A DNA stretch of 64,000 bases, from the NCBI GenBank assembly GCA_963666345.1, contig OY762721.1:1024001-1088000 (forward strand), written 5' to 3'. A model generated the notes under the pieces. That model saw nothing but the letters and a program-made list of their open reading frames with translations, had not been told where the DNA came from and searched no databases. The translations under genes were made by a program, and so were the position numbers. Positions 1-64,000 of the stretch are shown one piece after another. Each line of letters starts with the position of its first letter. Position 1 is the stretch's first letter. This DNA comes from Desulfatiglandales bacterium (GTDB lineage: Bacteria > Desulfobacterota > DSM-4660 > Desulfatiglandales > Desulfatiglandaceae).

Positions 1-495
1 ATGGATCAGAAAACGAGGCGTTCCATAATGGACCATGACAGAGATAAATTTGAAAAATCCTTTGAAATATTGTCCGCCCAGGGATATTCGGACACGGTCA
101 TAAGGCACTGGTTGAATCCTAAGAACTTCGGCATAAAGGACAGCGGGCTCTGTGACGGCTACTCCGGGTGGAACGGGTGCCCTTACGGGGATTCAATGGC
201 GATCTGTATCAAGGTAACCGACGACCTGATTAAGGAAGCCACCTTTATGAGCGATATCTGCATAGGATCCGTATCCGCGGCAAGCCTGCTCACGGAAAAA
301 GTAAGATCCATGACCCCGGCCGAGGCGAGCGGGATTTCCGCTGCCAGGATAATAGATGAACTGGGAGGTCTGCCCGAGCAGTTTATCCACTGCGCGGATA
401 TGGCAAAAGACACATTGACCAAGGCTATTTTGGACTACTACGATAAGGGATACAGACAGGCCCCATGGAAGAAGATGTACAGGCCAGGGGGTTAG
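1..495 (+). CDS. NifU/IscU-like Fe-S cluster scaffold protein (NifU N-terminal domain)
   Basis: NPKNFG...GDSM.I.IKV..D.I.EATF..C..S.SAAS..TE...HCA pattern of NifU_N proteins. The true start may be ATG 28 or lie outside the window. Confidence 0.8.
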   Translation: MDQKTRRSIMDHDRDKFEKSFEILSAQGYSDTVIRHWLNPKNFGIKDSGLCDGYSGWNGCPYGDSMAICIKVTDDLIKEATFMSDICIGSVSAASLLTEKVRSMTPAEASGISAARIIDELGGLPEQFIHCADMAKDTLTKAILDYYDKGYRQAPWKKMYRPGG

Positions 496-610
496 ATGCT
501 GAAAGGGCCCATGAAATCGATCACCCTGGCTGACGGATAGCAAGGCTTTTCCATGTTTGGTTCTTCTCCGATTTAGTTGTGTAAAAAGGGTTCAAGTGAT
601 TGGTATTTAA

Positions 611-770
611 TCAGTGTTCGTCCATAAATCAGGATTTATGGACTCACGCTATCGGAAACCGGCTCTCAGCTGTCAGCAAAACATTCGGAATGTCAACTTA
701 TTGGCTGCTTGCTGATAGCTGACGGCTGAAAGCAGTATCCGGAAGTGAGCAATTTCCGGATGGGCACTAA
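611..770. repeat. Small palindromic intergenic element (MITE/REP-like), partial second copy at 20063-20126
   Basis: Perfect hairpin gtccataaatc-ag-gatttatggac (620-643), internal inverted repeats (tctcagctgtcagc / gctgatagctgacggctga), hairpin 737-761, and imperfect terminal inverted repeat tcagtgttcgtcc ... ggatgggcactaa. Confidence 0.6.
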
Positions 771-837
771 CTAACCAACTAATCGGGAGAAAATCCCTGT
801 CTTTTAACATAAAAGTCAATACCCGGGAAATAAGCAG

Positions 838-1074
838 ATGGATATGCAACCGAAAAAGGAATTTGCCCTGATTGACTATGATCTGTGCAGACCGCAGGGG
901 TGCGACCCTGACCAAGGGATCTGCGCTTCTTCAAAGGCATGCACACACAAGGTCCTCAAGCAGATAGACGGGAGGTTTGAACCTCCGATGATATTTCAGG
1001 ACATGTGCATGGGATGCTGGGACTGCATTGAGGCATGTCCACTTGATGCGGTCAAAAGAAGACATATAAACTGA
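838..1074 (+). CDS. Small 4Fe-4S ferredoxin-like protein
   Basis: CMGCWDCIEACP motif plus N-terminal C-x4-C-x6-C-x5-C cysteines. Confidence 0.8.
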   Translation: MDMQPKKEFALIDYDLCRPQGCDPDQGICASSKACTHKVLKQIDGRFEPPMIFQDMCMGCWDCIEACPLDAVKRRHIN

Positions 1075-1107
1075 GGCATCCCAGGCCTTTAAAAAAAACG
1101 ACAACAG

Positions 1108-1533
1108 ATGACACCACCAATAGGCGGGGCAAGGCCCCGCAACAACAGAAGGGGCGGAGGACGAAGGCGTCTTCGTCCTTCGGTAAACAGACTTCCACAC
1201 ACGGAGTGGCAGGCAGCGGCTCAATATAAAGCCGGTTCCCGGAAGGCAGAGGGCGAGGTTGAATCCATCAGAAGGCAGGCAAGCGAGCTTATCAGCAGCC
1301 TGAACAACCTGATGACCCGCATCAGCCGGATGGAGAGGGGAGAGAGTCTCTCGGCAATGGTCGCGGTTGTCGACCAGCAGCAGTGCATCGGTTGCGGCCT
1401 GTGCCTCGAGGCCTGCAGCTACGGGGCGATAACCCTCAAAGGAACCTCCAGCATAGATCCGCTTAAATGCAAGGGATGCGGCGACTGCCTGAACTTCTGC
1501 CGCAAGGGGGCAATATCCCTGAGCCCCGTTTGA
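1108..1533 (+). CDS. 2x[4Fe-4S] dicluster protein with Arg/Gly-rich N-terminus and coiled coil
   Basis: CIGCGLCLEAC and CKGCGDCLNFC motifs at the C-terminus. Confidence 0.8.
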   Translation: MTPPIGGARPRNNRRGGGRRRLRPSVNRLPHTEWQAAAQYKAGSRKAEGEVESIRRQASELISSLNNLMTRISRMERGESLSAMVAVVDQQQCIGCGLCLEACSYGAITLKGTSSIDPLKCKGCGDCLNFCRKGAISLSPV

Positions 1534-1581
1534 TCGAATACCCGGATGGACCGCTAGCAGTAAGAGGAAAGAGAAGAGGCA

Positions 1582-2045
1582 ACGAAAGGCTATTACAAGG
1601 TTTTAAAGATAAGTCCTCAAACAACCGATGAGGAGATAAAAAAGTCCTATCTAAACCTCGCCATGCGATATCACCCTGACAGAAATCGTGATGATCCTGA
1701 ATGCGAAGAACGACTCAAGGAGATCAATGATGCCCACAATGTACTTGGAGATGAAGGTAAAAGGCGGCAGTACGATCTTTTATGCTCTCATCGTTTGGGG
1801 AGGGTCAGACCTTTTTTGAAGGAGATCTCAGCGAGGATATCGTCGCAATCCTCAGACAGTTTATGAGCGGAGGGCTTCCCGTAAGAAGAAAGGGGGCCTG
1901 CAGGGGTGCAGGTTTTCGGAAAAAGGGATGCAGGCCGCTGGAATCGCAACTTTTGAGCGCAAGGGATAGGGATTACAAGAAGAGAGGGGTCCTTCCGGGC
2001 CCCTCTCTTAATTTTGAACATTCTGCCGCGTCGTCTCAACCCTGA
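1582..2045 (+). pseudogene. DnaJ (J-domain) protein, apparently start-less and frameshifted
   Basis: Frame from 1591 reads YYKVLKISPQTTDEEIKKSYLNLAMRYHPD (HPD motif), with no ATG/GTG/TTG between the in-frame TAA at 1561 and the J-domain. A plausible C-terminus (FFEGDLSEDIVAILRQF...GACRGAGF) continues in another frame from about 1782. Confidence 0.65.
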
Positions 2046-2081
2046 CTTTTCCCGAATTTATCGAACCTGCATGGCACTATA

Positions 2082-3575
2082 TCAGATAGTGGAGCAGACC
2101 TTTTCAATGGCTTCCGCCATGGCCGCATCCTCTTTTCTTATATCTTCCATGGTCTTGGGAAGCACCTCGGGAGGCCTTTGCTCAAGCCCGTATTTCCATT
2201 TGAGAAACTTCACTCCGGTAGTCGGATAAAGCGCCACGATAAGAAGATCAAAGTCGTCTTTTGCAAGATCACCCGCCTTTTTCCGTGCCCCGTCAAGTTC
2301 AGGCTCCAGATAATCGGCCGGACGCCCGGTGACGGGGGTCTCACCCCTAGCATATCCCTTGAGCACCTTTTTCCTGATATCGGGATCAGGCTCCGCCGGT
2401 GTCTTTCCGTACAACCCGTAGGCAAGGGCCTTGACCTCGTTTGTCACGATCTTGTATCTGCCGAAAAGGACATTCAGGACCGCCTGAACCCCCACGATCT
2501 GGCTTGTCGGCGTGACCAGAGGCGGCATGCCAAGGTCCTTTCTTGTCCTTGCCACCTCCTCGTATACCTCGGGAAGACGGTCCAGCGCGTTTGCCTCCTT
2601 GAGCTGGCTTACCAGGTTGGAGATCATTCCTCCCGGCACCTGGTGGATTAAAACGCCCGTGTCTATGACCGACATTCTGTGTCTTGCAAGATAATCCCTG
2701 TATTTGGGGGCTATGGTCTCTATGTAGTCTCCCAGCTCGAGAAGGGTCGCCAGATCAAAGCCCGGGTCCCTGACAGTCCCTACGAGGGTGGCGGCAATCG
2801 GCTCGACAGCCGGCTGAGATGTCCTGAGAGCGAAGGGGGCGAGACAGGTATCTACTATGTCCACACCTGCCTTGATCGCCTCGAGATATATCATTGATGC
2901 CATTCCGCTGGTATAATGGGTATGCAGATGTATCGGGATGGAGGTCTTCTCTTTCAGTGCGGTGATCAGCTTTGCGATATCAAATGGCGACATTATTCCC
3001 GCCATATCCTTGAGACATATGGTATCGGCACCCATCTCTTCCAGCTCGCGGGCCTTGTCCATATAATAGTCGAGGTTGAATATTTCACCCCCCATCCTTC
3101 TCTCTGTAAGGGTGTAGCATATCGTCCCCTGAAAGTGCCTGCCGTTTGCCTTGATCCGCTCTACGACCGTCTCGAAATTTCTGTAATCATTCAGGGCGTC
3201 AAAGACCCTGAACACATCCATTCCCGCCTCACAGCTCTTGTCCACAAAGAGTCTTGCCACATCATCGGCGTAATTTCTGTAACCGACCAGGTTCTGACCT
3301 CTTAAAAGCATGGATAGAGGGGTCTTTTTGATATACCTTTTAAGCGTTCTCAACCGCTCAAAGGGATCTTCCCCCAGGAATCTGTGGGTGGTGTCGAATG
3401 TGGCTCCACCCCATACCTCCATTGCCCAGAAGCCCACTTCATCCATCTTTTCCGCTATGGGAAGCATGTCCTCGGTCCTCATCCTTGTGGCAAGGAGGGA
3501 CTGGTGACCGTCCCTGAATGTGTTATCCTGGATCTTGACCGGGTTTTTGGGCCCATCTTCCAGAAATCTGTCCAT
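2082..3575 (-). CDS. Pyruvate/oxaloacetate carboxyltransferase (PycB/OadA/transcarboxylase 5S-like) without biotin-carrier domain
   Basis: RDGHQSL, EVWGGATFD, KDMAG, HTH and PLVTPTSQ motifs; no C-terminal AMK. RBS aaggaggt precedes ATG 3575. Confidence 0.9.
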   Translation of the reverse strand: MDRFLEDGPKNPVKIQDNTFRDGHQSLLATRMRTEDMLPIAEKMDEVGFWAMEVWGGATFDTTHRFLGEDPFERLRTLKRYIKKTPLSMLLRGQNLVGYRNYADDVARLFVDKSCEAGMDVFRVFDALNDYRNFETVVERIKANGRHFQGTICYTLTERRMGGEIFNLDYYMDKARELEEMGADTICLKDMAGIMSPFDIAKLITALKEKTSIPIHLHTHYTSGMASMIYLEAIKAGVDIVDTCLAPFALRTSQPAVEPIAATLVGTVRDPGFDLATLLELGDYIETIAPKYRDYLARHRMSVIDTGVLIHQVPGGMISNLVSQLKEANALDRLPEVYEEVARTRKDLGMPPLVTPTSQIVGVQAVLNVLFGRYKIVTNEVKALAYGLYGKTPAEPDPDIRKKVLKGYARGETPVTGRPADYLEPELDGARKKAGDLAKDDFDLLIVALYPTTGVKFLKWKYGLEQRPPEVLPKTMEDIRKEDAAMAEAIEKVCSTI

Positions 3576-3774
3576 TATGCCTACCTCCTTTTCTGCATAC
3601 GTCATGATAATCCTCGCGCCAAAAACGACGCGGCCCGCTGAGGGGAAGGCGCCTTAGGGCGCCCTTGATGCAGGACTAAACCGGGGGTACTGAAAACGCG
3701 ACTCTTTCAGCACCCCTTCACAAAATAAAGACCGGCTGATTGGATTGGTAAAATTTAAGTCGGAAACCGGGCAA

Positions 3775-4380
3775 TCAGATATTAGCGGACCCCGCCTTTC
3801 GTGCCGCCTGAAGACAGGGGAATGACGATAGGACATGATCCATGAACTTCACTTCAACACGATTAACGATGAGATCGCCTTGTCTTGTTATCCTGAATGT
3901 CTCTCTTACATCAAGCTCGGAGTCGGAGGGAGAAAAATCTTCCTCAACCTGATCTCCTACCTTAACCATAAGTTCGAAGTCCTCCGGCCTTAATTTGTCT
4001 TTCTGCAGCTGCCGGATTCCCTGCGGCATATAATACCTGAGATAAAGCATATCCGCTTCCGGGTCAAACCTTGAAAAGACAACAGGAAGATCCACGCAGT
4101 AGCTTTGCTCGGTGAATCTGTTCAATTCGATCTCAGCATCCGTAAGCCTTTTTCTGAAATGGCCGTATGACTCTGAAGGCTGCCTGCCTGCGGCTGTCTG
4201 ATCTATTAGCTGGGCATATCGTTTGGGAAAGTATCCTGCCGGATAGTTCTCGTTTGTATCAAGTGCCTTTACGCATACATTGAGCCCCATTTGATCGATT
4301 CTTACATTTGCGAAAAAAACCAGGGCAGTGAAACCGGCAAGCGCAATGATATAGATATTTTTTCTTATAGCCCTTAACAA
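3775..4380 (-). CDS. Hypothetical protein with N-terminal membrane anchor
   Basis: 201-aa ORF with TTG start, aggagg RBS and a hydrophobic N-terminal segment; no family recognised. Confidence 0.6.
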   Translation of the reverse strand: MLRAIRKNIYIIALAGFTALVFFANVRIDQMGLNVCVKALDTNENYPAGYFPKRYAQLIDQTAAGRQPSESYGHFRKRLTDAEIELNRFTEQSYCVDLPVVFSRFDPEADMLYLRYYMPQGIRQLQKDKLRPEDFELMVKVGDQVEEDFSPSDSELDVRETFRITRQGDLIVNRVEVKFMDHVLSSFPCLQAARKAGSANI

Positions 4381-4497
4381 CGCTCAATTTCCTCCTAATT
4401 CGTTATAATAAAAAAAGTACGGAATTTATTGAAATAACGGGGCATTGTCAAGACAAAAATGTGCCTGCCGCTCAAGGTCTGAAAAAAATCCCCTTTT

Positions 4498-5373
4498 TCA
4501 GGATTTTTCACTCAGGGCCTTCAAGGCCAGATAAAGGGCCTGGGTGCCTGAGCGGCCGTGTCCCTGTGCCTTTACCGCCACATAAAGCTGCTGAACAAGG
4601 GCCAGCCCCGGCAGGGAGACTCCGGCCGCAGAGGCCTCTTCCAGGGCGATCCCCATGTCCTTTATGAAATGTTCGACGAAAAAACCGGTATCATACTCCC
4701 CTCTGACGATCCGGGGCCCCAGATTATTTATACTCCACGAACTTGCAGCACCCTTTCCTATAACCTCGATAACCGCCTCACGGTCCAGCCCCAGCCCGGC
4801 CGCGTAGATAAGCGATTCACACACACCTATCATGGTTCCGGCGACAAGAATCTGATTGCACATCTTCGTATGCTGGCCAGCTCCCGGCCCACCCATATAG
4901 AAGATATTCTTTCCCATCAACCTGAATATGGGGACCACCTCATTGAAAACCGACTCTTTTCCCCCCACCATTATGGCAAGAGAGGCGTCTCTTGCACCTA
5001 TATCTCCCCCTGAGACCGGTGCGTCAAGGCTTTCAAGTCCCAACTCGACGGCCTTACGCGATATGGCCCTGGATAGCCCCGGCCTTGTAGTGGTCATATC
5101 CACGACAATGGAGCAGGCGGGTCTTGATGAAAGTATCCCCTTTTCTCCGAAATAGACCTCTTCAACATCACTCGGAAGCCCGATTATCGTAAACAGTATG
5201 TCAGTGGAGAAAGCGACATCAAAGGGGGAGTCACACCATATTGCGCCTCTCGCCAAAAGGCCCTCCGCCTTTTCCTTTGTCCTGTTGAATACATAAATGT
5301 CATGGCCTCCGTCAATCAAATGTCCTGCCATGGAAAAACCCATGACACCGGTACCGATCCATCCTATCTTCAT
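4498..5373 (-). CDS. NAD(P)-dependent beta-hydroxyacid dehydrogenase (3-hydroxyisobutyrate dehydrogenase / tartronate semialdehyde reductase family)
   Basis: KIGWIGTGVMG, DAPVSGG, KMCNQ and F..EHFIKDM motifs. Confidence 0.9.
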   Translation of the reverse strand: MKIGWIGTGVMGFSMAGHLIDGGHDIYVFNRTKEKAEGLLARGAIWCDSPFDVAFSTDILFTIIGLPSDVEEVYFGEKGILSSRPACSIVVDMTTTRPGLSRAISRKAVELGLESLDAPVSGGDIGARDASLAIMVGGKESVFNEVVPIFRLMGKNIFYMGGPGAGQHTKMCNQILVAGTMIGVCESLIYAAGLGLDREAVIEVIGKGAASSWSINNLGPRIVRGEYDTGFFVEHFIKDMGIALEEASAAGVSLPGLALVQQLYVAVKAQGHGRSGTQALYLALKALSEKS

Positions 5374-5778
5374 GACTTCCTCCTCCATATTATTCTGATA
5401 CGGCCCTTTAAATTCTCTTATGCCACTGTTTCAGAAGCTGCAGCCTCCCCCGAAGGCCTCAAAAAAACGACCCGGGGTTTCACGTTTTAATGAAATAATG
5501 CTTGAAAAGACAAGACTCTTGTGTATAGCTATATGGTTTATTTTCAAAAAAATTATTTATTGAAGAGACGGCTCGAGAAGTTCTCGACACCGATTCCCGA
5601 CGGATCAGGCCGCTATCTGAAAATCGGATGCAGTGAACCACCTTTGAGAAAACAGCAATCATAAAATCCACTGGCATTTCTCTTCGACTGAACCGGATAA
5701 AGATCTGATCCAAAGAGTAAGAGTATAATCATTCACACGGCAAAAAAACAAGCAAAACAGGCCTTACAGGAGAAAGAC

Positions 5779-7371
5779 ATGTACAGAGTTATGATAAGAG
5801 ACGGGATGGACCCGCTTGCAAAAGAGATTCTTGAGCAGACAGGGGAGATTGAGGTTGTAATTGATAATGACAAGGAGACAAATAAGCCTGAGGTCCTGGC
5901 CGGTATCATAAAAGACTTTGACGGTCTGGCAGTAAGAAGCGGCACCAAGGTGACCGGAGAAGTCCTGGCCGCAGCTACCCGCCTCAAGGTAATAGGCAGG
6001 GCCGGGATAGGCGTCGACAACATCGACGTGAGATCGGCCACCGATTCGGGAATAGTGGTCATGAACGCCCCCGGCGGCAACACTGTCACAACGGGAGAGC
6101 ACGCAGTGTCCATGATGATGTCTCTTGCCCGCAACATTCCTCAGGCTACGGCCTCACTAAGGGCAGGCAGGTGGGACAAAAAGAAATACATGGGGGTCGA
6201 AATCACAGGCAAGAGTCTCGGGATAGTCGGACTGGGTCACATAGGAAGAGAGGTGGCGGCCAGGGCGCTCGGCCTCAAGATGCAGGTACTGGCCTCGGAT
6301 CCTTACATAACAAAAGAGGCCGCCACTGAGCTTGGCGTCGAATTGATGCCGCTTGATGAACTCCTTGGTAAGGCCGATTTTATTTCCCTTCACGTTCCAC
6401 GCATGGACGAGACCAGGAACATGATAAACAGGGATTCAATCGCCAGGATGAAAAAGGGTGTGCGAATCATCAACTGTGCAAGGGGAGAGATATTAAATAT
6501 CGACGATCTCTATGACGCAATTGAAGAAGGTACCGTGGCCGGTGCCGCTCTGGACGTGTTTCCCAAAGAGCCTCCAGATTATTCGCTGCCTATCTTTTCT
6601 CATCCCAATGTTATCTTTACCCCCCATCTGGGTGCCAGCACGGGAGAAGCGCAAAAAAAGGTGGCCGAGATGATCGCCAGACAGATGGTCGATTACCTCA
6701 CCAACGGCGTCATCACCAACGCGGTCAACTTTCCTTCCATTCCGCTTAAGATTATGCCCCGGCTCAAGCCTTTTCTGGAGTTGGCCGAACGTCTCGGCTC
6801 CATGACCGGACAACTGACGAGACAACCCCATGATATCAGGATTACCTACAGCGGGGACGTTACCAAGTTTGATACCCATGTACTCACCCATGCGGTCTTA
6901 AAGGGGCTCCTGGATTCTTTTACCGATAAACCGGTAAACTATGTGAACGCCCATCATCTTGCCAGAGACAGGGGTATCGGCGTTGAAGAGACGATAAGCA
7001 ATGAAACTAAAGATTATACCAATCTTATCCAGATAAAGATGCCCGGGATCAATGAAGAGTTAAATGAGATCTGGGGGACCATATTCGCCAAAAACACCCA
7101 GAGGATAGTGCGCCTGGGCCGGATACATATGGATGCGGAACCGGAAGGCTGGATGATAGTCATTCAGAACCATGACAAGCCCGGAGTAATCGGAAACCTG
7201 GGGAACATGCTGGCGGGACACGGGATAAACATCGCCCGCTTTCATCTGGGCAGGCTGGAAGGCCGCGCCATATGTCTCGTAAATATAGATTCTCCGGCCA
7301 AAGAAGAGATTATAGATGATATCCGCTCCCTGCCTAATATAATAAGCGCTCAGGGCATCATGCTGAAGTGA
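5779..7371 (+). CDS. serA: D-3-phosphoglycerate dehydrogenase (type I, with ACT domain)
   Basis: GRAGIGVDNID, GLGHIG, INCARG and TPHLGAST motifs; C-terminal DKPGVIG ACT domain; 530 aa. Confidence 0.95.
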   Translation: MYRVMIRDGMDPLAKEILEQTGEIEVVIDNDKETNKPEVLAGIIKDFDGLAVRSGTKVTGEVLAAATRLKVIGRAGIGVDNIDVRSATDSGIVVMNAPGGNTVTTGEHAVSMMMSLARNIPQATASLRAGRWDKKKYMGVEITGKSLGIVGLGHIGREVAARALGLKMQVLASDPYITKEAATELGVELMPLDELLGKADFISLHVPRMDETRNMINRDSIARMKKGVRIINCARGEILNIDDLYDAIEEGTVAGAALDVFPKEPPDYSLPIFSHPNVIFTPHLGASTGEAQKKVAEMIARQMVDYLTNGVITNAVNFPSIPLKIMPRLKPFLELAERLGSMTGQLTRQPHDIRITYSGDVTKFDTHVLTHAVLKGLLDSFTDKPVNYVNAHHLARDRGIGVEETISNETKDYTNLIQIKMPGINEELNEIWGTIFAKNTQRIVRLGRIHMDAEPEGWMIVIQNHDKPGVIGNLGNMLAGHGINIARFHLGRLEGRAICLVNIDSPAKEEIIDDIRSLPNIISAQGIMLK

Positions 7372-7421
7372 GTAGACATCGACCACACTCGACAACCCCA
7401 GGACCGACAAGGACAGGCTGA

Positions 7422-8333
7422 ATGAATCGTCCTGACCGATTCCCTTCAAAAGATATAAGAGACATACCCGCTCCTGACCATTCGGATATCCTGGGGCTTA
7501 ATTTTATCAGGACACCGGGGATATACCACTTCAGAAGACATTACCGTTCGGGACTTCGTTCTCACATAATGGAACTGTTGAGACCCGGGGACCTTAGGAT
7601 CGAAAGAAAAGGAACACTCGACAAAGGGGGCATGCGGCTTTTTCCCAGGGCGCGGCCGGTCAGGATACTCAGGATATTCAAGAGGAGATTCAGGTCCCGA
7701 AAAGAGATTGAGTCGGAACTGAAGAGGGTCAAGATAATAAGTGCCTATCTCGGTCCGGACAATGTCGCCAGATCAGATGAATTTCTTGTCAGCTACCTGG
7801 CAGGCAAAAGATGCGAACATGTCCTTTGCGGTCTTCAGGAATATGTAGAGGGAGAAATCCTTGATCCCTGGGCCGGGCTTCATGATAAAATGCTTAAAAC
7901 GCTTTTATTACGCATGGCTTCTGAAAAGGCGGAAGCAGGAGAGCAATCGGTTGATAAACGGCTCTTTGATGCGAAACAAAAGGCCGGGGTCTTTATCAAA
8001 AAGTTAAAGGCCCTGGTGTATGAGGCAGGTTATGTACCCGATCTGGCAGGGATGGGGAATCTGCTGATAACGCGTGCCGGCGACATCAAACTGGTAGATA
8101 TAAACAATATCTCCAGGGTGGATTTTTCCCCGCGGATCGCTGTCGATGAAAAGGGCTATCCTGTCTGCGACAAGAGCATACAGGGGCTCGCCCTTCTCGA
8201 AGAACAGCTGAGCGGACAAATCGATAAAAAAGAAAAAATCTACGAAGTTTACACCGCTTCAAAAAGGGTCAAAGACGCAAGAAAGTTGGAAAGGCGGTTT
8301 CACCTCTCACTTGACACATCAAGTTACCCGTAG
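7422..8333 (+). CDS. Hypothetical protein with protein-kinase-like motifs
   Basis: LQEYVEGE, PDLAGMGNLLI and IKLVDINN occur in kinase-fold order. Confidence 0.6.
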   Translation: MNRPDRFPSKDIRDIPAPDHSDILGLNFIRTPGIYHFRRHYRSGLRSHIMELLRPGDLRIERKGTLDKGGMRLFPRARPVRILRIFKRRFRSRKEIESELKRVKIISAYLGPDNVARSDEFLVSYLAGKRCEHVLCGLQEYVEGEILDPWAGLHDKMLKTLLLRMASEKAEAGEQSVDKRLFDAKQKAGVFIKKLKALVYEAGYVPDLAGMGNLLITRAGDIKLVDINNISRVDFSPRIAVDEKGYPVCDKSIQGLALLEEQLSGQIDKKEKIYEVYTASKRVKDARKLERRFHLSLDTSSYP

Positions 8334-8345
8334 CCCTGCATCACA

Positions 8346-9638
8346 CTATTCCTGCATATTCTTGATTATATCCAAATCACCTTCCCAGGCGGATTCAAGA
8401 ATCGGCCGCATGTAGGTATCGACCATCTTCGCGTTCAGGGGAACGGGCATGTTCCTCAACTTCATGTCAAGCTGGGGATTTTTAGCGGCTGCGAGGCATC
8501 TTTCCATATGCCCCGAAGTCACGCCCGGGACCTCCCTTAGGCATGTCGGAAACCCCAGGAATCTGCTGAAATCAACCATCCCCCTGGCAACTGCCATACC
8601 AAGATCCCTTCCGCTCAGTGAATCGACCTTCTCATCCAGATAGCCGTAGCGTTTATAGATGTTACCGATCGTCCTTAACTGATCCTCTATGGCTGGGGCA
8701 AAAAATACGGTATAGTAGGGATTCATAAGGGCACATGCGCGGCCGTGGCTTAAGACATCGACGAGAGAGAAACTGGTCAGATGTGCGCCTGAGGTTCCTC
8801 CCACCATTATGGCGTATCCGCCCAGGTCGGTTCCAAGTCCAAGAAAGGTCCTGGCTTCCATGCTATTGGGGTCTTTCTTCATCTCGGTTAGACCTTTTAT
8901 TATAAGCTCAATGCCCACGGTTGCTATCTCCTTTGTCCTTTCCCGGCTTTCCGGTCCTGATCCGAAATAGACTTCCAGGCAATGGGCGATCCCGTCGAGC
9001 CCCCCGTCAAGGGTAAGACTCATCGGCTGAGTCGCAGTCACGTCATAGTCGAATATCGCGCGGGGAGGGATAACGGCCTCATCCACAATCAATTTTTTCT
9101 GACCCTGAACCGGGTCGGTTATATTCGAATATTTTGTAAGGTGGGCGCCGGAGCTCGATGCCATCATGACGGCAAGTACAGGTATAACGGTTCGTTCGGC
9201 CTTTTCGCATATCTTTGAGACCTGTCCTACCCCGAAAAAAGGATCTATTTCAGGTTCCATATCACCAAGGGTAGCCAAAGTCGCCGCCGCCTTCACGGAA
9301 TCGATCCCTGAACCACCGTCGGCTACAACAATGAAATCTGGCCTTTTGTGCATGATGTGACTGTGGATACGGTAAACATCCACAAAAGGGGCGTTCGGCG
9401 CCGCAGACCTTGCGATACCCACGACATTAACCCCTGCATCTTCAATAGAGTTAATGATCCTGAGCTGGAGCGGCTTGAACCACTCCAATTCGATGGGGCC
9501 TACAAACAAGGCCTTTTTACCCAGCTGGGAAGAGAATCTGCCGGCGGCCTCATCCAGTACACCGCTTCCGAAAGAGTAATTGTCGCCCTTAAATTCTCTG
9601 AGCATTGAAGCGGCACGATTCTTAAGATCTTTCATCAC
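8346..9638 (-). CDS. Iron-containing (class III) alcohol dehydrogenase
   Basis: GGSGIDSVKA, DGIAHCLE, AH..S and SHGRACA metal-binding pattern. Confidence 0.9.
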   Translation of the reverse strand: MMKDLKNRAASMLREFKGDNYSFGSGVLDEAAGRFSSQLGKKALFVGPIELEWFKPLQLRIINSIEDAGVNVVGIARSAAPNAPFVDVYRIHSHIMHKRPDFIVVADGGSGIDSVKAAATLATLGDMEPEIDPFFGVGQVSKICEKAERTVIPVLAVMMASSSGAHLTKYSNITDPVQGQKKLIVDEAVIPPRAIFDYDVTATQPMSLTLDGGLDGIAHCLEVYFGSGPESRERTKEIATVGIELIIKGLTEMKKDPNSMEARTFLGLGTDLGGYAIMVGGTSGAHLTSFSLVDVLSHGRACALMNPYYTVFFAPAIEDQLRTIGNIYKRYGYLDEKVDSLSGRDLGMAVARGMVDFSRFLGFPTCLREVPGVTSGHMERCLAAAKNPQLDMKLRNMPVPLNAKMVDTYMRPILESAWEGDLDIIKNMQE

Positions 9639-9772
9639 CTGACTCCTCTCACAAAATATTTCATTCGCCTTCGCCCGAATACCCTGCAGCTTGATTTCAT
9701 TCTATTTATTCGGATTCCACTGAAAGATCAACCTGACCGTAGATTTGAATATTCTATTTATGAATATAGAAT

Positions 9773-9807
9773 AAAGGCCTGTCCCTTCTGAAAGGACAGA
9801 CCTTTAT
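9773..9807. terminator. Hairpin terminator after glcF-like gene
   Basis: Stem-loop taaaggcctgtcc-cttctgaaa-ggacagaccttta. Confidence 0.55.
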
Positions 9808-9841
9808 AGCTTATGTTTGTTTCATTTTTTTCGCAGGAATG

Positions 9842-10987
9842 TTATTCCATTGATTCAACGACTATTTCAGTCAGATCCTTTACCGCAAGGTCGGTATTGG
9901 TCCTTTTGGCCCTTGTCTGCATCGTCCTTACACACTGCTGACACGCCGTGATAACGGTCTGGGCGCCGACCCCCTTGATGCTGTCAAGCTTCATCTGGGC
10001 GACCTGGGCCGAGATCTCCGGCGCGGTCATCTCCACATTTCCACCGCCGCCGCAGCAGACCGAAAGATTCCGGTTAAGGGGAAGTTCGGTGAAATCGATC
10101 CCGGGCACAGCCTTGATTACCTCGCGGGGTTCCTCAAAAACGCCGCTGTTCCGCCCCAGGTCACATGGGTCATGATATGTGACCTTTCCTTCGATCGGCT
10201 TTGTAAGCTTGATGCGGCCTTCCTTTATCAGTTCCGCAATAACCTGACTGGCATGCATAAGCTCGACATCGGTATTATAGAGATGTTTCCATGTGTGGTA
10301 GCAGGACGGGCATGTAAACACCACCTTTTTGGCGCCCACATCGGCGACCTTTTTCAGGTTGTGCTCTTTCATGGCCTCCAGTTTGTCAGGCATGCCCGCT
10401 CCGATCAGGGGAAACCCGCAGCACCATTCGTCTCCGCCCAGGATGGTGAAGTTCACGCCTGCCTTGGTGAGGATCTTGGCCATATTGGCGGGTATCTTCT
10501 GGACCATCGGGAAAAATGACGCGACACACCCGACAAAGAAAACTATATCGGCCTTTTCTTTTTCAAAGCTCTCTTCCGGCAGATCCTTTATCAGTTCCTG
10601 CCATTCAGCCCTGTCTTCCTGATCGTCGTCGGAGATATTGTGAGTTCCTTCAAGGGTCTTGACCAGCCTGTCGGCGATCTTGGGATAAAAACCCTCATCC
10701 ACCTGGCATTCCCGGTTCTGAAAAATGAGGTCCTTGGTCTGTACGCTTGAAAGGCACACTGCCGTACAGGCACCGCACCCCAGACAAGTGAATATGGCCC
10801 TTTCGGTATCATCGCTCAAGGGCAGTTTGTTTTCGATGGCGAATCGTACTATGGCATTTCGCCCCCTGGAAGAATAGGCTTCTTCTTTCATCACCAGATA
10901 GGTGGGGCAGCTCGGCAAGCAGAATCCGCATTTATTGCACTTTGCAACCTCGTCATATGACAACTTCTTTAATTGAACAAGATTCAT
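9842..10987 (-). CDS. glcF: GlcF-like Fe-S subunit (2x4Fe-4S + two CCG domains)
   Basis: CNKCGFCLPSCP, CLGCGACTAVC, two CCG motifs, YHDPC; adjacent to glcD/glcE-like genes. Confidence 0.8.
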   Translation of the reverse strand: MNLVQLKKLSYDEVAKCNKCGFCLPSCPTYLVMKEEAYSSRGRNAIVRFAIENKLPLSDDTERAIFTCLGCGACTAVCLSSVQTKDLIFQNRECQVDEGFYPKIADRLVKTLEGTHNISDDDQEDRAEWQELIKDLPEESFEKEKADIVFFVGCVASFFPMVQKIPANMAKILTKAGVNFTILGGDEWCCGFPLIGAGMPDKLEAMKEHNLKKVADVGAKKVVFTCPSCYHTWKHLYNTDVELMHASQVIAELIKEGRIKLTKPIEGKVTYHDPCDLGRNSGVFEEPREVIKAVPGIDFTELPLNRNLSVCCGGGGNVEMTAPEISAQVAQMKLDSIKGVGAQTVITACQQCVRTMQTRAKRTNTDLAVKDLTEIVVESME

Positions 10988-11030
10988 AAGAGTTTACCTC
11001 TTCGCGTCTACTCTGATTATGGATAATTGA

Positions 11031-12476
11031 TTAAAGACCTCCGATATAGCGCCCCTTGGACATGATACCCGCAGGATCGATCTCCTCCTTGATCCTCTTC
11101 ATGGCAACAAAATCGGAACCCGGTTTCCCCCACACCTTGAGTTTGTTTTTCAGCTCAACCGGTGCGTTTTGAACTACCATATTGCCTTCAACGCTGAGAC
11201 ATTTTTCAAGGAGTTGATCAAGGGCCTTGACGCCCTTTTCAACGGCATCTGAATCGTCTTTTGCAAGGAGAAGGTTGATATGGGAAATCCCGTTACCGGA
11301 ATGGGCCTGAACGGAAAACTCAAGTCCACTCTTGTCTAAGGTATCCTTTGCAAATTCCAGGAGCCCCTTCCACTCGGATATGGGATAGTTGTATTTAACC
11401 CCGATAAGCCCGGGGGATTTTGTCTTAAGCGTAGAATTGATATCGCTTACCTTCAACCAGAAAACCCTGTGGTCATCCTCTGAAAAGACTGCGTCATCGT
11501 CCGAACCAATGGCCTTTCCCATCTCCAGGATCTCTTTTTTCATTCGCTCCACCGCAGGGGTGAAGGCCTCAAAGGCTGCGGCAAGCAGACATCCGCCTTT
11601 TGCCACCTTAGGCACATCCTGCATGCCCAGAGCTTCGCAAGCCGTATCGTTCATCACCTCGACTGCAGCCGGAAGCAGTGTGGTTTCAAATATCTTTTCC
11701 GCACATGCCGCCGCATCTGCAAAAGATCCGAAGGATATTGCCACTGTTTCCATCTTCTCCGGAAGAGGAAGCAGGCGCAGGGTTATCTCGGTTATAACGC
11801 CCAGGGAGCCGAAGCTACCCAGCATCAGCTTGGAGATGTCGTAGCCTGATACGTTTTTGACCGTCTTTCCCCCGCTTCCGATTATATCGCCCTGGGGAGT
11901 TACAAAACGCACCCCAAGAATCTGATCCCTGGGCAGGTTGTAAAGCAGCCTCCTGGGGCCTGTCGAATTGGCAGCGATAATTCCGCCGATGGTCGCCTTC
12001 TCCGCATAGAGAGGGTCGATCGGAAGAAAACAACCGCTGTGTGACCTGTCCGAACAGATGAACTCATCGGCCTCGGTTTCCAGGTCCTCAATTGGAAGGT
12101 AGCATCTGTCTTCCTGGGTGCCGAGCCGGGCCTGGATGTCCCGGAATTTTACTCCGGCCTCAACGGTTATCGTCAGATTTGCCACATCCACATCCAGCAT
12201 ATGGTTCATACGCTTGGTGCACAGCACCAGGTCAAGATTCTTCGGCGGATTTCCCATGCCCATCTTTGTACCGCTTCCCCATACGACCATGGAGATATCG
12301 TTTTTATGGGCACAGCGCATCACCTCGGAAACCTCTTTAGTGTTTGCGGGAAATACCACTGCCCTGGGAGTCAAATCATCAACAGAATATTTGGCAACGG
12401 CATCCGGTTCTGATTTTATTTGCTCCCGGCCTATTATGCCGGAGAGCTCGTTAATAATCTCTGTGAAGTTTGCCAC
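11031..12476 (-). CDS. glcE: GlcE-like FAD-binding oxidoreductase subunit
   Basis: ATIGGIIAAN..GPRRL.Y and GGKTVKNVSGYD motifs. Likely GTG start at 12476 behind aaggag (ORF track gives 12500). Confidence 0.8.
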   Translation of the reverse strand: MANFTEIINELSGIIGREQIKSEPDAVAKYSVDDLTPRAVVFPANTKEVSEVMRCAHKNDISMVVWGSGTKMGMGNPPKNLDLVLCTKRMNHMLDVDVANLTITVEAGVKFRDIQARLGTQEDRCYLPIEDLETEADEFICSDRSHSGCFLPIDPLYAEKATIGGIIAANSTGPRRLLYNLPRDQILGVRFVTPQGDIIGSGGKTVKNVSGYDISKLMLGSFGSLGVITEITLRLLPLPEKMETVAISFGSFADAAACAEKIFETTLLPAAVEVMNDTACEALGMQDVPKVAKGGCLLAAAFEAFTPAVERMKKEILEMGKAIGSDDDAVFSEDDHRVFWLKVSDINSTLKTKSPGLIGVKYNYPISEWKGLLEFAKDTLDKSGLEFSVQAHSGNGISHINLLLAKDDSDAVEKGVKALDQLLEKCLSVEGNMVVQNAPVELKNKLKVWGKPGSDFVAMKRIKEEIDPAGIMSKGRYIGGL

Positions 12477-12534
12477 GTGAAAACTCCTTGGTTTCGGCAT
12501 TAATTGAATAGCCGTTTAAAGTGTTCTTATACAA

Positions 12535-13929
12535 TTATGCCCCCTGGCATGGTTGATCCGGAATCATCTTACCGGGGTTGATAAAATCATCAGGATCAAA
12601 GGCATTTTTGATTCTACGCTCGAATTCAAGATCGGTATTTGAAAAAATGAAGCATGTCTCACCGAGCTTTTCCAGACCCACGCCATGTTCGCCGCTGATA
12701 GTTCCCCCTGCGTCCGCACAGAGCTTAAGGATTTCCGTAGATGCCTTGCGAACCCGTCTCAACTCATCCTCATCCCTTTCATCAAACATTATGAGGGGAT
12801 GCAGGTTACCGTCACCTGCGTGGAAGACGTTTCCTATCGGCAGGTCATACTTTTCCCCTATCCCGATAACGCCGCTGAGCACCTCGGGTAATTTTGTTCT
12901 CGGGACCGTGCCGTCACAGCAAAGGTAGCTGGGACGGACCTGACCTACCGCGCCGAAAGCGCCCTTTCTGCCGGCCCAGAGGATCGCCCTTTCCGCTTCA
13001 TCCTTTGCGAGCTTGACCTCACGGACATTGTTCTTTTTGCAGACCTCCATTACCTTGGCCGCGTTCTCATCCATACCTTCCGGCATTCCGTCAAGTTCGA
13101 TAATCAGCACGGCCGCTGCGTCCAGGGGATAACCTACCTTGACGGTTTCCTCAACGGCACGCATCACCGTGTTATCCATCATCTCCAGTGTCGCTGGTAC
13201 TATACCTTCGCTGATTACGGCTGAAACGGTGTTTGCACCGTCTTCAATAGTCTCGTATATGCAGAGCATGGTCTTTACGGCCTCAGGCACCTTCTCCAGC
13301 TTGAGGATCATCTTTGTCACGAGTCCCAAAGTACCCTCACTGCCCACGATTATTCCGGTGAGATCATATCCCGCGTTGTCCCTCGCCTTGCCGCCCGTCT
13401 GGATAACTGTGCCGTCATTCAGCACTACTTCCAGACCCTGAATATGATTTGTAGTAGTCCCGTATTTTAGACAGTGAGGACCTCCGGAGTTCTCGCCCAC
13501 ATTACCGCCGAGTGTTGAAACCTTCTGACTGGCCGGGTCCGGCTGATAGACATAACCCAGCTTGAGCATCTCATTTTGAAGATCCAGGGTGATGATGCCC
13601 GGCTGCACAGTTACGGTACGGTTTTTTAGATCTACATCCAGGATATTGTTCATCCGGGAAAAATGCACGACGATTCCCCCCTCAATGGGTATCGTACCGC
13701 CTGTAAGGTTCGTTCCGGAACCCCTTCCCAGGATGGGAACCTTTTCCTTGTATGCCAGCGCCATGATCTTTGAGACTTCCTCGGTTGAATTGGGCAGTAC
13801 CACGACATCGGGCATACCCTTATCAAGAGAAGCATCATAGCTGTAAAGCATACGGTCCATCTCCGAAGTCAATACGAACTCGGGATCGACTATTTCCTTC
13901 AGGCTCTCAATAAGCTTTTCTATTTCCAT
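12535..13929 (-). CDS. glcD: Glycolate oxidase/dehydrogenase FAD-linked subunit GlcD
   Basis: PDPAS..STLGGN..ENSGGPHCLKYG.T.NH, GSEGTLG, HAGDGNLH and GEHGVG motifs. Confidence 0.88.
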   Translation of the reverse strand: MEIEKLIESLKEIVDPEFVLTSEMDRMLYSYDASLDKGMPDVVVLPNSTEEVSKIMALAYKEKVPILGRGSGTNLTGGTIPIEGGIVVHFSRMNNILDVDLKNRTVTVQPGIITLDLQNEMLKLGYVYQPDPASQKVSTLGGNVGENSGGPHCLKYGTTTNHIQGLEVVLNDGTVIQTGGKARDNAGYDLTGIIVGSEGTLGLVTKMILKLEKVPEAVKTMLCIYETIEDGANTVSAVISEGIVPATLEMMDNTVMRAVEETVKVGYPLDAAAVLIIELDGMPEGMDENAAKVMEVCKKNNVREVKLAKDEAERAILWAGRKGAFGAVGQVRPSYLCCDGTVPRTKLPEVLSGVIGIGEKYDLPIGNVFHAGDGNLHPLIMFDERDEDELRRVRKASTEILKLCADAGGTISGEHGVGLEKLGETCFIFSNTDLEFERRIKNAFDPDDFINPGKMIPDQPCQGA

Positions 13930-14051
13930 AAATCAATCCTCTTCAGAATAGAGTAAAAGGAGGCACCGGAATTTTCGGATTCCTGCGCCTCCTCAAGAAG
14001 TTCATTTACCCCTTTGAATCACAAAGGGTTTTTTTCATCTAAAGTATCTGC

Positions 14052-14951
14052 CTATTTTCCGATCTTGGCCTCGGCAGCCTTGATTTCTTCCATGGTCCTG
14101 AGGATCTGCAGTGCATTTTCATACACGGGTGTGTCAACCATTTTGCCCTTATAGGCCACGGCTGCGGCACCCTTTGCAATGCCTTCTTCCTCAAATACCT
14201 TCTTTACGCCCTCAGCCCATTCCACATCGTCTGGTGAAGGTGTGTAAAGTTCGTGTGAAGGCTCGATCTGACCCGGGTGGATAAGCATGCGGCCTTCATA
14301 ACCCATCTGGCAGCCGTCATTGGTGCTCTTGATAAAGGCGTCCTTGTCGGTGAAATTGACAAAGGGACAGTCTATTGCGACGCATCCCGCGGCACGCGCA
14401 GCAACGGGCACGCGATAGCGGCCGTAGAGCTGCTCTACCGCTTCGTCGGTCAGGGTTACGCGCATGTCCTTGCAGTAATCAACGGCGCCGAAGATAAGGG
14501 AGTTACAGCGCGGGCTTGCGCTTGCACACTCGTAGGCGTGAACCATACCCAGGGCGGTTTCGATGAGCATCTGGATCTTCACCGTACCCACTTTCATCCC
14601 CCTTCTCTGCTCCAGTTCTTCCAGTTTCCAGTCCAGACGCTGCACATGCTCGGGCAGACCTGTCTTGGCAAGGCATACGCCGTCCAGTCCGGGATATACT
14701 ATCGCCTCGAGGTCGTCGTTGGTCATAAGGGTTTCCCAGTTGTTGATCCTTACATAAAGATTGGGAGCCGCCTGGTCCGCCCTGCTGGTCTTGAGGTATT
14801 CCCGGATCATCTCCCTGCCTTTGGCTTTTTCAGCGGGGGGAACCGAGTCTTCAAGGTCGAGAGTCAAAACATCACAGGCGATGCTCGGCGCCTTGCCGAC
14901 CATCTTCTCATTGTTGCTTGGTACGTAAAAAACGGATCTCATAACAGTCAT
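14052..14951 (-). CDS. CitE/HpcH-family acyl-CoA lyase (candidate malyl-CoA lyase)
   Basis: RS.FYVP, DLEDSV, VRIN, IETA.G, FGAVD, IHPGQI and GKMVD.P motifs. Confidence 0.88.
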   Translation of the reverse strand: MTVMRSVFYVPSNNEKMVGKAPSIACDVLTLDLEDSVPPAEKAKGREMIREYLKTSRADQAAPNLYVRINNWETLMTNDDLEAIVYPGLDGVCLAKTGLPEHVQRLDWKLEELEQRRGMKVGTVKIQMLIETALGMVHAYECASASPRCNSLIFGAVDYCKDMRVTLTDEAVEQLYGRYRVPVAARAAGCVAIDCPFVNFTDKDAFIKSTNDGCQMGYEGRMLIHPGQIEPSHELYTPSPDDVEWAEGVKKVFEEEGIAKGAAAVAYKGKMVDTPVYENALQILRTMEEIKAAEAKIGK

Positions 14952-14963
14952 GGTAAATCCTCC

Positions 14964-15860
14964 TTACATGTTAAGTAATTTTTTGATGGTTGGTGCTATT
15001 TCTTCCGGGCTGTCGACAACGCTTACTCCGGCATCATTAAAGGCTGCGATCTTGCTCTTTGCAGACCCTTTTCCCCTCTCCACGATGCTGCTCGCATGGG
15101 AAAATCTCATGCCCTCAGGCGCCCACGCGCCTGCAATAAATGCCACCAAAGGTTTGGTGTATTCGCCCTTTGCTACTGTTTCCGCGGCTTCTTCTTCAAG
15201 AGTACCACCGATCTCTCCGAATATTGCAACCGCCTTTGTCTGTTCATCCTTTTCATACTCTTTCAGGACATCTGCCATTGACAGACCCAGGACCGGTTCG
15301 GTTCCGATATGCATGGCCGTGCTTATTCCAAGGCCCGCGACCTTCAGTGCCCAGGGAACAGTTCCCGACTGACCGCCACTTCTGGAAATGACGCCTATCG
15401 GACCCGGCTCGAAAAGCATATTAGCCCAGTCGGCACTTCCTCCAAGCCATCCCATTGCGGCCTTTCCTGGGCTTATAAGGCCGAGGCTTCCTGGCCCAAG
15501 CAGTTTAACTCCGTTTTTAAGGGCGTAGTTTACCATATCCATAACATCCTGAACCGGGATTCTTTCCACAGGGGACCCGATAAACTTTACCCCCGCATCT
15601 ACGGCCTCATATACCGCGGTCTTGAGACCGGGGCCGGGAATAAAGGTCACGCTGGCATCGACCTCGCCGACGTGTCTGATCGCTTCCTTCATGGAGTCGA
15701 ACACCGGGATGCCAAGGACCTCCTGACCTCCCCGGCCAGGGGTTACGCCTGCCACGACCTTGGTCCCATATCCTTTCATAAAGGCAGTACGGAGGGAGCC
15801 TTCCCTGCCTGTCATGCCCTGGACAATTACTCTGGTATTTTCATCTAACAGTATCGACAT
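14964..15860 (-). CDS. SucD-like CoA ligase alpha subunit (candidate malate-CoA ligase)
   Basis: VIVQG.TG, GVTPG.GG, SRSG, GEIGG and RFSHA (phospho-His) motifs; divergent from canonical SucD. Confidence 0.85.
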   Translation of the reverse strand: MSILLDENTRVIVQGMTGREGSLRTAFMKGYGTKVVAGVTPGRGGQEVLGIPVFDSMKEAIRHVGEVDASVTFIPGPGLKTAVYEAVDAGVKFIGSPVERIPVQDVMDMVNYALKNGVKLLGPGSLGLISPGKAAMGWLGGSADWANMLFEPGPIGVISRSGGQSGTVPWALKVAGLGISTAMHIGTEPVLGLSMADVLKEYEKDEQTKAVAIFGEIGGTLEEEAAETVAKGEYTKPLVAFIAGAWAPEGMRFSHASSIVERGKGSAKSKIAAFNDAGVSVVDSPEEIAPTIKKLLNM

Positions 15861-15871
15861 ATTATCCCCCG

Positions 15872-16156
15872 TTATTCTGTTCCGTGCTTTTTCCTGTATT
15901 CAGCCAAGCCCTCAATGGGCACCTCTATGGTGATTGCCGAATTACCCCTGAACCAGCACTCATATTCACAGGCAAAGCATTCCGTGCCCTTCCTTGCAAG
16001 TTCGCTTTCGCTCAGCTCAACCGTAGGCTTTCCATCCTTCAGCACGAGAATCCCGCGGCTGTATGTCTTGCACGCCTCTATACAGGCATGGGTAGTACAG
16101 CCTTCGCATTTATCTTCATCGATTATAACTTTTATCGTTCTTTCGTTGAATTCCAT
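15872..16156 (-). CDS. Small ferredoxin-like protein
   Basis: CEGCTTHACIEAC and ECFACEYEC motifs. Confidence 0.75.
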   Translation of the reverse strand: MEFNERTIKVIIDEDKCEGCTTHACIEACKTYSRGILVLKDGKPTVELSESELARKGTECFACEYECWFRGNSAITIEVPIEGLAEYRKKHGTE

Positions 16157-16170
16157 AAGAATCCTCCCCT

Positions 16171-17427
16171 TTATGCTACTCCTCGTTCTTTTCTATACTC
16201 CTCTACGAGCGCTTTCATCCTGCCTCCGATAAAAGATGCGTCATAGACATGCTCTCTGTCATAAATCTCTATGCGGCTACCGAAACCAGCGAGACCTTCC
16301 TTGAGGATCTCCTGAGACTCTTTCTCTTTGTTGCCGCAGAGGAGGATTACCACGGGAAATCCCGGTTTCTTAGGTAATTCCTCACGAAGTGCCTTGACAA
16401 GACCGTGGGCGTGATGCCACTGCTCCTGATTGGCCATCATGAAACCTGCGAGGATATAGCCTTCTATTCCGGGCTGCGAAAGGATAAGCTTGACAACGCG
16501 GTATACCTTCGATGCCGTGGGGTTACCGCTTGTATCGGCAAAGTCGGCGACCTTGAGTCCCACCCTGTTCATTGCGTCCATGCCGAGCATGGCGGCACCG
16601 CCACCGATTCCGTGGAATCCGACATAACCGCCCTTGCTTACTTCTTCGGGGGAGGCCATCTCAGCCACATAACTTGTACCGCGAAAATCCGTTTCCTCGA
16701 AAGACCATCCCATGAGGTCGAAATCGGTAGGTTCCTTCAGGAATTCACGTCCGATCTTGATACCCAGTTCAGGATGCCTGAACAGGGCCTGATCGTCAAC
16801 CGCCATACGGCAGTCCGCAGCCAGCACCCGGCCGTCTTCAGTCAGCACCAGCGGGTTTATCTCCAGTGAGCGACAGTCATATTCCTGGAACATCTTAAAG
16901 AGTTTGAATACGACATCCGAGAACTGGCGGATAAGCTTGCCCTTGACTCCCATGGAAAGGACCATGTCGATCGTGTCATAGGGCATAAGGCCCTTGATAA
17001 CGTCCACATTCAGGAGGGCCATCTTGTCTTCGGATACCGATTCGATTTCCACACCCCCTTCAGGGCTGAACATGATAACCGGAGCCCTGACATCCTGGGC
17101 GGAGTTGATGATCACACCGGCGTAAAACTCCTGCTTGATGGCCAGCTTTTCTTCAACAAGCACCATCTTTACCTCCAGCCCGCGGTGCACCTTTCCGATA
17201 ATGGATTCCGCCGCCTGAGCCGCTTCTTCGGGAGTATCGGCAAATTTGACGAAACCGCCTTTACCTCTTCCTCCCGCCCATACCTGGGCCTTTACCACGA
17301 CAGGTTTGCCGATCTTCTCGGCGGCCTGCTTAGCTTCTTCGGGTGACTTTGCCACAATTCCTTCAGGGATAGGAATACCGGACTTTTTGAAAAGCTCTTT
17401 TCCCTGATATTCGTAAAATTTTGCCAT
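16171..17427 (-). CDS. SucC-like CoA ligase beta subunit (ATP-grasp)
   Basis: EYQGKELF, KAQVWAGGRGKGG, EGGVEIE, EINPL and D..ALFRHP motifs. Confidence 0.88.
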   Translation of the reverse strand: MAKFYEYQGKELFKKSGIPIPEGIVAKSPEEAKQAAEKIGKPVVVKAQVWAGGRGKGGFVKFADTPEEAAQAAESIIGKVHRGLEVKMVLVEEKLAIKQEFYAGVIINSAQDVRAPVIMFSPEGGVEIESVSEDKMALLNVDVIKGLMPYDTIDMVLSMGVKGKLIRQFSDVVFKLFKMFQEYDCRSLEINPLVLTEDGRVLAADCRMAVDDQALFRHPELGIKIGREFLKEPTDFDLMGWSFEETDFRGTSYVAEMASPEEVSKGGYVGFHGIGGGAAMLGMDAMNRVGLKVADFADTSGNPTASKVYRVVKLILSQPGIEGYILAGFMMANQEQWHHAHGLVKALREELPKKPGFPVVILLCGNKEKESQEILKEGLAGFGSRIEIYDREHVYDASFIGGRMKALVEEYRKERGVA

Positions 17428-17482
17428 TTTGCCTCCCTTAACTAAAATAATCGTGTTATTTGTTTACCATTGAAGATGTTTC

Positions 17483-17500
17483 ATGGTAATACCATTTGAC
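17483..17500 (-). promoter_or_regulatory. GntR/FadR-type operator
   Basis: Minus strand reads gtcaaatggtattaccat, matching the tggtcaaatggtaaaacca boxes at 23734 and 23863. Confidence 0.65.
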
Positions 17501-17659
17501 GTTTTATGATTAGCAATAAATATTAAAGGGTGTCAAGCACTTTCTTCCAAACATATAAGGGGTTTCAAATAATAAAAAACGGATAGAACAAGGCCTTGAT
17601 TTCGGAAATAAATGTTTTATAGGCCGATCAGGGTGATGGCCCGTGGTTATATTTTTTAG

Positions 17660-17674
17660 GCAAGTAGCATGCCA
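17660..17674 (-). promoter_or_regulatory. Sigma-54 promoter of the ligase/lyase/glc operon
   Basis: TGGCATGCTACTTGC (GG-N10-GC) on the minus strand; IHF-like site at 17701-17713; upstream element at 17769-17794. Confidence 0.75.
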
Positions 17675-18068
17675 AAAGTGTAAATTATTTTATAGTTTTC
17701 CAACCTATTGATATAACAGGACTATATCTAATGAAAGGCCTCACCTGAGTCACAGGATCAGGATTATTTGTCAACTTTATTTACATATTGTAAAAATATT
17801 GGCCAGACTCTTGCCAAACATGAGGGTCAAAAAAAATTATAAACGATAACCGCCTTTTTCTTTTGCAATAAAAGAAGAAATTTTAGTAGAATATTCTATT
17901 ATTAACTTACGCTTAAAGATCGACTCCCTTTTATATCGCCCTCGTCCAGGTATCAGCTATTTTCTTCATTAATTTAGGTGCGGCAGAGATTGAAGAAGCC
18001 TTTTTTAATTGACAATGGACAAGCGACCCTGCTAGTAGAACTTCTTAAACACGAGGTATAATGGTAAT

Positions 18069-18860
18069 ATGGTCAGTCCACTATTTAAACCGATTAAACA
18101 GGAAAAGCTATCCGCAAAGATAGCTAATCAGATCAAAAAACTTATCGTTGACGGCAAGCTGAAGCCGGGAGACCCTCTTCCACCTGAAAGAAAACTGATC
18201 AGTCTTCTGAATGTGAGCCGGCCTTCCCTGCGAGAGGCGCTCAAATCACTTGTCGGCATGGGATTTCTGGAAGTAACCCAGGGCAACCGCACGATTGTCA
18301 AATCACTTGCATCGGGACGGATACTCGAGCCGCTCGATTACCTGCTCAAGGATGATATACAAACGGCCTTTGAGATTATTGAAGTACGCAAGGCCATTGA
18401 GGCATGGAACGCCTTTTACGCGGCGAGAAGGGCCTCGAATCATGACATTGCAAGGCTTGAAGAGAATATTTCTTCAATGAAAGAGCTGATGCAGGATAAA
18501 GATTTTACACTTGGAAAGGTGGATGCAGACTTTCATCTGTCCATCAGCGAGGCGACCCATAATAAGATTCAGACCCATATAATGTTTACCATCTACGATA
18601 CCCTGAAGACATTCATCGGAAAATATTACGGCAACATCGATTTCACCGATATCTATGAACAGCACTGTAATGTATTCCATGCCATAAGGGACAAAAATCC
18701 GGATAGGGCCAGAATGGCGATACTGGAACATCTCAATTATGTTGAATCCCGCATAAAGGACGCGGTCCGGTTTAGTGATAATGAGAAAGGCAGGGAACAG
18801 GAAGAGGCGGATAATCCGAACGGCAAAGGTGTTGAAGGGCTGTTCACCCCTGAACACTGA
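18069..18860 (+). CDS. GntR/FadR-family transcriptional regulator (GlcC/LldR/PdhR-like)
   Basis: LKPGDPLPPER.L...LNVSR.SLREAL HTH and FCD domain (D.DFH...H); divergent from the ligase operon. Confidence 0.92.
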   Translation: MVSPLFKPIKQEKLSAKIANQIKKLIVDGKLKPGDPLPPERKLISLLNVSRPSLREALKSLVGMGFLEVTQGNRTIVKSLASGRILEPLDYLLKDDIQTAFEIIEVRKAIEAWNAFYAARRASNHDIARLEENISSMKELMQDKDFTLGKVDADFHLSISEATHNKIQTHIMFTIYDTLKTFIGKYYGNIDFTDIYEQHCNVFHAIRDKNPDRARMAILEHLNYVESRIKDAVRFSDNEKGREQEEADNPNGKGVEGLFTPEH

Positions 18861-18976
18861 TAGACTCGCATTTTTAATATGCCGTAACTCCGTAGCACTC
18901 TTCGTCTTAGGAAAAACGACCTGATAATTCAAAAAATCTAATTTTTAGATGAAATTCAAATGAAAGGAGAAATAAG

Positions 18977-19915
18977 ATGAAAAAGAAGGCAGCCGTTATC
19001 GGAGCGGGTAATGTGGGAGCCACTGCTGCAATGCGTTTGGCTGAAAAAGAACTGGCCGACGTCGCTATCATAGATATACTGGAGGGGGTACCGGCCGGAA
19101 AGGCCCTCGACATGATGGAAGCGGCCCCTATTGAGAAACACGATTCCAAGGTAATAGGGTCAACAGCTGATTACAGCCCCGCAAAGGATTCAGACGTCGT
19201 AATAATTACCGCCGGAATTCCCAGAAAACCTGGTATGAGCCGGGACGATCTTCTGGCCACCAACATGGGAATAATGGAGACGGTTACAAAGGAGGTTGCG
19301 GCAGTTGCACCTGATTCCATCATTATTATTGTAAGCAATCCATTGGATGCCATGTGCCATGTTGCATATGAGGCCAGCGGATTCCCTAAAAACCGCATAC
19401 TCGGCATGGCCGGAGTACTTGATTCGGCAAGGTTTCGCGCCTTTATCTCAATGGAACTGGATGTATCTGTTGAAAATACCCACGCGTTCGTGCTTGGCGG
19501 TCATGGAGATACCATGGTTCCGCTTCCCCGCTATTCGACCGTAGCGGGGATTCCCATAACCGAGCTTATGTCACAGGAAAGGATTGACGTCCTGGTAGAC
19601 AGGACAAGAAACGGCGGTGCGGAAATTGTCGGCCTTCTCAAGACCGGAAGCGCCTTCTATGCACCATCCTCCGGCGCGGTAGCCATGGCCGAGGCGATAC
19701 TGAAGGACCAGAAGAAGATCCTTCCTTGCGCGGCAATGCTCTCAGGTGAATATGGCATCAATGACCTGTTCATCGGAGTTCCCGTTAAGCTGGGAGAAAA
19801 CGGCGCTGAAGAAATAATTGAAATCAACCTTACCGAAGAGGAGAAAAAGGGCCTTGATCACTCTGCTGACGCGGTAAGGGGTCTTGTTGAAGACATGAAG
19901 AGACTCAAGGGATAA
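18977..19915 (+). CDS. mdh: Malate dehydrogenase (LDH-like)
   Basis: [31 protein letters not shown] and GGHGD motifs. Confidence 0.96.
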
Positions 19916-19945
19916 AAGGCGTATATTCCCCCTTTAACTCTCACA

Positions 19946-19980
19946 CCCCCGGCGATTATTTCGCCGGGGGTTTTTTATTT
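19946..19980 (+). terminator. Intrinsic terminator after mdh
   Basis: cccccggcga-ttatt-tcgccggggg followed by a T-run. Confidence 0.85.
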
Positions 19981-20062
19981 TAAAAGGACCCAAGTGTTCA
20001 ATCGAATGACAGCAGACCAAAGAAAGACCCTGCCCGTTCATACACCCTCTGATTGCTAACTC

Positions 20063-20126
20063 GTGTTCATCCATAAATCAAGATTTATGCACTCATGCTA
20101 TCAGCTCTCAGCTGTCAGTAAAACAT
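20063..20126. repeat. Truncated second copy of the 611-770 element
   Basis: gtgttcatccataaatcaagatttatgcactcatgctatcagctctcagctgtcagtaaaacatt aligns to about 614-685. Confidence 0.65.
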
Positions 20127-20228
20127 TATATATGCGGCCACTTTTCCGTTAAAACCAGAGAAGGCAGGAGAGGGTAGAGTACCTATCTTCAAATGACCCG
20201 GGTCAGGACCGTGATGACTGAGAACGGC

Positions 20229-20269
20229 AAAAAAAAGGCCGGTCCCCTTTTCCAAGGACACCGGCCTTT
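20229..20269 (-). terminator. Intrinsic terminator after oadB
   Basis: aaaggccggt...accggccttt stem with an adjacent A-run (U-tract on the minus strand). Confidence 0.75.
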
Positions 20270-20290
20270 CACCAATCAATCGTCAATATA

Positions 20291-21418
20291 TTAACCGAGA
20301 ATAGCCAAAAAAACCCCGGCAGCAACTGCCGAACCTATTACACCGGCCACATTCGGTCCCATGGCCGCCATGAGCGGATTGACCCTTCCCTTTGTACTAC
20401 CCGACACATAAACCTGAACCACCCTTGCCGCCATGGGCACGGCAGACACACCGGCCGCCCCTATGCATGGGTTTATCTTTTTACCGGAAGGCAGAAAGAC
20501 GTTCATAAGCTTTGCGAACAGCACACCGCCCGCCGTACTGAAACCAAAGGCGACACCGCCCATGACAAGTATGCTTATGGTATCAAAGGTGAGAAAATGT
20601 TCGGCATCCATTGTCGCGCCTACCACAAGACCCAGGAATATGGTTACGATATCGATCAGGGCACCGCCGGCCGTCTTCTTGAGCCTCTCGGTAACAGTAC
20701 ACTCTCTGAGAAGATTCCCAAACATAAGCATCCCGATAAGAGGTGCGCTTGAGGGAATTGCCAGAGAGGCGAGGATACCGGTTGTGATCGGGAAAATAAT
20801 CACTGCCCTTTTAGATACAGGCCTTGCCTGGGGCATGTCTATTTCCCTCTCTTTTTGGGTTGTAAAAAGCCTCATTATGGGAGGTTGTATGATAGGAACC
20901 AGCGACATATAGCTGTAGGCCGCAACCGCTATCGGTCCCAGAAGATGAGGCGCCAGTTTGCTCGACAGAAATATGGAGGTAGGCCCGTCAGCTCCGCCGA
21001 TGATGCCGATAGCGGCCGCCTCTTCAGGCGTGAACCCGAAGATATAGGCTGCTCCAAGGGCCGCTGTAAATATCCCCAGTTGTGCGGCGGCACCAAGCAG
21101 AAATGTCATGGGTCTGCCCAGAAGGGGCCTGAAATCTGTAAGCACCCCGACTCCCATGAAAATAACAGGGGGAAGCAGTTCGGTCTTTATTCCCATCCTG
21201 TAGATGAGATTCATGAGACCGTCCATATGCGCCCCCATCTCCCCAAGAGGCAGGTTGGCCAGGATAGTACCGAATCCGATAGGAATCAGCAGAAGAGGTT
21301 CATATCCTTTTCTTATGGCGAGGAAAATGAGAATCCCCGCCACTATGAACATTGCTATGTTGCCCCAGGTCAGATTGGCAAATCCGGATTTCGTTATAAG
21401 CTGAACGATAGTTTCCAT
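20291..21418 (-). CDS. oadB: Na+-translocating decarboxylase beta subunit
   Basis: YEPLLLIPIGFG, IGIIGGADGPT, AYSYM, SAVPMAARV and MGPNVAG motifs. Confidence 0.93.
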   Translation of the reverse strand: METIVQLITKSGFANLTWGNIAMFIVAGILIFLAIRKGYEPLLLIPIGFGTILANLPLGEMGAHMDGLMNLIYRMGIKTELLPPVIFMGVGVLTDFRPLLGRPMTFLLGAAAQLGIFTAALGAAYIFGFTPEEAAAIGIIGGADGPTSIFLSSKLAPHLLGPIAVAAYSYMSLVPIIQPPIMRLFTTQKEREIDMPQARPVSKRAVIIFPITTGILASLAIPSSAPLIGMLMFGNLLRECTVTERLKKTAGGALIDIVTIFLGLVVGATMDAEHFLTFDTISILVMGGVAFGFSTAGGVLFAKLMNVFLPSGKKINPCIGAAGVSAVPMAARVVQVYVSGSTKGRVNPLMAAMGPNVAGVIGSAVAAGVFLAILG

Positions 21419-21421
21419 GAA

Positions 21422-23287
21422 TTATGCCTTTTTTGAAATAGTAACAATCGGAGTTGTAGCATCCACTTCATCGCCAATTTTCGCATTCACCGCACTTACA
21501 ACACCTTCAACAAGGGTCTTTATGTCATGGGTCGCCTTCATGGCCTCGACCTGTGCAACGGCCTGCCCCTCGGTAACCGTGTCTCCCACCGCCACGAGTA
21601 TGTCTACCAGATCGACTGAACCTGCGAACGAAGAGTAAACAGCCTCTTCCTCACCGCCTGCAGGAGCCGCCGCAGGTGCTGCTGCCGCTGCGGCAGGGGC
21701 CGCGGATGCTGCTGCTCCGGATGCCTCGATGGTTACCATGAAAGTCCTTGTGGCCTTGCCTTCCTTTACAATGCACTTGGAGGTAACCGGCCCTGTAATA
21801 GCCTGGACTGCTGCAGGAGCCGCCGCCTTTACTTCGGCAGCCTTGGGTTCTTCTTTCTTCTTGAGAGGGACATCCACCTTGCCGTTTCCAAGGAGGAACT
21901 TGAGTCCTTCATTTGCCGCCATCTTCTTGCCTGGCACCATCGCGGAGACCACGAAGAAGATGTTTTCCTCTGTGAGGGGAAGGTTGTTTTCCTCAAGGGC
22001 CTTCTTTGCCTCCGGGATCGGGTCGGAAACCTCGGCAAGAGGATCACCTTCAAAGGGTTCGATCCCCAGTTGATCCGCCGCCTTTTTGACGACATCGGGA
22101 TCAGGCGGCAGAGGCGGCCTTCCGTAATAACCAAGCACTGCCCTTCCGTAACCAGCCTCTATCTTCTCCCATCTGCCGTACATGACATTGTTGAATGCCT
22201 GCACCCAGTACTGCTGACTTCCGGGAGTAACGCTCGTCCATGCGCCGCCCGCCTCCACAACAACGGGGAACTCGGCCAGCACCTGGCTGTATTTGTCAAG
22301 AAGTCCAGCCTTCACCATCATATGGACGTTAGGTCCGATTGCTCCTCCCGGCATTGGAAAACCAACCACGCGGGCATCTGCGCTCGTGGTTACCGGATTG
22401 AAGGCATAGTCCTTCATCAGGTCGTTCAGCATATCCTCGATCATCTGCATCTTGGACACATTGATATTAAGGGAATAACCGGTTCCCCTGAGCGCGTGAG
22501 CCATTGAGCGTACGTCAGGCTGACAGGTCCCGCTTGCCAGAGGACGCACGGAAAGATCCACGGCATTTACCCCGCCTTCGATGCCAGCCACCATCTGTGA
22601 TACGGCCATGCTCGCGGTATCGTGAGTGTGCAGCCACAGATCCATATCAGCAGGCATATATTTTCTTATTGCTATGGCGGTTTCGTAACATGTCCTGGGA
22701 TCGGTTGTTCCACTTGCATCCTTCATACAGATGCTGTCGACCTGGATATCTGATTCAAAGAGCCTTTTCACGATATTTGAATAGAATTCGGCGTTATGCA
22801 CCTTGTCCGAATGAAATGGCAGTCCCATCATGGACACGCACACCTGATGATGCATTCCTGCCTTGACAATGGGCCGGCCTGTCTTGACCAGGTTCTCGAC
22901 ATCGTTCATGTAGTCGAAATTCCTGTCATAGGTCGTACCGTATTTGGCCATCAGCTTTGCCTGCAGTTCCAGGACCTCAGGGGTCTGCATGGTCAATGTT
23001 ACACCGGATACCGACCTGGTAAGGATCTGAAGATCGATCCCGGGCCCCACGGCGTCCTTCATCGCCTGCATGGTCTCAAAAGGGCTCTCGTTAAGGTAGA
23101 AAAGGGGTGCCTGATATCTTGCACCGCCACCGAATTCAAAGTGTTTTACCCCCGCCTCCTTGGCAGAGGCGATCATGGCCGGCAGATAATCGTTGAGTCT
23201 TACCTTCCCGCCGAAAGCACTCTGAAGACCGTCTCGGAAGGGCATGAATTGCGTCTTTATTTCCTTGGGCTTTTTCGTATAAATCAT
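21422..23287 (-). CDS. oadA: Oxaloacetate decarboxylase alpha subunit (carboxyltransferase + biotin carrier)
   Basis: FRDGLQS, KDASG, HTHD and VTPGSQ motifs; Ala/Pro linker; C-terminal EAMK biotinylation site. Confidence 0.85.
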   Translation of the reverse strand: MIYTKKPKEIKTQFMPFRDGLQSAFGGKVRLNDYLPAMIASAKEAGVKHFEFGGGARYQAPLFYLNESPFETMQAMKDAVGPGIDLQILTRSVSGVTLTMQTPEVLELQAKLMAKYGTTYDRNFDYMNDVENLVKTGRPIVKAGMHHQVCVSMMGLPFHSDKVHNAEFYSNIVKRLFESDIQVDSICMKDASGTTDPRTCYETAIAIRKYMPADMDLWLHTHDTASMAVSQMVAGIEGGVNAVDLSVRPLASGTCQPDVRSMAHALRGTGYSLNINVSKMQMIEDMLNDLMKDYAFNPVTTSADARVVGFPMPGGAIGPNVHMMVKAGLLDKYSQVLAEFPVVVEAGGAWTSVTPGSQQYWVQAFNNVMYGRWEKIEAGYGRAVLGYYGRPPLPPDPDVVKKAADQLGIEPFEGDPLAEVSDPIPEAKKALEENNLPLTEENIFFVVSAMVPGKKMAANEGLKFLLGNGKVDVPLKKKEEPKAAEVKAAAPAAVQAITGPVTSKCIVKEGKATRTFMVTIEASGAAASAAPAAAAAAPAAAPAGGEEEAVYSSFAGSVDLVDILVAVGDTVTEGQAVAQVEAMKATHDIKTLVEGVVSAVNAKIGDEVDATTPIVTISKKA

Positions 23288-23289
23288 TT

Positions 23290-23511
23290 TTACCTCTTAC
23301 CTCCTCCTACTTCCTCAATCTTGGTTATTTTTGTCCCTGGATGCACATATGCATAGGCCGAGCCTATGGCGGCGACAACAGCGGGATCGGTTCCATTCTT
23401 TTTCTCGGGGAAAACGGCTATAAGCAGGCGCATCGCAACAGCCAGAAAGACAAGCACCGCAAATACCGAGACAAAAGACGAAATGCAAATCATAAAAAGA
23501 TTCGCTTCCAT
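23290..23511 (-). CDS. oadG: Na+-translocating decarboxylase gamma/delta subunit
   Basis: Single TM (SVFAVLVFLA) and DPAVVAAI motif, directly upstream of oadA. Confidence 0.75.
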   Translation of the reverse strand: MEANLFMICISSFVSVFAVLVFLAVAMRLLIAVFPEKKNGTDPAVVAAIGSAYAYVHPGTKITKIEEVGGGKR

Positions 23512-23733
23512 TTATAACACCTCATTAAATCAATTTATTAAAAGTTACGGTAAACAGAATACTATTTTACTTTCCAGAGACTAGGCATATATTATCTAAT
23601 CAAAACCTTGTCAAGGCTAATCTCTATCACCGGCTGACGATCCGGATATGCCGCACTGTGCTACACTCCTGTAAGGGGCCGCAACACAACACCAACTGCA
23701 GGCCTTATTACTCCTAAGCCTTATTCATGTTTA

Positions 23734-23881
23734 TGGTCAAATGGTAAAACCACTTAGATTCACTACAGCAAGAAGAAATAAAAATCAAGCATTTTATATC
23801 GAATAAATCATAAAAACATGGGAGTTAAAGCTGAACATGGACAACATGGCTCTGAGGCGTTTTGGTCAAATGGTAAAACCA
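23734..23881. promoter_or_regulatory. Two identical 19-bp GntR-type operators
   Basis: tggtcaaatggtaaaacca at 23734-23752 and 23863-23881. Confidence 0.75.
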
Positions 23882-23903
23882 AATAGGCCGTCTCCATTTA
23901 ATG

Positions 23904-23918
23904 GCAAATATCATGCCA
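23904..23918 (-). promoter_or_regulatory. Sigma-54 promoter of oadGAB
   Basis: TGGCATGATATTTGC on the minus strand; upstream element TGTCAA-N5-TTTACA-N3-TGTAAA at 24006-24031. Confidence 0.75.
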
Positions 23919-23954
23919 CATTCCATTGTCTTTTTCCAATCCATTAAATTTACC

Positions 23955-23992
23955 AAAAAACAAGGTCTTCCCGTCAAAAAGGAAAGACCTTG
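23955..23992 (-). terminator. Intrinsic terminator of the methyltransferase/RACE operon
   Basis: caaggtcttcc...ggaaagaccttg stem with an adjacent A-run. Confidence 0.65.
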
Positions 23993-24053
23993 AAAGGACT
24001 TTTCGTGTCAATTTTTTTTACACAATGTAAACTTTCATAACTGAAACCTTACC

Positions 24054-25916
24054 CTATGCCTGATTTTCCTCTGGAGGAAATGTCATTGCCATGGCAAATT
24101 GAGTGGGAAAATCCCTTTCTTCCGCCAGTTCCAGGAATCTTATCGATGGAACCAGCCCTTCAGCGATCTTCCTATGACTCCTGTTCAGCAGGGCCTTTAT
24201 AGCACCGACTCCTGCTGCATTTTCCACTACCTCCACCCTGGAAAAGGCCTTTGCATCAGGAAGCATCCCGATTGCCACAGCATTACGCCAGTCAAAACGG
24301 GCACCAAAGGCCCCGGTAAGGACTATCCTGTCGATATGATTCACATTCGCGTTTTTCATGAGCATCTTTATGCCGGTGGCAAGCGCCCCCTTTGCGAGCT
24401 GGATCTGCCTTATATCGGTAAGGGTGATGGAGATTTCCTTTCCCCCCTGAGATTTTTCGGCAGGTACCAGGATGAATTGCCGGCCTATTCCCTTTTCATC
24501 CGTGATAACCCCTGGCATACCCTCCTTTAACCTGCCGCTCGGAAGCATTATGCCGTTTCTGAGCATTTCGGCTACCGAATCGATAATGGCGGACCCGCAC
24601 AGGCCTCTGGGCCTGTCCCCTTCAGGCTCGCCCAGCACTTCGTAGGATACCCTTAATGAATCAGGGTCTATCCCCAGTCTGTGAATCGCACCCGAAGACG
24701 CCCTCATGCCGCACTCGATCTGGGCACCCTCAAGGGCCGGCCCGGTCGCGCAGCTTGTCACCCACAGGCCCTTTCTGTTTCCAAGCACAATTTCACCGTT
24801 TGTGCCGATATCCACAATAAGAGATATATCGTCCCTCTCATAAGGCCTTTCAGAGATAATTACGCCCATTGTATCCCCGCCCACAAAGCCGGAGATCATC
24901 GGAAAAAAATGGACATTTGTACCTGGATTCAGACCAAGCCCCAGATCAGAGGCCGTCATATCCTCGATAATTCTAGCTACAGGGAAATATGGAGCAAAAC
25001 CGAGGCCGTTAAGATGAATGCCGGCAAAGGCCTGCTGCATGGTGGTGTTTCCAACCACAGTAACCTCGTCCACATCCTCCCTTTCTGCTCCGGCCTTTTC
25101 CAGGCACCGTCCTATTATCTCGTTTATTCCCTGAGTGACCGTCTTATGGAGCATCTCCATACCCGATTCATATTCATTGGCGTAACTTATCCTGCTGATC
25201 ACATCCTCTCCGTATCTTCTCTGAGGATTTGCAGTGGCTGATGACGCCAGAAGCTCACCTTTTGCGAGATCACATAGATAGGCGGCAAGCGTGGTCGTCC
25301 CGATATCCAGGGCAACCCCGAGAGACCTCCTCCTGTCACCCTTTAAGACGGCCGTCACACCCCTTTCAAGATGGTTTACAACTGTTATGTCATGATTGCA
25401 GACAAAGGGGCTGCTTACGGACCTTAATGAGTGGACCTGCCTGAACTCGACCTCTTTACCCGTTTCTTTTTTCATTCTCCGGCGGACACGCCCGACAAGA
25501 TCCATTGCCCCGTCTTCCTGGGCTTCCCTGCTTCCTGAAGCGGGGAGAAAAAGTCTTTCAATCATCGGATCAGGGGTGAAATTACCGGATATACCGGTCT
25601 TGTAGCCAGCCTCTCCGCTGTCGATTGACCCACTCGGTATGGCAATGTTTACCGGCCCATTTACCTTTGCCTGGCACGCGAGACGATATCCGTCGTCGAC
25701 CTGTTCCTGCTTTAAAAACCGCATTTCCTGTTCCGAAAGCCTTGAGAGATTATCAGGCTGATTCACCGCTACAAGGCATTTTCCGCACAGCCCCTTTCCC
25801 CCGCAGTCGGAACGGATCGGTATGCTGTTATCAGAGGCGATTTCAAGAATAGATTTTCCAGGTTCCACATCAAGTGCAACGCCCATAGGCTCAAAGACTA
25901 CTCTACAGTTATGCAT
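24054..25916 (-). CDS. Reductive activator of corrinoid enzymes (RACE/RACo, ASKHA domain + N-terminal 2Fe-2S)
   Basis: CGGKGLCGKC...RLACQ, DIGTTT, NPQ..YG.DVISRI, GNT.M, DIGTNGE, CATGPALEG and GAFG motifs. Confidence 0.92.
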   Translation of the reverse strand: MHNCRVVFEPMGVALDVEPGKSILEIASDNSIPIRSDCGGKGLCGKCLVAVNQPDNLSRLSEQEMRFLKQEQVDDGYRLACQAKVNGPVNIAIPSGSIDSGEAGYKTGISGNFTPDPMIERLFLPASGSREAQEDGAMDLVGRVRRRMKKETGKEVEFRQVHSLRSVSSPFVCNHDITVVNHLERGVTAVLKGDRRRSLGVALDIGTTTLAAYLCDLAKGELLASSATANPQRRYGEDVISRISYANEYESGMEMLHKTVTQGINEIIGRCLEKAGAEREDVDEVTVVGNTTMQQAFAGIHLNGLGFAPYFPVARIIEDMTASDLGLGLNPGTNVHFFPMISGFVGGDTMGVIISERPYERDDISLIVDIGTNGEIVLGNRKGLWVTSCATGPALEGAQIECGMRASSGAIHRLGIDPDSLRVSYEVLGEPEGDRPRGLCGSAIIDSVAEMLRNGIMLPSGRLKEGMPGVITDEKGIGRQFILVPAEKSQGGKEISITLTDIRQIQLAKGALATGIKMLMKNANVNHIDRIVLTGAFGARFDWRNAVAIGMLPDAKAFSRVEVVENAAGVGAIKALLNRSHRKIAEGLVPSIRFLELAEERDFPTQFAMAMTFPPEENQA

Positions 25917-26044
25917 TTATTTATTCCCTTTAAAAACATCTTCCCTCTTACAGTATAGATGTGAAAAATTGTGGCTATCCTCTAATTTATTTGGTTAAAA
26001 TAGGTCCCAGGGCTCCAGGATTCGAAGGTTCAAGTGGATGATGT

Positions 26045-26743
26045 TCAATCCAGAAACATATCCGCGTTTATCTTCTCCCCCGGCCTGATGCGAAAAAAAT
26101 AGTCATCGCCGTAGGGTCCCCCCAGTATTTTTCTGAAATATTCAAGGCTTGTTGCGGGAATCTCTTCATATTCCTTCTGAAAAAACTCGGCGTTTTCCTT
26201 TGCCCTTCTGCGGATTCGGGCCATATCGGACAAACCGGTCTGTATCAAGCTTATGTGGGTGTAGTGTTTAAGCTGCTCCTTCATGGCCCAGACAGCCTTT
26301 TCCCTGCCCATCCTGGGGGCGTAATCATTTTCTATAAGACCTAGCGGATCCTTTTTCTCGGAAATCCATCCGGGCGTGAGATAATAGGTGCCTGGTCTTT
26401 CGGAAAATGCCTGGCTGTAAGCCCCGGGAGACCCCAAAAAAAGCCCCACGCAATCATGGCACCGCGGGACAAAAAGGTCCTGTTTTACTGCCTCAACCCC
26501 CACTATACCCATTGAGCAGAGCCCGTAGCCTAAAACGATGTATGTGGCGTATCCGGAAGAAAGATCGACCTGTTCCTGTATGAGGCCGGGCATCCTTTCA
26601 GGCGTGAGGTGCAGGTTCTGATCAAGATATCTTATCTCCACACCTTCATACTCATCAAGGAGCGCGCCAAGCTCCCTTTCAATCGACCTGCAGGCCACTA
26701 CCACAGGCCGGTATTCAGCATCAAAAGGTATTTTTTTATTCAA
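26045..26743 (-). CDS. DUF1638 family protein
   Basis: AC..I..E, LH..PE, LGYGLC..G..G, HDC..LFLGS and GTYYLTPGW motifs. Confidence 0.85.
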   Translation of the reverse strand: MNKKIPFDAEYRPVVVACRSIERELGALLDEYEGVEIRYLDQNLHLTPERMPGLIQEQVDLSSGYATYIVLGYGLCSMGIVGVEAVKQDLFVPRCHDCVGLFLGSPGAYSQAFSERPGTYYLTPGWISEKKDPLGLIENDYAPRMGREKAVWAMKEQLKHYTHISLIQTGLSDMARIRRRAKENAEFFQKEYEEIPATSLEYFRKILGGPYGDDYFFRIRPGEKINADMFLD

Positions 26744-26774
26744 CTTTATTTCCCAATTCTAAAACCGCTCAATC

Positions 26775-28076
26775 TTATTGTCGGTCAAGGTTTCTCTTTT
26801 TGATGATATCGGAAATCCCGGGAAGATTTCCCTTTTCGTCAAACGGCAGGTCAAATGCCCCATCATAGACTTCGATATCATCTCTATTTTTCATCTCTTT
26901 TGCCAGTGCGCCTGAAACCGCCATCAACTCCATTGAAAGGGTGTTGCTTATCCATGCGACCTTTACCGTTTCCGGGCTCCAGAGCCCGATCGTGTCGAAG
27001 GCGGCCTGAAGGGCATCCCTGTCAGAGGAAAGAACCATCGGTATGCGTGCCTTTTCAGGGGCGACCGCAGTGATACAGTTGGTGTTGACCGCCTTGAAAT
27101 CTATTTTTTCATATGCCCTTTGCGTGGTATAATCGGCAAGACCTATGCCTGTGGCGTTCCCGGCGGTCCTTTCCGTAAGATCCCTTACAACGATCCTTGT
27201 AATTCTGGGAGTCGTGCATTCCTCCTCATAGATGTTCATTATCCTGCCGATCACCTTTGTATCCATTCCCGCGCCTGAGATGTCCTTGCCGATTTCATCC
27301 ACAAGGAGAATGTCGAGGTCTTCGACAGGAAGTTTTGACCGGTACTTCTTCGACTCTTCAAGCAGCTCAGGCTCTCTTTCAAAGACCTCGGAGGCCGGAA
27401 CCACCTCCAATTTCGCCAGCCTGTTCGTATGATCCTCTATGATCGCAACACCCGCCAGGATATTGAGATTTTTGAAAAGACCTTTGCTTATCTCCTGAAT
27501 GGCCTTATAATAGGTGATGTTTACGGCAAGTTTATGCATGATCTCGGCTCCCGCATGCCTGCCTAATCCCACAACCGCCATCTTGAGAAGGCCCGATTCT
27601 GTCTCGCCGATATATTCGGTATGCACCTTTACGCGGTTTACGATCAGGATATGATCCGCCTCAGCCACGACCCTGTCCACGTAAAGGGGGACATCGTCGA
27701 GCACGGTGCCGACCCGGACTGTCTCCATATCGGAATAGACAGGGGCGCCGATACTGTCTTCCGTAATACCTAGATGTGCCAGCACCTCTACCTGAAGATT
27801 AGCCTCTCCCCTTCCGTGACTCCCCATGGCAGGGAAAAGCAGGGGCACGCCCCCCGCCTTTCGCACCTCTTTTACGCAGCCTCTGAGCACATCGACCATG
27901 CAGCTTATGCCGCGACTCCCGGCTGTTATAAGGACCTTGTCCCCCTTCTTTATCTGGTTAAGCAGGCCGGTCCGAATGAACTCCGATCCAACGGATTCTT
28001 CCGCATTCGCTTCTCTCCCCGGTTCGAACGCCTGTCTTATGATCCCGAATTCAGGATATGAATCACATTTTTCCAT
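26775..28076 (-). CDS. LarA-like (DUF2088 / lactate racemase superfamily) protein
   Basis: ITAGSRGI, PAMGSHG, NRVK.HT, ESGLLKM..VGLG, GKDISGAGMD.KVIGR and GNA.GIGLAD motifs. Confidence 0.8.
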   Translation of the reverse strand: MEKCDSYPEFGIIRQAFEPGREANAEESVGSEFIRTGLLNQIKKGDKVLITAGSRGISCMVDVLRGCVKEVRKAGGVPLLFPAMGSHGRGEANLQVEVLAHLGITEDSIGAPVYSDMETVRVGTVLDDVPLYVDRVVAEADHILIVNRVKVHTEYIGETESGLLKMAVVGLGRHAGAEIMHKLAVNITYYKAIQEISKGLFKNLNILAGVAIIEDHTNRLAKLEVVPASEVFEREPELLEESKKYRSKLPVEDLDILLVDEIGKDISGAGMDTKVIGRIMNIYEEECTTPRITRIVVRDLTERTAGNATGIGLADYTTQRAYEKIDFKAVNTNCITAVAPEKARIPMVLSSDRDALQAAFDTIGLWSPETVKVAWISNTLSMELMAVSGALAKEMKNRDDIEVYDGAFDLPFDEKGNLPGISDIIKKRNLDRQ

Positions 28077-28138
28077 TTCCTCATCCCGCCTTTCTCAAAC
28101 CTATTAATATAGAAGGTAAAAGGTCTTTTCACGTTCCT

Positions 28139-28933
28139 CTATTCCAATCTCCCGTCCCTGAACGCGGTTATGTATGCCATGCAGAAATCATCCTTTCCCA
28201 TAACCGCGAGAGCGGCCTTAAGGGACCCGAAAAGCTTCCTGTCCGTGGGATCAAGGATCGCGGAATCAAGTCCGTACGCGATAGCCGTGACAAGAAAGGT
28301 CCTGTTCACAAGCTTTCTTTCAGGTATTCCGTAAGAGACATTCGTGAGCCCGCATGTGGTATGTACGCCCGGATGATTTTCCATTATACCCTTGATCGCG
28401 GTAACCGTGTAAAGGGCGGACTGAGGATTTGTCGAAACGGGATAGACAAGCGGATCGATATAAAGATCTCCTATAGGCACCCCGGCGGCAGTAACTTTTT
28501 CCACCAGCTCGGCCGCCATTTCCGTCTTCTCTTCAACCGATTCGGCCATGGTGTCTTCCGACTGGCAAAGGCCGATTATCTTTGCCTTTTTCTCTACGAC
28601 CAGAGGAAGCATGCCTTCAAGGCGGGCTGGTTCCAGGTTGATCGAATTTATCATGGGCGGTTTTTCCACAAGGGGCAGGACCTCCCTGATTACCTCCGGG
28701 TCCGGGCTGTCAACTGAAAGGGGCTTGTCCGTAACCGCCTGTACCGCCTCTATCATCCACTTGAGATGCTCGGCCTCCTGTCCCACAAAGGTGCCCGCAT
28801 TAACATCTATATAGTCGCCTCCTGCGGCGTCCTGTGCCTTTGCCTCATTCTGGATAAACTCCACATCGTGAGCCTCTATGGCCCTGGCTATTGATTTACG
28901 TGATGAATTGATTCTTTCCGCTATGATAAGCAT
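28139..28933 (-). CDS. Methyltetrahydrofolate:corrinoid methyltransferase (AcsE-like pterin-binding)
   Basis: MLIIAERIN.SRK, IDVNAG, DS.D, INS, DPLV.P and GL.NVSYG motifs. Confidence 0.92.
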   Translation of the reverse strand: MLIIAERINSSRKSIARAIEAHDVEFIQNEAKAQDAAGGDYIDVNAGTFVGQEAEHLKWMIEAVQAVTDKPLSVDSPDPEVIREVLPLVEKPPMINSINLEPARLEGMLPLVVEKKAKIIGLCQSEDTMAESVEEKTEMAAELVEKVTAAGVPIGDLYIDPLVYPVSTNPQSALYTVTAIKGIMENHPGVHTTCGLTNVSYGIPERKLVNRTFLVTAIAYGLDSAILDPTDRKLFGSLKAALAVMGKDDFCMAYITAFRDGRLE

Positions 28934-28971
28934 TACCTTCCTCCTGATAGATCCTTGTTTTTAATAAATTC

Positions 28972-29982
28972 TCAATAACCGTCCCTGCATGCGGCAACTA
29001 TCGCCTTGAGATTCTCGATAGGGGTTGCAAGAGGGATGGCGCACTCAGGGCCTATGATATCCACACCAGCATCGATTGCGTATCTCGCCTGTTCATAGGC
29101 CTGATCAGGTGTGCCGTCATAGAGGACCTGGGCGTTATTTACGCAGCCTGCAAGCGATATCCTGTGGCCCACCTTTTCGACGGCCAGTTTCGCGTCCACC
29201 TGCCACTCAAAGTGATACGCGTCGAAACCCGCGTCCGCGAAAAGCTCGATTCGATCGGCACAGTTGCCGCACACATGGAGGATGAGCGGCCCCTGAATCT
29301 GCGCGGTCATCTCCTTATGGATCGGGAGAAGTATTTCCTCATAATGTTTCGCGCTTACCAGATTCCCGGTAGCGTGATCCGCGAACACGACCATATCCGC
29401 CCCTGCCTGAAACTGTGCGTTTATCGAGGCTATGGTGGCAGGCATGAGCTGTCTGAGCATCCTGTCCACCTTCTCAAGCTCACCCATGCCTATCTGAAGC
29501 AAAAAATTCTGGGTACCGGCCATGTGATATGACAGGGTCCAGGGTCCCATCGCCTTACCTATAATCGCTACCCTGCCCCCTACATGCCTCCGCAGTATGG
29601 AAATGGCGTCCAGCACCACCCTCATTGAGGGCCTTTCAAGGAAATCTTCAGGGACCTCTATGTCCGAGAAATCCTCGTAAAGGAAATTCTTGCAGTCAGG
29701 CATCTTGTCCCTGTCGCCCCAGTCCACTTCCGCGCCAAGGGCAGAGGCCTCCTGGTCAACACTGTATTCGGGCATTACGCTGTCAAATCCGATCAATTCG
29801 TGTCCGGCCAGGGCAAGTTCAGCCATGGCTTCAGGATTCAGATGGGCCTCGGGAAAGGAAATGCCCGTTGCATCCATGAGGTCATGGCATGCTATCGAGG
29901 TTGGATTGCCCGCAGGCGGTCTTTCGCCCTTTCTTCCACCATAAAGGGCCGACATCATCAGATTATAGGGTGTGGATTTCAT
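28972..29982 (-). CDS. MtaA/CmuA-family methyltransferase (URO-D fold)
   Basis: FPEAH, EASALGA, GPWTL and a Zn-type motif LHVCG...GPEC. Confidence 0.9.
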   Translation of the reverse strand: MKSTPYNLMMSALYGGRKGERPPAGNPTSIACHDLMDATGISFPEAHLNPEAMAELALAGHELIGFDSVMPEYSVDQEASALGAEVDWGDRDKMPDCKNFLYEDFSDIEVPEDFLERPSMRVVLDAISILRRHVGGRVAIIGKAMGPWTLSYHMAGTQNFLLQIGMGELEKVDRMLRQLMPATIASINAQFQAGADMVVFADHATGNLVSAKHYEEILLPIHKEMTAQIQGPLILHVCGNCADRIELFADAGFDAYHFEWQVDAKLAVEKVGHRISLAGCVNNAQVLYDGTPDQAYEQARYAIDAGVDIIGPECAIPLATPIENLKAIVAACRDGY

Positions 29983-30027
29983 CTATGTTTCCTCCTGACT
30001 TCACTTTGCAAATGTATCATTTTATAC

Positions 30028-30771
30028 TTACTTCCTGACCATCTCGAATAACGGGTCTTTTGCGAGGTCTATATCAGTGCTCCTGGCAATAGTGTTAACA
30101 ACATCCGAAAGATGGTTGACCATACTGATTTCGGCCTTTTCAACATCGTGAGCGATTAGACTCTCGACAATCTTTTCGTGAAAGTGCATGGCATTGTCAA
30201 TCGATCCGGGCAATACTGCCACCTCCAGAATAAACTGATTAAGCATCTCCCACACGGTTTCCAGAAATTTCGTAAGAACCGAATTTTTACACGCCTGTGC
30301 AAGCTTCATATGAAACCGGGCATCCAGGCGGCTGAACCCGGCTATATCACCTTTTTTAAAGGCATTCTTCTGCTGACGAATAATATCTTTCAATGCCTTG
30401 ATATCCTCCGAAGTCGCCCTTTTGGCGGCCAGACAGACAGTGGTCTTTTCGACAAAAACCCTTGCCTCCAGAAACTCCCTTACGGTTGAAGGCCTGAGAA
30501 GCAGATGATCTGAAAGAGAGGAGACATAGCTAGCGGCACTTGTAACATTTATGACGGTTCCGACACCCTGTCTTGTTGTCACAAGGCCCATCACGGTCAG
30601 TTTGTTTATCGCCTCCCGCAAGGTATTTCTGCTCACCCCGAACTGCCTCGCAAGTTCATCCTGAGAGGGCAGTCTGTCACCCGGAGTAAGCCGTTCAGAC
30701 ATTATCCATTCATGAAGCGTCTTGAATATCTCTTCAGCGGCAGAAGTACGTTTTATTCCTGAAAACTGCAT
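30028..30771 (-). CDS. GntR/FadR-family regulator
   Basis: PGDRLPSQDELARQFGVSRNTLREA HTH and FCD domain. Confidence 0.92.
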   Translation of the reverse strand: MQFSGIKRTSAAEEIFKTLHEWIMSERLTPGDRLPSQDELARQFGVSRNTLREAINKLTVMGLVTTRQGVGTVINVTSAASYVSSLSDHLLLRPSTVREFLEARVFVEKTTVCLAAKRATSEDIKALKDIIRQQKNAFKKGDIAGFSRLDARFHMKLAQACKNSVLTKFLETVWEMLNQFILEVAVLPGSIDNAMHFHEKIVESLIAHDVEKAEISMVNHLSDVVNTIARSTDIDLAKDPLFEMVRK

Positions 30772-30823
30772 TGAGTCACCTATCTTCCTGAAAACACTTG
30801 TTTTACATTTATGCCCATAGAGG

Positions 30824-32140
30824 TCAGTTCCCCATCAGGGAAGGAAGCCATAATGAAAGACCCGGGAAGGCCATGGTTAAAGCCAGAGCTACGATCGTCA
30901 AGGCCAGATAGGGCATATTTGCCTTATACACATCAGTCATGGTTATATAATCAGGTGCGACGCTTCCCATATAAAAACAGGACGGCCCGAAGGGAGGCGA
31001 AAGGTATGACACATGCATATTCATGCAAAACAAAACTCCGAACCAGATATTACTGAACTCCAGCTCAAGGACAATCGGTACAAAAAGCGGCATGGTAAGA
31101 AGTAGGATGCCTATCCAGTCCAGGAACATCCCCAGAAATATCAGTATAAGCTGCATAACTATGATGATGCCCCAGCGGCCGAGAGGCAGTGAGGTGATGG
31201 TGTTTTGCACAAAGTCCGATCCGCCTGCCAGCGTATAGACCCCTATAATAGTCTGAGCCCCGAAAAAAAGCCAGGTCAGCATGCAGCTAACCTTAAGGGT
31301 CTCATAACAGGCCTGTTTCATGCTTTCCCAGTGCAGCCTGCGGTTCACTGCGGCACTCAATATCGCCCCGAAGCATCCTATTCCGGCGGCCTCGGTCGGG
31401 GTTGCAACACCGGCGTAGATGGTGCCGAGAACGGTAGCGGCGAGGATACCGGGCATGATCAGGCCCTTCAACAGGGAAAGCTTTTTCTTCAAAGGCACGT
31501 CTCTTTCCTCAGGAGGAGCAATCGGAGCGGTGCTGGGATCTATCCATGTGACGACCACGATATAACCGATGAATAAGGCGCCAAGCAGAAGGCCGGGGAT
31601 TATCCCGGCGATGAAAAGTTCTCCTACCGGGCACCCTGCGGTCATGGCATATACGATGAAAACAACGCTCGGCGGAATCAGGGTGGCCATACCGCCACCC
31701 GATGTAATACTTCCAAGTGCTATGCTCTTTGAGTAACCCCTTTCGAGCATCTGAGGCAGTGCTATAAGGCCGAATGTAACGATCTCCGCTCCCACGATAC
31801 CGACCATGGCCGCCATAATCACACAGGCGATTATTGTTCCTATAGCAAGCCCCCCGCGCAGGGGACCTGACCACACATATACCGCCTTGAACAGCTGCTC
31901 CGCGACTCCCGCCTTTTCAAGTATACAGGCCATGAACACGAAAAGAGGAACAGCCACAAGGGTATAATTCAACATCATATGGTAAACCCGGGTCATGGAC
32001 ATAAACATGACAGAGGGTTCAAACAGGATAAGGGTAAAGATACAGGCGGTTGCTCCCATGGTCCAGGCCAGAGGCAAACCTACGACAAGAAGGCTCACGA
32101 ATACGGCTATTAGAAGAATCGTGATAAGTTCGATGCTCAT
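30824..32140 (-). CDS. dctM: TRAP transporter large permease
   Basis: AVPLFVFM, LIPPS, ATPTEAAG and SPPFG motifs. Confidence 0.92.
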   Translation of the reverse strand: MSIELITILLIAVFVSLLVVGLPLAWTMGATACIFTLILFEPSVMFMSMTRVYHMMLNYTLVAVPLFVFMACILEKAGVAEQLFKAVYVWSGPLRGGLAIGTIIACVIMAAMVGIVGAEIVTFGLIALPQMLERGYSKSIALGSITSGGGMATLIPPSVVFIVYAMTAGCPVGELFIAGIIPGLLLGALFIGYIVVVTWIDPSTAPIAPPEERDVPLKKKLSLLKGLIMPGILAATVLGTIYAGVATPTEAAGIGCFGAILSAAVNRRLHWESMKQACYETLKVSCMLTWLFFGAQTIIGVYTLAGGSDFVQNTITSLPLGRWGIIIVMQLILIFLGMFLDWIGILLLTMPLFVPIVLELEFSNIWFGVLFCMNMHVSYLSPPFGPSCFYMGSVAPDYITMTDVYKANMPYLALTIVALALTMAFPGLSLWLPSLMGN

Positions 32141-32637
32141 AACTCGGTCCCTTTTATAATGAAGTATATGTCACGAATGAATTTTGCAGAGCCTTGCAGA
32201 ATAAGCATTGCTACACCAATTACAAAGGCCGACTTGACCGGGTAAACCGGTGGATCCCATGGCGTGCCGGAAGTCTCGAGAAGCTTGATTGAATCAAGCG
32301 CGTATTTCATCCCGACCCAGAGCATCATTCCCATGTAAAGGGCGAAAAAGGAGAAGGTTATAATATCCAGTATCCGCTGTCCTCTGGGTGAAAGCTTCTC
32401 GTAAACCATGTCGATCTTCACATGCCTGTTATCAAGCATTGTCCAGGCGGCACCCCATACATACAGGAAGGCACATCCGTATACCATGCACTCGCTGGCC
32501 CATATGGTGGGACGGTGAAAGACATATCTCATCACAACCTCATAGCATACTATGGCCACTATCGGAAACATGATGAAACTTATGCCCTTGCCGACTACCC
32601 GGGAAACGTTGTCAATCCCTGCTAAAAGCCTTTTCAT
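32137..32637 (-). CDS. dctQ: TRAP transporter small permease
   Basis: YEVVMRYVF..PT.W, HVKID, four TM segments. Confidence 0.9.
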   Translation of the reverse strand: MKRLLAGIDNVSRVVGKGISFIMFPIVAIVCYEVVMRYVFHRPTIWASECMVYGCAFLYVWGAAWTMLDNRHVKIDMVYEKLSPRGQRILDIITFSFFALYMGMMLWVGMKYALDSIKLLETSGTPWDPPVYPVKSAFVIGVAMLILQGSAKFIRDIYFIIKGTEL

Positions 32638-32890
32638 AAGCCTTAACCTTTCAGTGGACTCTTTTACTCGAATTAAAGACGGTGCTGATCCGGAAATTAC
32701 ATCCCTGTTTATACTGCTCGGAATTCATCCTTAGACCTTAGACAAAAATCAGAGCCTGAATCAAACTCTCAGCCTGATGCTGATAACCGACTATCTCAAA
32801 AGGGAAATTCCAATTTCAGGATAGACACCGGCCGGCATTTGGAACATTTTATAAAGGGGGGAGAATTCCCCTCCCCCCCTTGCTGGGTTT

Positions 32891-33922
32891 TTATTTCAAT
32901 CTTCCAATCTCTTTCAGCCATTCTATCTGGGCGTCTATGACCTTTTTGGACATCGGGCTCTTTTCCGCCCACTGCTTCCAGACGGTTCCCCTTACCAGTT
33001 CCCTGAGCCTTTGGATTTCAGCCTTATCCCATACCAGTGCCTTTGATCCTGTGGCATTCATTTCCCTTATTGCCTTGTAGTCATCCATGGAGCATCTTGC
33101 GAGCTGATCAAAGTTGAGTTCCCTGACCATTGATTTCAAAAGCTGCTTCAGATCGGCCGGAAGTTTTTCCCATTCCTTTACATTGATGGTGAAATCGCTT
33201 ATCGGCATTGAACGAAAGCTGGGCCAGATATAGTATTTTGCTACGCGGCTGAAACCCATCCTGTGATTTACGGATGGCGTTGACCAGTCAGCTCCGTCAA
33301 CCACTCCCTTATCCAGGGCTGAATAGGCCTCCTCACCGGGAAGGATTACAACGCCCGCCCCCAGGATCTTGAGCATATCGGCGGTCATTCCCTGAGGTGA
33401 CCTGAATTTGTGTCCCTTGAAATCCTCCATCTTGTAAACGGGATACTTAATAAACATGGATTCCTTGCCCCACAGCACCACACCTATACAATGGGCGTTA
33501 TAAGGTTTATAAAGCTCATTAATCAGTTCCATGCCCCCTCTGTAGTTGAAAAAGGCATCATATTCCCACGGGTTCTCATATGCGCAGAGAAAATCCGTAA
33601 GAGGAGCGAAGGCCGGTTCTTTACCGGTAAAATAACCGGGCCAGACGTTTATCACCTGAAGGATGTTGTTCTTTACGGCATCAAGAGTCTCAAAGGTCGG
33701 GACTATGGCGCCGGCCGGGAACGGAGCAATCTCTAATCGACCGTCACTGGCAACCTTTACGCGCGCGCAGAAATCCTGGAGGCATTTGTACGGCAGCTCA
33801 CCGGCACTCCAGAGGGTTTGAAGTTTCCATTTCGTAACCTTTCCGGCATACAGGGGAGGCGCAAGAAAGACGGCAACAATTGTCATGACTGTAAGTGTAA
33901 AAAGCACCTTTTTCATTTTCAT
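32891..33922 (-). CDS. dctP: TRAP transporter substrate-binding protein
   Basis: Signal peptide; WKLQT, GAIV, DFKG.KFR and Y.ALDKGVVDG motifs. Confidence 0.92.
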   Translation of the reverse strand: MKMKKVLFTLTVMTIVAVFLAPPLYAGKVTKWKLQTLWSAGELPYKCLQDFCARVKVASDGRLEIAPFPAGAIVPTFETLDAVKNNILQVINVWPGYFTGKEPAFAPLTDFLCAYENPWEYDAFFNYRGGMELINELYKPYNAHCIGVVLWGKESMFIKYPVYKMEDFKGHKFRSPQGMTADMLKILGAGVVILPGEEAYSALDKGVVDGADWSTPSVNHRMGFSRVAKYYIWPSFRSMPISDFTINVKEWEKLPADLKQLLKSMVRELNFDQLARCSMDDYKAIREMNATGSKALVWDKAEIQRLRELVRGTVWKQWAEKSPMSKKVIDAQIEWLKEIGRLK

Positions 33923-34048
33923 GGAAAACCTCCTTCAACTCGTTTTTAGAATATTTAGTAAACCCAACACCATAAAAAATAACGCAACAGGCTCTTTTCA
34001 CCTCCTTTCTTTACATTTCAGGTTGATCATCAGTTTCATCTCCTGTTA

Positions 34049-34084
34049 TCAAGCCCTATTATCCAATATTATCCTTGTGATCAT
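34049..34084 (-). pseudogene. 5' stub of the Met-synthase activation-domain gene (38062-38751)
   Basis: Reads MITRIILDN-RA-stop; the first 9 codons are identical to the intact gene's start. Confidence 0.75.
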
Positions 34085-36103
34085 TTTTTCTCCTAACTTA
34101 ACCGAGGCCGACAGGCATTCGTTTACCGTAATAGAATTGGCTATTCCGTCAAGCCTCCATAAGTTGCTTGACCAGCGTCACGGCTCCTCCTGCATCATGG
34201 CCATAACCATCCGCGCTGATATCATCGGCAAATTTCTGGTTCACAGGAGCACCTCCCACTATGATCCTCACCTTTTCTCTCAGGCCCGCCTCTGTTATGG
34301 CGTCTATGACCTTTTTCATCTGGGGCATGGTCGTTGTGAGAAGCGCGGAGATGCCAAGGATATCGGGCTTTTCCTCGCTAACCCGGCGCACAAAATCCTC
34401 AACCCTTACATTCACCCCGAGATCCACTACGTCAAAGCCGACACCCTTGAGCATCGTGATCACCATGTTCTTGCCTATATCATGAAGATCACCATACACG
34501 GTTCCTACAAGCACCTTTCCGTTGCTGCCCCTGTCGGAACCGGCAAGGTAGGGCTCAAGTATCTTTAATGCCTCGTTCATGGCCCTGGCAGACAGAAGCA
34601 CTTCCGGGATAAATACAGTGCCGTCTTTAAATCTATCCCCGATTACCTCCATGGCCGAAAGCATCCCGCGGTTGAGGATATCAGAGGCACCCACCCCTGC
34701 ATCCAACATCTTTTTCACGTCCTCGCAGATCTTCCTCTCATCGCCTTTCAGCACATCTTCCTGGATCGTACTGTATTCCTCATCAGGCACAAAAGAGGGC
34801 TCGAGCCTTTCAGCCGCCTCCTTTAGCTGTGTATCTGAAACAGGTCTTGCCCCACCCGCCTCCAGGGGAAGCCTTCCGTCTTTTTCAAAACGCTCTGCAA
34901 TGTACATCAGTCTGTCAAAATCCGCGCCCGGAGGTGTGGTGTCACCTATTGAGGCTATGAAACGTTTGCCGGGAGATATCACCTTAAAGAGATGATCCAG
35001 ATAATCCTTCAGTTCCTCCCTGGTTGTAGATTCCTCGAGCAGAAATATCTCCGGAATCCCGCCATGAATGGTCAACCTGTCCGAACGGCACCAACGGTCA
35101 TAATATTCGTCTATCTTTACCTTGGTCATCGGATACGGTGTAACCGCATCCGCGATATCGATCCGTGAATCGGCAATAAGGTCCATAAGGCCTTTATTTT
35201 CACCATCCGGATGATTTACAAGCAGAATGCCCTTCGGACTGAGGCTATCAGCCGCCTTGTGACACCAGGGGAGAAATTCCTTTTCATAAAGGGCTGGATA
35301 GGTAATCATATCGTCCACGTTTGCCGACCACAGAACGGCATCACAGGGAGAGCCGGCAAGGATTCCTATCAGCTGATTGTAGGGTGACTCAAGCGCCTCC
35401 GCCAGTTCTCTCATCTCTTTTTCATAATCCTTGTAGTGGAGATAAAAGTCCGTGGCACCTATGAGTGTCTTTTGAATAAAGTGGACAGGCGAGGTACATG
35501 CTATGCCCAGCCCCTGCCCAACGGCTATACCGTCATCTCCCACATAACCCTTCCATTTGGCAAACCTTTCATAAGCCGGCTTCAGTTTCAGGTTACCGAA
35601 TATGTGCGCAAGCGCCTTGTAATCTTCAGGCCCTTTTATGGCATGCTCCTTGACCCATGTTATGGAGGCGCCCGATTTTTTCATCTCTCCCGTGTACCCA
35701 TGTCTGACGCTTATTTTCCCCACAGGAGTATGGTACTCCACGCGGGTCATGTATTCATCGCCATCCTCCTCGTATTCGACTTTAATTTCCACGTCCGATG
35801 AAAACTCGAAGTCATAGGGGAATTCCTTCAGCCGGTAAAGTCCGATAGCCCGGTGTATGATATCCTCGGGGTTTTCCGGCTTGAGATACTCAGGAATCAT
35901 CTTGTGCAGCGGCCAGCCCATGGCACGATGGATTTCTTCAACACTCCTGCCTTTATGCTCCTCAGGCAGTGTGCCTGAAAGTTCATGGGCATTGTGCCAC
36001 AGGTCAATCCTGGGTACAAAGGGGATCTTGTCTACCATTTCACCCCTGGCTATCTTCAAGAGCCTTTCTCTGTGGGTCATCATCACAACTCCTCTTTGTT
36101 GAT
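34057..36103. repeat. 2047-bp direct duplication, copy A (copy B at 38724-40770)
   Basis: Constant offset of 4667 bp; about six substitutions seen by eye, all near the ends. Confidence 0.95.
34149..36086 (-). CDS. Fusion of URO-D-family methyltransferase (N-term) and corrinoid protein (C-term), copy A
   Basis: HPDGE and IHGGIP in a URO-D-like barrel; GDRFKDG.VFIPEVL cap; GDLHDIGKN, SALLTTT and VGGAP B12-binding motifs. Confidence 0.88.
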   Translation of the reverse strand: MMMTHRERLLKIARGEMVDKIPFVPRIDLWHNAHELSGTLPEEHKGRSVEEIHRAMGWPLHKMIPEYLKPENPEDIIHRAIGLYRLKEFPYDFEFSSDVEIKVEYEEDGDEYMTRVEYHTPVGKISVRHGYTGEMKKSGASITWVKEHAIKGPEDYKALAHIFGNLKLKPAYERFAKWKGYVGDDGIAVGQGLGIACTSPVHFIQKTLIGATDFYLHYKDYEKEMRELAEALESPYNQLIGILAGSPCDAVLWSANVDDMITYPALYEKEFLPWCHKAADSLSPKGILLVNHPDGENKGLMDLIADSRIDIADAVTPYPMTKVKIDEYYDRWCRSDRLTIHGGIPEIFLLEESTTREELKDYLDHLFKVISPGKRFIASIGDTTPPGADFDRLMYIAERFEKDGRLPLEAGGARPVSDTQLKEAAERLEPSFVPDEEYSTIQEDVLKGDERKICEDVKKMLDAGVGASDILNRGMLSAMEVIGDRFKDGTVFIPEVLLSARAMNEALKILEPYLAGSDRGSNGKVLVGTVYGDLHDIGKNMVITMLKGVGFDVVDLGVNVRVEDFVRRVSEEKPDILGISALLTTTMPQMKKVIDAITEAGLREKVRIIVGGAPVNQKFADDISADGYGHDAGGAVTLVKQLMEA

Positions 36104-36494
36104 CAAATTTCTTCACTTCCGGGTAAACAGCACGAATTACACCCCATGCGAATTATATTCAGCAAACTCCAAAGTAAAAATATCTGTCATGTTGGTATTG
36201 TAAAATCGAAAAGCATTAGAGAAGATAAACAAGATAATTGACATACGCCGACAGAAACCAGGGCACGCTTTTGATGCAGATAACTTAATGTGTATTATTA
36301 CGGAAACCATAAGAAATCCATCCGCTTATAACACATGCTAAATCAGCCTGCCGATAGGCAAGACATTAATATTTCCGGTAAGCATGAATCTCGTAATTCT
36401 AAACCACTGGCTATTCAAAAATTATAAATTCGAAATCAAAGGCATCCATAGATGCAAGGCATCGCCGGCAAAACCTGAAATGCCTATTATCCCG

Positions 36495-37136
36495 CTAATT
36501 GTGTGAAACAAGCCTTCTTGCCACCTCTACGGCCTGGCCCGCGTCGGCACCATAGCCGTCCGCGCCTATTTTTTCAGCCCATTCCGCATTCACCGGCGCT
36601 CCGCCCACCATTATCTTTATGCTGTCCCTAAGGCCGTTTTCGTTCAACGCGTCAATAAGCTTCTTTATCTCAGGCATGGTTGTCGTAAGAAGCGCGGAAA
36701 GCCCCAATATATCAGGCTTTACACTCTTTACCTGCTCAATGACCTTTTCAGCCGTCAGATCAACACCCAGGTCAATAACGTCAAAACCCGCACCCTGGAG
36801 CATCATGATCACAAGGTTCTTGCCTATGTCATGGATATCCCCTTTCACGGTGCACATTATGATCTTACCCTTCGTCTCCTTATCACCTTCCTGAATCAGG
36901 GCGTTTACTATATCAATGCCCTTTTTCATGGTAACCGCTGAAACAAGCATCTCAGGCACATAGATCTCATTGTTCGAATACTTCTGCCCCACCACGTCCA
37001 TTGCACCGATCATGGCGTCATTTATGATCTTATCCAGCTCCACCTTGTCTTCTATGGCCGCGTTTACAAGCCCTTCGATCTCATTGTGCTTTCCGCCTAT
37101 AATAGCTTCTTTTATCATTTCCAGATGTTCCGCCAT
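36495..37136 (-). CDS. Corrinoid (cobalamin-binding) protein, copy A
   Basis: GDIHDIGKN, SALLTTT and VGGAP motifs. Protein identical to 44374-45015, which places the start at 37136. Confidence 0.92.
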   Translation of the reverse strand: MAEHLEMIKEAIIGGKHNEIEGLVNAAIEDKVELDKIINDAMIGAMDVVGQKYSNNEIYVPEMLVSAVTMKKGIDIVNALIQEGDKETKGKIIMCTVKGDIHDIGKNLVIMMLQGAGFDVIDLGVDLTAEKVIEQVKSVKPDILGLSALLTTTMPEIKKLIDALNENGLRDSIKIMVGGAPVNAEWAEKIGADGYGADAGQAVEVARRLVSHN

Positions 37137-37621
37137 TTTCCCCTCCCACTCCTGCTCAGAAATGTCATCTATTACAGCGATATACAAAATACTGAAAAAC
37201 CCTAACGATACACATCTTTTCACACCTGCAATCTCATTACGCCCTGCTGCAGTTAACAGTATATGCTCCATACTTGAAAGCTGCTGCCCGCAAAGCAGTT
37301 AAATGATTCAATCATTGAATGACTGCTTGCTTTTGTCAAGAAAATTCAGAGCCATTTATTCCTTTTCATTTAAACCGCATCTCTGCGCATTCATGTCAGG
37401 ATAAAAGTGGGACACTTGCGGAACAGCGATTCTCTCCCCTCAGGCAGGGGCCGGCAGGTTTCATGTTTTTACTCCAAGGAAAATACCAGACGAAAGGCCA
37501 TCTTTGCGGAAAATATCAGAAAGTTTTTAATGGGCTTTTAAGCTATTATTCCTGCCCGGTCAGGCTACTTCTGGAGGATATAGGCATAAATGATATGATA
37601 AATTATTAACCTTCAAAAATT

Positions 37622-37698
37622 GAGTACCATGCGGTCTGAAATTATCTTTTCAAGCGGTATCCTAGAATTTATCGAGAATACCGCCTCATTAACTAATT
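37622..37698 (-). repeat. Degenerate copy of the corrinoid gene stop codon plus downstream hairpin (44303-44379)
   Basis: gcggtctg.aattatcttttc..gcgg.atcct.ga.tttatcgagaataccgcc.cat.aactaatt is shared by both sites. Confidence 0.8.
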
Positions 37699-37732
37699 TT
37701 GAAGTTTTCTTGCCATCTCTAAAGCCTGGCTC

Positions 37733-37990
37733 GAGGCCTCCTGGTCGACGCAGTATTAGGGCATTAAGCTGTCAAATCCTATCAATTCCTGTCCGGCCAG
37801 GGCAAGTTAAGCCATGGCTTCTGGATTCAGATGGGCCTCGGGAAAGGAAATGCTCGTTGCATCCATGAGGCCATGTCATGCTATCGAAGTTGGATTGCCC
37901 GCAGGCGGTCTTTCGCCCTTTCTTCCACCATAAAGGGCCGACATCATCAGATTATAGGGTGTCGATTCTATCTATATTTCCTCCTGACTT
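37733..37990 (-). pseudogene. Decayed 5' fragment of the MtaA-family methyltransferase (29744-30001)
   Basis: Collinear alignment at offset 7989, roughly 90% identical by eye; ATG changed to ATA and two GAA codons changed to TAA. Confidence 0.88.
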
Positions 37991-38061
37991 TTTCAAGTTT
38001 TTCCCTTTCCGAAGAGTTCTTCAAAGTCGTTTGTCAATATAAAACAATCAATTTATAGATC

Positions 38062-38751
38062 TTATCGAACTTCATAATCTTTTTCATACAGGTCCGCCTC
38101 ATAAGGCGCCCTCCTGTTGGGACAGCCATCTCTCGGGCAGAGCTGACAGTTTTCATAGGCCTTTTCAGTGGCGAACATAATGCGGGAAACAGTTTTTGGA
38201 GGAAGCATAAGGAAGCTGTCGGTCAGCTCTACTCCGATAGCAGACTCAGGATTTCCCAGAAGAGAAAAAAGCCCTTCCTGCTCACTCAAAGGCCAGTCCT
38301 CTATCGACCCGGGGCTCATGTAGGAGGTCTTTCCAGGATCATACCTTTTATTAATATCTGCAATCCCTTTTTCTACTGCACTTCTTAGCGCCATCTCCTT
38401 TATTTTGTCGGCCCAGTAATGCTGAAGCATGTCCTTTATACCCTTTGACCACGCCTCAATCTCCTTGCCGCAGGTGGCTATGATCGGAAACACACGATTT
38501 ACCTTTGAAAGATTCACGCTCATGACTCGACTGCTGAATCTTACTCCGTCTGCCACCACGAAATCCTCACCCCTGTCTTCGATAAAGGCGATCCCGTGGA
38601 CCACTTTTGGTCTTGCTATCTCCCCGGCCTCCCCGGCAAGCCTGACAAGGGTATCTGCATCACGACCATTTTTATCCACATGGAGATCAGTGAAAAGCCC
38701 TTCCATATCAGGTTTGTAGGCTATATTATCCAATATTATCCTTGTGATCAT
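38062..38751 (-). CDS. Stand-alone methionine synthase B12 activation-domain-like protein
   Basis: ATCG.EIE, SPGS..DWPL.EQ..LF.LL, IGV.LTDS.LM.P.KTVS and C..C....C..R motifs. Confidence 0.8.
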   Translation of the reverse strand: MITRIILDNIAYKPDMEGLFTDLHVDKNGRDADTLVRLAGEAGEIARPKVVHGIAFIEDRGEDFVVADGVRFSSRVMSVNLSKVNRVFPIIATCGKEIEAWSKGIKDMLQHYWADKIKEMALRSAVEKGIADINKRYDPGKTSYMSPGSIEDWPLSEQEGLFSLLGNPESAIGVELTDSFLMLPPKTVSRIMFATEKAYENCQLCPRDGCPNRRAPYEADLYEKDYEVR

Positions 38752-40770
38752 TTTTTCTCCTAACTTAACCGAGGCCGACAGGCATTCGTTTACCGTAATA
38801 GAATTGGCTATTCCGTCAAGCCTCCATAAGTTGCTTGACCAGCGTCACGGCTCCTCCTGCATCATGGCCATAACCGTCCGCGCTGATATCATCGGCAAAT
38901 TTCTGGTTCACAGGAGCACCTCCCACTATGATCCTCACCTTTTCTCTCAGACCCGCCTCTGTTATGGCGTCTATGACCTTTTTCATCTGGGGCATGGTCG
39001 TTGTGAGAAGCGCGGAGATGCCAAGGATATCGGGCTTTTCCTCGCTAACCCGGCGCACAAAATCCTCAACCCTTACATTCACCCCGAGATCCACTACGTC
39101 AAAGCCGACACCCTTGAGCATCGTGATCACCATGTTCTTGCCTATATCATGAAGATCACCATACACGGTTCCTACAAGCACCTTTCCGTTGCTGCCCCTG
39201 TCGGAACCGGCAAGGTAGGGCTCAAGTATCTTTAATGCCTCGTTCATGGCCCTGGCAGACAGAAGCACTTCCGGGATAAATACAGTGCCGTCTTTAAATC
39301 TATCCCCGATTACCTCCATGGCCGAAAGCATCCCGCGGTTGAGGATATCAGAGGCACCCACCCCTGCATCCAACATCTTTTTCACGTCCTCGCAGATCTT
39401 CCTCTCATCGCCTTTCAGCACATCTTCCTGGATCGTACTGTATTCCTCATCAGGCACAAAAGAGGGCTCGAGCCTTTCAGCCGCCTCCTTTAGCTGTGTA
39501 TCTGAAACAGGTCTTGCCCCACCCGCCTCCAGGGGAAGCCTTCCGTCTTTTTCAAAACGCTCTGCAATGTACATCAGTCTGTCAAAATCCGCGCCCGGAG
39601 GTGTGGTGTCACCTATTGAGGCTATGAAACGTTTGCCGGGAGATATCACCTTAAAGAGATGATCCAGATAATCCTTCAGTTCCTCCCTGGTTGTAGATTC
39701 CTCGAGCAGAAATATCTCCGGAATCCCGCCATGAATGGTCAACCTGTCCGAACGGCACCAACGGTCATAATATTCGTCTATCTTTACCTTGGTCATCGGA
39801 TACGGTGTAACCGCATCCGCGATATCGATCCGTGAATCGGCAATAAGGTCCATAAGGCCTTTATTTTCACCATCCGGATGATTTACAAGCAGAATGCCCT
39901 TCGGACTGAGGCTATCAGCCGCCTTGTGACACCAGGGGAGAAATTCCTTTTCATAAAGGGCTGGATAGGTAATCATATCGTCCACGTTTGCCGACCACAG
40001 AACGGCATCACAGGGAGAGCCGGCAAGGATTCCTATCAGCTGATTGTAGGGTGACTCAAGCGCCTCCGCCAGTTCTCTCATCTCTTTTTCATAATCCTTG
40101 TAGTGGAGATAAAAGTCCGTGGCACCTATGAGTGTCTTTTGAATAAAGTGGACAGGCGAGGTACATGCTATGCCCAGCCCCTGCCCAACGGCTATACCGT
40201 CATCTCCCACATAACCCTTCCATTTGGCAAACCTTTCATAAGCCGGCTTCAGTTTCAGGTTACCGAATATGTGCGCAAGCGCCTTGTAATCTTCAGGCCC
40301 TTTTATGGCATGCTCCTTGACCCATGTTATGGAGGCGCCCGATTTTTTCATCTCTCCCGTGTACCCATGTCTGACGCTTATTTTCCCCACAGGAGTATGG
40401 TACTCCACGCGGGTCATGTATTCATCGCCATCCTCCTCGTATTCGACTTTAATTTCCACGTCCGATGAAAACTCGAAGTCATAGGGGAATTCCTTCAGCC
40501 GGTAAAGTCCGATAGCCCGGTGTATGATATCCTCGGGGTTTTCCGGCTTGAGATACTCAGGAATCATCTTGTGCAGCGGCCAGCCCATGGCACGATGGAT
40601 TTCTTCAACACTCCTGCCTTTATGCTCCTCAGGCAGTGTGCCTGAAAGTTCATGGGCATTGTGCCATAAGTCAATCCTCGGTACAAAGGGGATCTTGTCT
40701 ACCATTTCACCCCCGGCTATCTTCAAGAGCCTTTCTCTGTGGGTCATCATCACAACTCCTCTTTGTTGAT
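38724..40770. repeat. 2047-bp direct duplication, copy B
   Basis: Matches 34057-36103. Confidence 0.95.
38816..40753 (-). CDS. URO-D methyltransferase/corrinoid fusion, copy B
   Basis: Protein identical to copy A except R/G near residue 13. Confidence 0.88.
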   Translation of the reverse strand: MMMTHRERLLKIAGGEMVDKIPFVPRIDLWHNAHELSGTLPEEHKGRSVEEIHRAMGWPLHKMIPEYLKPENPEDIIHRAIGLYRLKEFPYDFEFSSDVEIKVEYEEDGDEYMTRVEYHTPVGKISVRHGYTGEMKKSGASITWVKEHAIKGPEDYKALAHIFGNLKLKPAYERFAKWKGYVGDDGIAVGQGLGIACTSPVHFIQKTLIGATDFYLHYKDYEKEMRELAEALESPYNQLIGILAGSPCDAVLWSANVDDMITYPALYEKEFLPWCHKAADSLSPKGILLVNHPDGENKGLMDLIADSRIDIADAVTPYPMTKVKIDEYYDRWCRSDRLTIHGGIPEIFLLEESTTREELKDYLDHLFKVISPGKRFIASIGDTTPPGADFDRLMYIAERFEKDGRLPLEAGGARPVSDTQLKEAAERLEPSFVPDEEYSTIQEDVLKGDERKICEDVKKMLDAGVGASDILNRGMLSAMEVIGDRFKDGTVFIPEVLLSARAMNEALKILEPYLAGSDRGSNGKVLVGTVYGDLHDIGKNMVITMLKGVGFDVVDLGVNVRVEDFVRRVSEEKPDILGISALLTTTMPQMKKVIDAITEAGLREKVRIIVGGAPVNQKFADDISADGYGHDAGGAVTLVKQLMEA

Positions 40771-40847
40771 TGGTTTACTGGTCTAATAGTAAAAGCAAAG
40801 AGTTCAAGGAAAAACCGCCCCTTTGGCAAAAGGCTTAAGGCCACCGG

Positions 40848-42191
40848 TTATTGATTGAATCCTATCATCATCTCAGGCAGCCACAGCGCGATCTGGGGAA
40901 ACGCCATCAGTACCCCTATGCCTATCAGCTGCAGTGCTATATAGGGCACCACTCCTGAAAACATGTCGGTTATCTTTATCTCAGCCGGTACTATACCCTT
41001 CAGGTAAAAGATCGCCGGTGCCATCGGCGGGGTAAGATAGCTCGTCTGAATCACCACTAGAAAGAGTATGGAAAACCATATAGGGTCAAAACCCAGTTTG
41101 ATAACAATTGGGATAAATATAGGTACAAAGATCAAAAGCACGCTTATCCAATCAAGTAGAAATCCTGCAATAAAGGCCAGGAGCAGGAACAGAAAGATCA
41201 TTGCCCAGGGAGAAAGATTCATTGCCATAAGGAGCTGCTCCGTTACATCGCCTCCTCCCATACCGAGAAAAACTCCCGTATACATAGTGCCTCCCGTGAG
41301 TACCAGCATGATCATTGCGCTGATCCTCAAGGTGTTGATGCTTGCGCCCTTAAATGTCTCCCAGGACATCTTTCCATATATTGTTGTAAGTATGACGGCG
41401 CCAAAGGCCCCCAGTGCCGCAGCTTCTGTAGGTGCAGCCCACCCGAGCAGGATGGTTCCCATGACTGCGAATATCAGCACAAGGGGAGGCAGAAGAGAGG
41501 TCGCCGTAAGCTTAAGCTTGTCCTTTAAGGGCATACCGAATTCCTCGGCAGGCAGCCCAGGTCCGTCCTGAGGCCTGAGCATACATCTTACGATGATGTA
41601 GGTAATATACAAACTTGAAAGGAGTATGCCCGGAAAGACGGCAGCCATAAGTAAACGGCCGACGGAAAGACCTGCGGCAGGACCGTATACCACTATGACG
41701 ACACTTGGTGGTATAATAGTACCAAGCGAACCACCTGCACATATGGTACCGCATATAAGGCCCTTATTATATTTTCGCGCCAGCATGGGAGGTATGGCCA
41801 GAAGCCCTATTACCACCTCGGAGGCACCTATTATTCCTGTTGCAGCGGCAAAAATAGTACACATAATAACCGTACCGATGGCCATTCCACCCCTGAGTCT
41901 CCCTGTCCACTGTATCATGGATTCAAAAAGACGCGCTGCTATACCCGATGCCTCCAGCATTGATCCCATGAAGACGAACAGGGGAACCGCTGCCAGCACA
42001 TAGTTGTTGGCAACATCCCATACCCGGCGAATAAGCATCGCTCCAACAGCATCTCCGAAGCCAAAGATACCGAAAACCATTGACATACCCATGAGAGAAA
42101 AGGCCACAGGAAAACCAAGGAAAATGCACATCAATACGCCCGGGAACATCAACAAAACGAAATAGTCAGAATTAGTCAATGCTTCGATCAT
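40848..42191 (-). CDS. dctM: TRAP transporter large permease
   Basis: AVPLFVFMG, LGTIIPPS, PTEAAA and LTPPMAP motifs. Confidence 0.92.
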   Translation of the reverse strand: MIEALTNSDYFVLLMFPGVLMCIFLGFPVAFSLMGMSMVFGIFGFGDAVGAMLIRRVWDVANNYVLAAVPLFVFMGSMLEASGIAARLFESMIQWTGRLRGGMAIGTVIMCTIFAAATGIIGASEVVIGLLAIPPMLARKYNKGLICGTICAGGSLGTIIPPSVVIVVYGPAAGLSVGRLLMAAVFPGILLSSLYITYIIVRCMLRPQDGPGLPAEEFGMPLKDKLKLTATSLLPPLVLIFAVMGTILLGWAAPTEAAALGAFGAVILTTIYGKMSWETFKGASINTLRISAMIMLVLTGGTMYTGVFLGMGGGDVTEQLLMAMNLSPWAMIFLFLLLAFIAGFLLDWISVLLIFVPIFIPIVIKLGFDPIWFSILFLVVIQTSYLTPPMAPAIFYLKGIVPAEIKITDMFSGVVPYIALQLIGIGVLMAFPQIALWLPEMMIGFNQ

Positions 42192-42712
42192 ATCTCTTTT
42201 CCTCTCACAAGCAGGACAAAGCTTCTTATAAATTCAGCAAACCCTTGAAGTAGCAGCAGAAAAAATCCGACACCCATAAGGCTCTTAAAGGGCCAAAGAA
42301 TCGGCTGCCAGGGTGTAAACTGGGAGACTTCTTTAATTTCATAGGCATCCTTGGCCATATCGATGGCACTTATCAGGAGTATCACCATAACAGGGAAAAA
42401 AATAAAGAGATAGCCCGCCACGTCTATAAAGGCCCTCCCCCTTAAAGGAAATTTCATATAGACAAGATCTATCCTGATATGTCCTTTAACGCGGAGGGTA
42501 TACGCGGCACCAAGGAGAAAGTGCGCGCCGTAGATCATATAGGTTATATCGTAGGACCATATAGTGGGCCTGTGAAAGACATAGCGGGCAACGACCTCGT
42601 AGATGAGGGCCACTATCATCGGAACCGCTATCAAACCCACGGCCCTGCCCGTTTTGTCGCTGATCGTATCAATAATGCTAAGAAGCCTGGAAAGCCTGTT
42701 CATCGGCACCAC
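42188..42712 (-). CDS. dctQ: TRAP transporter small permease
   Basis: YEVVARYVF..PT.W and GHIRID motifs; start may be 42703. Confidence 0.9.
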   Translation of the reverse strand: MVPMNRLSRLLSIIDTISDKTGRAVGLIAVPMIVALIYEVVARYVFHRPTIWSYDITYMIYGAHFLLGAAYTLRVKGHIRIDLVYMKFPLRGRAFIDVAGYLFIFFPVMVILLISAIDMAKDAYEIKEVSQFTPWQPILWPFKSLMGVGFFLLLLQGFAEFIRSFVLLVRGKEI

Positions 42713-42765
42713 CTTTGAGCATAGGTTGGCCGGGCGACCATGAAGGTCACCCGGCTTTGTTATTT

Positions 42766-43836
42766 TCAGTCAAGATACTGGAAATATCTGATATCTCCCA
42801 CCTGCTTCCATTCCTTTTCAAAGTTGTTCTGGGATTCCATCACCTTCTTGAACCAGGCATTGTCTGCCGCATGTTTTGAAGCCCACTGTTTACCCATCTC
42901 ATGGCACCTGGTCTGGGTTTCCGGAGACAGATGAATGATCTCGTTTCCAGTCTTTCTGAACTCCTCCATGGCACCCATGTCCAGTTTTCCGATTTTGTAC
43001 CAGGAGGTAAATGTGGTCAGCTCGGCCGACTGCTCAATAATTGATTTGAGATCATCGGGAAGGCTGTCCCATTTCTTCTTGTTAATAACCAGCTCAAAGG
43101 GTGCGCTTGGCTGGTGGGCACCTGGGACAATTACATACTTGGCAATCTCATGAAAACCGCTTATCACGTTCTCTCCGGGAGTCGCCCATTCCGTACAGTC
43201 GATCACTTTTCTTTCCAAAGCCTGATAGACTTCGGCTCCCGGCAGAGAGACCGTGGAACCTCCTAAGGTAGGAAGTATCTGAGCCCATGCACCGACTGTT
43301 CTCATCTTAAGACCCTTGAAATCGTCAAGGGTCCTGATCGGCTTATGGGAGTGTGCAAATGCCTCGGGTGGACGAATACCGCAGGGAAATGCCACTACGC
43401 CGAATTTGTCGAGCCTGAATTCATTCCAGAGCTTTTTCCCACCACCTGTATAGAGCCAATGCATCATCGGAACCGATTCCATTCCCCCTGCATATCCCCC
43501 TAGTATCGCGGTAGTCGCATCACGGCCGATGTCGTAGCCTGGCCAGGAATGGCCCATTTCGGCAATGCCCTTCGCGACAGTATCAGTTACCTCGAGGGCC
43601 GGTGCGATTGAGCCGCCTGGAAGGACCTGCACCTTAATCCTGCCGCCAGACATTGCCTCCACATTATTGGCAAAAACTTCTGCCATGTCAGTGTAAAGAG
43701 GAATACCCGAAGGCCAGGCAGTTGCAAGTCTCCACTTGTAGGTCTTTGCAATTGCCGGAGCGCTGAGCATAAAGATACCTACGGTCAAAATCAAAAAAAC
43801 GACTAAAACCTTATTCAATCTAGAGTCCATTTTCAT
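42766..43836 (-). CDS. dctP: TRAP transporter substrate-binding protein
   Basis: Signal peptide; WRLATAWP, SGGRI, DDFKGLKMR and EVYQALERKVID motifs. Confidence 0.92.
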   Translation of the reverse strand: MKMDSRLNKVLVVFLILTVGIFMLSAPAIAKTYKWRLATAWPSGIPLYTDMAEVFANNVEAMSGGRIKVQVLPGGSIAPALEVTDTVAKGIAEMGHSWPGYDIGRDATTAILGGYAGGMESVPMMHWLYTGGGKKLWNEFRLDKFGVVAFPCGIRPPEAFAHSHKPIRTLDDFKGLKMRTVGAWAQILPTLGGSTVSLPGAEVYQALERKVIDCTEWATPGENVISGFHEIAKYVIVPGAHQPSAPFELVINKKKWDSLPDDLKSIIEQSAELTTFTSWYKIGKLDMGAMEEFRKTGNEIIHLSPETQTRCHEMGKQWASKHAADNAWFKKVMESQNNFEKEWKQVGDIRYFQYLD

Positions 43837-44373
43837 ACCTCCTTGATTTGGGCTAAAGGGTTCCTTGTTTTATTTTGATTCCCCATATAAAAGCAGGCAC
43901 AAACAACTACAACAGGTGCATCGGCATCTTTAGATCATCCTTGAGGCCTGTCTTGAAATCATAAAGTCCCTATAAAGGCATTACTGTAAATCTTCAGGTT
44001 AAAAGACCGAAAAAAGCGAATAATAATTACAAAAGAGCTTCTTATACGATAATCTTCTGAACAACGCCATTAAGGCTTATAATGTTTTTTTATAATACTT
44101 TTTATCGAAATGGTTAATGAGGATCTATTTACAGCAGTCGCTTGGATGAAATTGTAAGGAAACTTCTTTTTTAACGTGAAGAGGGATTTACCCATCAATG
44201 AATCAATTACGAATTCAGATATTCTTTGCTCGATTAGACTGCTGAAGTAAATTTGAGGACATAAACACAAATAGCATGATATATCTTTATCTGTCAAAGA
44301 TAGAGTGCCAAGCGGTCTGGAATTATCTTTTCTGGCGGCATCCTCGATTTTATCGAGAATACCGCCGCATCAA

Positions 44374-45015
44374 CTAATTGTGTGAAACAAGCCTTCTTGC
44401 CACCTCTACGGCCTGGCCCGCGTCGGCACCATAGCCGTCCGCGCCTATTTTTTCAGCCCATTCCGCATTCACCGGCGCTCCGCCCACCATTATCTTTATG
44501 CTGTCCCTAAGGCCGTTTTCGTTCAACGCGTCAATAAGCTTCTTTATCTCAGGCATGGTTGTCGTAAGAAGCGCGGAAAGCCCCAATATATCAGGCTTTA
44601 CACTCTTTACCTGCTCAATGACCTTTTCAGCCGTCAGATCAACACCCAGGTCAATAACGTCAAAACCCGCACCCTGGAGCATCATGATCACAAGGTTCTT
44701 GCCTATGTCATGGATATCCCCTTTCACGGTGCACATTATGATCTTACCCTTCGTCTCCTTATCACCTTCCTGAATCAGGGCGTTTACTATATCAATGCCC
44801 TTTTTCATGGTAACCGCTGAAACAAGCATCTCAGGCACATAGATCTCATTGTTCGAATACTTCTGCCCCACCACGTCCATTGCACCGATCATGGCGTCAT
44901 TTATGATCTTATCCAGCTCCACCTTGTCTTCTATGGCCGCGTTTACAAGCCCTTCGATCTCATTGTGCTTTCCGCCTATAATAGCTTCTTTTATCATTTC
45001 CAGATGTTCCGCCAT
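44374..45015 (-). CDS. Corrinoid (cobalamin-binding) protein, copy B
   Basis: DIHDIG B12 motif; protein identical to 36495-37136. Confidence 0.92.
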   Translation of the reverse strand: MAEHLEMIKEAIIGGKHNEIEGLVNAAIEDKVELDKIINDAMIGAMDVVGQKYSNNEIYVPEMLVSAVTMKKGIDIVNALIQEGDKETKGKIIMCTVKGDIHDIGKNLVIMMLQGAGFDVIDLGVDLTAEKVIEQVKSVKPDILGLSALLTTTMPEIKKLIDALNENGLRDSIKIMVGGAPVNAEWAEKIGADGYGADAGQAVEVARRLVSHN

Positions 45016-45032
45016 TTCTTTATCTCCCCCTT

Positions 45033-46136
45033 CTATCTGTTAATAGGGTATTTCCCGTAGTTTTCAGTCGCCTTAAGCATTGCGATGAAGTTGTCAAAAT
45101 TTCCCCAGTCCGTGACCGAATTGCCGGCCGCGACACAATAACCGCCTTTGGGCCCCATCGTCTCGATCAGGTATTTTACCCTGGCATCGATCTCTTCAGG
45201 CGTGGCGCTTCTCAGCAGTTCGTTTGAGACGTTGCCGGCAAAGGCAAGCCTGTCACCATATTTTTCCTTTGTGGCCTTCATGCTCATACATGTCGGGTCT
45301 ATCGGGTGAAGCAGATCACTGCCTATATCAATGATATCCTCCATCAGGGGATTGAGATCCCCATCCGAGTGCTGAAACACAAGCACATTGTTGTCATGAC
45401 ATTTTTTTGCTATCTTCTTATACCATGGAAAAATAAATTTCCTGTAATGATCAGGGGAAATTATCGGCCCGTTTCCAAATGCAAGGTCGTCCACCAGCCA
45501 CACTATGCCCACATAAGGAAGCTCAAATATCTTATCAAGCATCATGAGCTGTATCTCGGCCACCTTCCCGAACACATCCGATACGAGCTGCTCGTCCAGT
45601 ATGAGCTTTGTGGCAAAATTGTTAAATCCCATGAGCATCCACGTGAGGGTAAAGATCTTTCCGGAGTTCGCGATCACCTTCATGCCTTCGGGAAGGTATT
45701 CTCCGACCTCAAACAAGGGGTTCATCAATTCAGGTTTTTCAAGTTCTTCCCAGGGAAAATTCTCAAAGTCCTTTCTATCGTTTATGAAGCTCGTATACTC
45801 CAGGCTCCACTTTGTCATGTCCTCCTTGTCTGAGTCATCTTTCAGCATCCTGTCCCTGATAACCTTGGAAATGGGAGAGGCGTCATCCACCTTGCCGAAT
45901 GCCATGGCGCTCACGGTAATAGGCACCGTGTCATATCCCGCATTATAATAAAATTCCACCTGGGACTTGATATCATCCGATTTCACCTCACGGCCCAGGA
46001 ACTGACTTTGAACAGGATACTCGACAAGACACTCAATAACCGGCACTCTGTCAGGCTCCTCGTGATTGACCGTTTTCTTGATCCTTTCAAAATCAGGGCT
46101 TGGCTTTCTCAAGCCGTAATCTCTATAATCAGCCAT
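45033..46136 (-). CDS. URO-D family protein (putative substrate:corrinoid methyltransferase)
   Basis: EEPDRVP, DDLAF..GP, HSDG, HPIDP, GNV and GNSV motifs; next to a corrinoid protein. Confidence 0.85.
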   Translation of the reverse strand: MADYRDYGLRKPSPDFERIKKTVNHEEPDRVPVIECLVEYPVQSQFLGREVKSDDIKSQVEFYYNAGYDTVPITVSAMAFGKVDDASPISKVIRDRMLKDDSDKEDMTKWSLEYTSFINDRKDFENFPWEELEKPELMNPLFEVGEYLPEGMKVIANSGKIFTLTWMLMGFNNFATKLILDEQLVSDVFGKVAEIQLMMLDKIFELPYVGIVWLVDDLAFGNGPIISPDHYRKFIFPWYKKIAKKCHDNNVLVFQHSDGDLNPLMEDIIDIGSDLLHPIDPTCMSMKATKEKYGDRLAFAGNVSNELLRSATPEEIDARVKYLIETMGPKGGYCVAAGNSVTDWGNFDNFIAMLKATENYGKYPINR

Positions 46137-46218
46137 ACAATTTTCCTCCTAAATTAACCTGAAATATACAGGGTAATATTCCCCGTGATAAAAGGACATC
46201 CCTATCGGCTCAGGGACA

Positions 46219-47289
46219 TCACAATGTTATCGGATAAAGCCCGTATCTGAAGGCGGCGGCACGCATGGCCATATAATTTTCAAACTTTGACCACTCCGCC
46301 ACCGAGTTGCCGGAGCAGACCATATAACCTCCGCCGGGAGCAACATGCTTGATAAGGTATTTTACCCTTTCCTCTATTTCAATCGGTGTTCCGCTTCGCA
46401 ACAACTCGTTGGCCACGTTGCCGGCAAGGGCAAGGCGGTCCCCGAATTCCTCTTTCACCTTTGCAATATCCATACAGGTAGGATCGATCGGGTGCAGGAG
46501 ATCCGTCCCGATGTCTATTATATCACTCATGAGTTCGGTCAGATCACCGTCTGTGTGCTGAAAAACGAGGATGTCATTTTCATGGCATCTCTTCGCGATC
46601 TCCTTGTACCAGGGAAACACATGCTTCCTGAATGCCTCGGGAGATATCATGGGACCGCTTCCGAAAGCAAGATCATCCACCAGCCATACCGCACCCACAT
46701 GAGACATCTTGAATATCTCTTCAAGGCACTTGAACTGGATCTCAGCCACCTTTCGAAAAACATCGGCAACCAGATCCTCTTCAATAATGAGCTTGGTGGC
46801 AAAATTGTTAAACCCCATGAGCATCCATGTCAGGGTGAATATCTTCCCGGACAGGGCCACCACCTTCATTTTTTCAGGCAGGATTTCCTTTATATCGTGG
46901 AATTTACTGAAATCAAGTTTTCCCAGTATGTCCCAGGGGAATCTCTCGAAATCCTCCCTGTCGTTTATAAAATGGGTATGTTCAAGATTCCATGCATCCT
47001 CATCATCCTTTTCAGATCCCTTGAGCATGTGCTCTTTTATCACCTTCGATATTGCCGATTCCTCGGTAACCTTGCCTGGCGACATCATCCCGACCGTCAA
47101 GGGGATATAATCATATCCCGCGCCTACCCAGAACTCGAGCTGCGCCTCAAGATCGTCCTCCTTCACCTCTCTTCCGAGGAATTGGCTTTGAATCGGGTAA
47201 TCCACCAGGACTTCTATTAAAGGAACCCTGTCAGGTTCTTCATGCCTCACGGTTTTTCTTATTCTCTCAAAATCCGGTCTGGTATCCAT
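46219..47289 (-). CDS. URO-D family protein (paralog of 45033-46136)
   Basis: EEPDRVP, SGKIFTLTWMLMGFNNFATKL (shared with the paralog), HTDG and GNSV motifs. Confidence 0.85.
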   Translation of the reverse strand: MDTRPDFERIRKTVRHEEPDRVPLIEVLVDYPIQSQFLGREVKEDDLEAQLEFWVGAGYDYIPLTVGMMSPGKVTEESAISKVIKEHMLKGSEKDDEDAWNLEHTHFINDREDFERFPWDILGKLDFSKFHDIKEILPEKMKVVALSGKIFTLTWMLMGFNNFATKLIIEEDLVADVFRKVAEIQFKCLEEIFKMSHVGAVWLVDDLAFGSGPMISPEAFRKHVFPWYKEIAKRCHENDILVFQHTDGDLTELMSDIIDIGTDLLHPIDPTCMDIAKVKEEFGDRLALAGNVANELLRSGTPIEIEERVKYLIKHVAPGGGYMVCSGNSVAEWSKFENYMAMRAAAFRYGLYPITL

Positions 47290-47354
47290 TTTCTATTTCC
47301 TTTCGACTCTGCACGATAACCGAATTAACGGATTTTTACAAATTCCAACTCAAA

Positions 47355-48686
47355 TCAGAATATCTTGTTTGGAAGCCATGTAACCAATTCGGGGAAAACA
47401 CACATTATAAAGAGTGCCAGCATCTGCAGACCCAGGAAAATAAAGGTCGCCTTATAGAGCTGGGCTATCGGTATCTCCAGTCCCGATTCCTTTGCCACCC
47501 CTTTCACGTAGAATGCCGCATAGGCAAACGGGGGTGAAAGATATGACGCCTGAATCATAACCGCAAACATGATGGCAAACCAGATCGGATCAAAACCCAG
47601 TTTGTAGACAATAGGCGTAAAGACCGGTATGCCTATCAGCAGAACACCGTAGCAGTCTATAAACATTCCCATCACGAGCAGTATGAAAAGTATCACTATT
47701 ATAACGATCCATCTGCTTACATCAAGATTGCTCACGACCTGATTTATCAGATCTCCCCCTCCGAGTCCCAGAAACACTGCGGTAAACATCGACGCACCCA
47801 TGATGATCCACATTATCATGGCGTTCGTCTTCATGGTAAGATAGCAGCACTCCTTGATCATGCCCCAGGTAAACTTCCGGTTGCCTATTGCAACCCCGGC
47901 CGCTCCTACACACCCGAGGGCCGCAGCTTCGGTAGGTGTGGCCCAGCCGAGCATGATTGAACCGAGCACCACAAATATCAGGGTGGTGGTTGGAAGGACT
48001 GATTTCAGTATCATCATGACCTTTTCCCTGGAGCTGTATTGTGCGGCCACCTTGGGATCCACGGCCGGGGCGGAGTCAGGATGGATGACGACTCTTAAGA
48101 TTATATACCCGAGATACAGACCGGCAAGTAAAAGGCCCGGTCCCACACCTCCGGCAAAAAGCTTGCCGATCGATATCTGCGCCTGGGCCCCGTATATGAC
48201 AAGTATTATGCTTGGAGGGATTATCGTTCCCAGACAGCCTGAGGCCATAATCGTCCCGGTTGCCAGATCCATGTCGTATTTATGCTTCATCATGGAGGGA
48301 AGCGCCAGCATGGTCATCAGGGTAATGGAGGCCCCTATGATCCCGCTTGCCGCGGCAAGCAGAGTGCACATTACAACCGTGGCGATTGCAAGCCCGCCCC
48401 TGATTTTTCCAAGGACTATATACATCGAACCGAAAAGGTTTTCAGCGGCTCCGGAGCGTTCCAGTATGGTGCCCATGAAGATAAACAAAGGCACGGAAAC
48501 GTATACTATGCTGCTACAGGTACTTGTAGCACTCCGCATAAAAAGGTTAAGCGCCCCGGGATTACCCCACAGGGTCGCCGCAAAAAGCACGGCCAGCCCG
48601 CCCAGCGTAAAGGCAAGCGGATGGCCCATAAGCAGAACTATTAAAAAGATAACGCCAACAATTAACAGCGACTCTAAAGGTGTCAT
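47355..48686 (-). CDS. dctM: TRAP transporter large permease
   Basis: VPLFIFMG, LGTIIPPS, ATPTEAAA and LSPPF motifs. Confidence 0.92.
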   Translation of the reverse strand: MTPLESLLIVGVIFLIVLLMGHPLAFTLGGLAVLFAATLWGNPGALNLFMRSATSTCSSIVYVSVPLFIFMGTILERSGAAENLFGSMYIVLGKIRGGLAIATVVMCTLLAAASGIIGASITLMTMLALPSMMKHKYDMDLATGTIMASGCLGTIIPPSIILVIYGAQAQISIGKLFAGGVGPGLLLAGLYLGYIILRVVIHPDSAPAVDPKVAAQYSSREKVMMILKSVLPTTTLIFVVLGSIMLGWATPTEAAALGCVGAAGVAIGNRKFTWGMIKECCYLTMKTNAMIMWIIMGASMFTAVFLGLGGGDLINQVVSNLDVSRWIVIIVILFILLVMGMFIDCYGVLLIGIPVFTPIVYKLGFDPIWFAIMFAVMIQASYLSPPFAYAAFYVKGVAKESGLEIPIAQLYKATFIFLGLQMLALFIMCVFPELVTWLPNKIF

Positions 48687-49189
48687 AAGTCAGTTCCTTT
48701 TATCACGAAGTGTACATCTCTTATCCATTTGGCCAGACCCTGAATGGCAAGAAGAATAAAACTCAGGGCTATCACTATTTTCAGGGGATAGAGCGGCGGC
48801 GCCCACATGCTGAAGGTGCGCTCCAGGATACCGACTGAATAGACGGCCTTTTTGATTGAGTACCAGACCATAACGCCCGTGAAGCTGAAAAAGATCGTGG
48901 AAAAGAAAAAGATGTCAAAGATAGCCTGCCATTTGCGGGAGAGATGTCCATAAATGAGATCGGTGCGGACATGTTTGTCGTCCTTTAGGACCCATGCCCC
49001 GCCCATCACGAACATACCGCCGGCAGTAAGGGCGGCCAGTTCCCAGGACCATTCGGTGGGAGAATTAAAGACATACCGCCTGAGGACTTCCACCGCTTCA
49101 AGCAGCGTCACCGGCAGTAACAGATAGCTGAAGACTTTTCCGGAAAACTCGCTCAGCCAGTCTGCAAAACTCACATATTTTTTAAGCAT
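48683..49189 (-). CDS. dctQ: TRAP transporter small permease
   Basis: EVLRRYVFNSPT.W and HVRTD motifs; start uncertain. Confidence 0.88.
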   Translation of the reverse strand: MLKKYVSFADWLSEFSGKVFSYLLLPVTLLEAVEVLRRYVFNSPTEWSWELAALTAGGMFVMGGAWVLKDDKHVRTDLIYGHLSRKWQAIFDIFFFSTIFFSFTGVMVWYSIKKAVYSVGILERTFSMWAPPLYPLKIVIALSFILLAIQGLAKWIRDVHFVIKGTDL

Positions 49190-49280
49190 GCCAGACCCAT
49201 GGCCTCCATTTTTTGATTCAAGCCGGGGCCGCTGAGATACCAAGATCCCGCGGCCCCGGGTTTAATGTCTTAAAAGATAA

Positions 49281-50375
49281 TTATTGTCTGCTTCCCGGCT
49301 CAAAACCCATCTGTTCCTCAGGTTCCAGCTTCTGTCCCCACCATGCGCTTATCGATTTGTAGGGATACCATATTTCCATAAAGTCATAGATCGATTCATA
49401 TGCCTCTTTTGTAAGGCCTTTGTATTTCTTGATATCCTTCTGTTCGATCTCGAACATCTGCTTTCTCAGCGGAACAAACTGTTTTTCGTCCATCCTCATG
49501 AAGTCCATTTTGCCTTTTTTCTTGAGCTCCTTCATGGCAACCGCACTCGTCCACTGGCTCTTTGTCCAGTGGTTGAATTCATCCGACCTGAAGGCCATCT
49601 GAACAATGAGTTTCAGATCTTCAGGAAGCTTTTTCCAGTAATCTTTGTTGATCACGACAGTCGTAACAAAATGCACATTCCAGAAGTCGGGCCATATACC
49701 ATATTTGGCGACATCTGTAAGCCCGAGTCCCTCATTGTATTTCAGGTGCCCGAATTCGGCCATATCCACTGTGCCGGTGGCAAGCCCTGTAAACACCTCT
49801 TCAAGCGGCAGGGTGATACCTGCAACATTGTTCTTTGCAAGCAGGCGGGGATCGGACGTCCTCATCTTTCTTCCCTTCATCTCCTCAATGCTCTTAAAGG
49901 GCTTGTTCGCCATAAGGACCTCTGTTCCCCAGATTTCAACAGCCAGAAGCTTCAGGTTAAGCTTGTCAAATGCCTTCTGAAGGATATCCCAGCCACCGAA
50001 TTCATACATCCATACGTATCTGTCGTGGACATCCATCTGCAGATTCCCTGAAGAACAGGGAAGAAAGGCATATTCCACTCCTCTGGCATATACAGGCCAG
50101 CTTGAATGCATCTCGAATACGCCCTCGCCGCATGCCTGAAATGCCTCAAGACTTGAAACGATCGTGCCGTTCGGAACCACATTGATCTTGAGCCTGCCGT
50201 TTGTGGCCTTAAAAATCTTCTCCGCCGTCTTTTGATTCTGGATAAAATCAGTATGCGCAGGACTGTGGATCACCTGCATCTTCCATTCAAACTCAGGTTT
50301 GTCCGCAGCAATGACATTTGCCGCAAAAAAAACACTCATCAAAACCGCAACCGATAAAACACCTATTTTTCTCAT
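49281..50375 (-). CDS. dctP: TRAP transporter substrate-binding protein
   Basis: RBS aaggaggt before MRKIG...; signal peptide; WKMQ, TNGRL, KG.KMR and EVFTGLATGTVD motifs. Confidence 0.9.
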   Translation of the reverse strand: MRKIGVLSVAVLMSVFFAANVIAADKPEFEWKMQVIHSPAHTDFIQNQKTAEKIFKATNGRLKINVVPNGTIVSSLEAFQACGEGVFEMHSSWPVYARGVEYAFLPCSSGNLQMDVHDRYVWMYEFGGWDILQKAFDKLNLKLLAVEIWGTEVLMANKPFKSIEEMKGRKMRTSDPRLLAKNNVAGITLPLEEVFTGLATGTVDMAEFGHLKYNEGLGLTDVAKYGIWPDFWNVHFVTTVVINKDYWKKLPEDLKLIVQMAFRSDEFNHWTKSQWTSAVAMKELKKKGKMDFMRMDEKQFVPLRKQMFEIEQKDIKKYKGLTKEAYESIYDFMEIWYPYKSISAWWGQKLEPEEQMGFEPGSRQ

Positions 50376-50498
50376 CCTTCCTACCTCCTTTAATGGATTA
50401 TTTTTTTGCCATTCACCTGCTGAATACAAAGAGGATAGCTGCGAACCTATTTCCAATACATGAATTCGCCTTACAGTGATTAAACGGATAAAGATATT

Positions 50499-50513
50499 GC
50501 AATACAGGTGCCG
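50499..50513 (-). promoter_or_regulatory. Sigma-54 promoter of the TRAP/URO-D/corrinoid operon
   Basis: CGGCACCTGTATTGC (GG-N10-GC); IHF-like site at 50542-50554. Confidence 0.7.
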
Positions 50514-50630
50514 CATTACCTGCGAGCATGCACAAAATCCTTAACTTATTGATATAATGGTGATTAGGTATTAGATAAAATCGAATCGACAAATTCTGAA
50601 GACAAATAACTGGGGATTAAAAAGGCAATG

Positions 50631-50677
50631 TGCACCTAACGGTTCACCTGTCAGTGCATATTGCACCAATAGGTTCA
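50631..50677. promoter_or_regulatory. Tandem enhancer (UAS) for an NtrC-family activator
   Basis: TGCACC-N4-GGTTCA at 50631 and 50662, 31 bp apart. Confidence 0.7.
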
Positions 50678-50965
50678 CTTCAAGCCCTCTATAATACTTC
50701 CATTACAGGAAGGGCCTCTGTTGCCGTAACTGGTTACTATTTTGGGATTATCTTACGATTATTTGAAGTTCATCAGGGAAAACAGATGGATCACCTTCAA
50801 CTGAGCAGTTGCAAACCATGAGGGTATTAAAACCCACACTGTGGCAACCCAGTGATTACTTGGATGACAGGCCAGGTTTCATAATGATTACAGTTATTGA
50901 CAATCCGGGAATATCAATCGGTCCGGACCAAGGATCCCAGTGAAAGCCTGGCCAGGCAAAGAACC

Positions 50966-52420
50966 TTAACCGGATATCCTCTTAAGCTTTCCCTGAAGTA
51001 TCCTCCTTGAAATGCCCAGGAACCTGGCCGTCGCGGTCTGATTTCCCTGATTCTTCTTGAGCGCCCTTTTTATTATCTCCTGCTCAAGGAGATCAAGATC
51101 CACTCCCTTGTCCGGGAGTTCAAAATTATCCCGCCCCAGCACAGGTACGCGTGAATAAGAAAAGTCAGGCTGGGAATCAAGGTCACTGACAAAATATAGA
51201 TCATCCGCCTCAACCGTAGCGTCTGTTTTCATTATTGCGAGCCTTTCCATGGCGTTTTTGAGCTGTCTGACATTGCCGGGCCATGAGAATCCGTTCAAAA
51301 AGGTCTCTGCCTCCGGTTTAAACCTTGTGAATCTCTTTCCCTTTCTGGAAAAGGCCCTGCTTATGAACCGTTGAGCAAGGGGAAGGATGTCATCAACCCT
51401 CTCCCTTAAAGGAGGGATATGTATGCTGCCCATGTTTATCCGGTAAAACAGATCAAGTCTGAAGTTCTTACTCGATACCGCCTGCTGAAGATTTTTGTTG
51501 GTGGCGCAGATGATCCTGATATCGACAGGCCTTTCCTCAACACTTCCAAGACGCTGCACCTTTTTATCCTCAATGACTCGAAGCAGTTTTACCTGCAGGT
51601 TCAAGGGCATTTCTCCTATTTCATCAAAGAAGATCGTCCCGCCGCTTGCCGCCTCCAGCTTACCCATTTTCCCCGATCTGGTCGCCCCTGTATATGCGCC
51701 CGGTTCATGTCCAAAAAGCTCTCCTTCTATCAATTCATGGGAAAGTGCCCCGCAGTTTATGGCGATAAAAGGCGTTGTGGTGCTCCCATGGCCGAAGTAA
51801 TGGATATACTGGGCAATCAACTCTTTTCCCGTGCCGCTCTCCCCTTCAATGAGTACCGGTACAGACCTGTCTGAGCTGTATTTTTCAGCCTGATCGATCA
51901 CATCGCGCATGCGTTCGGAATACACAAGGAGCCCGTCGAGCCCTATTTCTTCCAGATAGGAGGCACGAATCCGTGCCGTCTCTCCCCTAACAATACTTTT
52001 TTCTATTTCAATACGCTCGGTAAACTCGCTTTTCAGGGAAAGGTAGTTTCTCCTCAAGGCGGCGTATTCGGCCGAGCGTTCGATGGTTATGGCCAGCTCC
52101 CGGACATTTATTGGTTTGATCAGATAATCAAAGGCCCCGTATTTCAGGGCCTTTATGGCATTGTCCATATCTCCGTGACCGGTTACGACAATCACGTCGA
52201 CAGGTGACTGTTCCACCACCTTGACACGTCTCAGAAGCTCAAGCCCATCCATTTCCGGCATTCGGATATCGGTAATTATGAGATTGAAATCACCGGAATG
52301 GAATGCCTGCAGGCCCTTGCTGCCGTTAAATGCGCAGGTGACATTATGCCCCAGCTTGCCAAGGAAACCGGCAAGGCTCTTGCAGGCATCTCGTTCATCA
52401 TCTATAAGCAGTATCTCCAT
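50966..52420 (-). CDS. NtrC-family sigma-54-dependent response regulator
   Basis: Receiver domain, GESGTGKE, ELFGHEPGAYTGA (GAFTGA variant), WPGNVRQL and C-terminal HTH. Confidence 0.95.
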   Translation of the reverse strand: MEILLIDDERDACKSLAGFLGKLGHNVTCAFNGSKGLQAFHSGDFNLIITDIRMPEMDGLELLRRVKVVEQSPVDVIVVTGHGDMDNAIKALKYGAFDYLIKPINVRELAITIERSAEYAALRRNYLSLKSEFTERIEIEKSIVRGETARIRASYLEEIGLDGLLVYSERMRDVIDQAEKYSSDRSVPVLIEGESGTGKELIAQYIHYFGHGSTTTPFIAINCGALSHELIEGELFGHEPGAYTGATRSGKMGKLEAASGGTIFFDEIGEMPLNLQVKLLRVIEDKKVQRLGSVEERPVDIRIICATNKNLQQAVSSKNFRLDLFYRINMGSIHIPPLRERVDDILPLAQRFISRAFSRKGKRFTRFKPEAETFLNGFSWPGNVRQLKNAMERLAIMKTDATVEADDLYFVSDLDSQPDFSYSRVPVLGRDNFELPDKGVDLDLLEQEIIKRALKKNQGNQTATARFLGISRRILQGKLKRISG

Positions 52421-52617
52421 TTAAATGCCGCCTCTTCATTTAGTTGTCTTGAATTTGTGCCTGGAAATTTGATATCTGAATAATCTTTGGCATGTCAAGA
52501 TGTTTCGGCTTAAGATAGAATCGGTACGGGCATCAACAGACCATTTAACCGGTTTTAGGTTATTCCTAAACCGCTCCGCTGTTCAGTGAACAAAGACCTG
52601 AAAGGGGGACCCTTTTC

Positions 52618-55251
52618 ATGAGTATAAAAAAGAAACGATTCTGCATGGTATTCATACTGGCCTGTCTTTTTTTGACACCGGCATATTCCAATGCAGTGCA
52701 AAAAAGGAACGTCCTCGTGCTTAATTCCTATCATCCCGGTTTCTCCTGGACTGATAGTATACTTAAGGGGATAAGGTCAGTCCTTAAGCCAAAGAACGGC
52801 ATTGAACTTTTTGTGGAATATATGGACACAAAGAGACATGACACAGAAGATTATTTTCAAAGATTGAAAGCCCTATATGAAATCAAATATATGAAAAAGA
52901 AAATAGATGTCATATTGTCTTCGGACGACCATGCCCTTGATTTTCTGCTCAAATACCGTAATGAGCTTTTCCCTGGAGTGCCTGTGGTCTTTTGTGGAGT
53001 GGATCGTGTTGAACCTGAACGCATTGCTGGTCATGACCGCATCTTCGGTGTTGAAGAGGGTTTGGAATTTGAAAAAAATATCCGTATGGCCCTGCGCCTC
53101 CATCCTGAGGTTGAATCCATTGCAATTGTTGGAGATTTTACCAAATCATCACTTTCATATCTTGGAAAAATCAAAAAGATAGAGGCCAAACTCTCGGGCC
53201 AGGTCAGGTTCGATTATCTCACGAATTTGACAGTGAAGGAGCTTCAAAATGCCATAAAGCAACTACCCTATAATTCGTTTATAATGTATCTGATTTTAAC
53301 CCGAGACAGAAACGGCCTGGTCCTGTCTCTAGAGGAAGGCCTTTCGCTAATCGGAAAAAATTCTCACGTTCCTGTCTACATTGCTTGGGAAACCCCCCTT
53401 GGACCTAACGTAATGGGAGGTGATATTGCTAGCGCCTTCAAACAGGGCGCAACATCTGCCAGCCTTGTAAAAAGAATCCTGGCCGGAGAGCCCCTTGAAA
53501 GTCTCCCCAAACTTCAAGTAGGGCCCCATGTAAGGCTCTTCAACTACCCGGTCATGCGCCGGTATGGACTTAAAAAGACCGACCTTCCCAAGGACAGTAT
53601 TATTGTAAATGAGCCCTATTCCTTTTACAGGGAACACAGGACACTTGTCTGGAACGTTATGGCTGCCTTCATGGGGCTCGTATTGATAGTCGTACTCCTT
53701 TCGGTAAACATACTGAGCAGAAAAAGGGCTGAAAAAGAGCTCCTGGCAAGCGAGACACGTCTCAAGTCGCTCCTGGAAACCGCGAACGAAGGCTTCTGGG
53801 AAATAGACAACGATTCCAGGGTAGTCGATCTCAATCCTGAGATGTGCAAGATCGTGGGTAGAGACAGGCAGGAGATTGTGGGTCTCACCGCCTATAATTT
53901 CCTGGATGAACCCAATCAGGAAATCTTCCAAAAGGAGATGGCAATCAGAAAAAAGGGGATAAGGAGTTCCTATGAATTACAGTTTACGCATCCTGACGGG
54001 AAAAATATCCACTGTCTTGTAAACGCAAGCCCCCTTTTCGGTGAGTACCAGGGCAAGATCGGCTCCTTTGCCATGATAACCGACATATCTGAGAGAAAAC
54101 GGGTGGAGGAGCAGCTCATAACGAGCAAAAGGGTGCTTGCACAGTCGGAATCGATGTACAGGGCTATCTCCGAGTTTGCCGATTTCGGCATCATGCTTCT
54201 CGGGCAGAAGGAAATCATATACAGCAACCAGAGGTTGGCCTATTTCATGGATATAAAGGCCGGGTCTATTTCAAAATCCGATCTTTTCGCATGGATATGC
54301 GAGGAAGACCTGTCAGGTTTTAAACGCTCCCTTGGAAATCTTCTCAAGGGTGCATACGAAGGACCTGTCCGGTTTGAATTCCGGGGACAGAACAGCTCAG
54401 GCCTGAGGGATTATCTGGCTCACGCGCAGTTGATGGATTACAGCGAAAACACCGTGGTCCATATGTTCCTGGAAGATATTACGGAACAAAAAGAGATGAC
54501 CAGGAGGGCGAGACTTAACGAACTCAGGATGTATCATGAAGACAGGCTCTCAGCCCTTGGAGTCATGGCTACCGGCATCGCTCACGAACTAAACCAGCCC
54601 CTGAATACCATCAGGGTCCTGACGGAAGGCTTTTTGTTCGGCAGGGACGAGGGATGGGATCTTGATACACAGGAGGTGTTTGATCACCTCGAGATGATTT
54701 CCCGCCAGGTGGTTCGCATGAGCCAGATAATACAGAACATAAGAAACTTCGCCCGTGAGGATAGAGTTCGGGACGCAAATGAAATAGATCCGAACAAGGC
54801 CATAGAGGATGTATTTTCCATGCTCGGCACACAGCTTGAGGTTCACGGTATACGGGTGGAAAAATTCATTGAGGCCAAGGTGCCAAAAATCAGGGCAAAT
54901 TTGAATCGCCTTGAACAGGTCATCATGAATCTGCTTGTCAATGCCAGACAGGCACTGGATGGATGTGAAAAAGAGCGTAAGATTATATGGCTAAAAACAG
55001 GGGCGCGTTACGACCAGGTCTTTATCGAGGTAGGAGATAATGCCACCGGCATCCCTGAAAAAGAGATGTCCAAGATTTTTGACCCCTTTTATTCCACCAA
55101 AGAGGTAGGAAAAGGCACCGGACTGGGGCTTTCAATCAGCAAGACGATCGTATCCGAATTCAGGGGTCGTCTGGAGGCATACAACAACAAGGAAGGCGGC
55201 GCCACTTTTTTCATTACCGTGCCATGCAGCCATGAAACTCAGGAGGTATAA
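52618..55251 (+). CDS. Sensor histidine kinase (periplasmic ABC-substrate-binding-like domain, PAS domains)
   Basis: VLVLNSYH, EYMDTKR, TM segment, PAS domains, AHELNQPL, NLLVNA, DNATGI and GTGLGL motifs. Confidence 0.93.
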   Translation: MSIKKKRFCMVFILACLFLTPAYSNAVQKRNVLVLNSYHPGFSWTDSILKGIRSVLKPKNGIELFVEYMDTKRHDTEDYFQRLKALYEIKYMKKKIDVILSSDDHALDFLLKYRNELFPGVPVVFCGVDRVEPERIAGHDRIFGVEEGLEFEKNIRMALRLHPEVESIAIVGDFTKSSLSYLGKIKKIEAKLSGQVRFDYLTNLTVKELQNAIKQLPYNSFIMYLILTRDRNGLVLSLEEGLSLIGKNSHVPVYIAWETPLGPNVMGGDIASAFKQGATSASLVKRILAGEPLESLPKLQVGPHVRLFNYPVMRRYGLKKTDLPKDSIIVNEPYSFYREHRTLVWNVMAAFMGLVLIVVLLSVNILSRKRAEKELLASETRLKSLLETANEGFWEIDNDSRVVDLNPEMCKIVGRDRQEIVGLTAYNFLDEPNQEIFQKEMAIRKKGIRSSYELQFTHPDGKNIHCLVNASPLFGEYQGKIGSFAMITDISERKRVEEQLITSKRVLAQSESMYRAISEFADFGIMLLGQKEIIYSNQRLAYFMDIKAGSISKSDLFAWICEEDLSGFKRSLGNLLKGAYEGPVRFEFRGQNSSGLRDYLAHAQLMDYSENTVVHMFLEDITEQKEMTRRARLNELRMYHEDRLSALGVMATGIAHELNQPLNTIRVLTEGFLFGRDEGWDLDTQEVFDHLEMISRQVVRMSQIIQNIRNFAREDRVRDANEIDPNKAIEDVFSMLGTQLEVHGIRVEKFIEAKVPKIRANLNRLEQVIMNLLVNARQALDGCEKERKIIWLKTGARYDQVFIEVGDNATGIPEKEMSKIFDPFYSTKEVGKGTGLGLSISKTIVSEFRGRLEAYNNKEGGATFFITVPCSHETQEV

Positions 55252-55453
55252 ATCAGATTTACTCCGTAATCGGAGAAAACCATGCCCGGATGAACATGAG
55301 CTTTAATATTTGAGAAATGATCGGCTGCCGATCTTTCACAGGGAACACGGGGAAAAAGGCAATGAGTAAAGGAAACCTATCCTGACTTATTCAAACAGGG
55401 CCATTTTTACGACCCGGCTCAGAGGGCAGGGTTTTCTATAATAGGATAAAGGG

Positions 55454-56014
55454 TCAAAGAGGGGGAGGGAAGCCCTGAATCCTTGCAAGCATTTTGTCCA
55501 GCTCCTCCAGCATAAGATGGAGATGATTGTGCAGGTCATGATCATCTTCCACCTCGTGAAGAATGATGCCTTGACCCTGTGGTGATCTTTCGATCAATCC
55601 ATGTATGGCCTCCAAGGGTATCACTTCGTCTCTTATGCCTGCTATGATTACAGATGGAATACCACTAGGTATATAGACAGATGAAAGCATTTTTTCTTGA
55701 ACATCGGTAAATACCCCCGGCACAGCGCCCCCAACGGCCGGTGCCATAAGGACAAGCCCCCTGACCATTTCCGGTTTTTCCATTGCAAACTGAATAGCAG
55801 TAAGCCCTCCCATGGATGTCCCGGTCAGCAGGACCGGCTCTTTTATAGCCTTTTGAGCCTCCCTGAGGCGCTCAGATAACCCGGGGGAAAGCTTAGGGGT
55901 TATGCAATCCGGATAGGTTTCTCTTATAATGCTTCCCTTTGTGCCCCAAGGGCTGCTGTCCAGACCATGAAAAAAGCATATCGGTATTCTTTTTCGACGG
56001 GTTTTTCCAGCCAT
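55454..56014 (-). CDS. Small alpha/beta hydrolase (YqiA-like esterase)
   Basis: HGLDSS, GTSMGG nucleophile elbow, D and DDH catalytic residues. Confidence 0.85.
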   Translation of the reverse strand: MAGKTRRKRIPICFFHGLDSSPWGTKGSIIRETYPDCITPKLSPGLSERLREAQKAIKEPVLLTGTSMGGLTAIQFAMEKPEMVRGLVLMAPAVGGAVPGVFTDVQEKMLSSVYIPSGIPSVIIAGIRDEVIPLEAIHGLIERSPQGQGIILHEVEDDHDLHNHLHLMLEELDKMLARIQGFPPPL

Positions 56015-56375
56015 CTTATTTCCTTAATCAGATTAAGGCATTATCTGCTCTGACCTAACATGCCTTCAATTTAACAGTATAGTATTATTAGGAAGCATTT
56101 GGCAGTTGTAAAGCCTTCCGCGTGAAGATCCGCATTTTATGTTTGGAAACCAGCGCGGTTCTCGCTTTGTTGTTAGTCAAAAGCGATCTTTTACAAAAAC
56201 CATATTGCTTTACAGGCATTATGCCCCGTGATAAAATTATAATAAAGTAGGGTCAATTGACTTAAAAGGGATAAGAAAAGATCTCATGAAGTATTGCCTG
56301 GGTTATCTATTTTATTGTTAATTTAGAATGTGGTGCCACAAACTATTTTAACCCTAATAGATCGAAAGGAGGTCC

Positions 56376-57206
56376 GTGATGAATTTCATTACCATATCGA
56401 GAAAAATCGGAACAGGCGGGAGCATGATCGCCGAGAAAGTCGCGAGGGAAATAGGGTATAATTTTGTAGACACCGAAGCAATCATGAAAAAGGCAGGTGA
56501 AATGGGCTTTTCCGAAGATGTCGAAAAAATTGATGAAAAACGCCCTTCACTTTTTAACAGGCTCTTTTCACATGAACCCGCTATCGGTCTCAACAGGCTC
56601 AATTCGGTAATCTATGAACTTGCAAATGAGGGAGACGCTGTGTTTGTCGGACGGGGCGGACACATGCTTTTAAGATCATTTGACTGCGCCCTGCATGTCA
56701 GGATTACAGGCTCACATGAAACATGTCTGCAAAATCTTGTTAATCGAGGATTTACACCTGATGCTGCAAAACACAGGATAGAGAGTGTCACAAGGGAGAG
56801 ATCCGCCTTTATAAAATACGCCTTTGGAAAGGAAATAGAAGATCCCAAACAGTATGATGTGACATTCAATATGGATAAATTGACAGCGGATTCAGTCATA
56901 GACACCATCGTGCAAATGGCCGGTTCGGACAAGATAAAGGCGGTCTGCTCCTATGACGCCCTGGAGAGCCTGGGGAAACTGGCGCTTCGCGACCGCGTTG
57001 ATGCGGCCCTGCTGGAATCGGGCGTCTCATGGGGTCTTAATTCCACGGTCAATGTATTCGTGGAAGAGGCCGGCCAGGTAATCCTCAAGGGCTCGGTCGA
57101 TGACACCGCATCCACCATAAGGGCTGAAGAGGTATCAAAGGGGGTAAAAGGGGTCGAAAAGGTAATAAACGAAATCAGAATCACACCCGCGGACCGCCAT
57201 GCCTAG
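56376..57206 (+). CDS. Cytidylate kinase-like protein with C-terminal BON domain
   Basis: ITISRKIGTGG, VFVGRGG and YD motifs; C-terminal V.L.GSV...V.GV.KV.NEI. Confidence 0.85.
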   Translation: MMNFITISRKIGTGGSMIAEKVAREIGYNFVDTEAIMKKAGEMGFSEDVEKIDEKRPSLFNRLFSHEPAIGLNRLNSVIYELANEGDAVFVGRGGHMLLRSFDCALHVRITGSHETCLQNLVNRGFTPDAAKHRIESVTRERSAFIKYAFGKEIEDPKQYDVTFNMDKLTADSVIDTIVQMAGSDKIKAVCSYDALESLGKLALRDRVDAALLESGVSWGLNSTVNVFVEEAGQVILKGSVDDTASTIRAEEVSKGVKGVEKVINEIRITPADRHA

Positions 57207-57221
57207 GGCTTAAACTAAGAT

Positions 57222-57259
57222 AAAAAGCCGCATCCCCCCAAAAAAAGGATGCGGCTTTC
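57222..57259. terminator. Likely bidirectional terminator
   Basis: aaagccgcatcc...ggatgcggcttt between convergent genes. Confidence 0.7.
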
Positions 57260-57357
57260 ATATTACAGGCAATTATCAGCCGCACTTTAAGCCGGCACCG
57301 GCAAAACATGCAGTACTGCTGATACGGTTTTGCCGTCCGGATGGTTTTACGGCAAAA

Positions 57358-57576
57358 TCAGCCTTCACCACGTTCTTCATTAGGGAAGATATTCTCAAAT
57401 CCCTTTATATAGCCGTAGACGATAAAGCCAATCGTCCCTATCACCAGCACTCCGCACACTAACGTCACTATATTTGGCCACATGACGAACATCTTACCAT
57501 TGATTACTATTGCCGCGATACCGGCGAGGATAGCCGCAGTGCATATTATCCCGCATATCTTCAAAAACTTTTGCAT
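57358..57576 (-). CDS. Small two-TM membrane protein
   Basis: aaggag RBS and two hydrophobic segments; downstream of the TRAP operon. Confidence 0.65.
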   Translation of the reverse strand: MQKFLKICGIICTAAILAGIAAIVINGKMFVMWPNIVTLVCGVLVIGTIGFIVYGYIKGFENIFPNEERGEG

Positions 57577-57665
57577 CGCTCGATCTCCTTTATTTCATGA
57601 CTCAAATGGCCTTTCCGCTCTCGGAAATACCAGATAAACTTATCGTTACATGGTTGTATTTTATA

Positions 57666-58139
57666 CTAAACATTTAAGACAAGGCCTTTAAAGGTCAAAT
57701 TACTGTTATTTCTGCGCATCACATTAAGGATCTTTGTAAGATCACTGCTTGAGATTACGCTGAAAAGATAAGCCTTTTCCCTTGCAAGCCTGAATCTCAG
57801 GAACACCGTCGGAATAAAGGAAAGACGAGGGCCCTCGACAATTGTTATGTCCGTCGGTTCGAGGCGAAGCACCCGCCTGAAGCTTCTGAGTTCTATTTTG
57901 CCCTGCTCGTTTACAGCAATCCTGTAGGAAATCGCAAGACACCAGTACCAGGTGTACGCGATCACAAAACCTATCATAGCGAGCTGGCCTATGGGCCAGT
58001 CGGCATTCAACGCCTTTACGCCTATCAGGTAGACGCAGATTGCGGTCCAGGCCAGGAGCAGAAAGTAGAACACGCCCACATACATAAGAGGTGCCTCATA
58101 TACATAACTCTTCTTGGGCGGTTTCAGTCTATCCTTCAT
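57666..58139 (-). CDS. Hypothetical membrane protein (2 TM + soluble domain)
   Basis: 157-aa ORF co-oriented with the TRAP operon. Confidence 0.65.
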   Translation of the reverse strand: MKDRLKPPKKSYVYEAPLMYVGVFYFLLLAWTAICVYLIGVKALNADWPIGQLAMIGFVIAYTWYWCLAISYRIAVNEQGKIELRSFRRVLRLEPTDITIVEGPRLSFIPTVFLRFRLAREKAYLFSVISSSDLTKILNVMRRNNSNLTFKGLVLNV

Positions 58140-58238
58140 AATCCGATATATCCCTAAACTGCGTAAGCGCCCCTGGTAGCAGGGACGCCCATCGCATATG
58201 TTTACATCATATTCCTGTCAGCGTCAAAAAACGCCTGA

Positions 58239-59552
58239 TTAACCGTAAAATAGTTCAGGCAGATAAAGTGAAAGCCATTGGAACTTCATAACGCATATCA
58301 CTCCCAATACCTGAAGCCCTATAAATGGCGCAGCACCCTTCCAGATATCGGTAGTCTTTATCTCCGGCGGTGCCACCCCCTTTAGATAGAACAGGGCGTA
58401 GCCGAATGGTGGCGACAGGAAAGATATCTGCATGTTGGTGGCAAAAAGCACGCCGAACCACACAGGATCGAATCCCAGCTTGCGAACGATGGGTCCGAAT
58501 ATGGGTACGCAGAGCATAATGATCCCGGTCCAGTCGATAAAGCACCCGAGGAAAAGGAGGATACCCTGCATTGTAATAATGATTCCCCATTTTCCCATAC
58601 CTGATCCCATGAGCACCTCGGTAACGAAGTTGCCGCCCCCGCACATTACGTAGAGTCCCACGAATATGTTGGCGCCGAACATTGTCCAGAGGACCATTGC
58701 CGAGGACTTAAGGGTCTTCTCGGCGGCATCCACTATGCCTTTCCATGTAAGCTGCTTCTGGGCACCGGTAAGTATCATCGCGCCAAGCGCGCCCACCCCG
58801 GCCGCCTCCGTGGGAGCCGCGATACCTGTAAATATCGTGCCCAGCACCAGGAATATGATAATTCCGGGAGGCACCAGAGACAGAAGCAACACTACACGCT
58901 CCTTAAAAGGCATCCGCTCTTCCTCCGGCACCGGTGGGCCGAGTTTTGGGTTTATATAGCAGCGAATCGTGACATAACCTATAAAAAGGCTTGCCAGGAG
59001 AAGTCCCGGAAAAATTGCACCAGCATAGAGTTTTCCGATCGAGCTGTTGTCCACAAGGCCGTAAACGATGAGAAGCACGCTTGGCGGGATAAGGATACCA
59101 AGGGTTCCACCTGCAAGAATAGATCCGCAGGCAATGAATTTATTATATTTCCTGTTTAGCATCTGGGGAAGCGCGATAACACCCATTGTCACCTCGCTTG
59201 CACCGATGACGCCGCACATTGCCGCAAGCAGCGTACATGCGGCAACCGTTGCCGATGCGACCCCGCCTTTGATCCTTCCAAGCCACTGGTATGCGGTCTC
59301 ATATATCTTATGGATGATACCGGACTGCTCCAGGATACAGGCCATGAATATGAAAAGGGGAATAGCCGCCAGAAGGTAATTTATCATCAGGCCGAATATA
59401 CGCGTAGGCACGAGATTTACGGCCATAGGACCTTGCAGAATGGCGGTGAAAATAACCCCGATTGATCCGCAGGCAAATGCAACAGGGAGTCCCAGGCCCA
59501 GCAGGAAAAACAAAGAGCCGAACATAACTACTGTAAGCATCTCAATACTCAT
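58239..59552 (-). CDS. dctM: TRAP transporter large permease
   Basis: AIPLFIFM, GTLGILIPPS, PTEAAGVG and LSPPFG motifs. Confidence 0.92.
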   Translation of the reverse strand: MSIEMLTVVMFGSLFFLLGLGLPVAFACGSIGVIFTAILQGPMAVNLVPTRIFGLMINYLLAAIPLFIFMACILEQSGIIHKIYETAYQWLGRIKGGVASATVAACTLLAAMCGVIGASEVTMGVIALPQMLNRKYNKFIACGSILAGGTLGILIPPSVLLIVYGLVDNSSIGKLYAGAIFPGLLLASLFIGYVTIRCYINPKLGPPVPEEERMPFKERVVLLLSLVPPGIIIFLVLGTIFTGIAAPTEAAGVGALGAMILTGAQKQLTWKGIVDAAEKTLKSSAMVLWTMFGANIFVGLYVMCGGGNFVTEVLMGSGMGKWGIIITMQGILLFLGCFIDWTGIIMLCVPIFGPIVRKLGFDPVWFGVLFATNMQISFLSPPFGYALFYLKGVAPPEIKTTDIWKGAAPFIGLQVLGVICVMKFQWLSLYLPELFYG

Positions 59553-60100
59553 TCTTCCATCTCCCTCCCTGTTACTGCAACGTGTATATCACGAATAGTC
59601 CAGACAACGTGTTGCAGGAATAAAAGAACCGCCCCAAAGGGCATCATGAATTTGACGGGATAGTAGGGGGGCGCCCAGTCCGTGAGGGACCTCTCTCCGA
59701 GAACGTGAATGCCCAGAAAGGTGCCTCCACCTTCCATTGTCTGAGAACTCCAGTAGAAATTCCAGGAGGTGTAGATCAGCACCACGAGAAACAAAAAGAA
59801 AAATATACTCGTAAATAGATCCAGGTAGGCCTTTGTCCGCCTCTTCCTTGTGGAATATATCACGTCTACGCGCACGTGAGCACGGTGAAAGTGGCAATAG
59901 CCGGCCACAAACATGTATTGTACGGCGAAAAGGAGCGTCATCAGTTCATGCCCCCAGTTGGTAGGCATGCCGAAGACATAGCGCATTATCACCTCAAAAC
60001 TTATGATGATAACCGCAAACAGCATGATGCCGACATTCACCTTGCCAATGAAGATGTTGGTTTTTTCAACGGCATCAATGAATTTTTTTAGTGCATTCAT
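59549..60100 (-). CDS. dctQ: TRAP transporter small permease
   Basis: FEVIMRYVFG.PT.W and HVRVD motifs. Confidence 0.9.
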   Translation of the reverse strand: MNALKKFIDAVEKTNIFIGKVNVGIMLFAVIIISFEVIMRYVFGMPTNWGHELMTLLFAVQYMFVAGYCHFHRAHVRVDVIYSTRKRRTKAYLDLFTSIFFFLFLVVLIYTSWNFYWSSQTMEGGGTFLGIHVLGERSLTDWAPPYYPVKFMMPFGAVLLFLQHVVWTIRDIHVAVTGREMEE

Positions 60101-60188
60101 ATTACTTCCTCACATGTTGCAGATTTCCCGCCGGATACTGACTCCTTGTTAAGATATCTTCTGACCGGCTTCAACTCTGCATCAATAG

Positions 60189-60224
60189 AAAAAAGGGGAA
60201 GGGTACGAGCCCATCCCCTTTTTC
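60189..60224 (-). terminator. Hairpin downstream of dctP
   Basis: gaaaaaagggga...tcccctttttc inverted repeat. Confidence 0.6.
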
Positions 60225-60233
60225 AGGTTTCAA

Positions 60234-61373
60234 TTAGAATTTAAGTGGTTTCCCGTCAAGGTCAACCATATCCTTGTCTGTTATGTAGTTCATCTTAACG
60301 GACTTCATGAACTCGAGCTGGGTCTTGAATGCCTTCATGGCAAGAGGAGATTTCTTGGCCCATTTTATCCAGAAGGAAGGAGCAAATCTGCGGAACTTGG
60401 CGATTTCCGCTTCCGGAAGCCTGATGATCTCAACGCCCTGCTCTTGGAATTTAACAAAAGCCTTGATGTCTTCTGCCTGTATTGAACTGTACTGATCCCA
60501 TGAATGCCACTTCACCGCCGCCCTGAAGAAATCCTGCATATAGCCGGGAAGTTTGGCCCATGAACGTTTGTTGATCTCGATCGACATTAAGTCGACAGGC
60601 TGGTGCAGGCATGGGGTTGAAGGCGGACCCATGATGATGTATTTGGCGATCTCGCCGTAACCCAGGTTGTAGTTGATGGCCGCGCCGACAAAGTCGGCAC
60701 CGTCGATAACGCCCTTTTCAAGTGCAGGGTAGACCTCGCCGCCGGGCAGAAGAACCGTTGCGACACCGGCCGCCCTGTAGATATCAGCGATGATTCCACC
60801 GGGATAACGGATTTTCTTGCCCTTGAAGTCCTCGAAGGTCCTGATAGGGACCTTTGAGTGGATCAGGTTATCATCGTGCTGGATTGGTCCGATGTAGATC
60901 ATGTTGTGTTTTCCGTATGCTTCCTGTGCAAACTCTTTTCCACCGAGCTGCGCATACCATGTCTCCCACTGATCGGGCCTGTCAGGGCCGAAGGGATAGG
61001 AACTAAGGAATGTGGCCACAGGCATCTTGCCGGGCCAGTAGCAGTCAAAGCAATGCATGCCGTCAAAGACGCCGGCCTTGACCGCATCGAACATCTCAAA
61101 GGTTCCAACGATTGCGCCGGCTGGAAAACCCTCTATAATAAGTTTTCCCTCTGTCATTTCGCCAACGAGCTTGCAGAATTCCTGGAATTTTACATATCCT
61201 ACCGTACCGGCATCCCAGGCAGTCTGAATTTTGAGTTTAATGGGTTTTGCCGAAGCCGCTTTGGCAAAGGCGGGAACGCCTAAGGTGGTTGCTGCAGCAC
61301 CTGCTACCGCTGCTGTTTTGAGGAAACTACGACGGGACACATCATTTGTCTTTCCTTGATTCTTCTCACTCAT
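60234..61373 (-). CDS. dctP: TRAP substrate-binding protein with Tat signal (TakP / 2-oxo- or 2-hydroxy-acid binding type)
   Basis: SRRSFLK twin-arginine signal; KIQTAW, YWPGK, KIRYPGG, GGEVYPALEKG and HQP motifs. Confidence 0.9.
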   Translation of the reverse strand: MSEKNQGKTNDVSRRSFLKTAAVAGAAATTLGVPAFAKAASAKPIKLKIQTAWDAGTVGYVKFQEFCKLVGEMTEGKLIIEGFPAGAIVGTFEMFDAVKAGVFDGMHCFDCYWPGKMPVATFLSSYPFGPDRPDQWETWYAQLGGKEFAQEAYGKHNMIYIGPIQHDDNLIHSKVPIRTFEDFKGKKIRYPGGIIADIYRAAGVATVLLPGGEVYPALEKGVIDGADFVGAAINYNLGYGEIAKYIIMGPPSTPCLHQPVDLMSIEINKRSWAKLPGYMQDFFRAAVKWHSWDQYSSIQAEDIKAFVKFQEQGVEIIRLPEAEIAKFRRFAPSFWIKWAKKSPLAMKAFKTQLEFMKSVKMNYITDKDMVDLDGKPLKF

Positions 61374-61645
61374 ACCTTACCTCCTTAGCACAAAGGATTT
61401 TAGATCATTAATGGACTTACCGAACACGACCGGTATAACCCTGCGAGCTGGGACCGACCGGCGTTGAAGCCCACCTTGCAAAAAAATAAGCCCAGTGCCT
61501 ATTTTTTTTACTGAACATCACATCCTCCGAAAACTCAACGACCTCCTGACACAAGTCAGGTTGCGAGCAGGTCATTAAGATTCATGAGGATATTCTAAAT
61601 TGACTCTCCGGTAAACAAATTTTATGGGCAATATCCTATTTTTTT

Positions 61646-61657
61646 ATGGTAAAACCA
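61646..61657. promoter_or_regulatory. GntR-type operator core
   Basis: atggtaaaacca, identical to the core of the 23734 and 23863 boxes. Confidence 0.55.
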
Positions 61658-61867
61658 GTTCACTCACCGGAGAGGCATATACACAAAATATATACACCCA
61701 AAAAAATACATTTTATGCTAATATTACTGATTTAATATCGTTCTAGAATAGCATATCAAATCATGTCACACTTAAAAATACTCTACTTAGAACGTTTAAC
61801 AAACAGCATTTAAACTGTCAAGCCAAAAAAAATAAGCTTTCCGGGAGGAATTCCCTAGATTTTTTAT

Positions 61868-61882
61868 GCAAACGCCATGCCA
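61868..61882 (-). promoter_or_regulatory. Sigma-54 promoter of the fourth TRAP operon
   Basis: TGGCATGGCGTTTGC; IHF-like site at 61907-61919; upstream element at 61977-62013. Confidence 0.75.
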
Positions 61883-62028
61883 AAGCAAAAGATTGACTCC
61901 CTGCTTTAACCTTTTGATAAAACTGCAAATATTAGCACGCGCATAAATCAGGGGAGATGTTCACAATAAAATTGCATGTCAAAATATTTTACAAAATGTA
62001 AAATATAATTACATAAATGCGACTATTT

Positions 62029-63129
62029 TTACGCCACTTTTAAGCTGGTATTACCATAAGACCGCTTGACCACCAAGACAGGCTCTATCCCCATCTGCCC
62101 GCGTATCCTGTTTATGTCTTTTTCATTAGGGGGAAATGGATAATTGCGCATCTCAGGGCCGGGCCTTGAGTTCGCAAAAGGCCTGTTGCAGGCTACCTGA
62201 CCGTCGTAACCGGTACATCCGCTGGTTCTGAAAGGTTCTCCAGAATCCATAATATTGTCGAGCTTGCTCTGCAACAGCCCGAAATTCATTATTTTTCCTT
62301 CTTCATCGAATATAAAGCGGCTCACATCACTTATTTCATTGTCTATGATATAGCGGGCAAGCTGAATCCTCCTGTACTGATCCAGAGGTGGCTGGGGGTG
62401 ATCCGCCAATGTTGATCCAGGTTCCGGGAAAAAGGAAAAAAGATGGGTATACCCCCCCATTTTCCTTACCCTTTGGATCGCCGTGCACATCTCTTTCTCG
62501 GTCTCGCCCATCCCTACCATAAAATGGGACCCGGCATTACCCTTTCCAAAGATTGAAAGGCAATCTGAAAGGCACTCCCAGTATCGTTCCCATTTGTGAG
62601 GCCCCTTTACACCGCGTCCCCTGTATCTGTCAAAAAGGCTCTCTGTTGCAAGATCAATCGCCACTCCGATTTTATCGGCCCCCGCCTTTTTAAAATCGAC
62701 CAGGTCGTCACGATCAAGAACAGTAGGGGCTATCAAAAGGGACACAGGTACATCAAAGCTGCTCCTAAGTCTTTCGCATATATCACGTGTATCTTTTATG
62801 GCCCGTTTTCTCGTTACCATGGATATACAGACCCTTTTGACCTTATCCTGCCGGTCTGAAATCCTTTTTATTATCTCATCAACACCGTAGGTAGGCCACG
62901 TTACCCTTATAAAGCTTTTTTTGCCGTATTTTCCGGGCCTTGCCTTTGAAAGCCCGCAGTAGGCACATCTTGCCATGCAGCCATCCTGATAGGTCAGCAG
63001 CAGATTTATGCAGTTTAGTTTCGCGTTTCTGTAGAAAAGCCCCTGCTTGAAATCGAGCGTCATTGCCGCGGCAAGACTCATCCTCACATATTCAGGGCTT
63101 TCCTGAGGTTCTATAGCACTATCTTCCAT
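62029..63129 (-). CDS. lipS2: Biotin-synthase-like radical SAM protein, LipS2-type lipoyl synthase subunit
   Basis: CMARCAYC plus C-terminal RTSGC.......CNRP, resembling the LipS2 TxGCPxC(N/D)RP motif. Confidence 0.7.
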   Translation of the reverse strand: MEDSAIEPQESPEYVRMSLAAAMTLDFKQGLFYRNAKLNCINLLLTYQDGCMARCAYCGLSKARPGKYGKKSFIRVTWPTYGVDEIIKRISDRQDKVKRVCISMVTRKRAIKDTRDICERLRSSFDVPVSLLIAPTVLDRDDLVDFKKAGADKIGVAIDLATESLFDRYRGRGVKGPHKWERYWECLSDCLSIFGKGNAGSHFMVGMGETEKEMCTAIQRVRKMGGYTHLFSFFPEPGSTLADHPQPPLDQYRRIQLARYIIDNEISDVSRFIFDEEGKIMNFGLLQSKLDNIMDSGEPFRTSGCTGYDGQVACNRPFANSRPGPEMRNYPFPPNEKDINRIRGQMGIEPVLVVKRSYGNTSLKVA

Positions 63130-63141
63130 TTGTTTTTCTCC

Positions 63142-63999
63142 TTATGCAGTCTCCCATTGTTCGCCTGACAGGTCCTTTGATACCGAGCAACAGGTTCTTT
63201 GATATTTTATTTTCATTCCCAGTCTTTCGGCCGCAGATATCGCCTCATCAGAGGGAAGGGCCATTCGGTTTATTCCCGCCCGGATAGCAAGTTCCTCAAG
63301 CCTCGTGTTTCCACGCTGTCGCGCGCACCCAAGGCTCATCCTCGTCTCCGGCAGGCTCAGCCGCGCCTCTGCGATTATATCCGCCACCTCTTCGGACACC
63401 GGCAGACGGAACCTTCCCGCCCCCGTTCCCGGCAACTTCATGTAAGATACGATTACAAGCTGTTCCAGGTCAAAATCGGTCAGCCTCGCAATCGCCCTTT
63501 TCTCCCCCTTTATCCTGCCGAAAAAAAGGCCGCACACGATATGAGGCACCAGGGGGATGGATGCCTTTTGAAGCGCCTCCATGGATGCATATATTCGTGA
63601 TACCCCGAAAGGCACATGATATATCTGTTTATACGTCTCATCGTCCCCTATTACGTCTATGAGTGCCTGATCCACGCCTGCCCTCTTGAGCGCAAGTGCC
63701 TTACCTTCATCAACCATCCCGCTGTGTATCGACACAAAAAGGTCGGTCTTATTTTTTATCTCTTCAATTACAGCTAGAAATTCGCTCCATGGAAGACACC
63801 CCTCACTGTCGCAACCCCCGCTCAGCAATACGCCATGGTAGCCCCTGTCCGCCAGCTTTAGGCACTTCTCCTTTAAAGTTGCCGCATCTTCTGCATGAAT
63901 CATTGTCTTTAAAAGGCTTCCCCTGCAATGTTCGCAATCAAGGCTGCAGTTGTTCCCCGTAAGTGATATGGCGGGGTAACGACCCGAAATGCCATTGTA
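63142..63999 (-). CDS. lipS1: Radical SAM protein, LipS1-type lipoyl synthase subunit (5' end outside window)
   Basis: The frame is open to the window edge and reads YPAISLTGNNCSLDCEHC; LGCAR and TCC motifs near the C-terminus. Confidence 0.72.
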   Translation of the reverse strand, partial: YNGISGRYPAISLTGNNCSLDCEHCRGSLLKTMIHAEDAATLKEKCLKLADRGYHGVLLSGGCDSEGCLPWSEFLAVIEEIKNKTDLFVSIHSGMVDEGKALALKRAGVDQALIDVIGDDETYKQIYHVPFGVSRIYASMEALQKASIPLVPHIVCGLFFGRIKGEKRAIARLTDFDLEQLVIVSYMKLPGTGAGRFRLPVSEEVADIIAEARLSLPETRMSLGCARQRGNTRLEELAIRAGINRMALPSDEAISAAERLGMKIKYQRTCCSVSKDLSGEQWETA

Positions 64000-64000
64000 T

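Follow-up and report, generated by a model that had tools for sequence, protein, structure and literature searches.

Does the corrinoid methyltransferase island of a Desulfatiglandales bacterium form one pathway with the glycolate module beside it? In the 64,000-nucleotide stretch of DNA analysed here (the window), the island spans 31.2 kb (24054-55251), as delimited by Pfam and NCBIfam profile matches. It is abutted at 4498-23510 by genes for a GlcDEF-like dehydrogenase, malyl-CoA lyase, malate-CoA ligase, malate dehydrogenase and Na+-pumping oxaloacetate decarboxylase (Table 1). The preliminary description of this adjacency was borne out, and each element that it named is supported by Pfam and NCBIfam. 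The module is wider than its GlcDEF/malyl-CoA core and covers at least the interval given above. The genes do not all share one strand as had been stated, since GntR1, malate dehydrogenase and the kinase are encoded on the plus strand; the three TRAP importers reported are present in the island, but a fourth set lies at 58239-61373. On the observed gene content, conserved cassettes, boundaries and distribution, we favour, with somewhat better than even confidence, a division into three separable units with the reactions proposed below: the glycolate module (A), a rearranged and partly duplicated second cassette of type I (B-I, 24054-43836), and a complete type II corrinoid methyltransferase cassette under a two-component system and sigma54 (B-II, 44374-55251).

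Table 1 Positions of genes and control elements in the window.
Feature	Position	Strand	Basis or remark
TSR/HIBADH-like	4498-5388	-	Pfam, NCBIfam
SerA-like	5779-7371	+	Pfam, NCBIfam
303-aa ORF, no name	7422-8333	+	flank of glycolate module
Fe-ADH-like	8346-9638	-	Pfam, NCBIfam
GlcF-like (CCG + 4Fe-4S)	9842-10987	-	Pfam, NCBIfam
GlcE-like	11031-12500	-	Pfam, NCBIfam
GlcD	12535-13929	-	Pfam, NCBIfam
CitE/HpcH-type malyl-CoA lyase	14052-14951	-	Pfam, NCBIfam
SucD-like	14964-15860	-	Pfam, NCBIfam
SucC-like	16171-17427	-	Pfam, NCBIfam
Palindrome TGGTAATACCA	17484-17494	-	mtk operon control region
Sigma54-like TGGCATGCTACTTGCC	17674-17659	-	mtk operon control region
GntR1 (FCD type; LldR/PdhR/GlcC-like)	18069-18860	+	Pfam, NCBIfam
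Malate dehydrogenase	18977-19915	+	TIGR01763, 453 bits, cut-off 352
OadB	20291-21418	-	Pfam, NCBIfam
OadA with biotin domain	21422-23287	-	Pfam, NCBIfam
OadG-like small ORF	23290-23510	-	name read from its sequence
Two TGGTAAAACCA palindromes	23871 and 23742	-	module boundary
Sigma54-like promoter	23918-23903	-	belongs to oadG
Intrinsic terminator, 12-bp stem	23992-23961	-	after RACo gene
RACo-type reductive activase, three RACo/Fer2 domains	24054-25916	-	Pfam, NCBIfam
DUF1638	26045-26743	-	Pfam, NCBIfam
LarA-superfamily (nickel-pincer) isomerase, NCBIfam group 22	26775-28076	-	NF052515, 461 bits, cut-off 400
MeTr/AcsE-type methyl-corrinoid:THF methyltransferase	28139-28933	-	NF005719, 312 bits, cut-off 259
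MtaA-like URO-D protein, H-x-C ... C motif	28972-29982	-	match to 4ay7, E 1.4e-52
GntR2	30028-30771	-	Pfam, NCBIfam
TRAP importer 1, DctM	30824-32140	-	Pfam, NCBIfam
TRAP importer 1, DctQ	32137-32637	-	Pfam, NCBIfam
TRAP importer 1, DctP	32891-33922	-	Pfam, NCBIfam
Fusion1 (URO-D-like::B12)	34149-36116	-	Pfam, NCBIfam; probable start 36086
Corrinoid protein	36495-37136	-	Pfam, NCBIfam
MtaA-like gene fragment (5' end)	37714-37971	-	
MetH-activation-domain-like ORF	38062-38751	-	
Fusion2 (URO-D-like::B12)	38816-40753	-	Pfam, NCBIfam
TRAP importer 2, DctM	40848-42191	-	Pfam
TRAP importer 2, DctQ	42188-42712	-	Pfam
TRAP importer 2, DctP	42766-43836	-	Pfam
Corrinoid protein	44374-45015	-	Pfam, NCBIfam
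UROD_a	45033-46136	-	Pfam, NCBIfam
UROD_b	46219-47289	-	Pfam, NCBIfam
DctM3	47355-48686	-	Pfam
DctQ3	48683-49243	-	Pfam
DctP3	49281-50375	-	corrected start
Sigma54 promoter GGCAC-N5-TTGCA	50513-50498	-	upstream of dctP3
Two GTGAACC-N4-GGTGCA repeats	50631-50678	-	
NtrC-type sigma54 response regulator	50966-52420	-	Pfam
PAS histidine kinase	52618-55251	+	Pfam
Fourth TRAP, DctM	58239-59552	-	Pfam
Fourth TRAP, DctQ	59549-60100	-	Pfam
Fourth TRAP, DctP, TAT signal	60234-61373	-	Pfam
TGGTAAAACCA	61647	-	upstream of fourth TRAP set
Sigma54-like promoter	61882	-	fourth TRAP set

The GlcD, GlcE and GlcF-like proteins are predicted from sequence to form an FAD/Fe-S 2-hydroxy-acid (glycolate) dehydrogenase; their scores all lie under the cut-offs of the E. 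coli-type equivalogs. GlcDEF-like orthologs sit in a conserved block in five genomes, and module A is conserved as a block in G170, G011, G009, G071 and G072. The flank of TSR-like, SerA-like and Fe-ADH-like genes is kept with it in G071 and G072, in the same order and at 69-70% identity. The malyl-CoA lyase and ligase genes have close orthologs (74-88% identity) in eight other genomes of the class, and the SucCD-like pair is read from its operon as a putative malate-CoA ligase. The malyl-CoA route has been described for anaerobic glyoxylate and glycolate use in S. glycolicus and Moorella HUC22-1 (PMC8092247). GntR1 probably represses the module, and the fourth TRAP importer probably feeds it. 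Corrinoid-island proteins were absent from the nine module-A loci examined (0 of 50 window proteins matched).

The glycolate module and the island are set apart by a terminator, and each has promoters and operators of its own. The motif TGGTNNNACCA occurs five times against 0.87 expected: one site precedes mtkA, two precede oadG, one precedes dctP4, and one lies just within the 3' end of a radical-SAM ORF at 62046. It has no occurrence inside the island. The GTGAACC-N4-GGTGCA repeats are found upstream of dctP3 only.

The type I cassette is composed of DctPQM, a LarA-like isomerase, GntR, an MtaA-like protein, a URO-D::B12 fusion, a corrinoid protein and MeTr. In B-I, Fusion1 and Fusion2 share 643 of 645 residues and are contained in a 2,047-bp repeat (99.7% identical). 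The two corrinoid genes of the island have a 644-bp repeat (100% identical) in common. The RACo and DUF1638 genes both recur in cassettes elsewhere. The type II cassette contains a histidine kinase, a sigma54 regulator, DctPQM, a corrinoid protein and two URO-D paralogs that are 65% identical. The reading frame of DctP3 was over-called (to 50516), and a ribosome-binding site, ATG and signal peptide place its start at 50375. The N-terminus of the kinase weakly matches ABC_sub_bind. The kinase and regulator genes recur adjoining cassettes elsewhere, and the type II gene set is also present in L134, L135 and L141; in L135 the whole set, from kinase through RACo, adjoins CdhD and an AcsE-like gene. 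Genus g30 carries a LIV-type ABC importer in place of TRAP among its type II genes.

Cassette loci were surveyed around the fusion (19), in the genome_contigs set (39) and in metagenomes (77), and glycolate-module genes were near none of them (0/19, 0/39, 0/77). Both cassette types recur widely as self-contained units without the module. A close malyl-CoA lyase was found in none of the 22 fusion-holding genomes of the class, and a complete chromosome with a LarA-bearing cassette has no lyase match whatsoever. The expected synteny of the fusion, and with it the type I cassette, with glcDEF and the malyl-CoA genes was therefore contradicted. The claim of one complete pathway fails for type I and the whole island, and is possible for type II only.

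For UROD_a and UROD_b the same synteny has some support. Two g30 genomes, G101 and G104, have glcD-glcE-glcF (79%, 59% and 80% identity) directly adjoining the type II cassette, at a junction different from that of the window. They lie immediately upstream of the kinase gene (L133 in G104, L126/L127 in G101), followed by the kinase, regulator, MeTr, ABC importer, UROD_a, corrinoid protein and DUF1638 genes, with UROD_b in G101 only. No such neighbour is present in L135 and L141, long metagenome contigs with a complete type II set and 5-10 kb of flank, in which neither glcDEF nor the lyase was found. A close lyase is encoded in g14 (G071) and g30 (G101), so that two of the eight lyase holders also hold type II; by genus, the two co-occur in three of three. 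This co-occurrence, together with the g30 adjacency, makes A and B-II less independent than our preferred explanation states.

The strongest alternative is that A and B share only a rearrangement-prone stretch of the genome and that the g30 adjacency is chance too. Recent repeats and a gene fragment within the island agree with this, as do the cassettes without A in all three surveys and the A block without corrinoid genes in five genomes. In the sister genus g14, type II does not adjoin module A; it has the same hydrolase flank on one side, with a P-type ATPase and DnaJ on the other. However, the glcDEF adjacency in a second lineage, a test named beforehand, is improbable by chance, and type II and the lyase co-occur in every genus counted. 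We regard coincidence as possible but doubtful.

A narrower version of the original proposal is unlikely, in our estimate: DctPQM3, UROD_a, UROD_b, the corrinoid protein and MeTr would O-demethylate an alpha-methoxy acid such as methoxyacetate, the GlcDEF-like enzyme would oxidise glycolate or D-lactate, and glycolate would continue via malyl-CoA. It draws on the adjacency in the window and in G104 and G101, on the adjoining glcF being the sole match in G101 at E <= 1e-120, and on the close lyases of G071 and G101. As Schuppert and Schink reportedly found in 1990 (cited in PMC8048578), Acetobacterium ferments methoxyacetate to glycolate. Since g30 stands apart from g1 and g14 on the RpoB tree, the glcDEF-type II link would occur in two lineages, each with its own junction; given the weak backbone of the tree, it may nevertheless have arisen once. 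Further points against this route are the complete type II sets of L135 and L141 without glcDEF or lyase, and G071, where the cassette and module A are on different contigs and the next 16 kb after the module contain unrelated genes. The lyase was detected in one of four g30 genomes (the other three are 78-88% complete). glcF-like genes of at least 74% identity are present in 25 other genomes of the class, which makes this a common enzyme. In L133, glcF and the kinase gene are separated by a hairpin and a sigma70-like promoter, and the operators in the window are separate.

The DctP proteins and the LarA-like enzyme give clues to the substrate. Among solved structures, DctP1-3 are nearest to TTHA0766, TakP and 7ug8, which bind lactate or keto acids, with DctP1 closest to lactate-binding TTHA0766 (2zzv, E 5.7e-60). 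Equivalents of TakP Arg177 and Tyr100 are kept in all four DctPs, the Glu214 position is acidic, and in DctP2 the ligand-binding Tyr, Arg and Glu-Trp of TakP are retained. The LarA-like protein has a predicted LarA fold, its Foldseek matches through rank 18 are LarA-family entries only, and Lar_N occurs in 77-88% of members of the Atlas clusters that hold it. A point against is that, by sequence, group 22 matches none of the solved LarA structures. The LarA-like gene is present in 13 of 77 metagenome loci; DctM1 is present in 22, and in 9 of these the LarA-like gene comes after it. LarC and CdhD/ACS genes are present in the genome. Judged by sequence, these features point to small 2-oxygenated carboxylates, and indirectly support ones that are or yield 2-hydroxy acids. 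We put at nearly even chances a substrate class of small 2-oxygenated monocarboxylic acids bearing a transferable methyl group, either alpha-methoxy acids or 2-hydroxy acids with the methyl group at another position, in which the LarA-like enzyme would invert the resulting 2-hydroxy acid. Methoxyacetate itself is a guess. Against this class, the MtaA-like protein retains the His-x-Cys ... Cys pattern, which in MtaA binds zinc for thiol chemistry, so that S-methyl compounds would fit better. The LIV-type importer means that the binding-protein argument does not transfer to g30, and little is known, as far as we are aware, about where aliphatic alpha-methoxy acids come from in nature.

Ordinary aromatic O-demethylases, acting on methoxylated aromatic acids (vanillate or syringate, for example) or on aryl-lactates or aryl-pyruvates as in Acetobacterium and Desulfitobacterium, have the same architecture: a URO-D MT1, corrinoid protein, pterin MT2 and RACo constitute the O-demethylase plan. 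Several MT1 paralogs per cassette suit multi-methoxy compounds, and some TRAP and LIV-type importers transport aromatic acids. A LarA relative is reported to racemise phenyllactate and 3-(4-hydroxyphenyl)lactate (PMC11770544). However, the solved structures closest to the DctPs belong to proteins for lactate or small keto acids rather than aromatic acids. The comparison gave no sequence match to a solved O-demethylase MT1, its sole match being the chloromethane enzyme CdmB (E 8.6e-6), and ring-degradation genes are absent from the cassettes at the 19, 39 and 77 loci. An aromatic substrate appears improbable.

Less likely still is demethylation of marine methylated sulfur (DMSP to methylmercaptopropionate to mercaptopropionate, with the zinc-type MtaA-like enzyme performing the thioether step, cf. 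MtpA of Methanosarcina): the MtaA match with its H-x-C ... C motif, the chemically different MT1s per importer, which suit stepwise removal of unlike methyls, and the presence of this DNA in marine sediment metagenomes speak for it, but the cassettes lack thiol-handling genes, and neither DMSP nor methylmercaptopropionate carries a 2-oxygen function, which leaves the TakP-type cation site and the LarA-like gene unexplained. Marine sulfate reducers are known to demethylate DMSP; we know of no genes for it, and a literature search found no bacterial gene assignment.

We therefore return to the three separable units, for which we propose the following reactions and direction of methyl flow. In both cassettes, a small monocarboxylate would be imported by TRAP, and a URO-D-type methyltransferase would move the substrate methyl to Co(I) of a corrinoid protein or fused B12 domain. 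A MeTr-type enzyme would pass it to tetrahydrofolate for oxidation via the Wood-Ljungdahl route, and RACo would re-reduce oxidised corrinoid. In module A, the GlcDEF-like dehydrogenase would oxidise glycolate to glyoxylate anaerobically, the CitE-type lyase would condense glyoxylate with acetyl-CoA to malyl-CoA, and the SucCD-like ligase would yield malate and ATP; malate dehydrogenase and the Na+-pumping oxaloacetate decarboxylase would carry malate on to pyruvate. The glycolate module and the entire island would not form one obligate pathway; a link of glycolate metabolism to the type II cassette is possible, and B-II alone may feed module A.

The corrinoid methyltransferase island (24054-55251) adjoins a block of glycolate and glyoxylate genes (module A, 4498-23510). 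This arrangement and the gene inventory of the preliminary description are borne out by scans of window open reading frames (ORFs) against Pfam (50 ORFs) and NCBIfam (32 ORFs). The island is composed of two gene sets. The type I cassette (24054-43836) carries two copies of a URO-D-like::B12 fusion protein, hereafter the fusion, and the type II cassette (44374-55251) contains a kinase, a sigma54 regulator and two URO-D proteins, UROD_a and UROD_b. Four proteins of the window contain B12-binding_2 and B12-binding domains (PF02607 and PF02310) according to Pfam.

Genes of module A, the corrinoid island and the fourth TRAP importer, and palindromic operator sites (window positions)
Feature	Position	Strand	Family match or remark
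Fe-ADH-like gene	8346-9638		
GlcD, GlcE-like, GlcF-like	9842-13929		
CitE-type lyase	14052-14951		
SucCD-like ligase genes	14964-17427		
TGGTNNNACCA site	17484		mtkA
MDH and GntR1	18069-19915	+	
OadA, OadB, small OadG-like ORF	20291-23510		adjoining RACo on its downstream side
TGGTNNNACCA sites	23742, 23871		oadG
RACo-type activase	24054-25916	-	PF14574, PF17651, PF00111
DUF1638	26045-26743	-	
Nickel pincer cofactor-dependent isomerase, group 22 (LarA-like)	26775-28076	-	NF052515, 461 bits (cut-off 400)
MeTr/AcsE-type pterin methyltransferase (MT2)	28139-28933	-	NF005719, 312 bits (cut-off 259)
MtaA-like URO-D protein	28972-29982	-	PF01208, 224 bits
GntR2	30028-30771	-	resembles NanR, LldR, PdhR (NCBIfam)
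DctMQP1	30824-33922	-	
URO-D-like::B12 fusion, first copy	34149-36116	-	
Corrinoid protein, first	36495-37136	-	
MetH-activation-domain-like ORF	38062-38751	-	
URO-D-like::B12 fusion, second copy	38816-40753	-	
DctMQP2	40848-43836	-	
Corrinoid protein, second	44374-45015	-	
UROD_a	45033-46136	-	PF01208, 87.7 bits
UROD_b	46219-47289	-	PF01208, 83 bits
DctMQP3	47355-50516	-	as called
sigma54 response regulator	50966-52420	-	
PAS kinase	52618-55251	+	
Fourth TRAP set (DctPQM4)	58239-61373		Pfam
TGGTNNNACCA site	61647		dctP4
TGGTNNNACCA site	62046		just inside 3' end of radical-SAM ORF

The longest frame of DctP3, the binding protein of the third TRAP importer, crosses its own sigma54 promoter GGCAC-N5-TTGCA (50513-50498). 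The true start is the ATG at 50375, which is preceded by an AAGGAGG ribosome-binding site and opens a signal peptide. A small hydrophobic ORF upstream of oadA (23290-23510, minus strand), absent from the 100-residue ORF list, probably encodes OadG. In the kinase, the first 380 residues (52618-53760, plus strand) match ABC_sub_bind (PF04392) weakly, with an E-value of 2.7e-6, and may form a periplasmic sensor domain shaped as a binding protein. A second carboxyltransferase of the OadA/PycB 5S type (2082-3605, minus strand), which scores 647 bits to NF006761 and is without a biotin domain, is encoded near a TSR-like gene; a fragment of a homolog lies downstream of the CitE-type lyase gene (mcl) in genome G101 (L132).

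The two fusions are identical in 643 of 645 residues and belong to a 2,047-bp repeat of 99.7% identity (34057-36103 and 38724-40770). The corrinoid-protein genes form a 644-bp repeat of 100% identity (36495-37138 and 44374-45017). At 37714-37971 lie 86 codons from the 5' end of an MtaA-like gene, and their product is 83% identical to the protein encoded at 28972-29982. These near-identical repeats and the gene fragment show that the island has been rearranged recently. The window joins the type II set to a scrambled type I set.

The type I gene set recurs at 19 loci in 16 genomes, at 39 loci of a genome collection (the scan returned 66, and gene content was read in 39) and at 77 metagenome loci (around UROD relatives; 77 of 77 read). 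It is composed of DctPQM1, often a LarA-like isomerase and GntR2, an MtaA-like protein, UROD_b, a corrinoid protein, the fusion and MeTr, and DUF1638, RACo or a MetH-activation-like ORF is encoded in the neighborhood. The cassette holders of the genome collection are metagenome-assembled genomes (MAGs) of Desulfobacterales, Desulfarculaceae, Desulfobaccales, Syntrophaceae and marine Rhodospirillaceae. The fusion is present in 22 of the 208 other genomes of the class. Among 8,000 scored candidates, 718 are fusion homologs at E <= 0.001; the 120 listed are all at least 70% identical to the fusion, their sources name them just corrinoid proteins, and most of them carry PF01208, against which the N-terminal part of the window fusion scores 21.6 bits, below the cut-off of 23.9. 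Up to four tandem fusion paralogs, 61-65% identical to those of the window, surround one TRAP set at loci of Rhodospirillaceae MAGs (L077, L078), so the family has undergone expansion in marine Alphaproteobacteria too.

The type II set is complete and self-contained at loci L135 and L141, in the order kinase, sigma54 regulator, (MeTr), DctPQM3, UROD_b, UROD_a, corrinoid protein and RACo. At L135, it adjoins CdhD and AcsE-like genes. Among the genomes searched in a phylum sample of 401, there was no additional type II cassette. Contigs from four RNA libraries or runs of one marine-sediment study, compared with 44300-55300, cover pieces of the type II operon from the corrinoid-protein gene through dctP3 at 90-100% likeness, possibly through DNA carry-over; they leave 50539-50905 and most of the kinase gene uncovered, gaps that carry no weight. 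A gene for an ETF-QO-like Fe-S flavoprotein lies between the corrinoid-protein and RACo genes at two loci (L128, 2630-4333, in G071 of the sister genus; L141, 11842-13545, a metagenome contig), and its product could supply electrons for corrinoid reactivation.

Judged from sequence, the plan of the cassettes is that of corrinoid O-demethylases, and the fusion is like CmuA in layout only. Bacterial O-demethylase systems of this kind are Odm of Acetobacterium dehalogenans, Dhaf_4610-4612 of Desulfitobacterium hafniense and Mtv of Moorella. All four parts of the plan are shared: the MT1 is of URO-D type, the corrinoid protein has B12-binding_2 and B12-binding domains, the MT2 binds pterin and the activase is of RACo type. 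Unlike these systems, the window cassettes are wired to TRAP importers of the lactate/keto-acid type, and one MT1 is fused to a corrinoid domain. Two further differences are the LarA-like isomerase and GntR carried by about four in ten of the metagenome cassettes (9 of the 22 with DctM1), and the hosts, which are Desulfobacterota and marine Rhodospirillaceae MAGs rather than Firmicutes. A literature search found no report joining corrinoid, TRAP transporter, methyltransferase and demethylation.

CmuA and CmuB serve aerobic chloromethane use. The fusion shares with CmuA an N-terminal methyltransferase barrel and a C-terminal corrinoid domain in one chain, and it keeps the histidine of the DxHxxG motif (DLHDIG). 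Its N-terminal part has no NCBIfam match to MtaA/CmuA (TIGR01463) at 1e-5 and no match among PDB sequences at 0.01. UROD_b matches CdmB (9rui), a component of CdmBCA of Acetobacterium (PMC13222342), weakly in sequence (E = 8.6e-6). Since the importer suits carboxylates, a gaseous halomethane is an unlikely substrate.

The MtaA-like protein resembles MtaA (260 bits to NF040654; E = 1.4e-52 to 4ay7), which belongs with MtsA and MtpA to the methylcobamide:thiol methyltransferases of Methanosarcina (bioRxiv 10.1101/548461). Unlike MtaA, it scores below the equivalog cut-off of 400 bits and sits with a THF-linked MT2. Like MtaA, it keeps an H-x-C ... C motif, which in MtaA is the zinc site for thiol chemistry; the motif reads H-x-D in UROD_a, UROD_b and the fusion. 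The retained motif counts against a purely O-methyl reading. For DMSP or methylmercaptopropionate together with corrinoid, no bacterial gene assignment was found in the literature.

Across the 209 genomes of the class that were searched, eight besides that of the window encode the CitE-type lyase of module A, at 74-88% identity. The lyase, ligase, GlcDEF-like and GntR1 genes lie together in five of five surroundings (G170, G011, G009, G071 and G072). In G170 and G071, this block also includes MDH and oxaloacetate decarboxylase genes. G011 and G009 have no MDH and no OadB or biotin-containing OadA near the block. Nearby, G011 has just a homolog of the second carboxyltransferase (5S type), and the contig of G072 stops short of the MDH/Oad side. 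Fe-ADH-like and SerA-like genes are also kept in G071 and G072, and the TSR-like gene in G071. At the nine module A loci of the relatives, the corrinoid-island proteins have no match. Module A is an independent conserved block.

No enzyme of module A reaches its equivalog cut-off (GlcD, 517 bits versus 567.9; GlcE, 133 versus 284; GlcF, 92.7 versus 333; lyase, 71 versus 500 of NF041626; ligase beta subunit, 187 versus 604 of NF010647). The GlcDEF proteins have the appropriate domain plan, with FAD_binding_4 and FAD-oxidase_C twice, plus CCG/4Fe-4S, and the lyase and ligase match at family level only, as HpcH_HpaI and SucCD-like proteins. The predicted roles of the enzymes are read from the operon and from the published malyl-CoA route. 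This route for the anaerobic use of glyoxylate and glycolate is described for Syntrophobotulus glycolicus and Moorella sp. HUC22-1 in PMC8092247. Module A shares with it genes for a dehydrogenase of 2-hydroxy acids, a lyase for malyl-CoA and a malyl-CoA/malate-CoA ligase that yields ATP. It differs by the presence of MDH and a membrane Na+-oxaloacetate decarboxylase and by an attached GntR/sigma54 control region and TRAP importer. At the malate step, the published glycolate route reportedly uses malic enzyme. Here, MDH and the Na+-pumping decarboxylase would convert malate to pyruvate and save some energy. We found no gene-level literature on glycolate and malyl-CoA in sulfate reducers.

The preliminary description had proposed that the island and module A form one pathway, in which a small methoxy or other methylated acid is demethylated by the corrinoid enzymes and the product is oxidized through GlcDEF. 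This proposal is not supported for the island as a whole, as the cassettes recur without module A; for type II, where glcDEF adjoins the cassette in genus g30, it keeps a low probability. The 22 genomes with the fusion and the eight with a close lyase have no overlap, and the only CitE-like gene of the fusion holder G079 is 37% identical. The 19, 39 and 77 loci contain no match to GlcD, lyase, ligase, MDH or Oad. Their sole glycolate-type matches are GlcF-like, with 30% identity in L044 and 49% in L055/L060, which are a single contig. A close lyase is present in none of the four genomes reached through the loci, one of which is a complete 4.8-Mb chromosome with a LarA-bearing cassette (L086); two have CitE-like genes at 33-34% identity. 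Because the two gene sets do not co-occur, the type I part of the coupling fails.

The evidence for type II is divided: glcDEF adjoins the cassette in G101 and G104, and L135 and L141 have no such neighbor. Relatives of UROD_a and UROD_b are present in 18 other genomes of the class, among which G071 (genus g14) and G101 (g30) also belong to the eight close-lyase holders. In G104 (L133), the C-terminal end of glcD at the contig start, a glcE-like gene and a glcF-like gene (59% and 80% identical to those of the window, respectively) lie directly upstream of the type II cassette on the same strand. The G104 cassette is composed of the kinase, regulator, MeTr, a LIV-type ABC importer, UROD_a, the corrinoid protein and DUF1638. 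G101 (L126/L127) has the same layout with UROD_b present too, and its glcD is 79% identical over the last 136 residues. The glcF-like gene next to the G101 cassette is the only glcF match of that genome at E <= 1e-120. It matches in two frames (L127, 5124-6256; residues 1-46 and 51-381), owing to either a frameshift or an assembly error, and is intact in G104. Besides the LIV-type importer, G101 encodes a TAXI-type TRAP transporter (NMT1_3 binding protein and fused DctQM) right after DUF1638 (L126, 7988-11391).

Several features qualify the adjacency in g30. Between glcF and the kinase gene, L133 has a hairpin and a strong sigma70-like promoter, and glcF-like genes of at least 74% identity are present in 25 other genomes of the class. 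The mcl-mtk genes of G101 are on another short contig and are followed by a formyltransferase-like gene, not glcD. A close lyase was found in one of the four g30 genomes, the other three being 78-88% complete. The G071 cassette is flanked by the same hydrolase as that of the window on one side and by ETF-QO-like, RACo, P-type ATPase and DnaJ genes on the other; module A of G071 is on another contig, with 16 kb of unrelated genes after it. In an RpoB tree of 41 genomes with a weak backbone, g1, the genus of the window, is sister to g14 (support 98), and g30 is placed elsewhere with g39 (support 97). The junctions differ, with OadA beside RACo in the window and GlcF beside the kinase gene in g30. 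The linkage in the window and that in g30 could conceivably have a single origin. We consider it doubtful that the type II cassette is coupled to glycolate oxidation.

Regulatory signals in the window separate module A from the island. A terminator with a 12-bp stem follows the RACo gene (23992-23961), and oadG (23918-23903), mtkA (17674) and dctP4 (61882) have sigma54-like promoters of their own. The PdhR/LldR-type palindrome TGGTNNNACCA occurs at five sites versus 0.87 expected, and none is within 24054-55251. Two GTGAACC-N4-GGTGCA repeats are present only upstream of the dctP3 promoter (50631-50678), consistent with the sigma54 regulator encoded next door acting on no operon but type II. 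Because of the terminator, separate promoters and separate operators, we regard the gene sets as separate units in the window. In a scan ahead of the type I operons, no sigma54 promoter reached a score of 8. Among the cassette loci of relatives, TGGTNNNACCA recurs only upstream of mtkA in G101, and the repeats upstream of dctP3 are absent. An 18-base repeat upstream of oadG has elsewhere only a three-mismatch look-alike at 40779, which was not counted.

We infer that GntR1 represses module A and the fourth TRAP importer; such shared control would mean that this importer brings in the substrate of module A itself. An insertion of the island that split module A from the importer was considered and rejected, as in G071 and G072 the DctPQM4 block, which has a MeTr gene next to it, and module A are on separate contigs.

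The binding proteins DctP1-3 are nearest to the lactate-binding TTHA0766 (2zzv), with E-values of 5.7e-60, 1.5e-44 and 1.5e-23, respectively. Further near matches are TakP (2hzk), the "ketoacid-binding protein" 7ug8, 5cm6 and 4pet; the structures 5cm6 and 4pet reportedly hold pyruvate. The ligands of TakP are Arg177, Tyr100, Gln156, Glu214/Trp215 and Glu240, according to PMC1839085, and their positions were carried over to the DctP proteins by sequence alignment. In DctP2, Tyr101, Arg179 and Glu216/Trp217 are retained, and residues 158 and 242 are Glu and Gln, respectively. The tyrosine and arginine (Y101 and R179 of DctP2) are invariant in four of four DctP proteins, and the Glu214 position is E or D in all four. 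The carboxylate-binding Arg and Tyr and the acidic cation ligand are shared with both TakP (2hzk/2hzl) and TTHA0766 (2zzv), at E-values of 1e-23 to 6e-60. The kept residues suggest that the cargo is a carboxylate, probably held through a cation. Unlike in TakP, the positions of F40, V97 and T153 are W, W and R in the DctP2 pocket, and that of Glu240 is Gln in DctP2 and DctP4 and different in DctP1 and DctP3. For the ABC binding protein of g30, the PDB offers only weak, uninformative LivJ-type matches.

The LarA-like gene, a regular component of type I, is present in 13 of the 77 metagenome loci, directly after DctM1 in 9 of the 22 that hold DctM1, and at L059 and L086 of the genome collection. 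The AF2 model of the protein has a pLDDT of 81.7, and all its Foldseek matches listed, to rank 18, belong to the LarA family (E = 1.4e-10 to 1.2e-8; TM 0.40-0.59). The Atlas places it among Lar_N clusters, and the genome encodes LarC (PF01969, 459 bits). Comparison with PDB sequences by phmmer and a 12-row profile retrieved no LarA chain. "Group 22" is unmentioned in the main texts of the LarA and nickel literature searched, the supplements of which may define groups. Two more group-22 paralogs are encoded in the genome (G000:C1:1815504-1816655 and 3915917-3917074; L056, L057). The L057 paralog lies beside genes for dehydratases of the AcnX and altronate/galactarate types, for an aldehyde dehydrogenase and for a HIBADH-like protein; this neighborhood hints at sugar acids or other hydroxy acids as possible substrates of group 22. 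Because of the DctP matches, the LarA-like gene and the likeness of GntR2 together, we favor a 2-hydroxy acid as product or substrate.

Family membership suggests the following reactions. The substrate would be taken up by TRAP, and a URO-D enzyme would move its methyl group to Co(I) of the corrinoid protein or of the fused B12 domain. MeTr would hand the methyl group to THF for oxidation via Wood-Ljungdahl enzymes, and the genome does encode CdhD/ACS. Oxidized cobalt would be repaired by RACo, and the 2-hydroxy-acid product would be inverted by the group 22 LarA-like enzyme. It is rather unlikely, in our estimate, that the cassettes represent the first genes for corrinoid-dependent removal of O-methyl groups from aliphatic or otherwise non-aromatic 2-alkoxy/2-hydroxy carboxylic acids, with type II converting methoxyacetate (or 2-methoxypropionate) to glycolate (or lactate) for GlcDEF and malyl-CoA, and type I, with its LarA-like racemase, acting on a chiral methoxy acid. 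In the literature searched, methoxyacetate and corrinoid are mentioned together only in work that does not deal with genes.

Methylated compounds are a main one-carbon route in anoxic sediments, and the known anaerobic demethylases act on aromatic ethers, methylamines, betaines, methanol and halomethanes. Cassettes of the types found here are common, and we found no characterized homolog of them. If the proposal is true, they would mark an unrecognized source of methyl groups and 2-hydroxy acids for sediment Desulfobacterota. Identification of the substrate would add a class of methyl donors not known before for bacteria of the sulfate-reducer type and would give a function to LarA group 22 and DUF1638. 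If the link to glcDEF holds, the long-missing genes for ether cleavage of the methoxyacetate type would be supplied.
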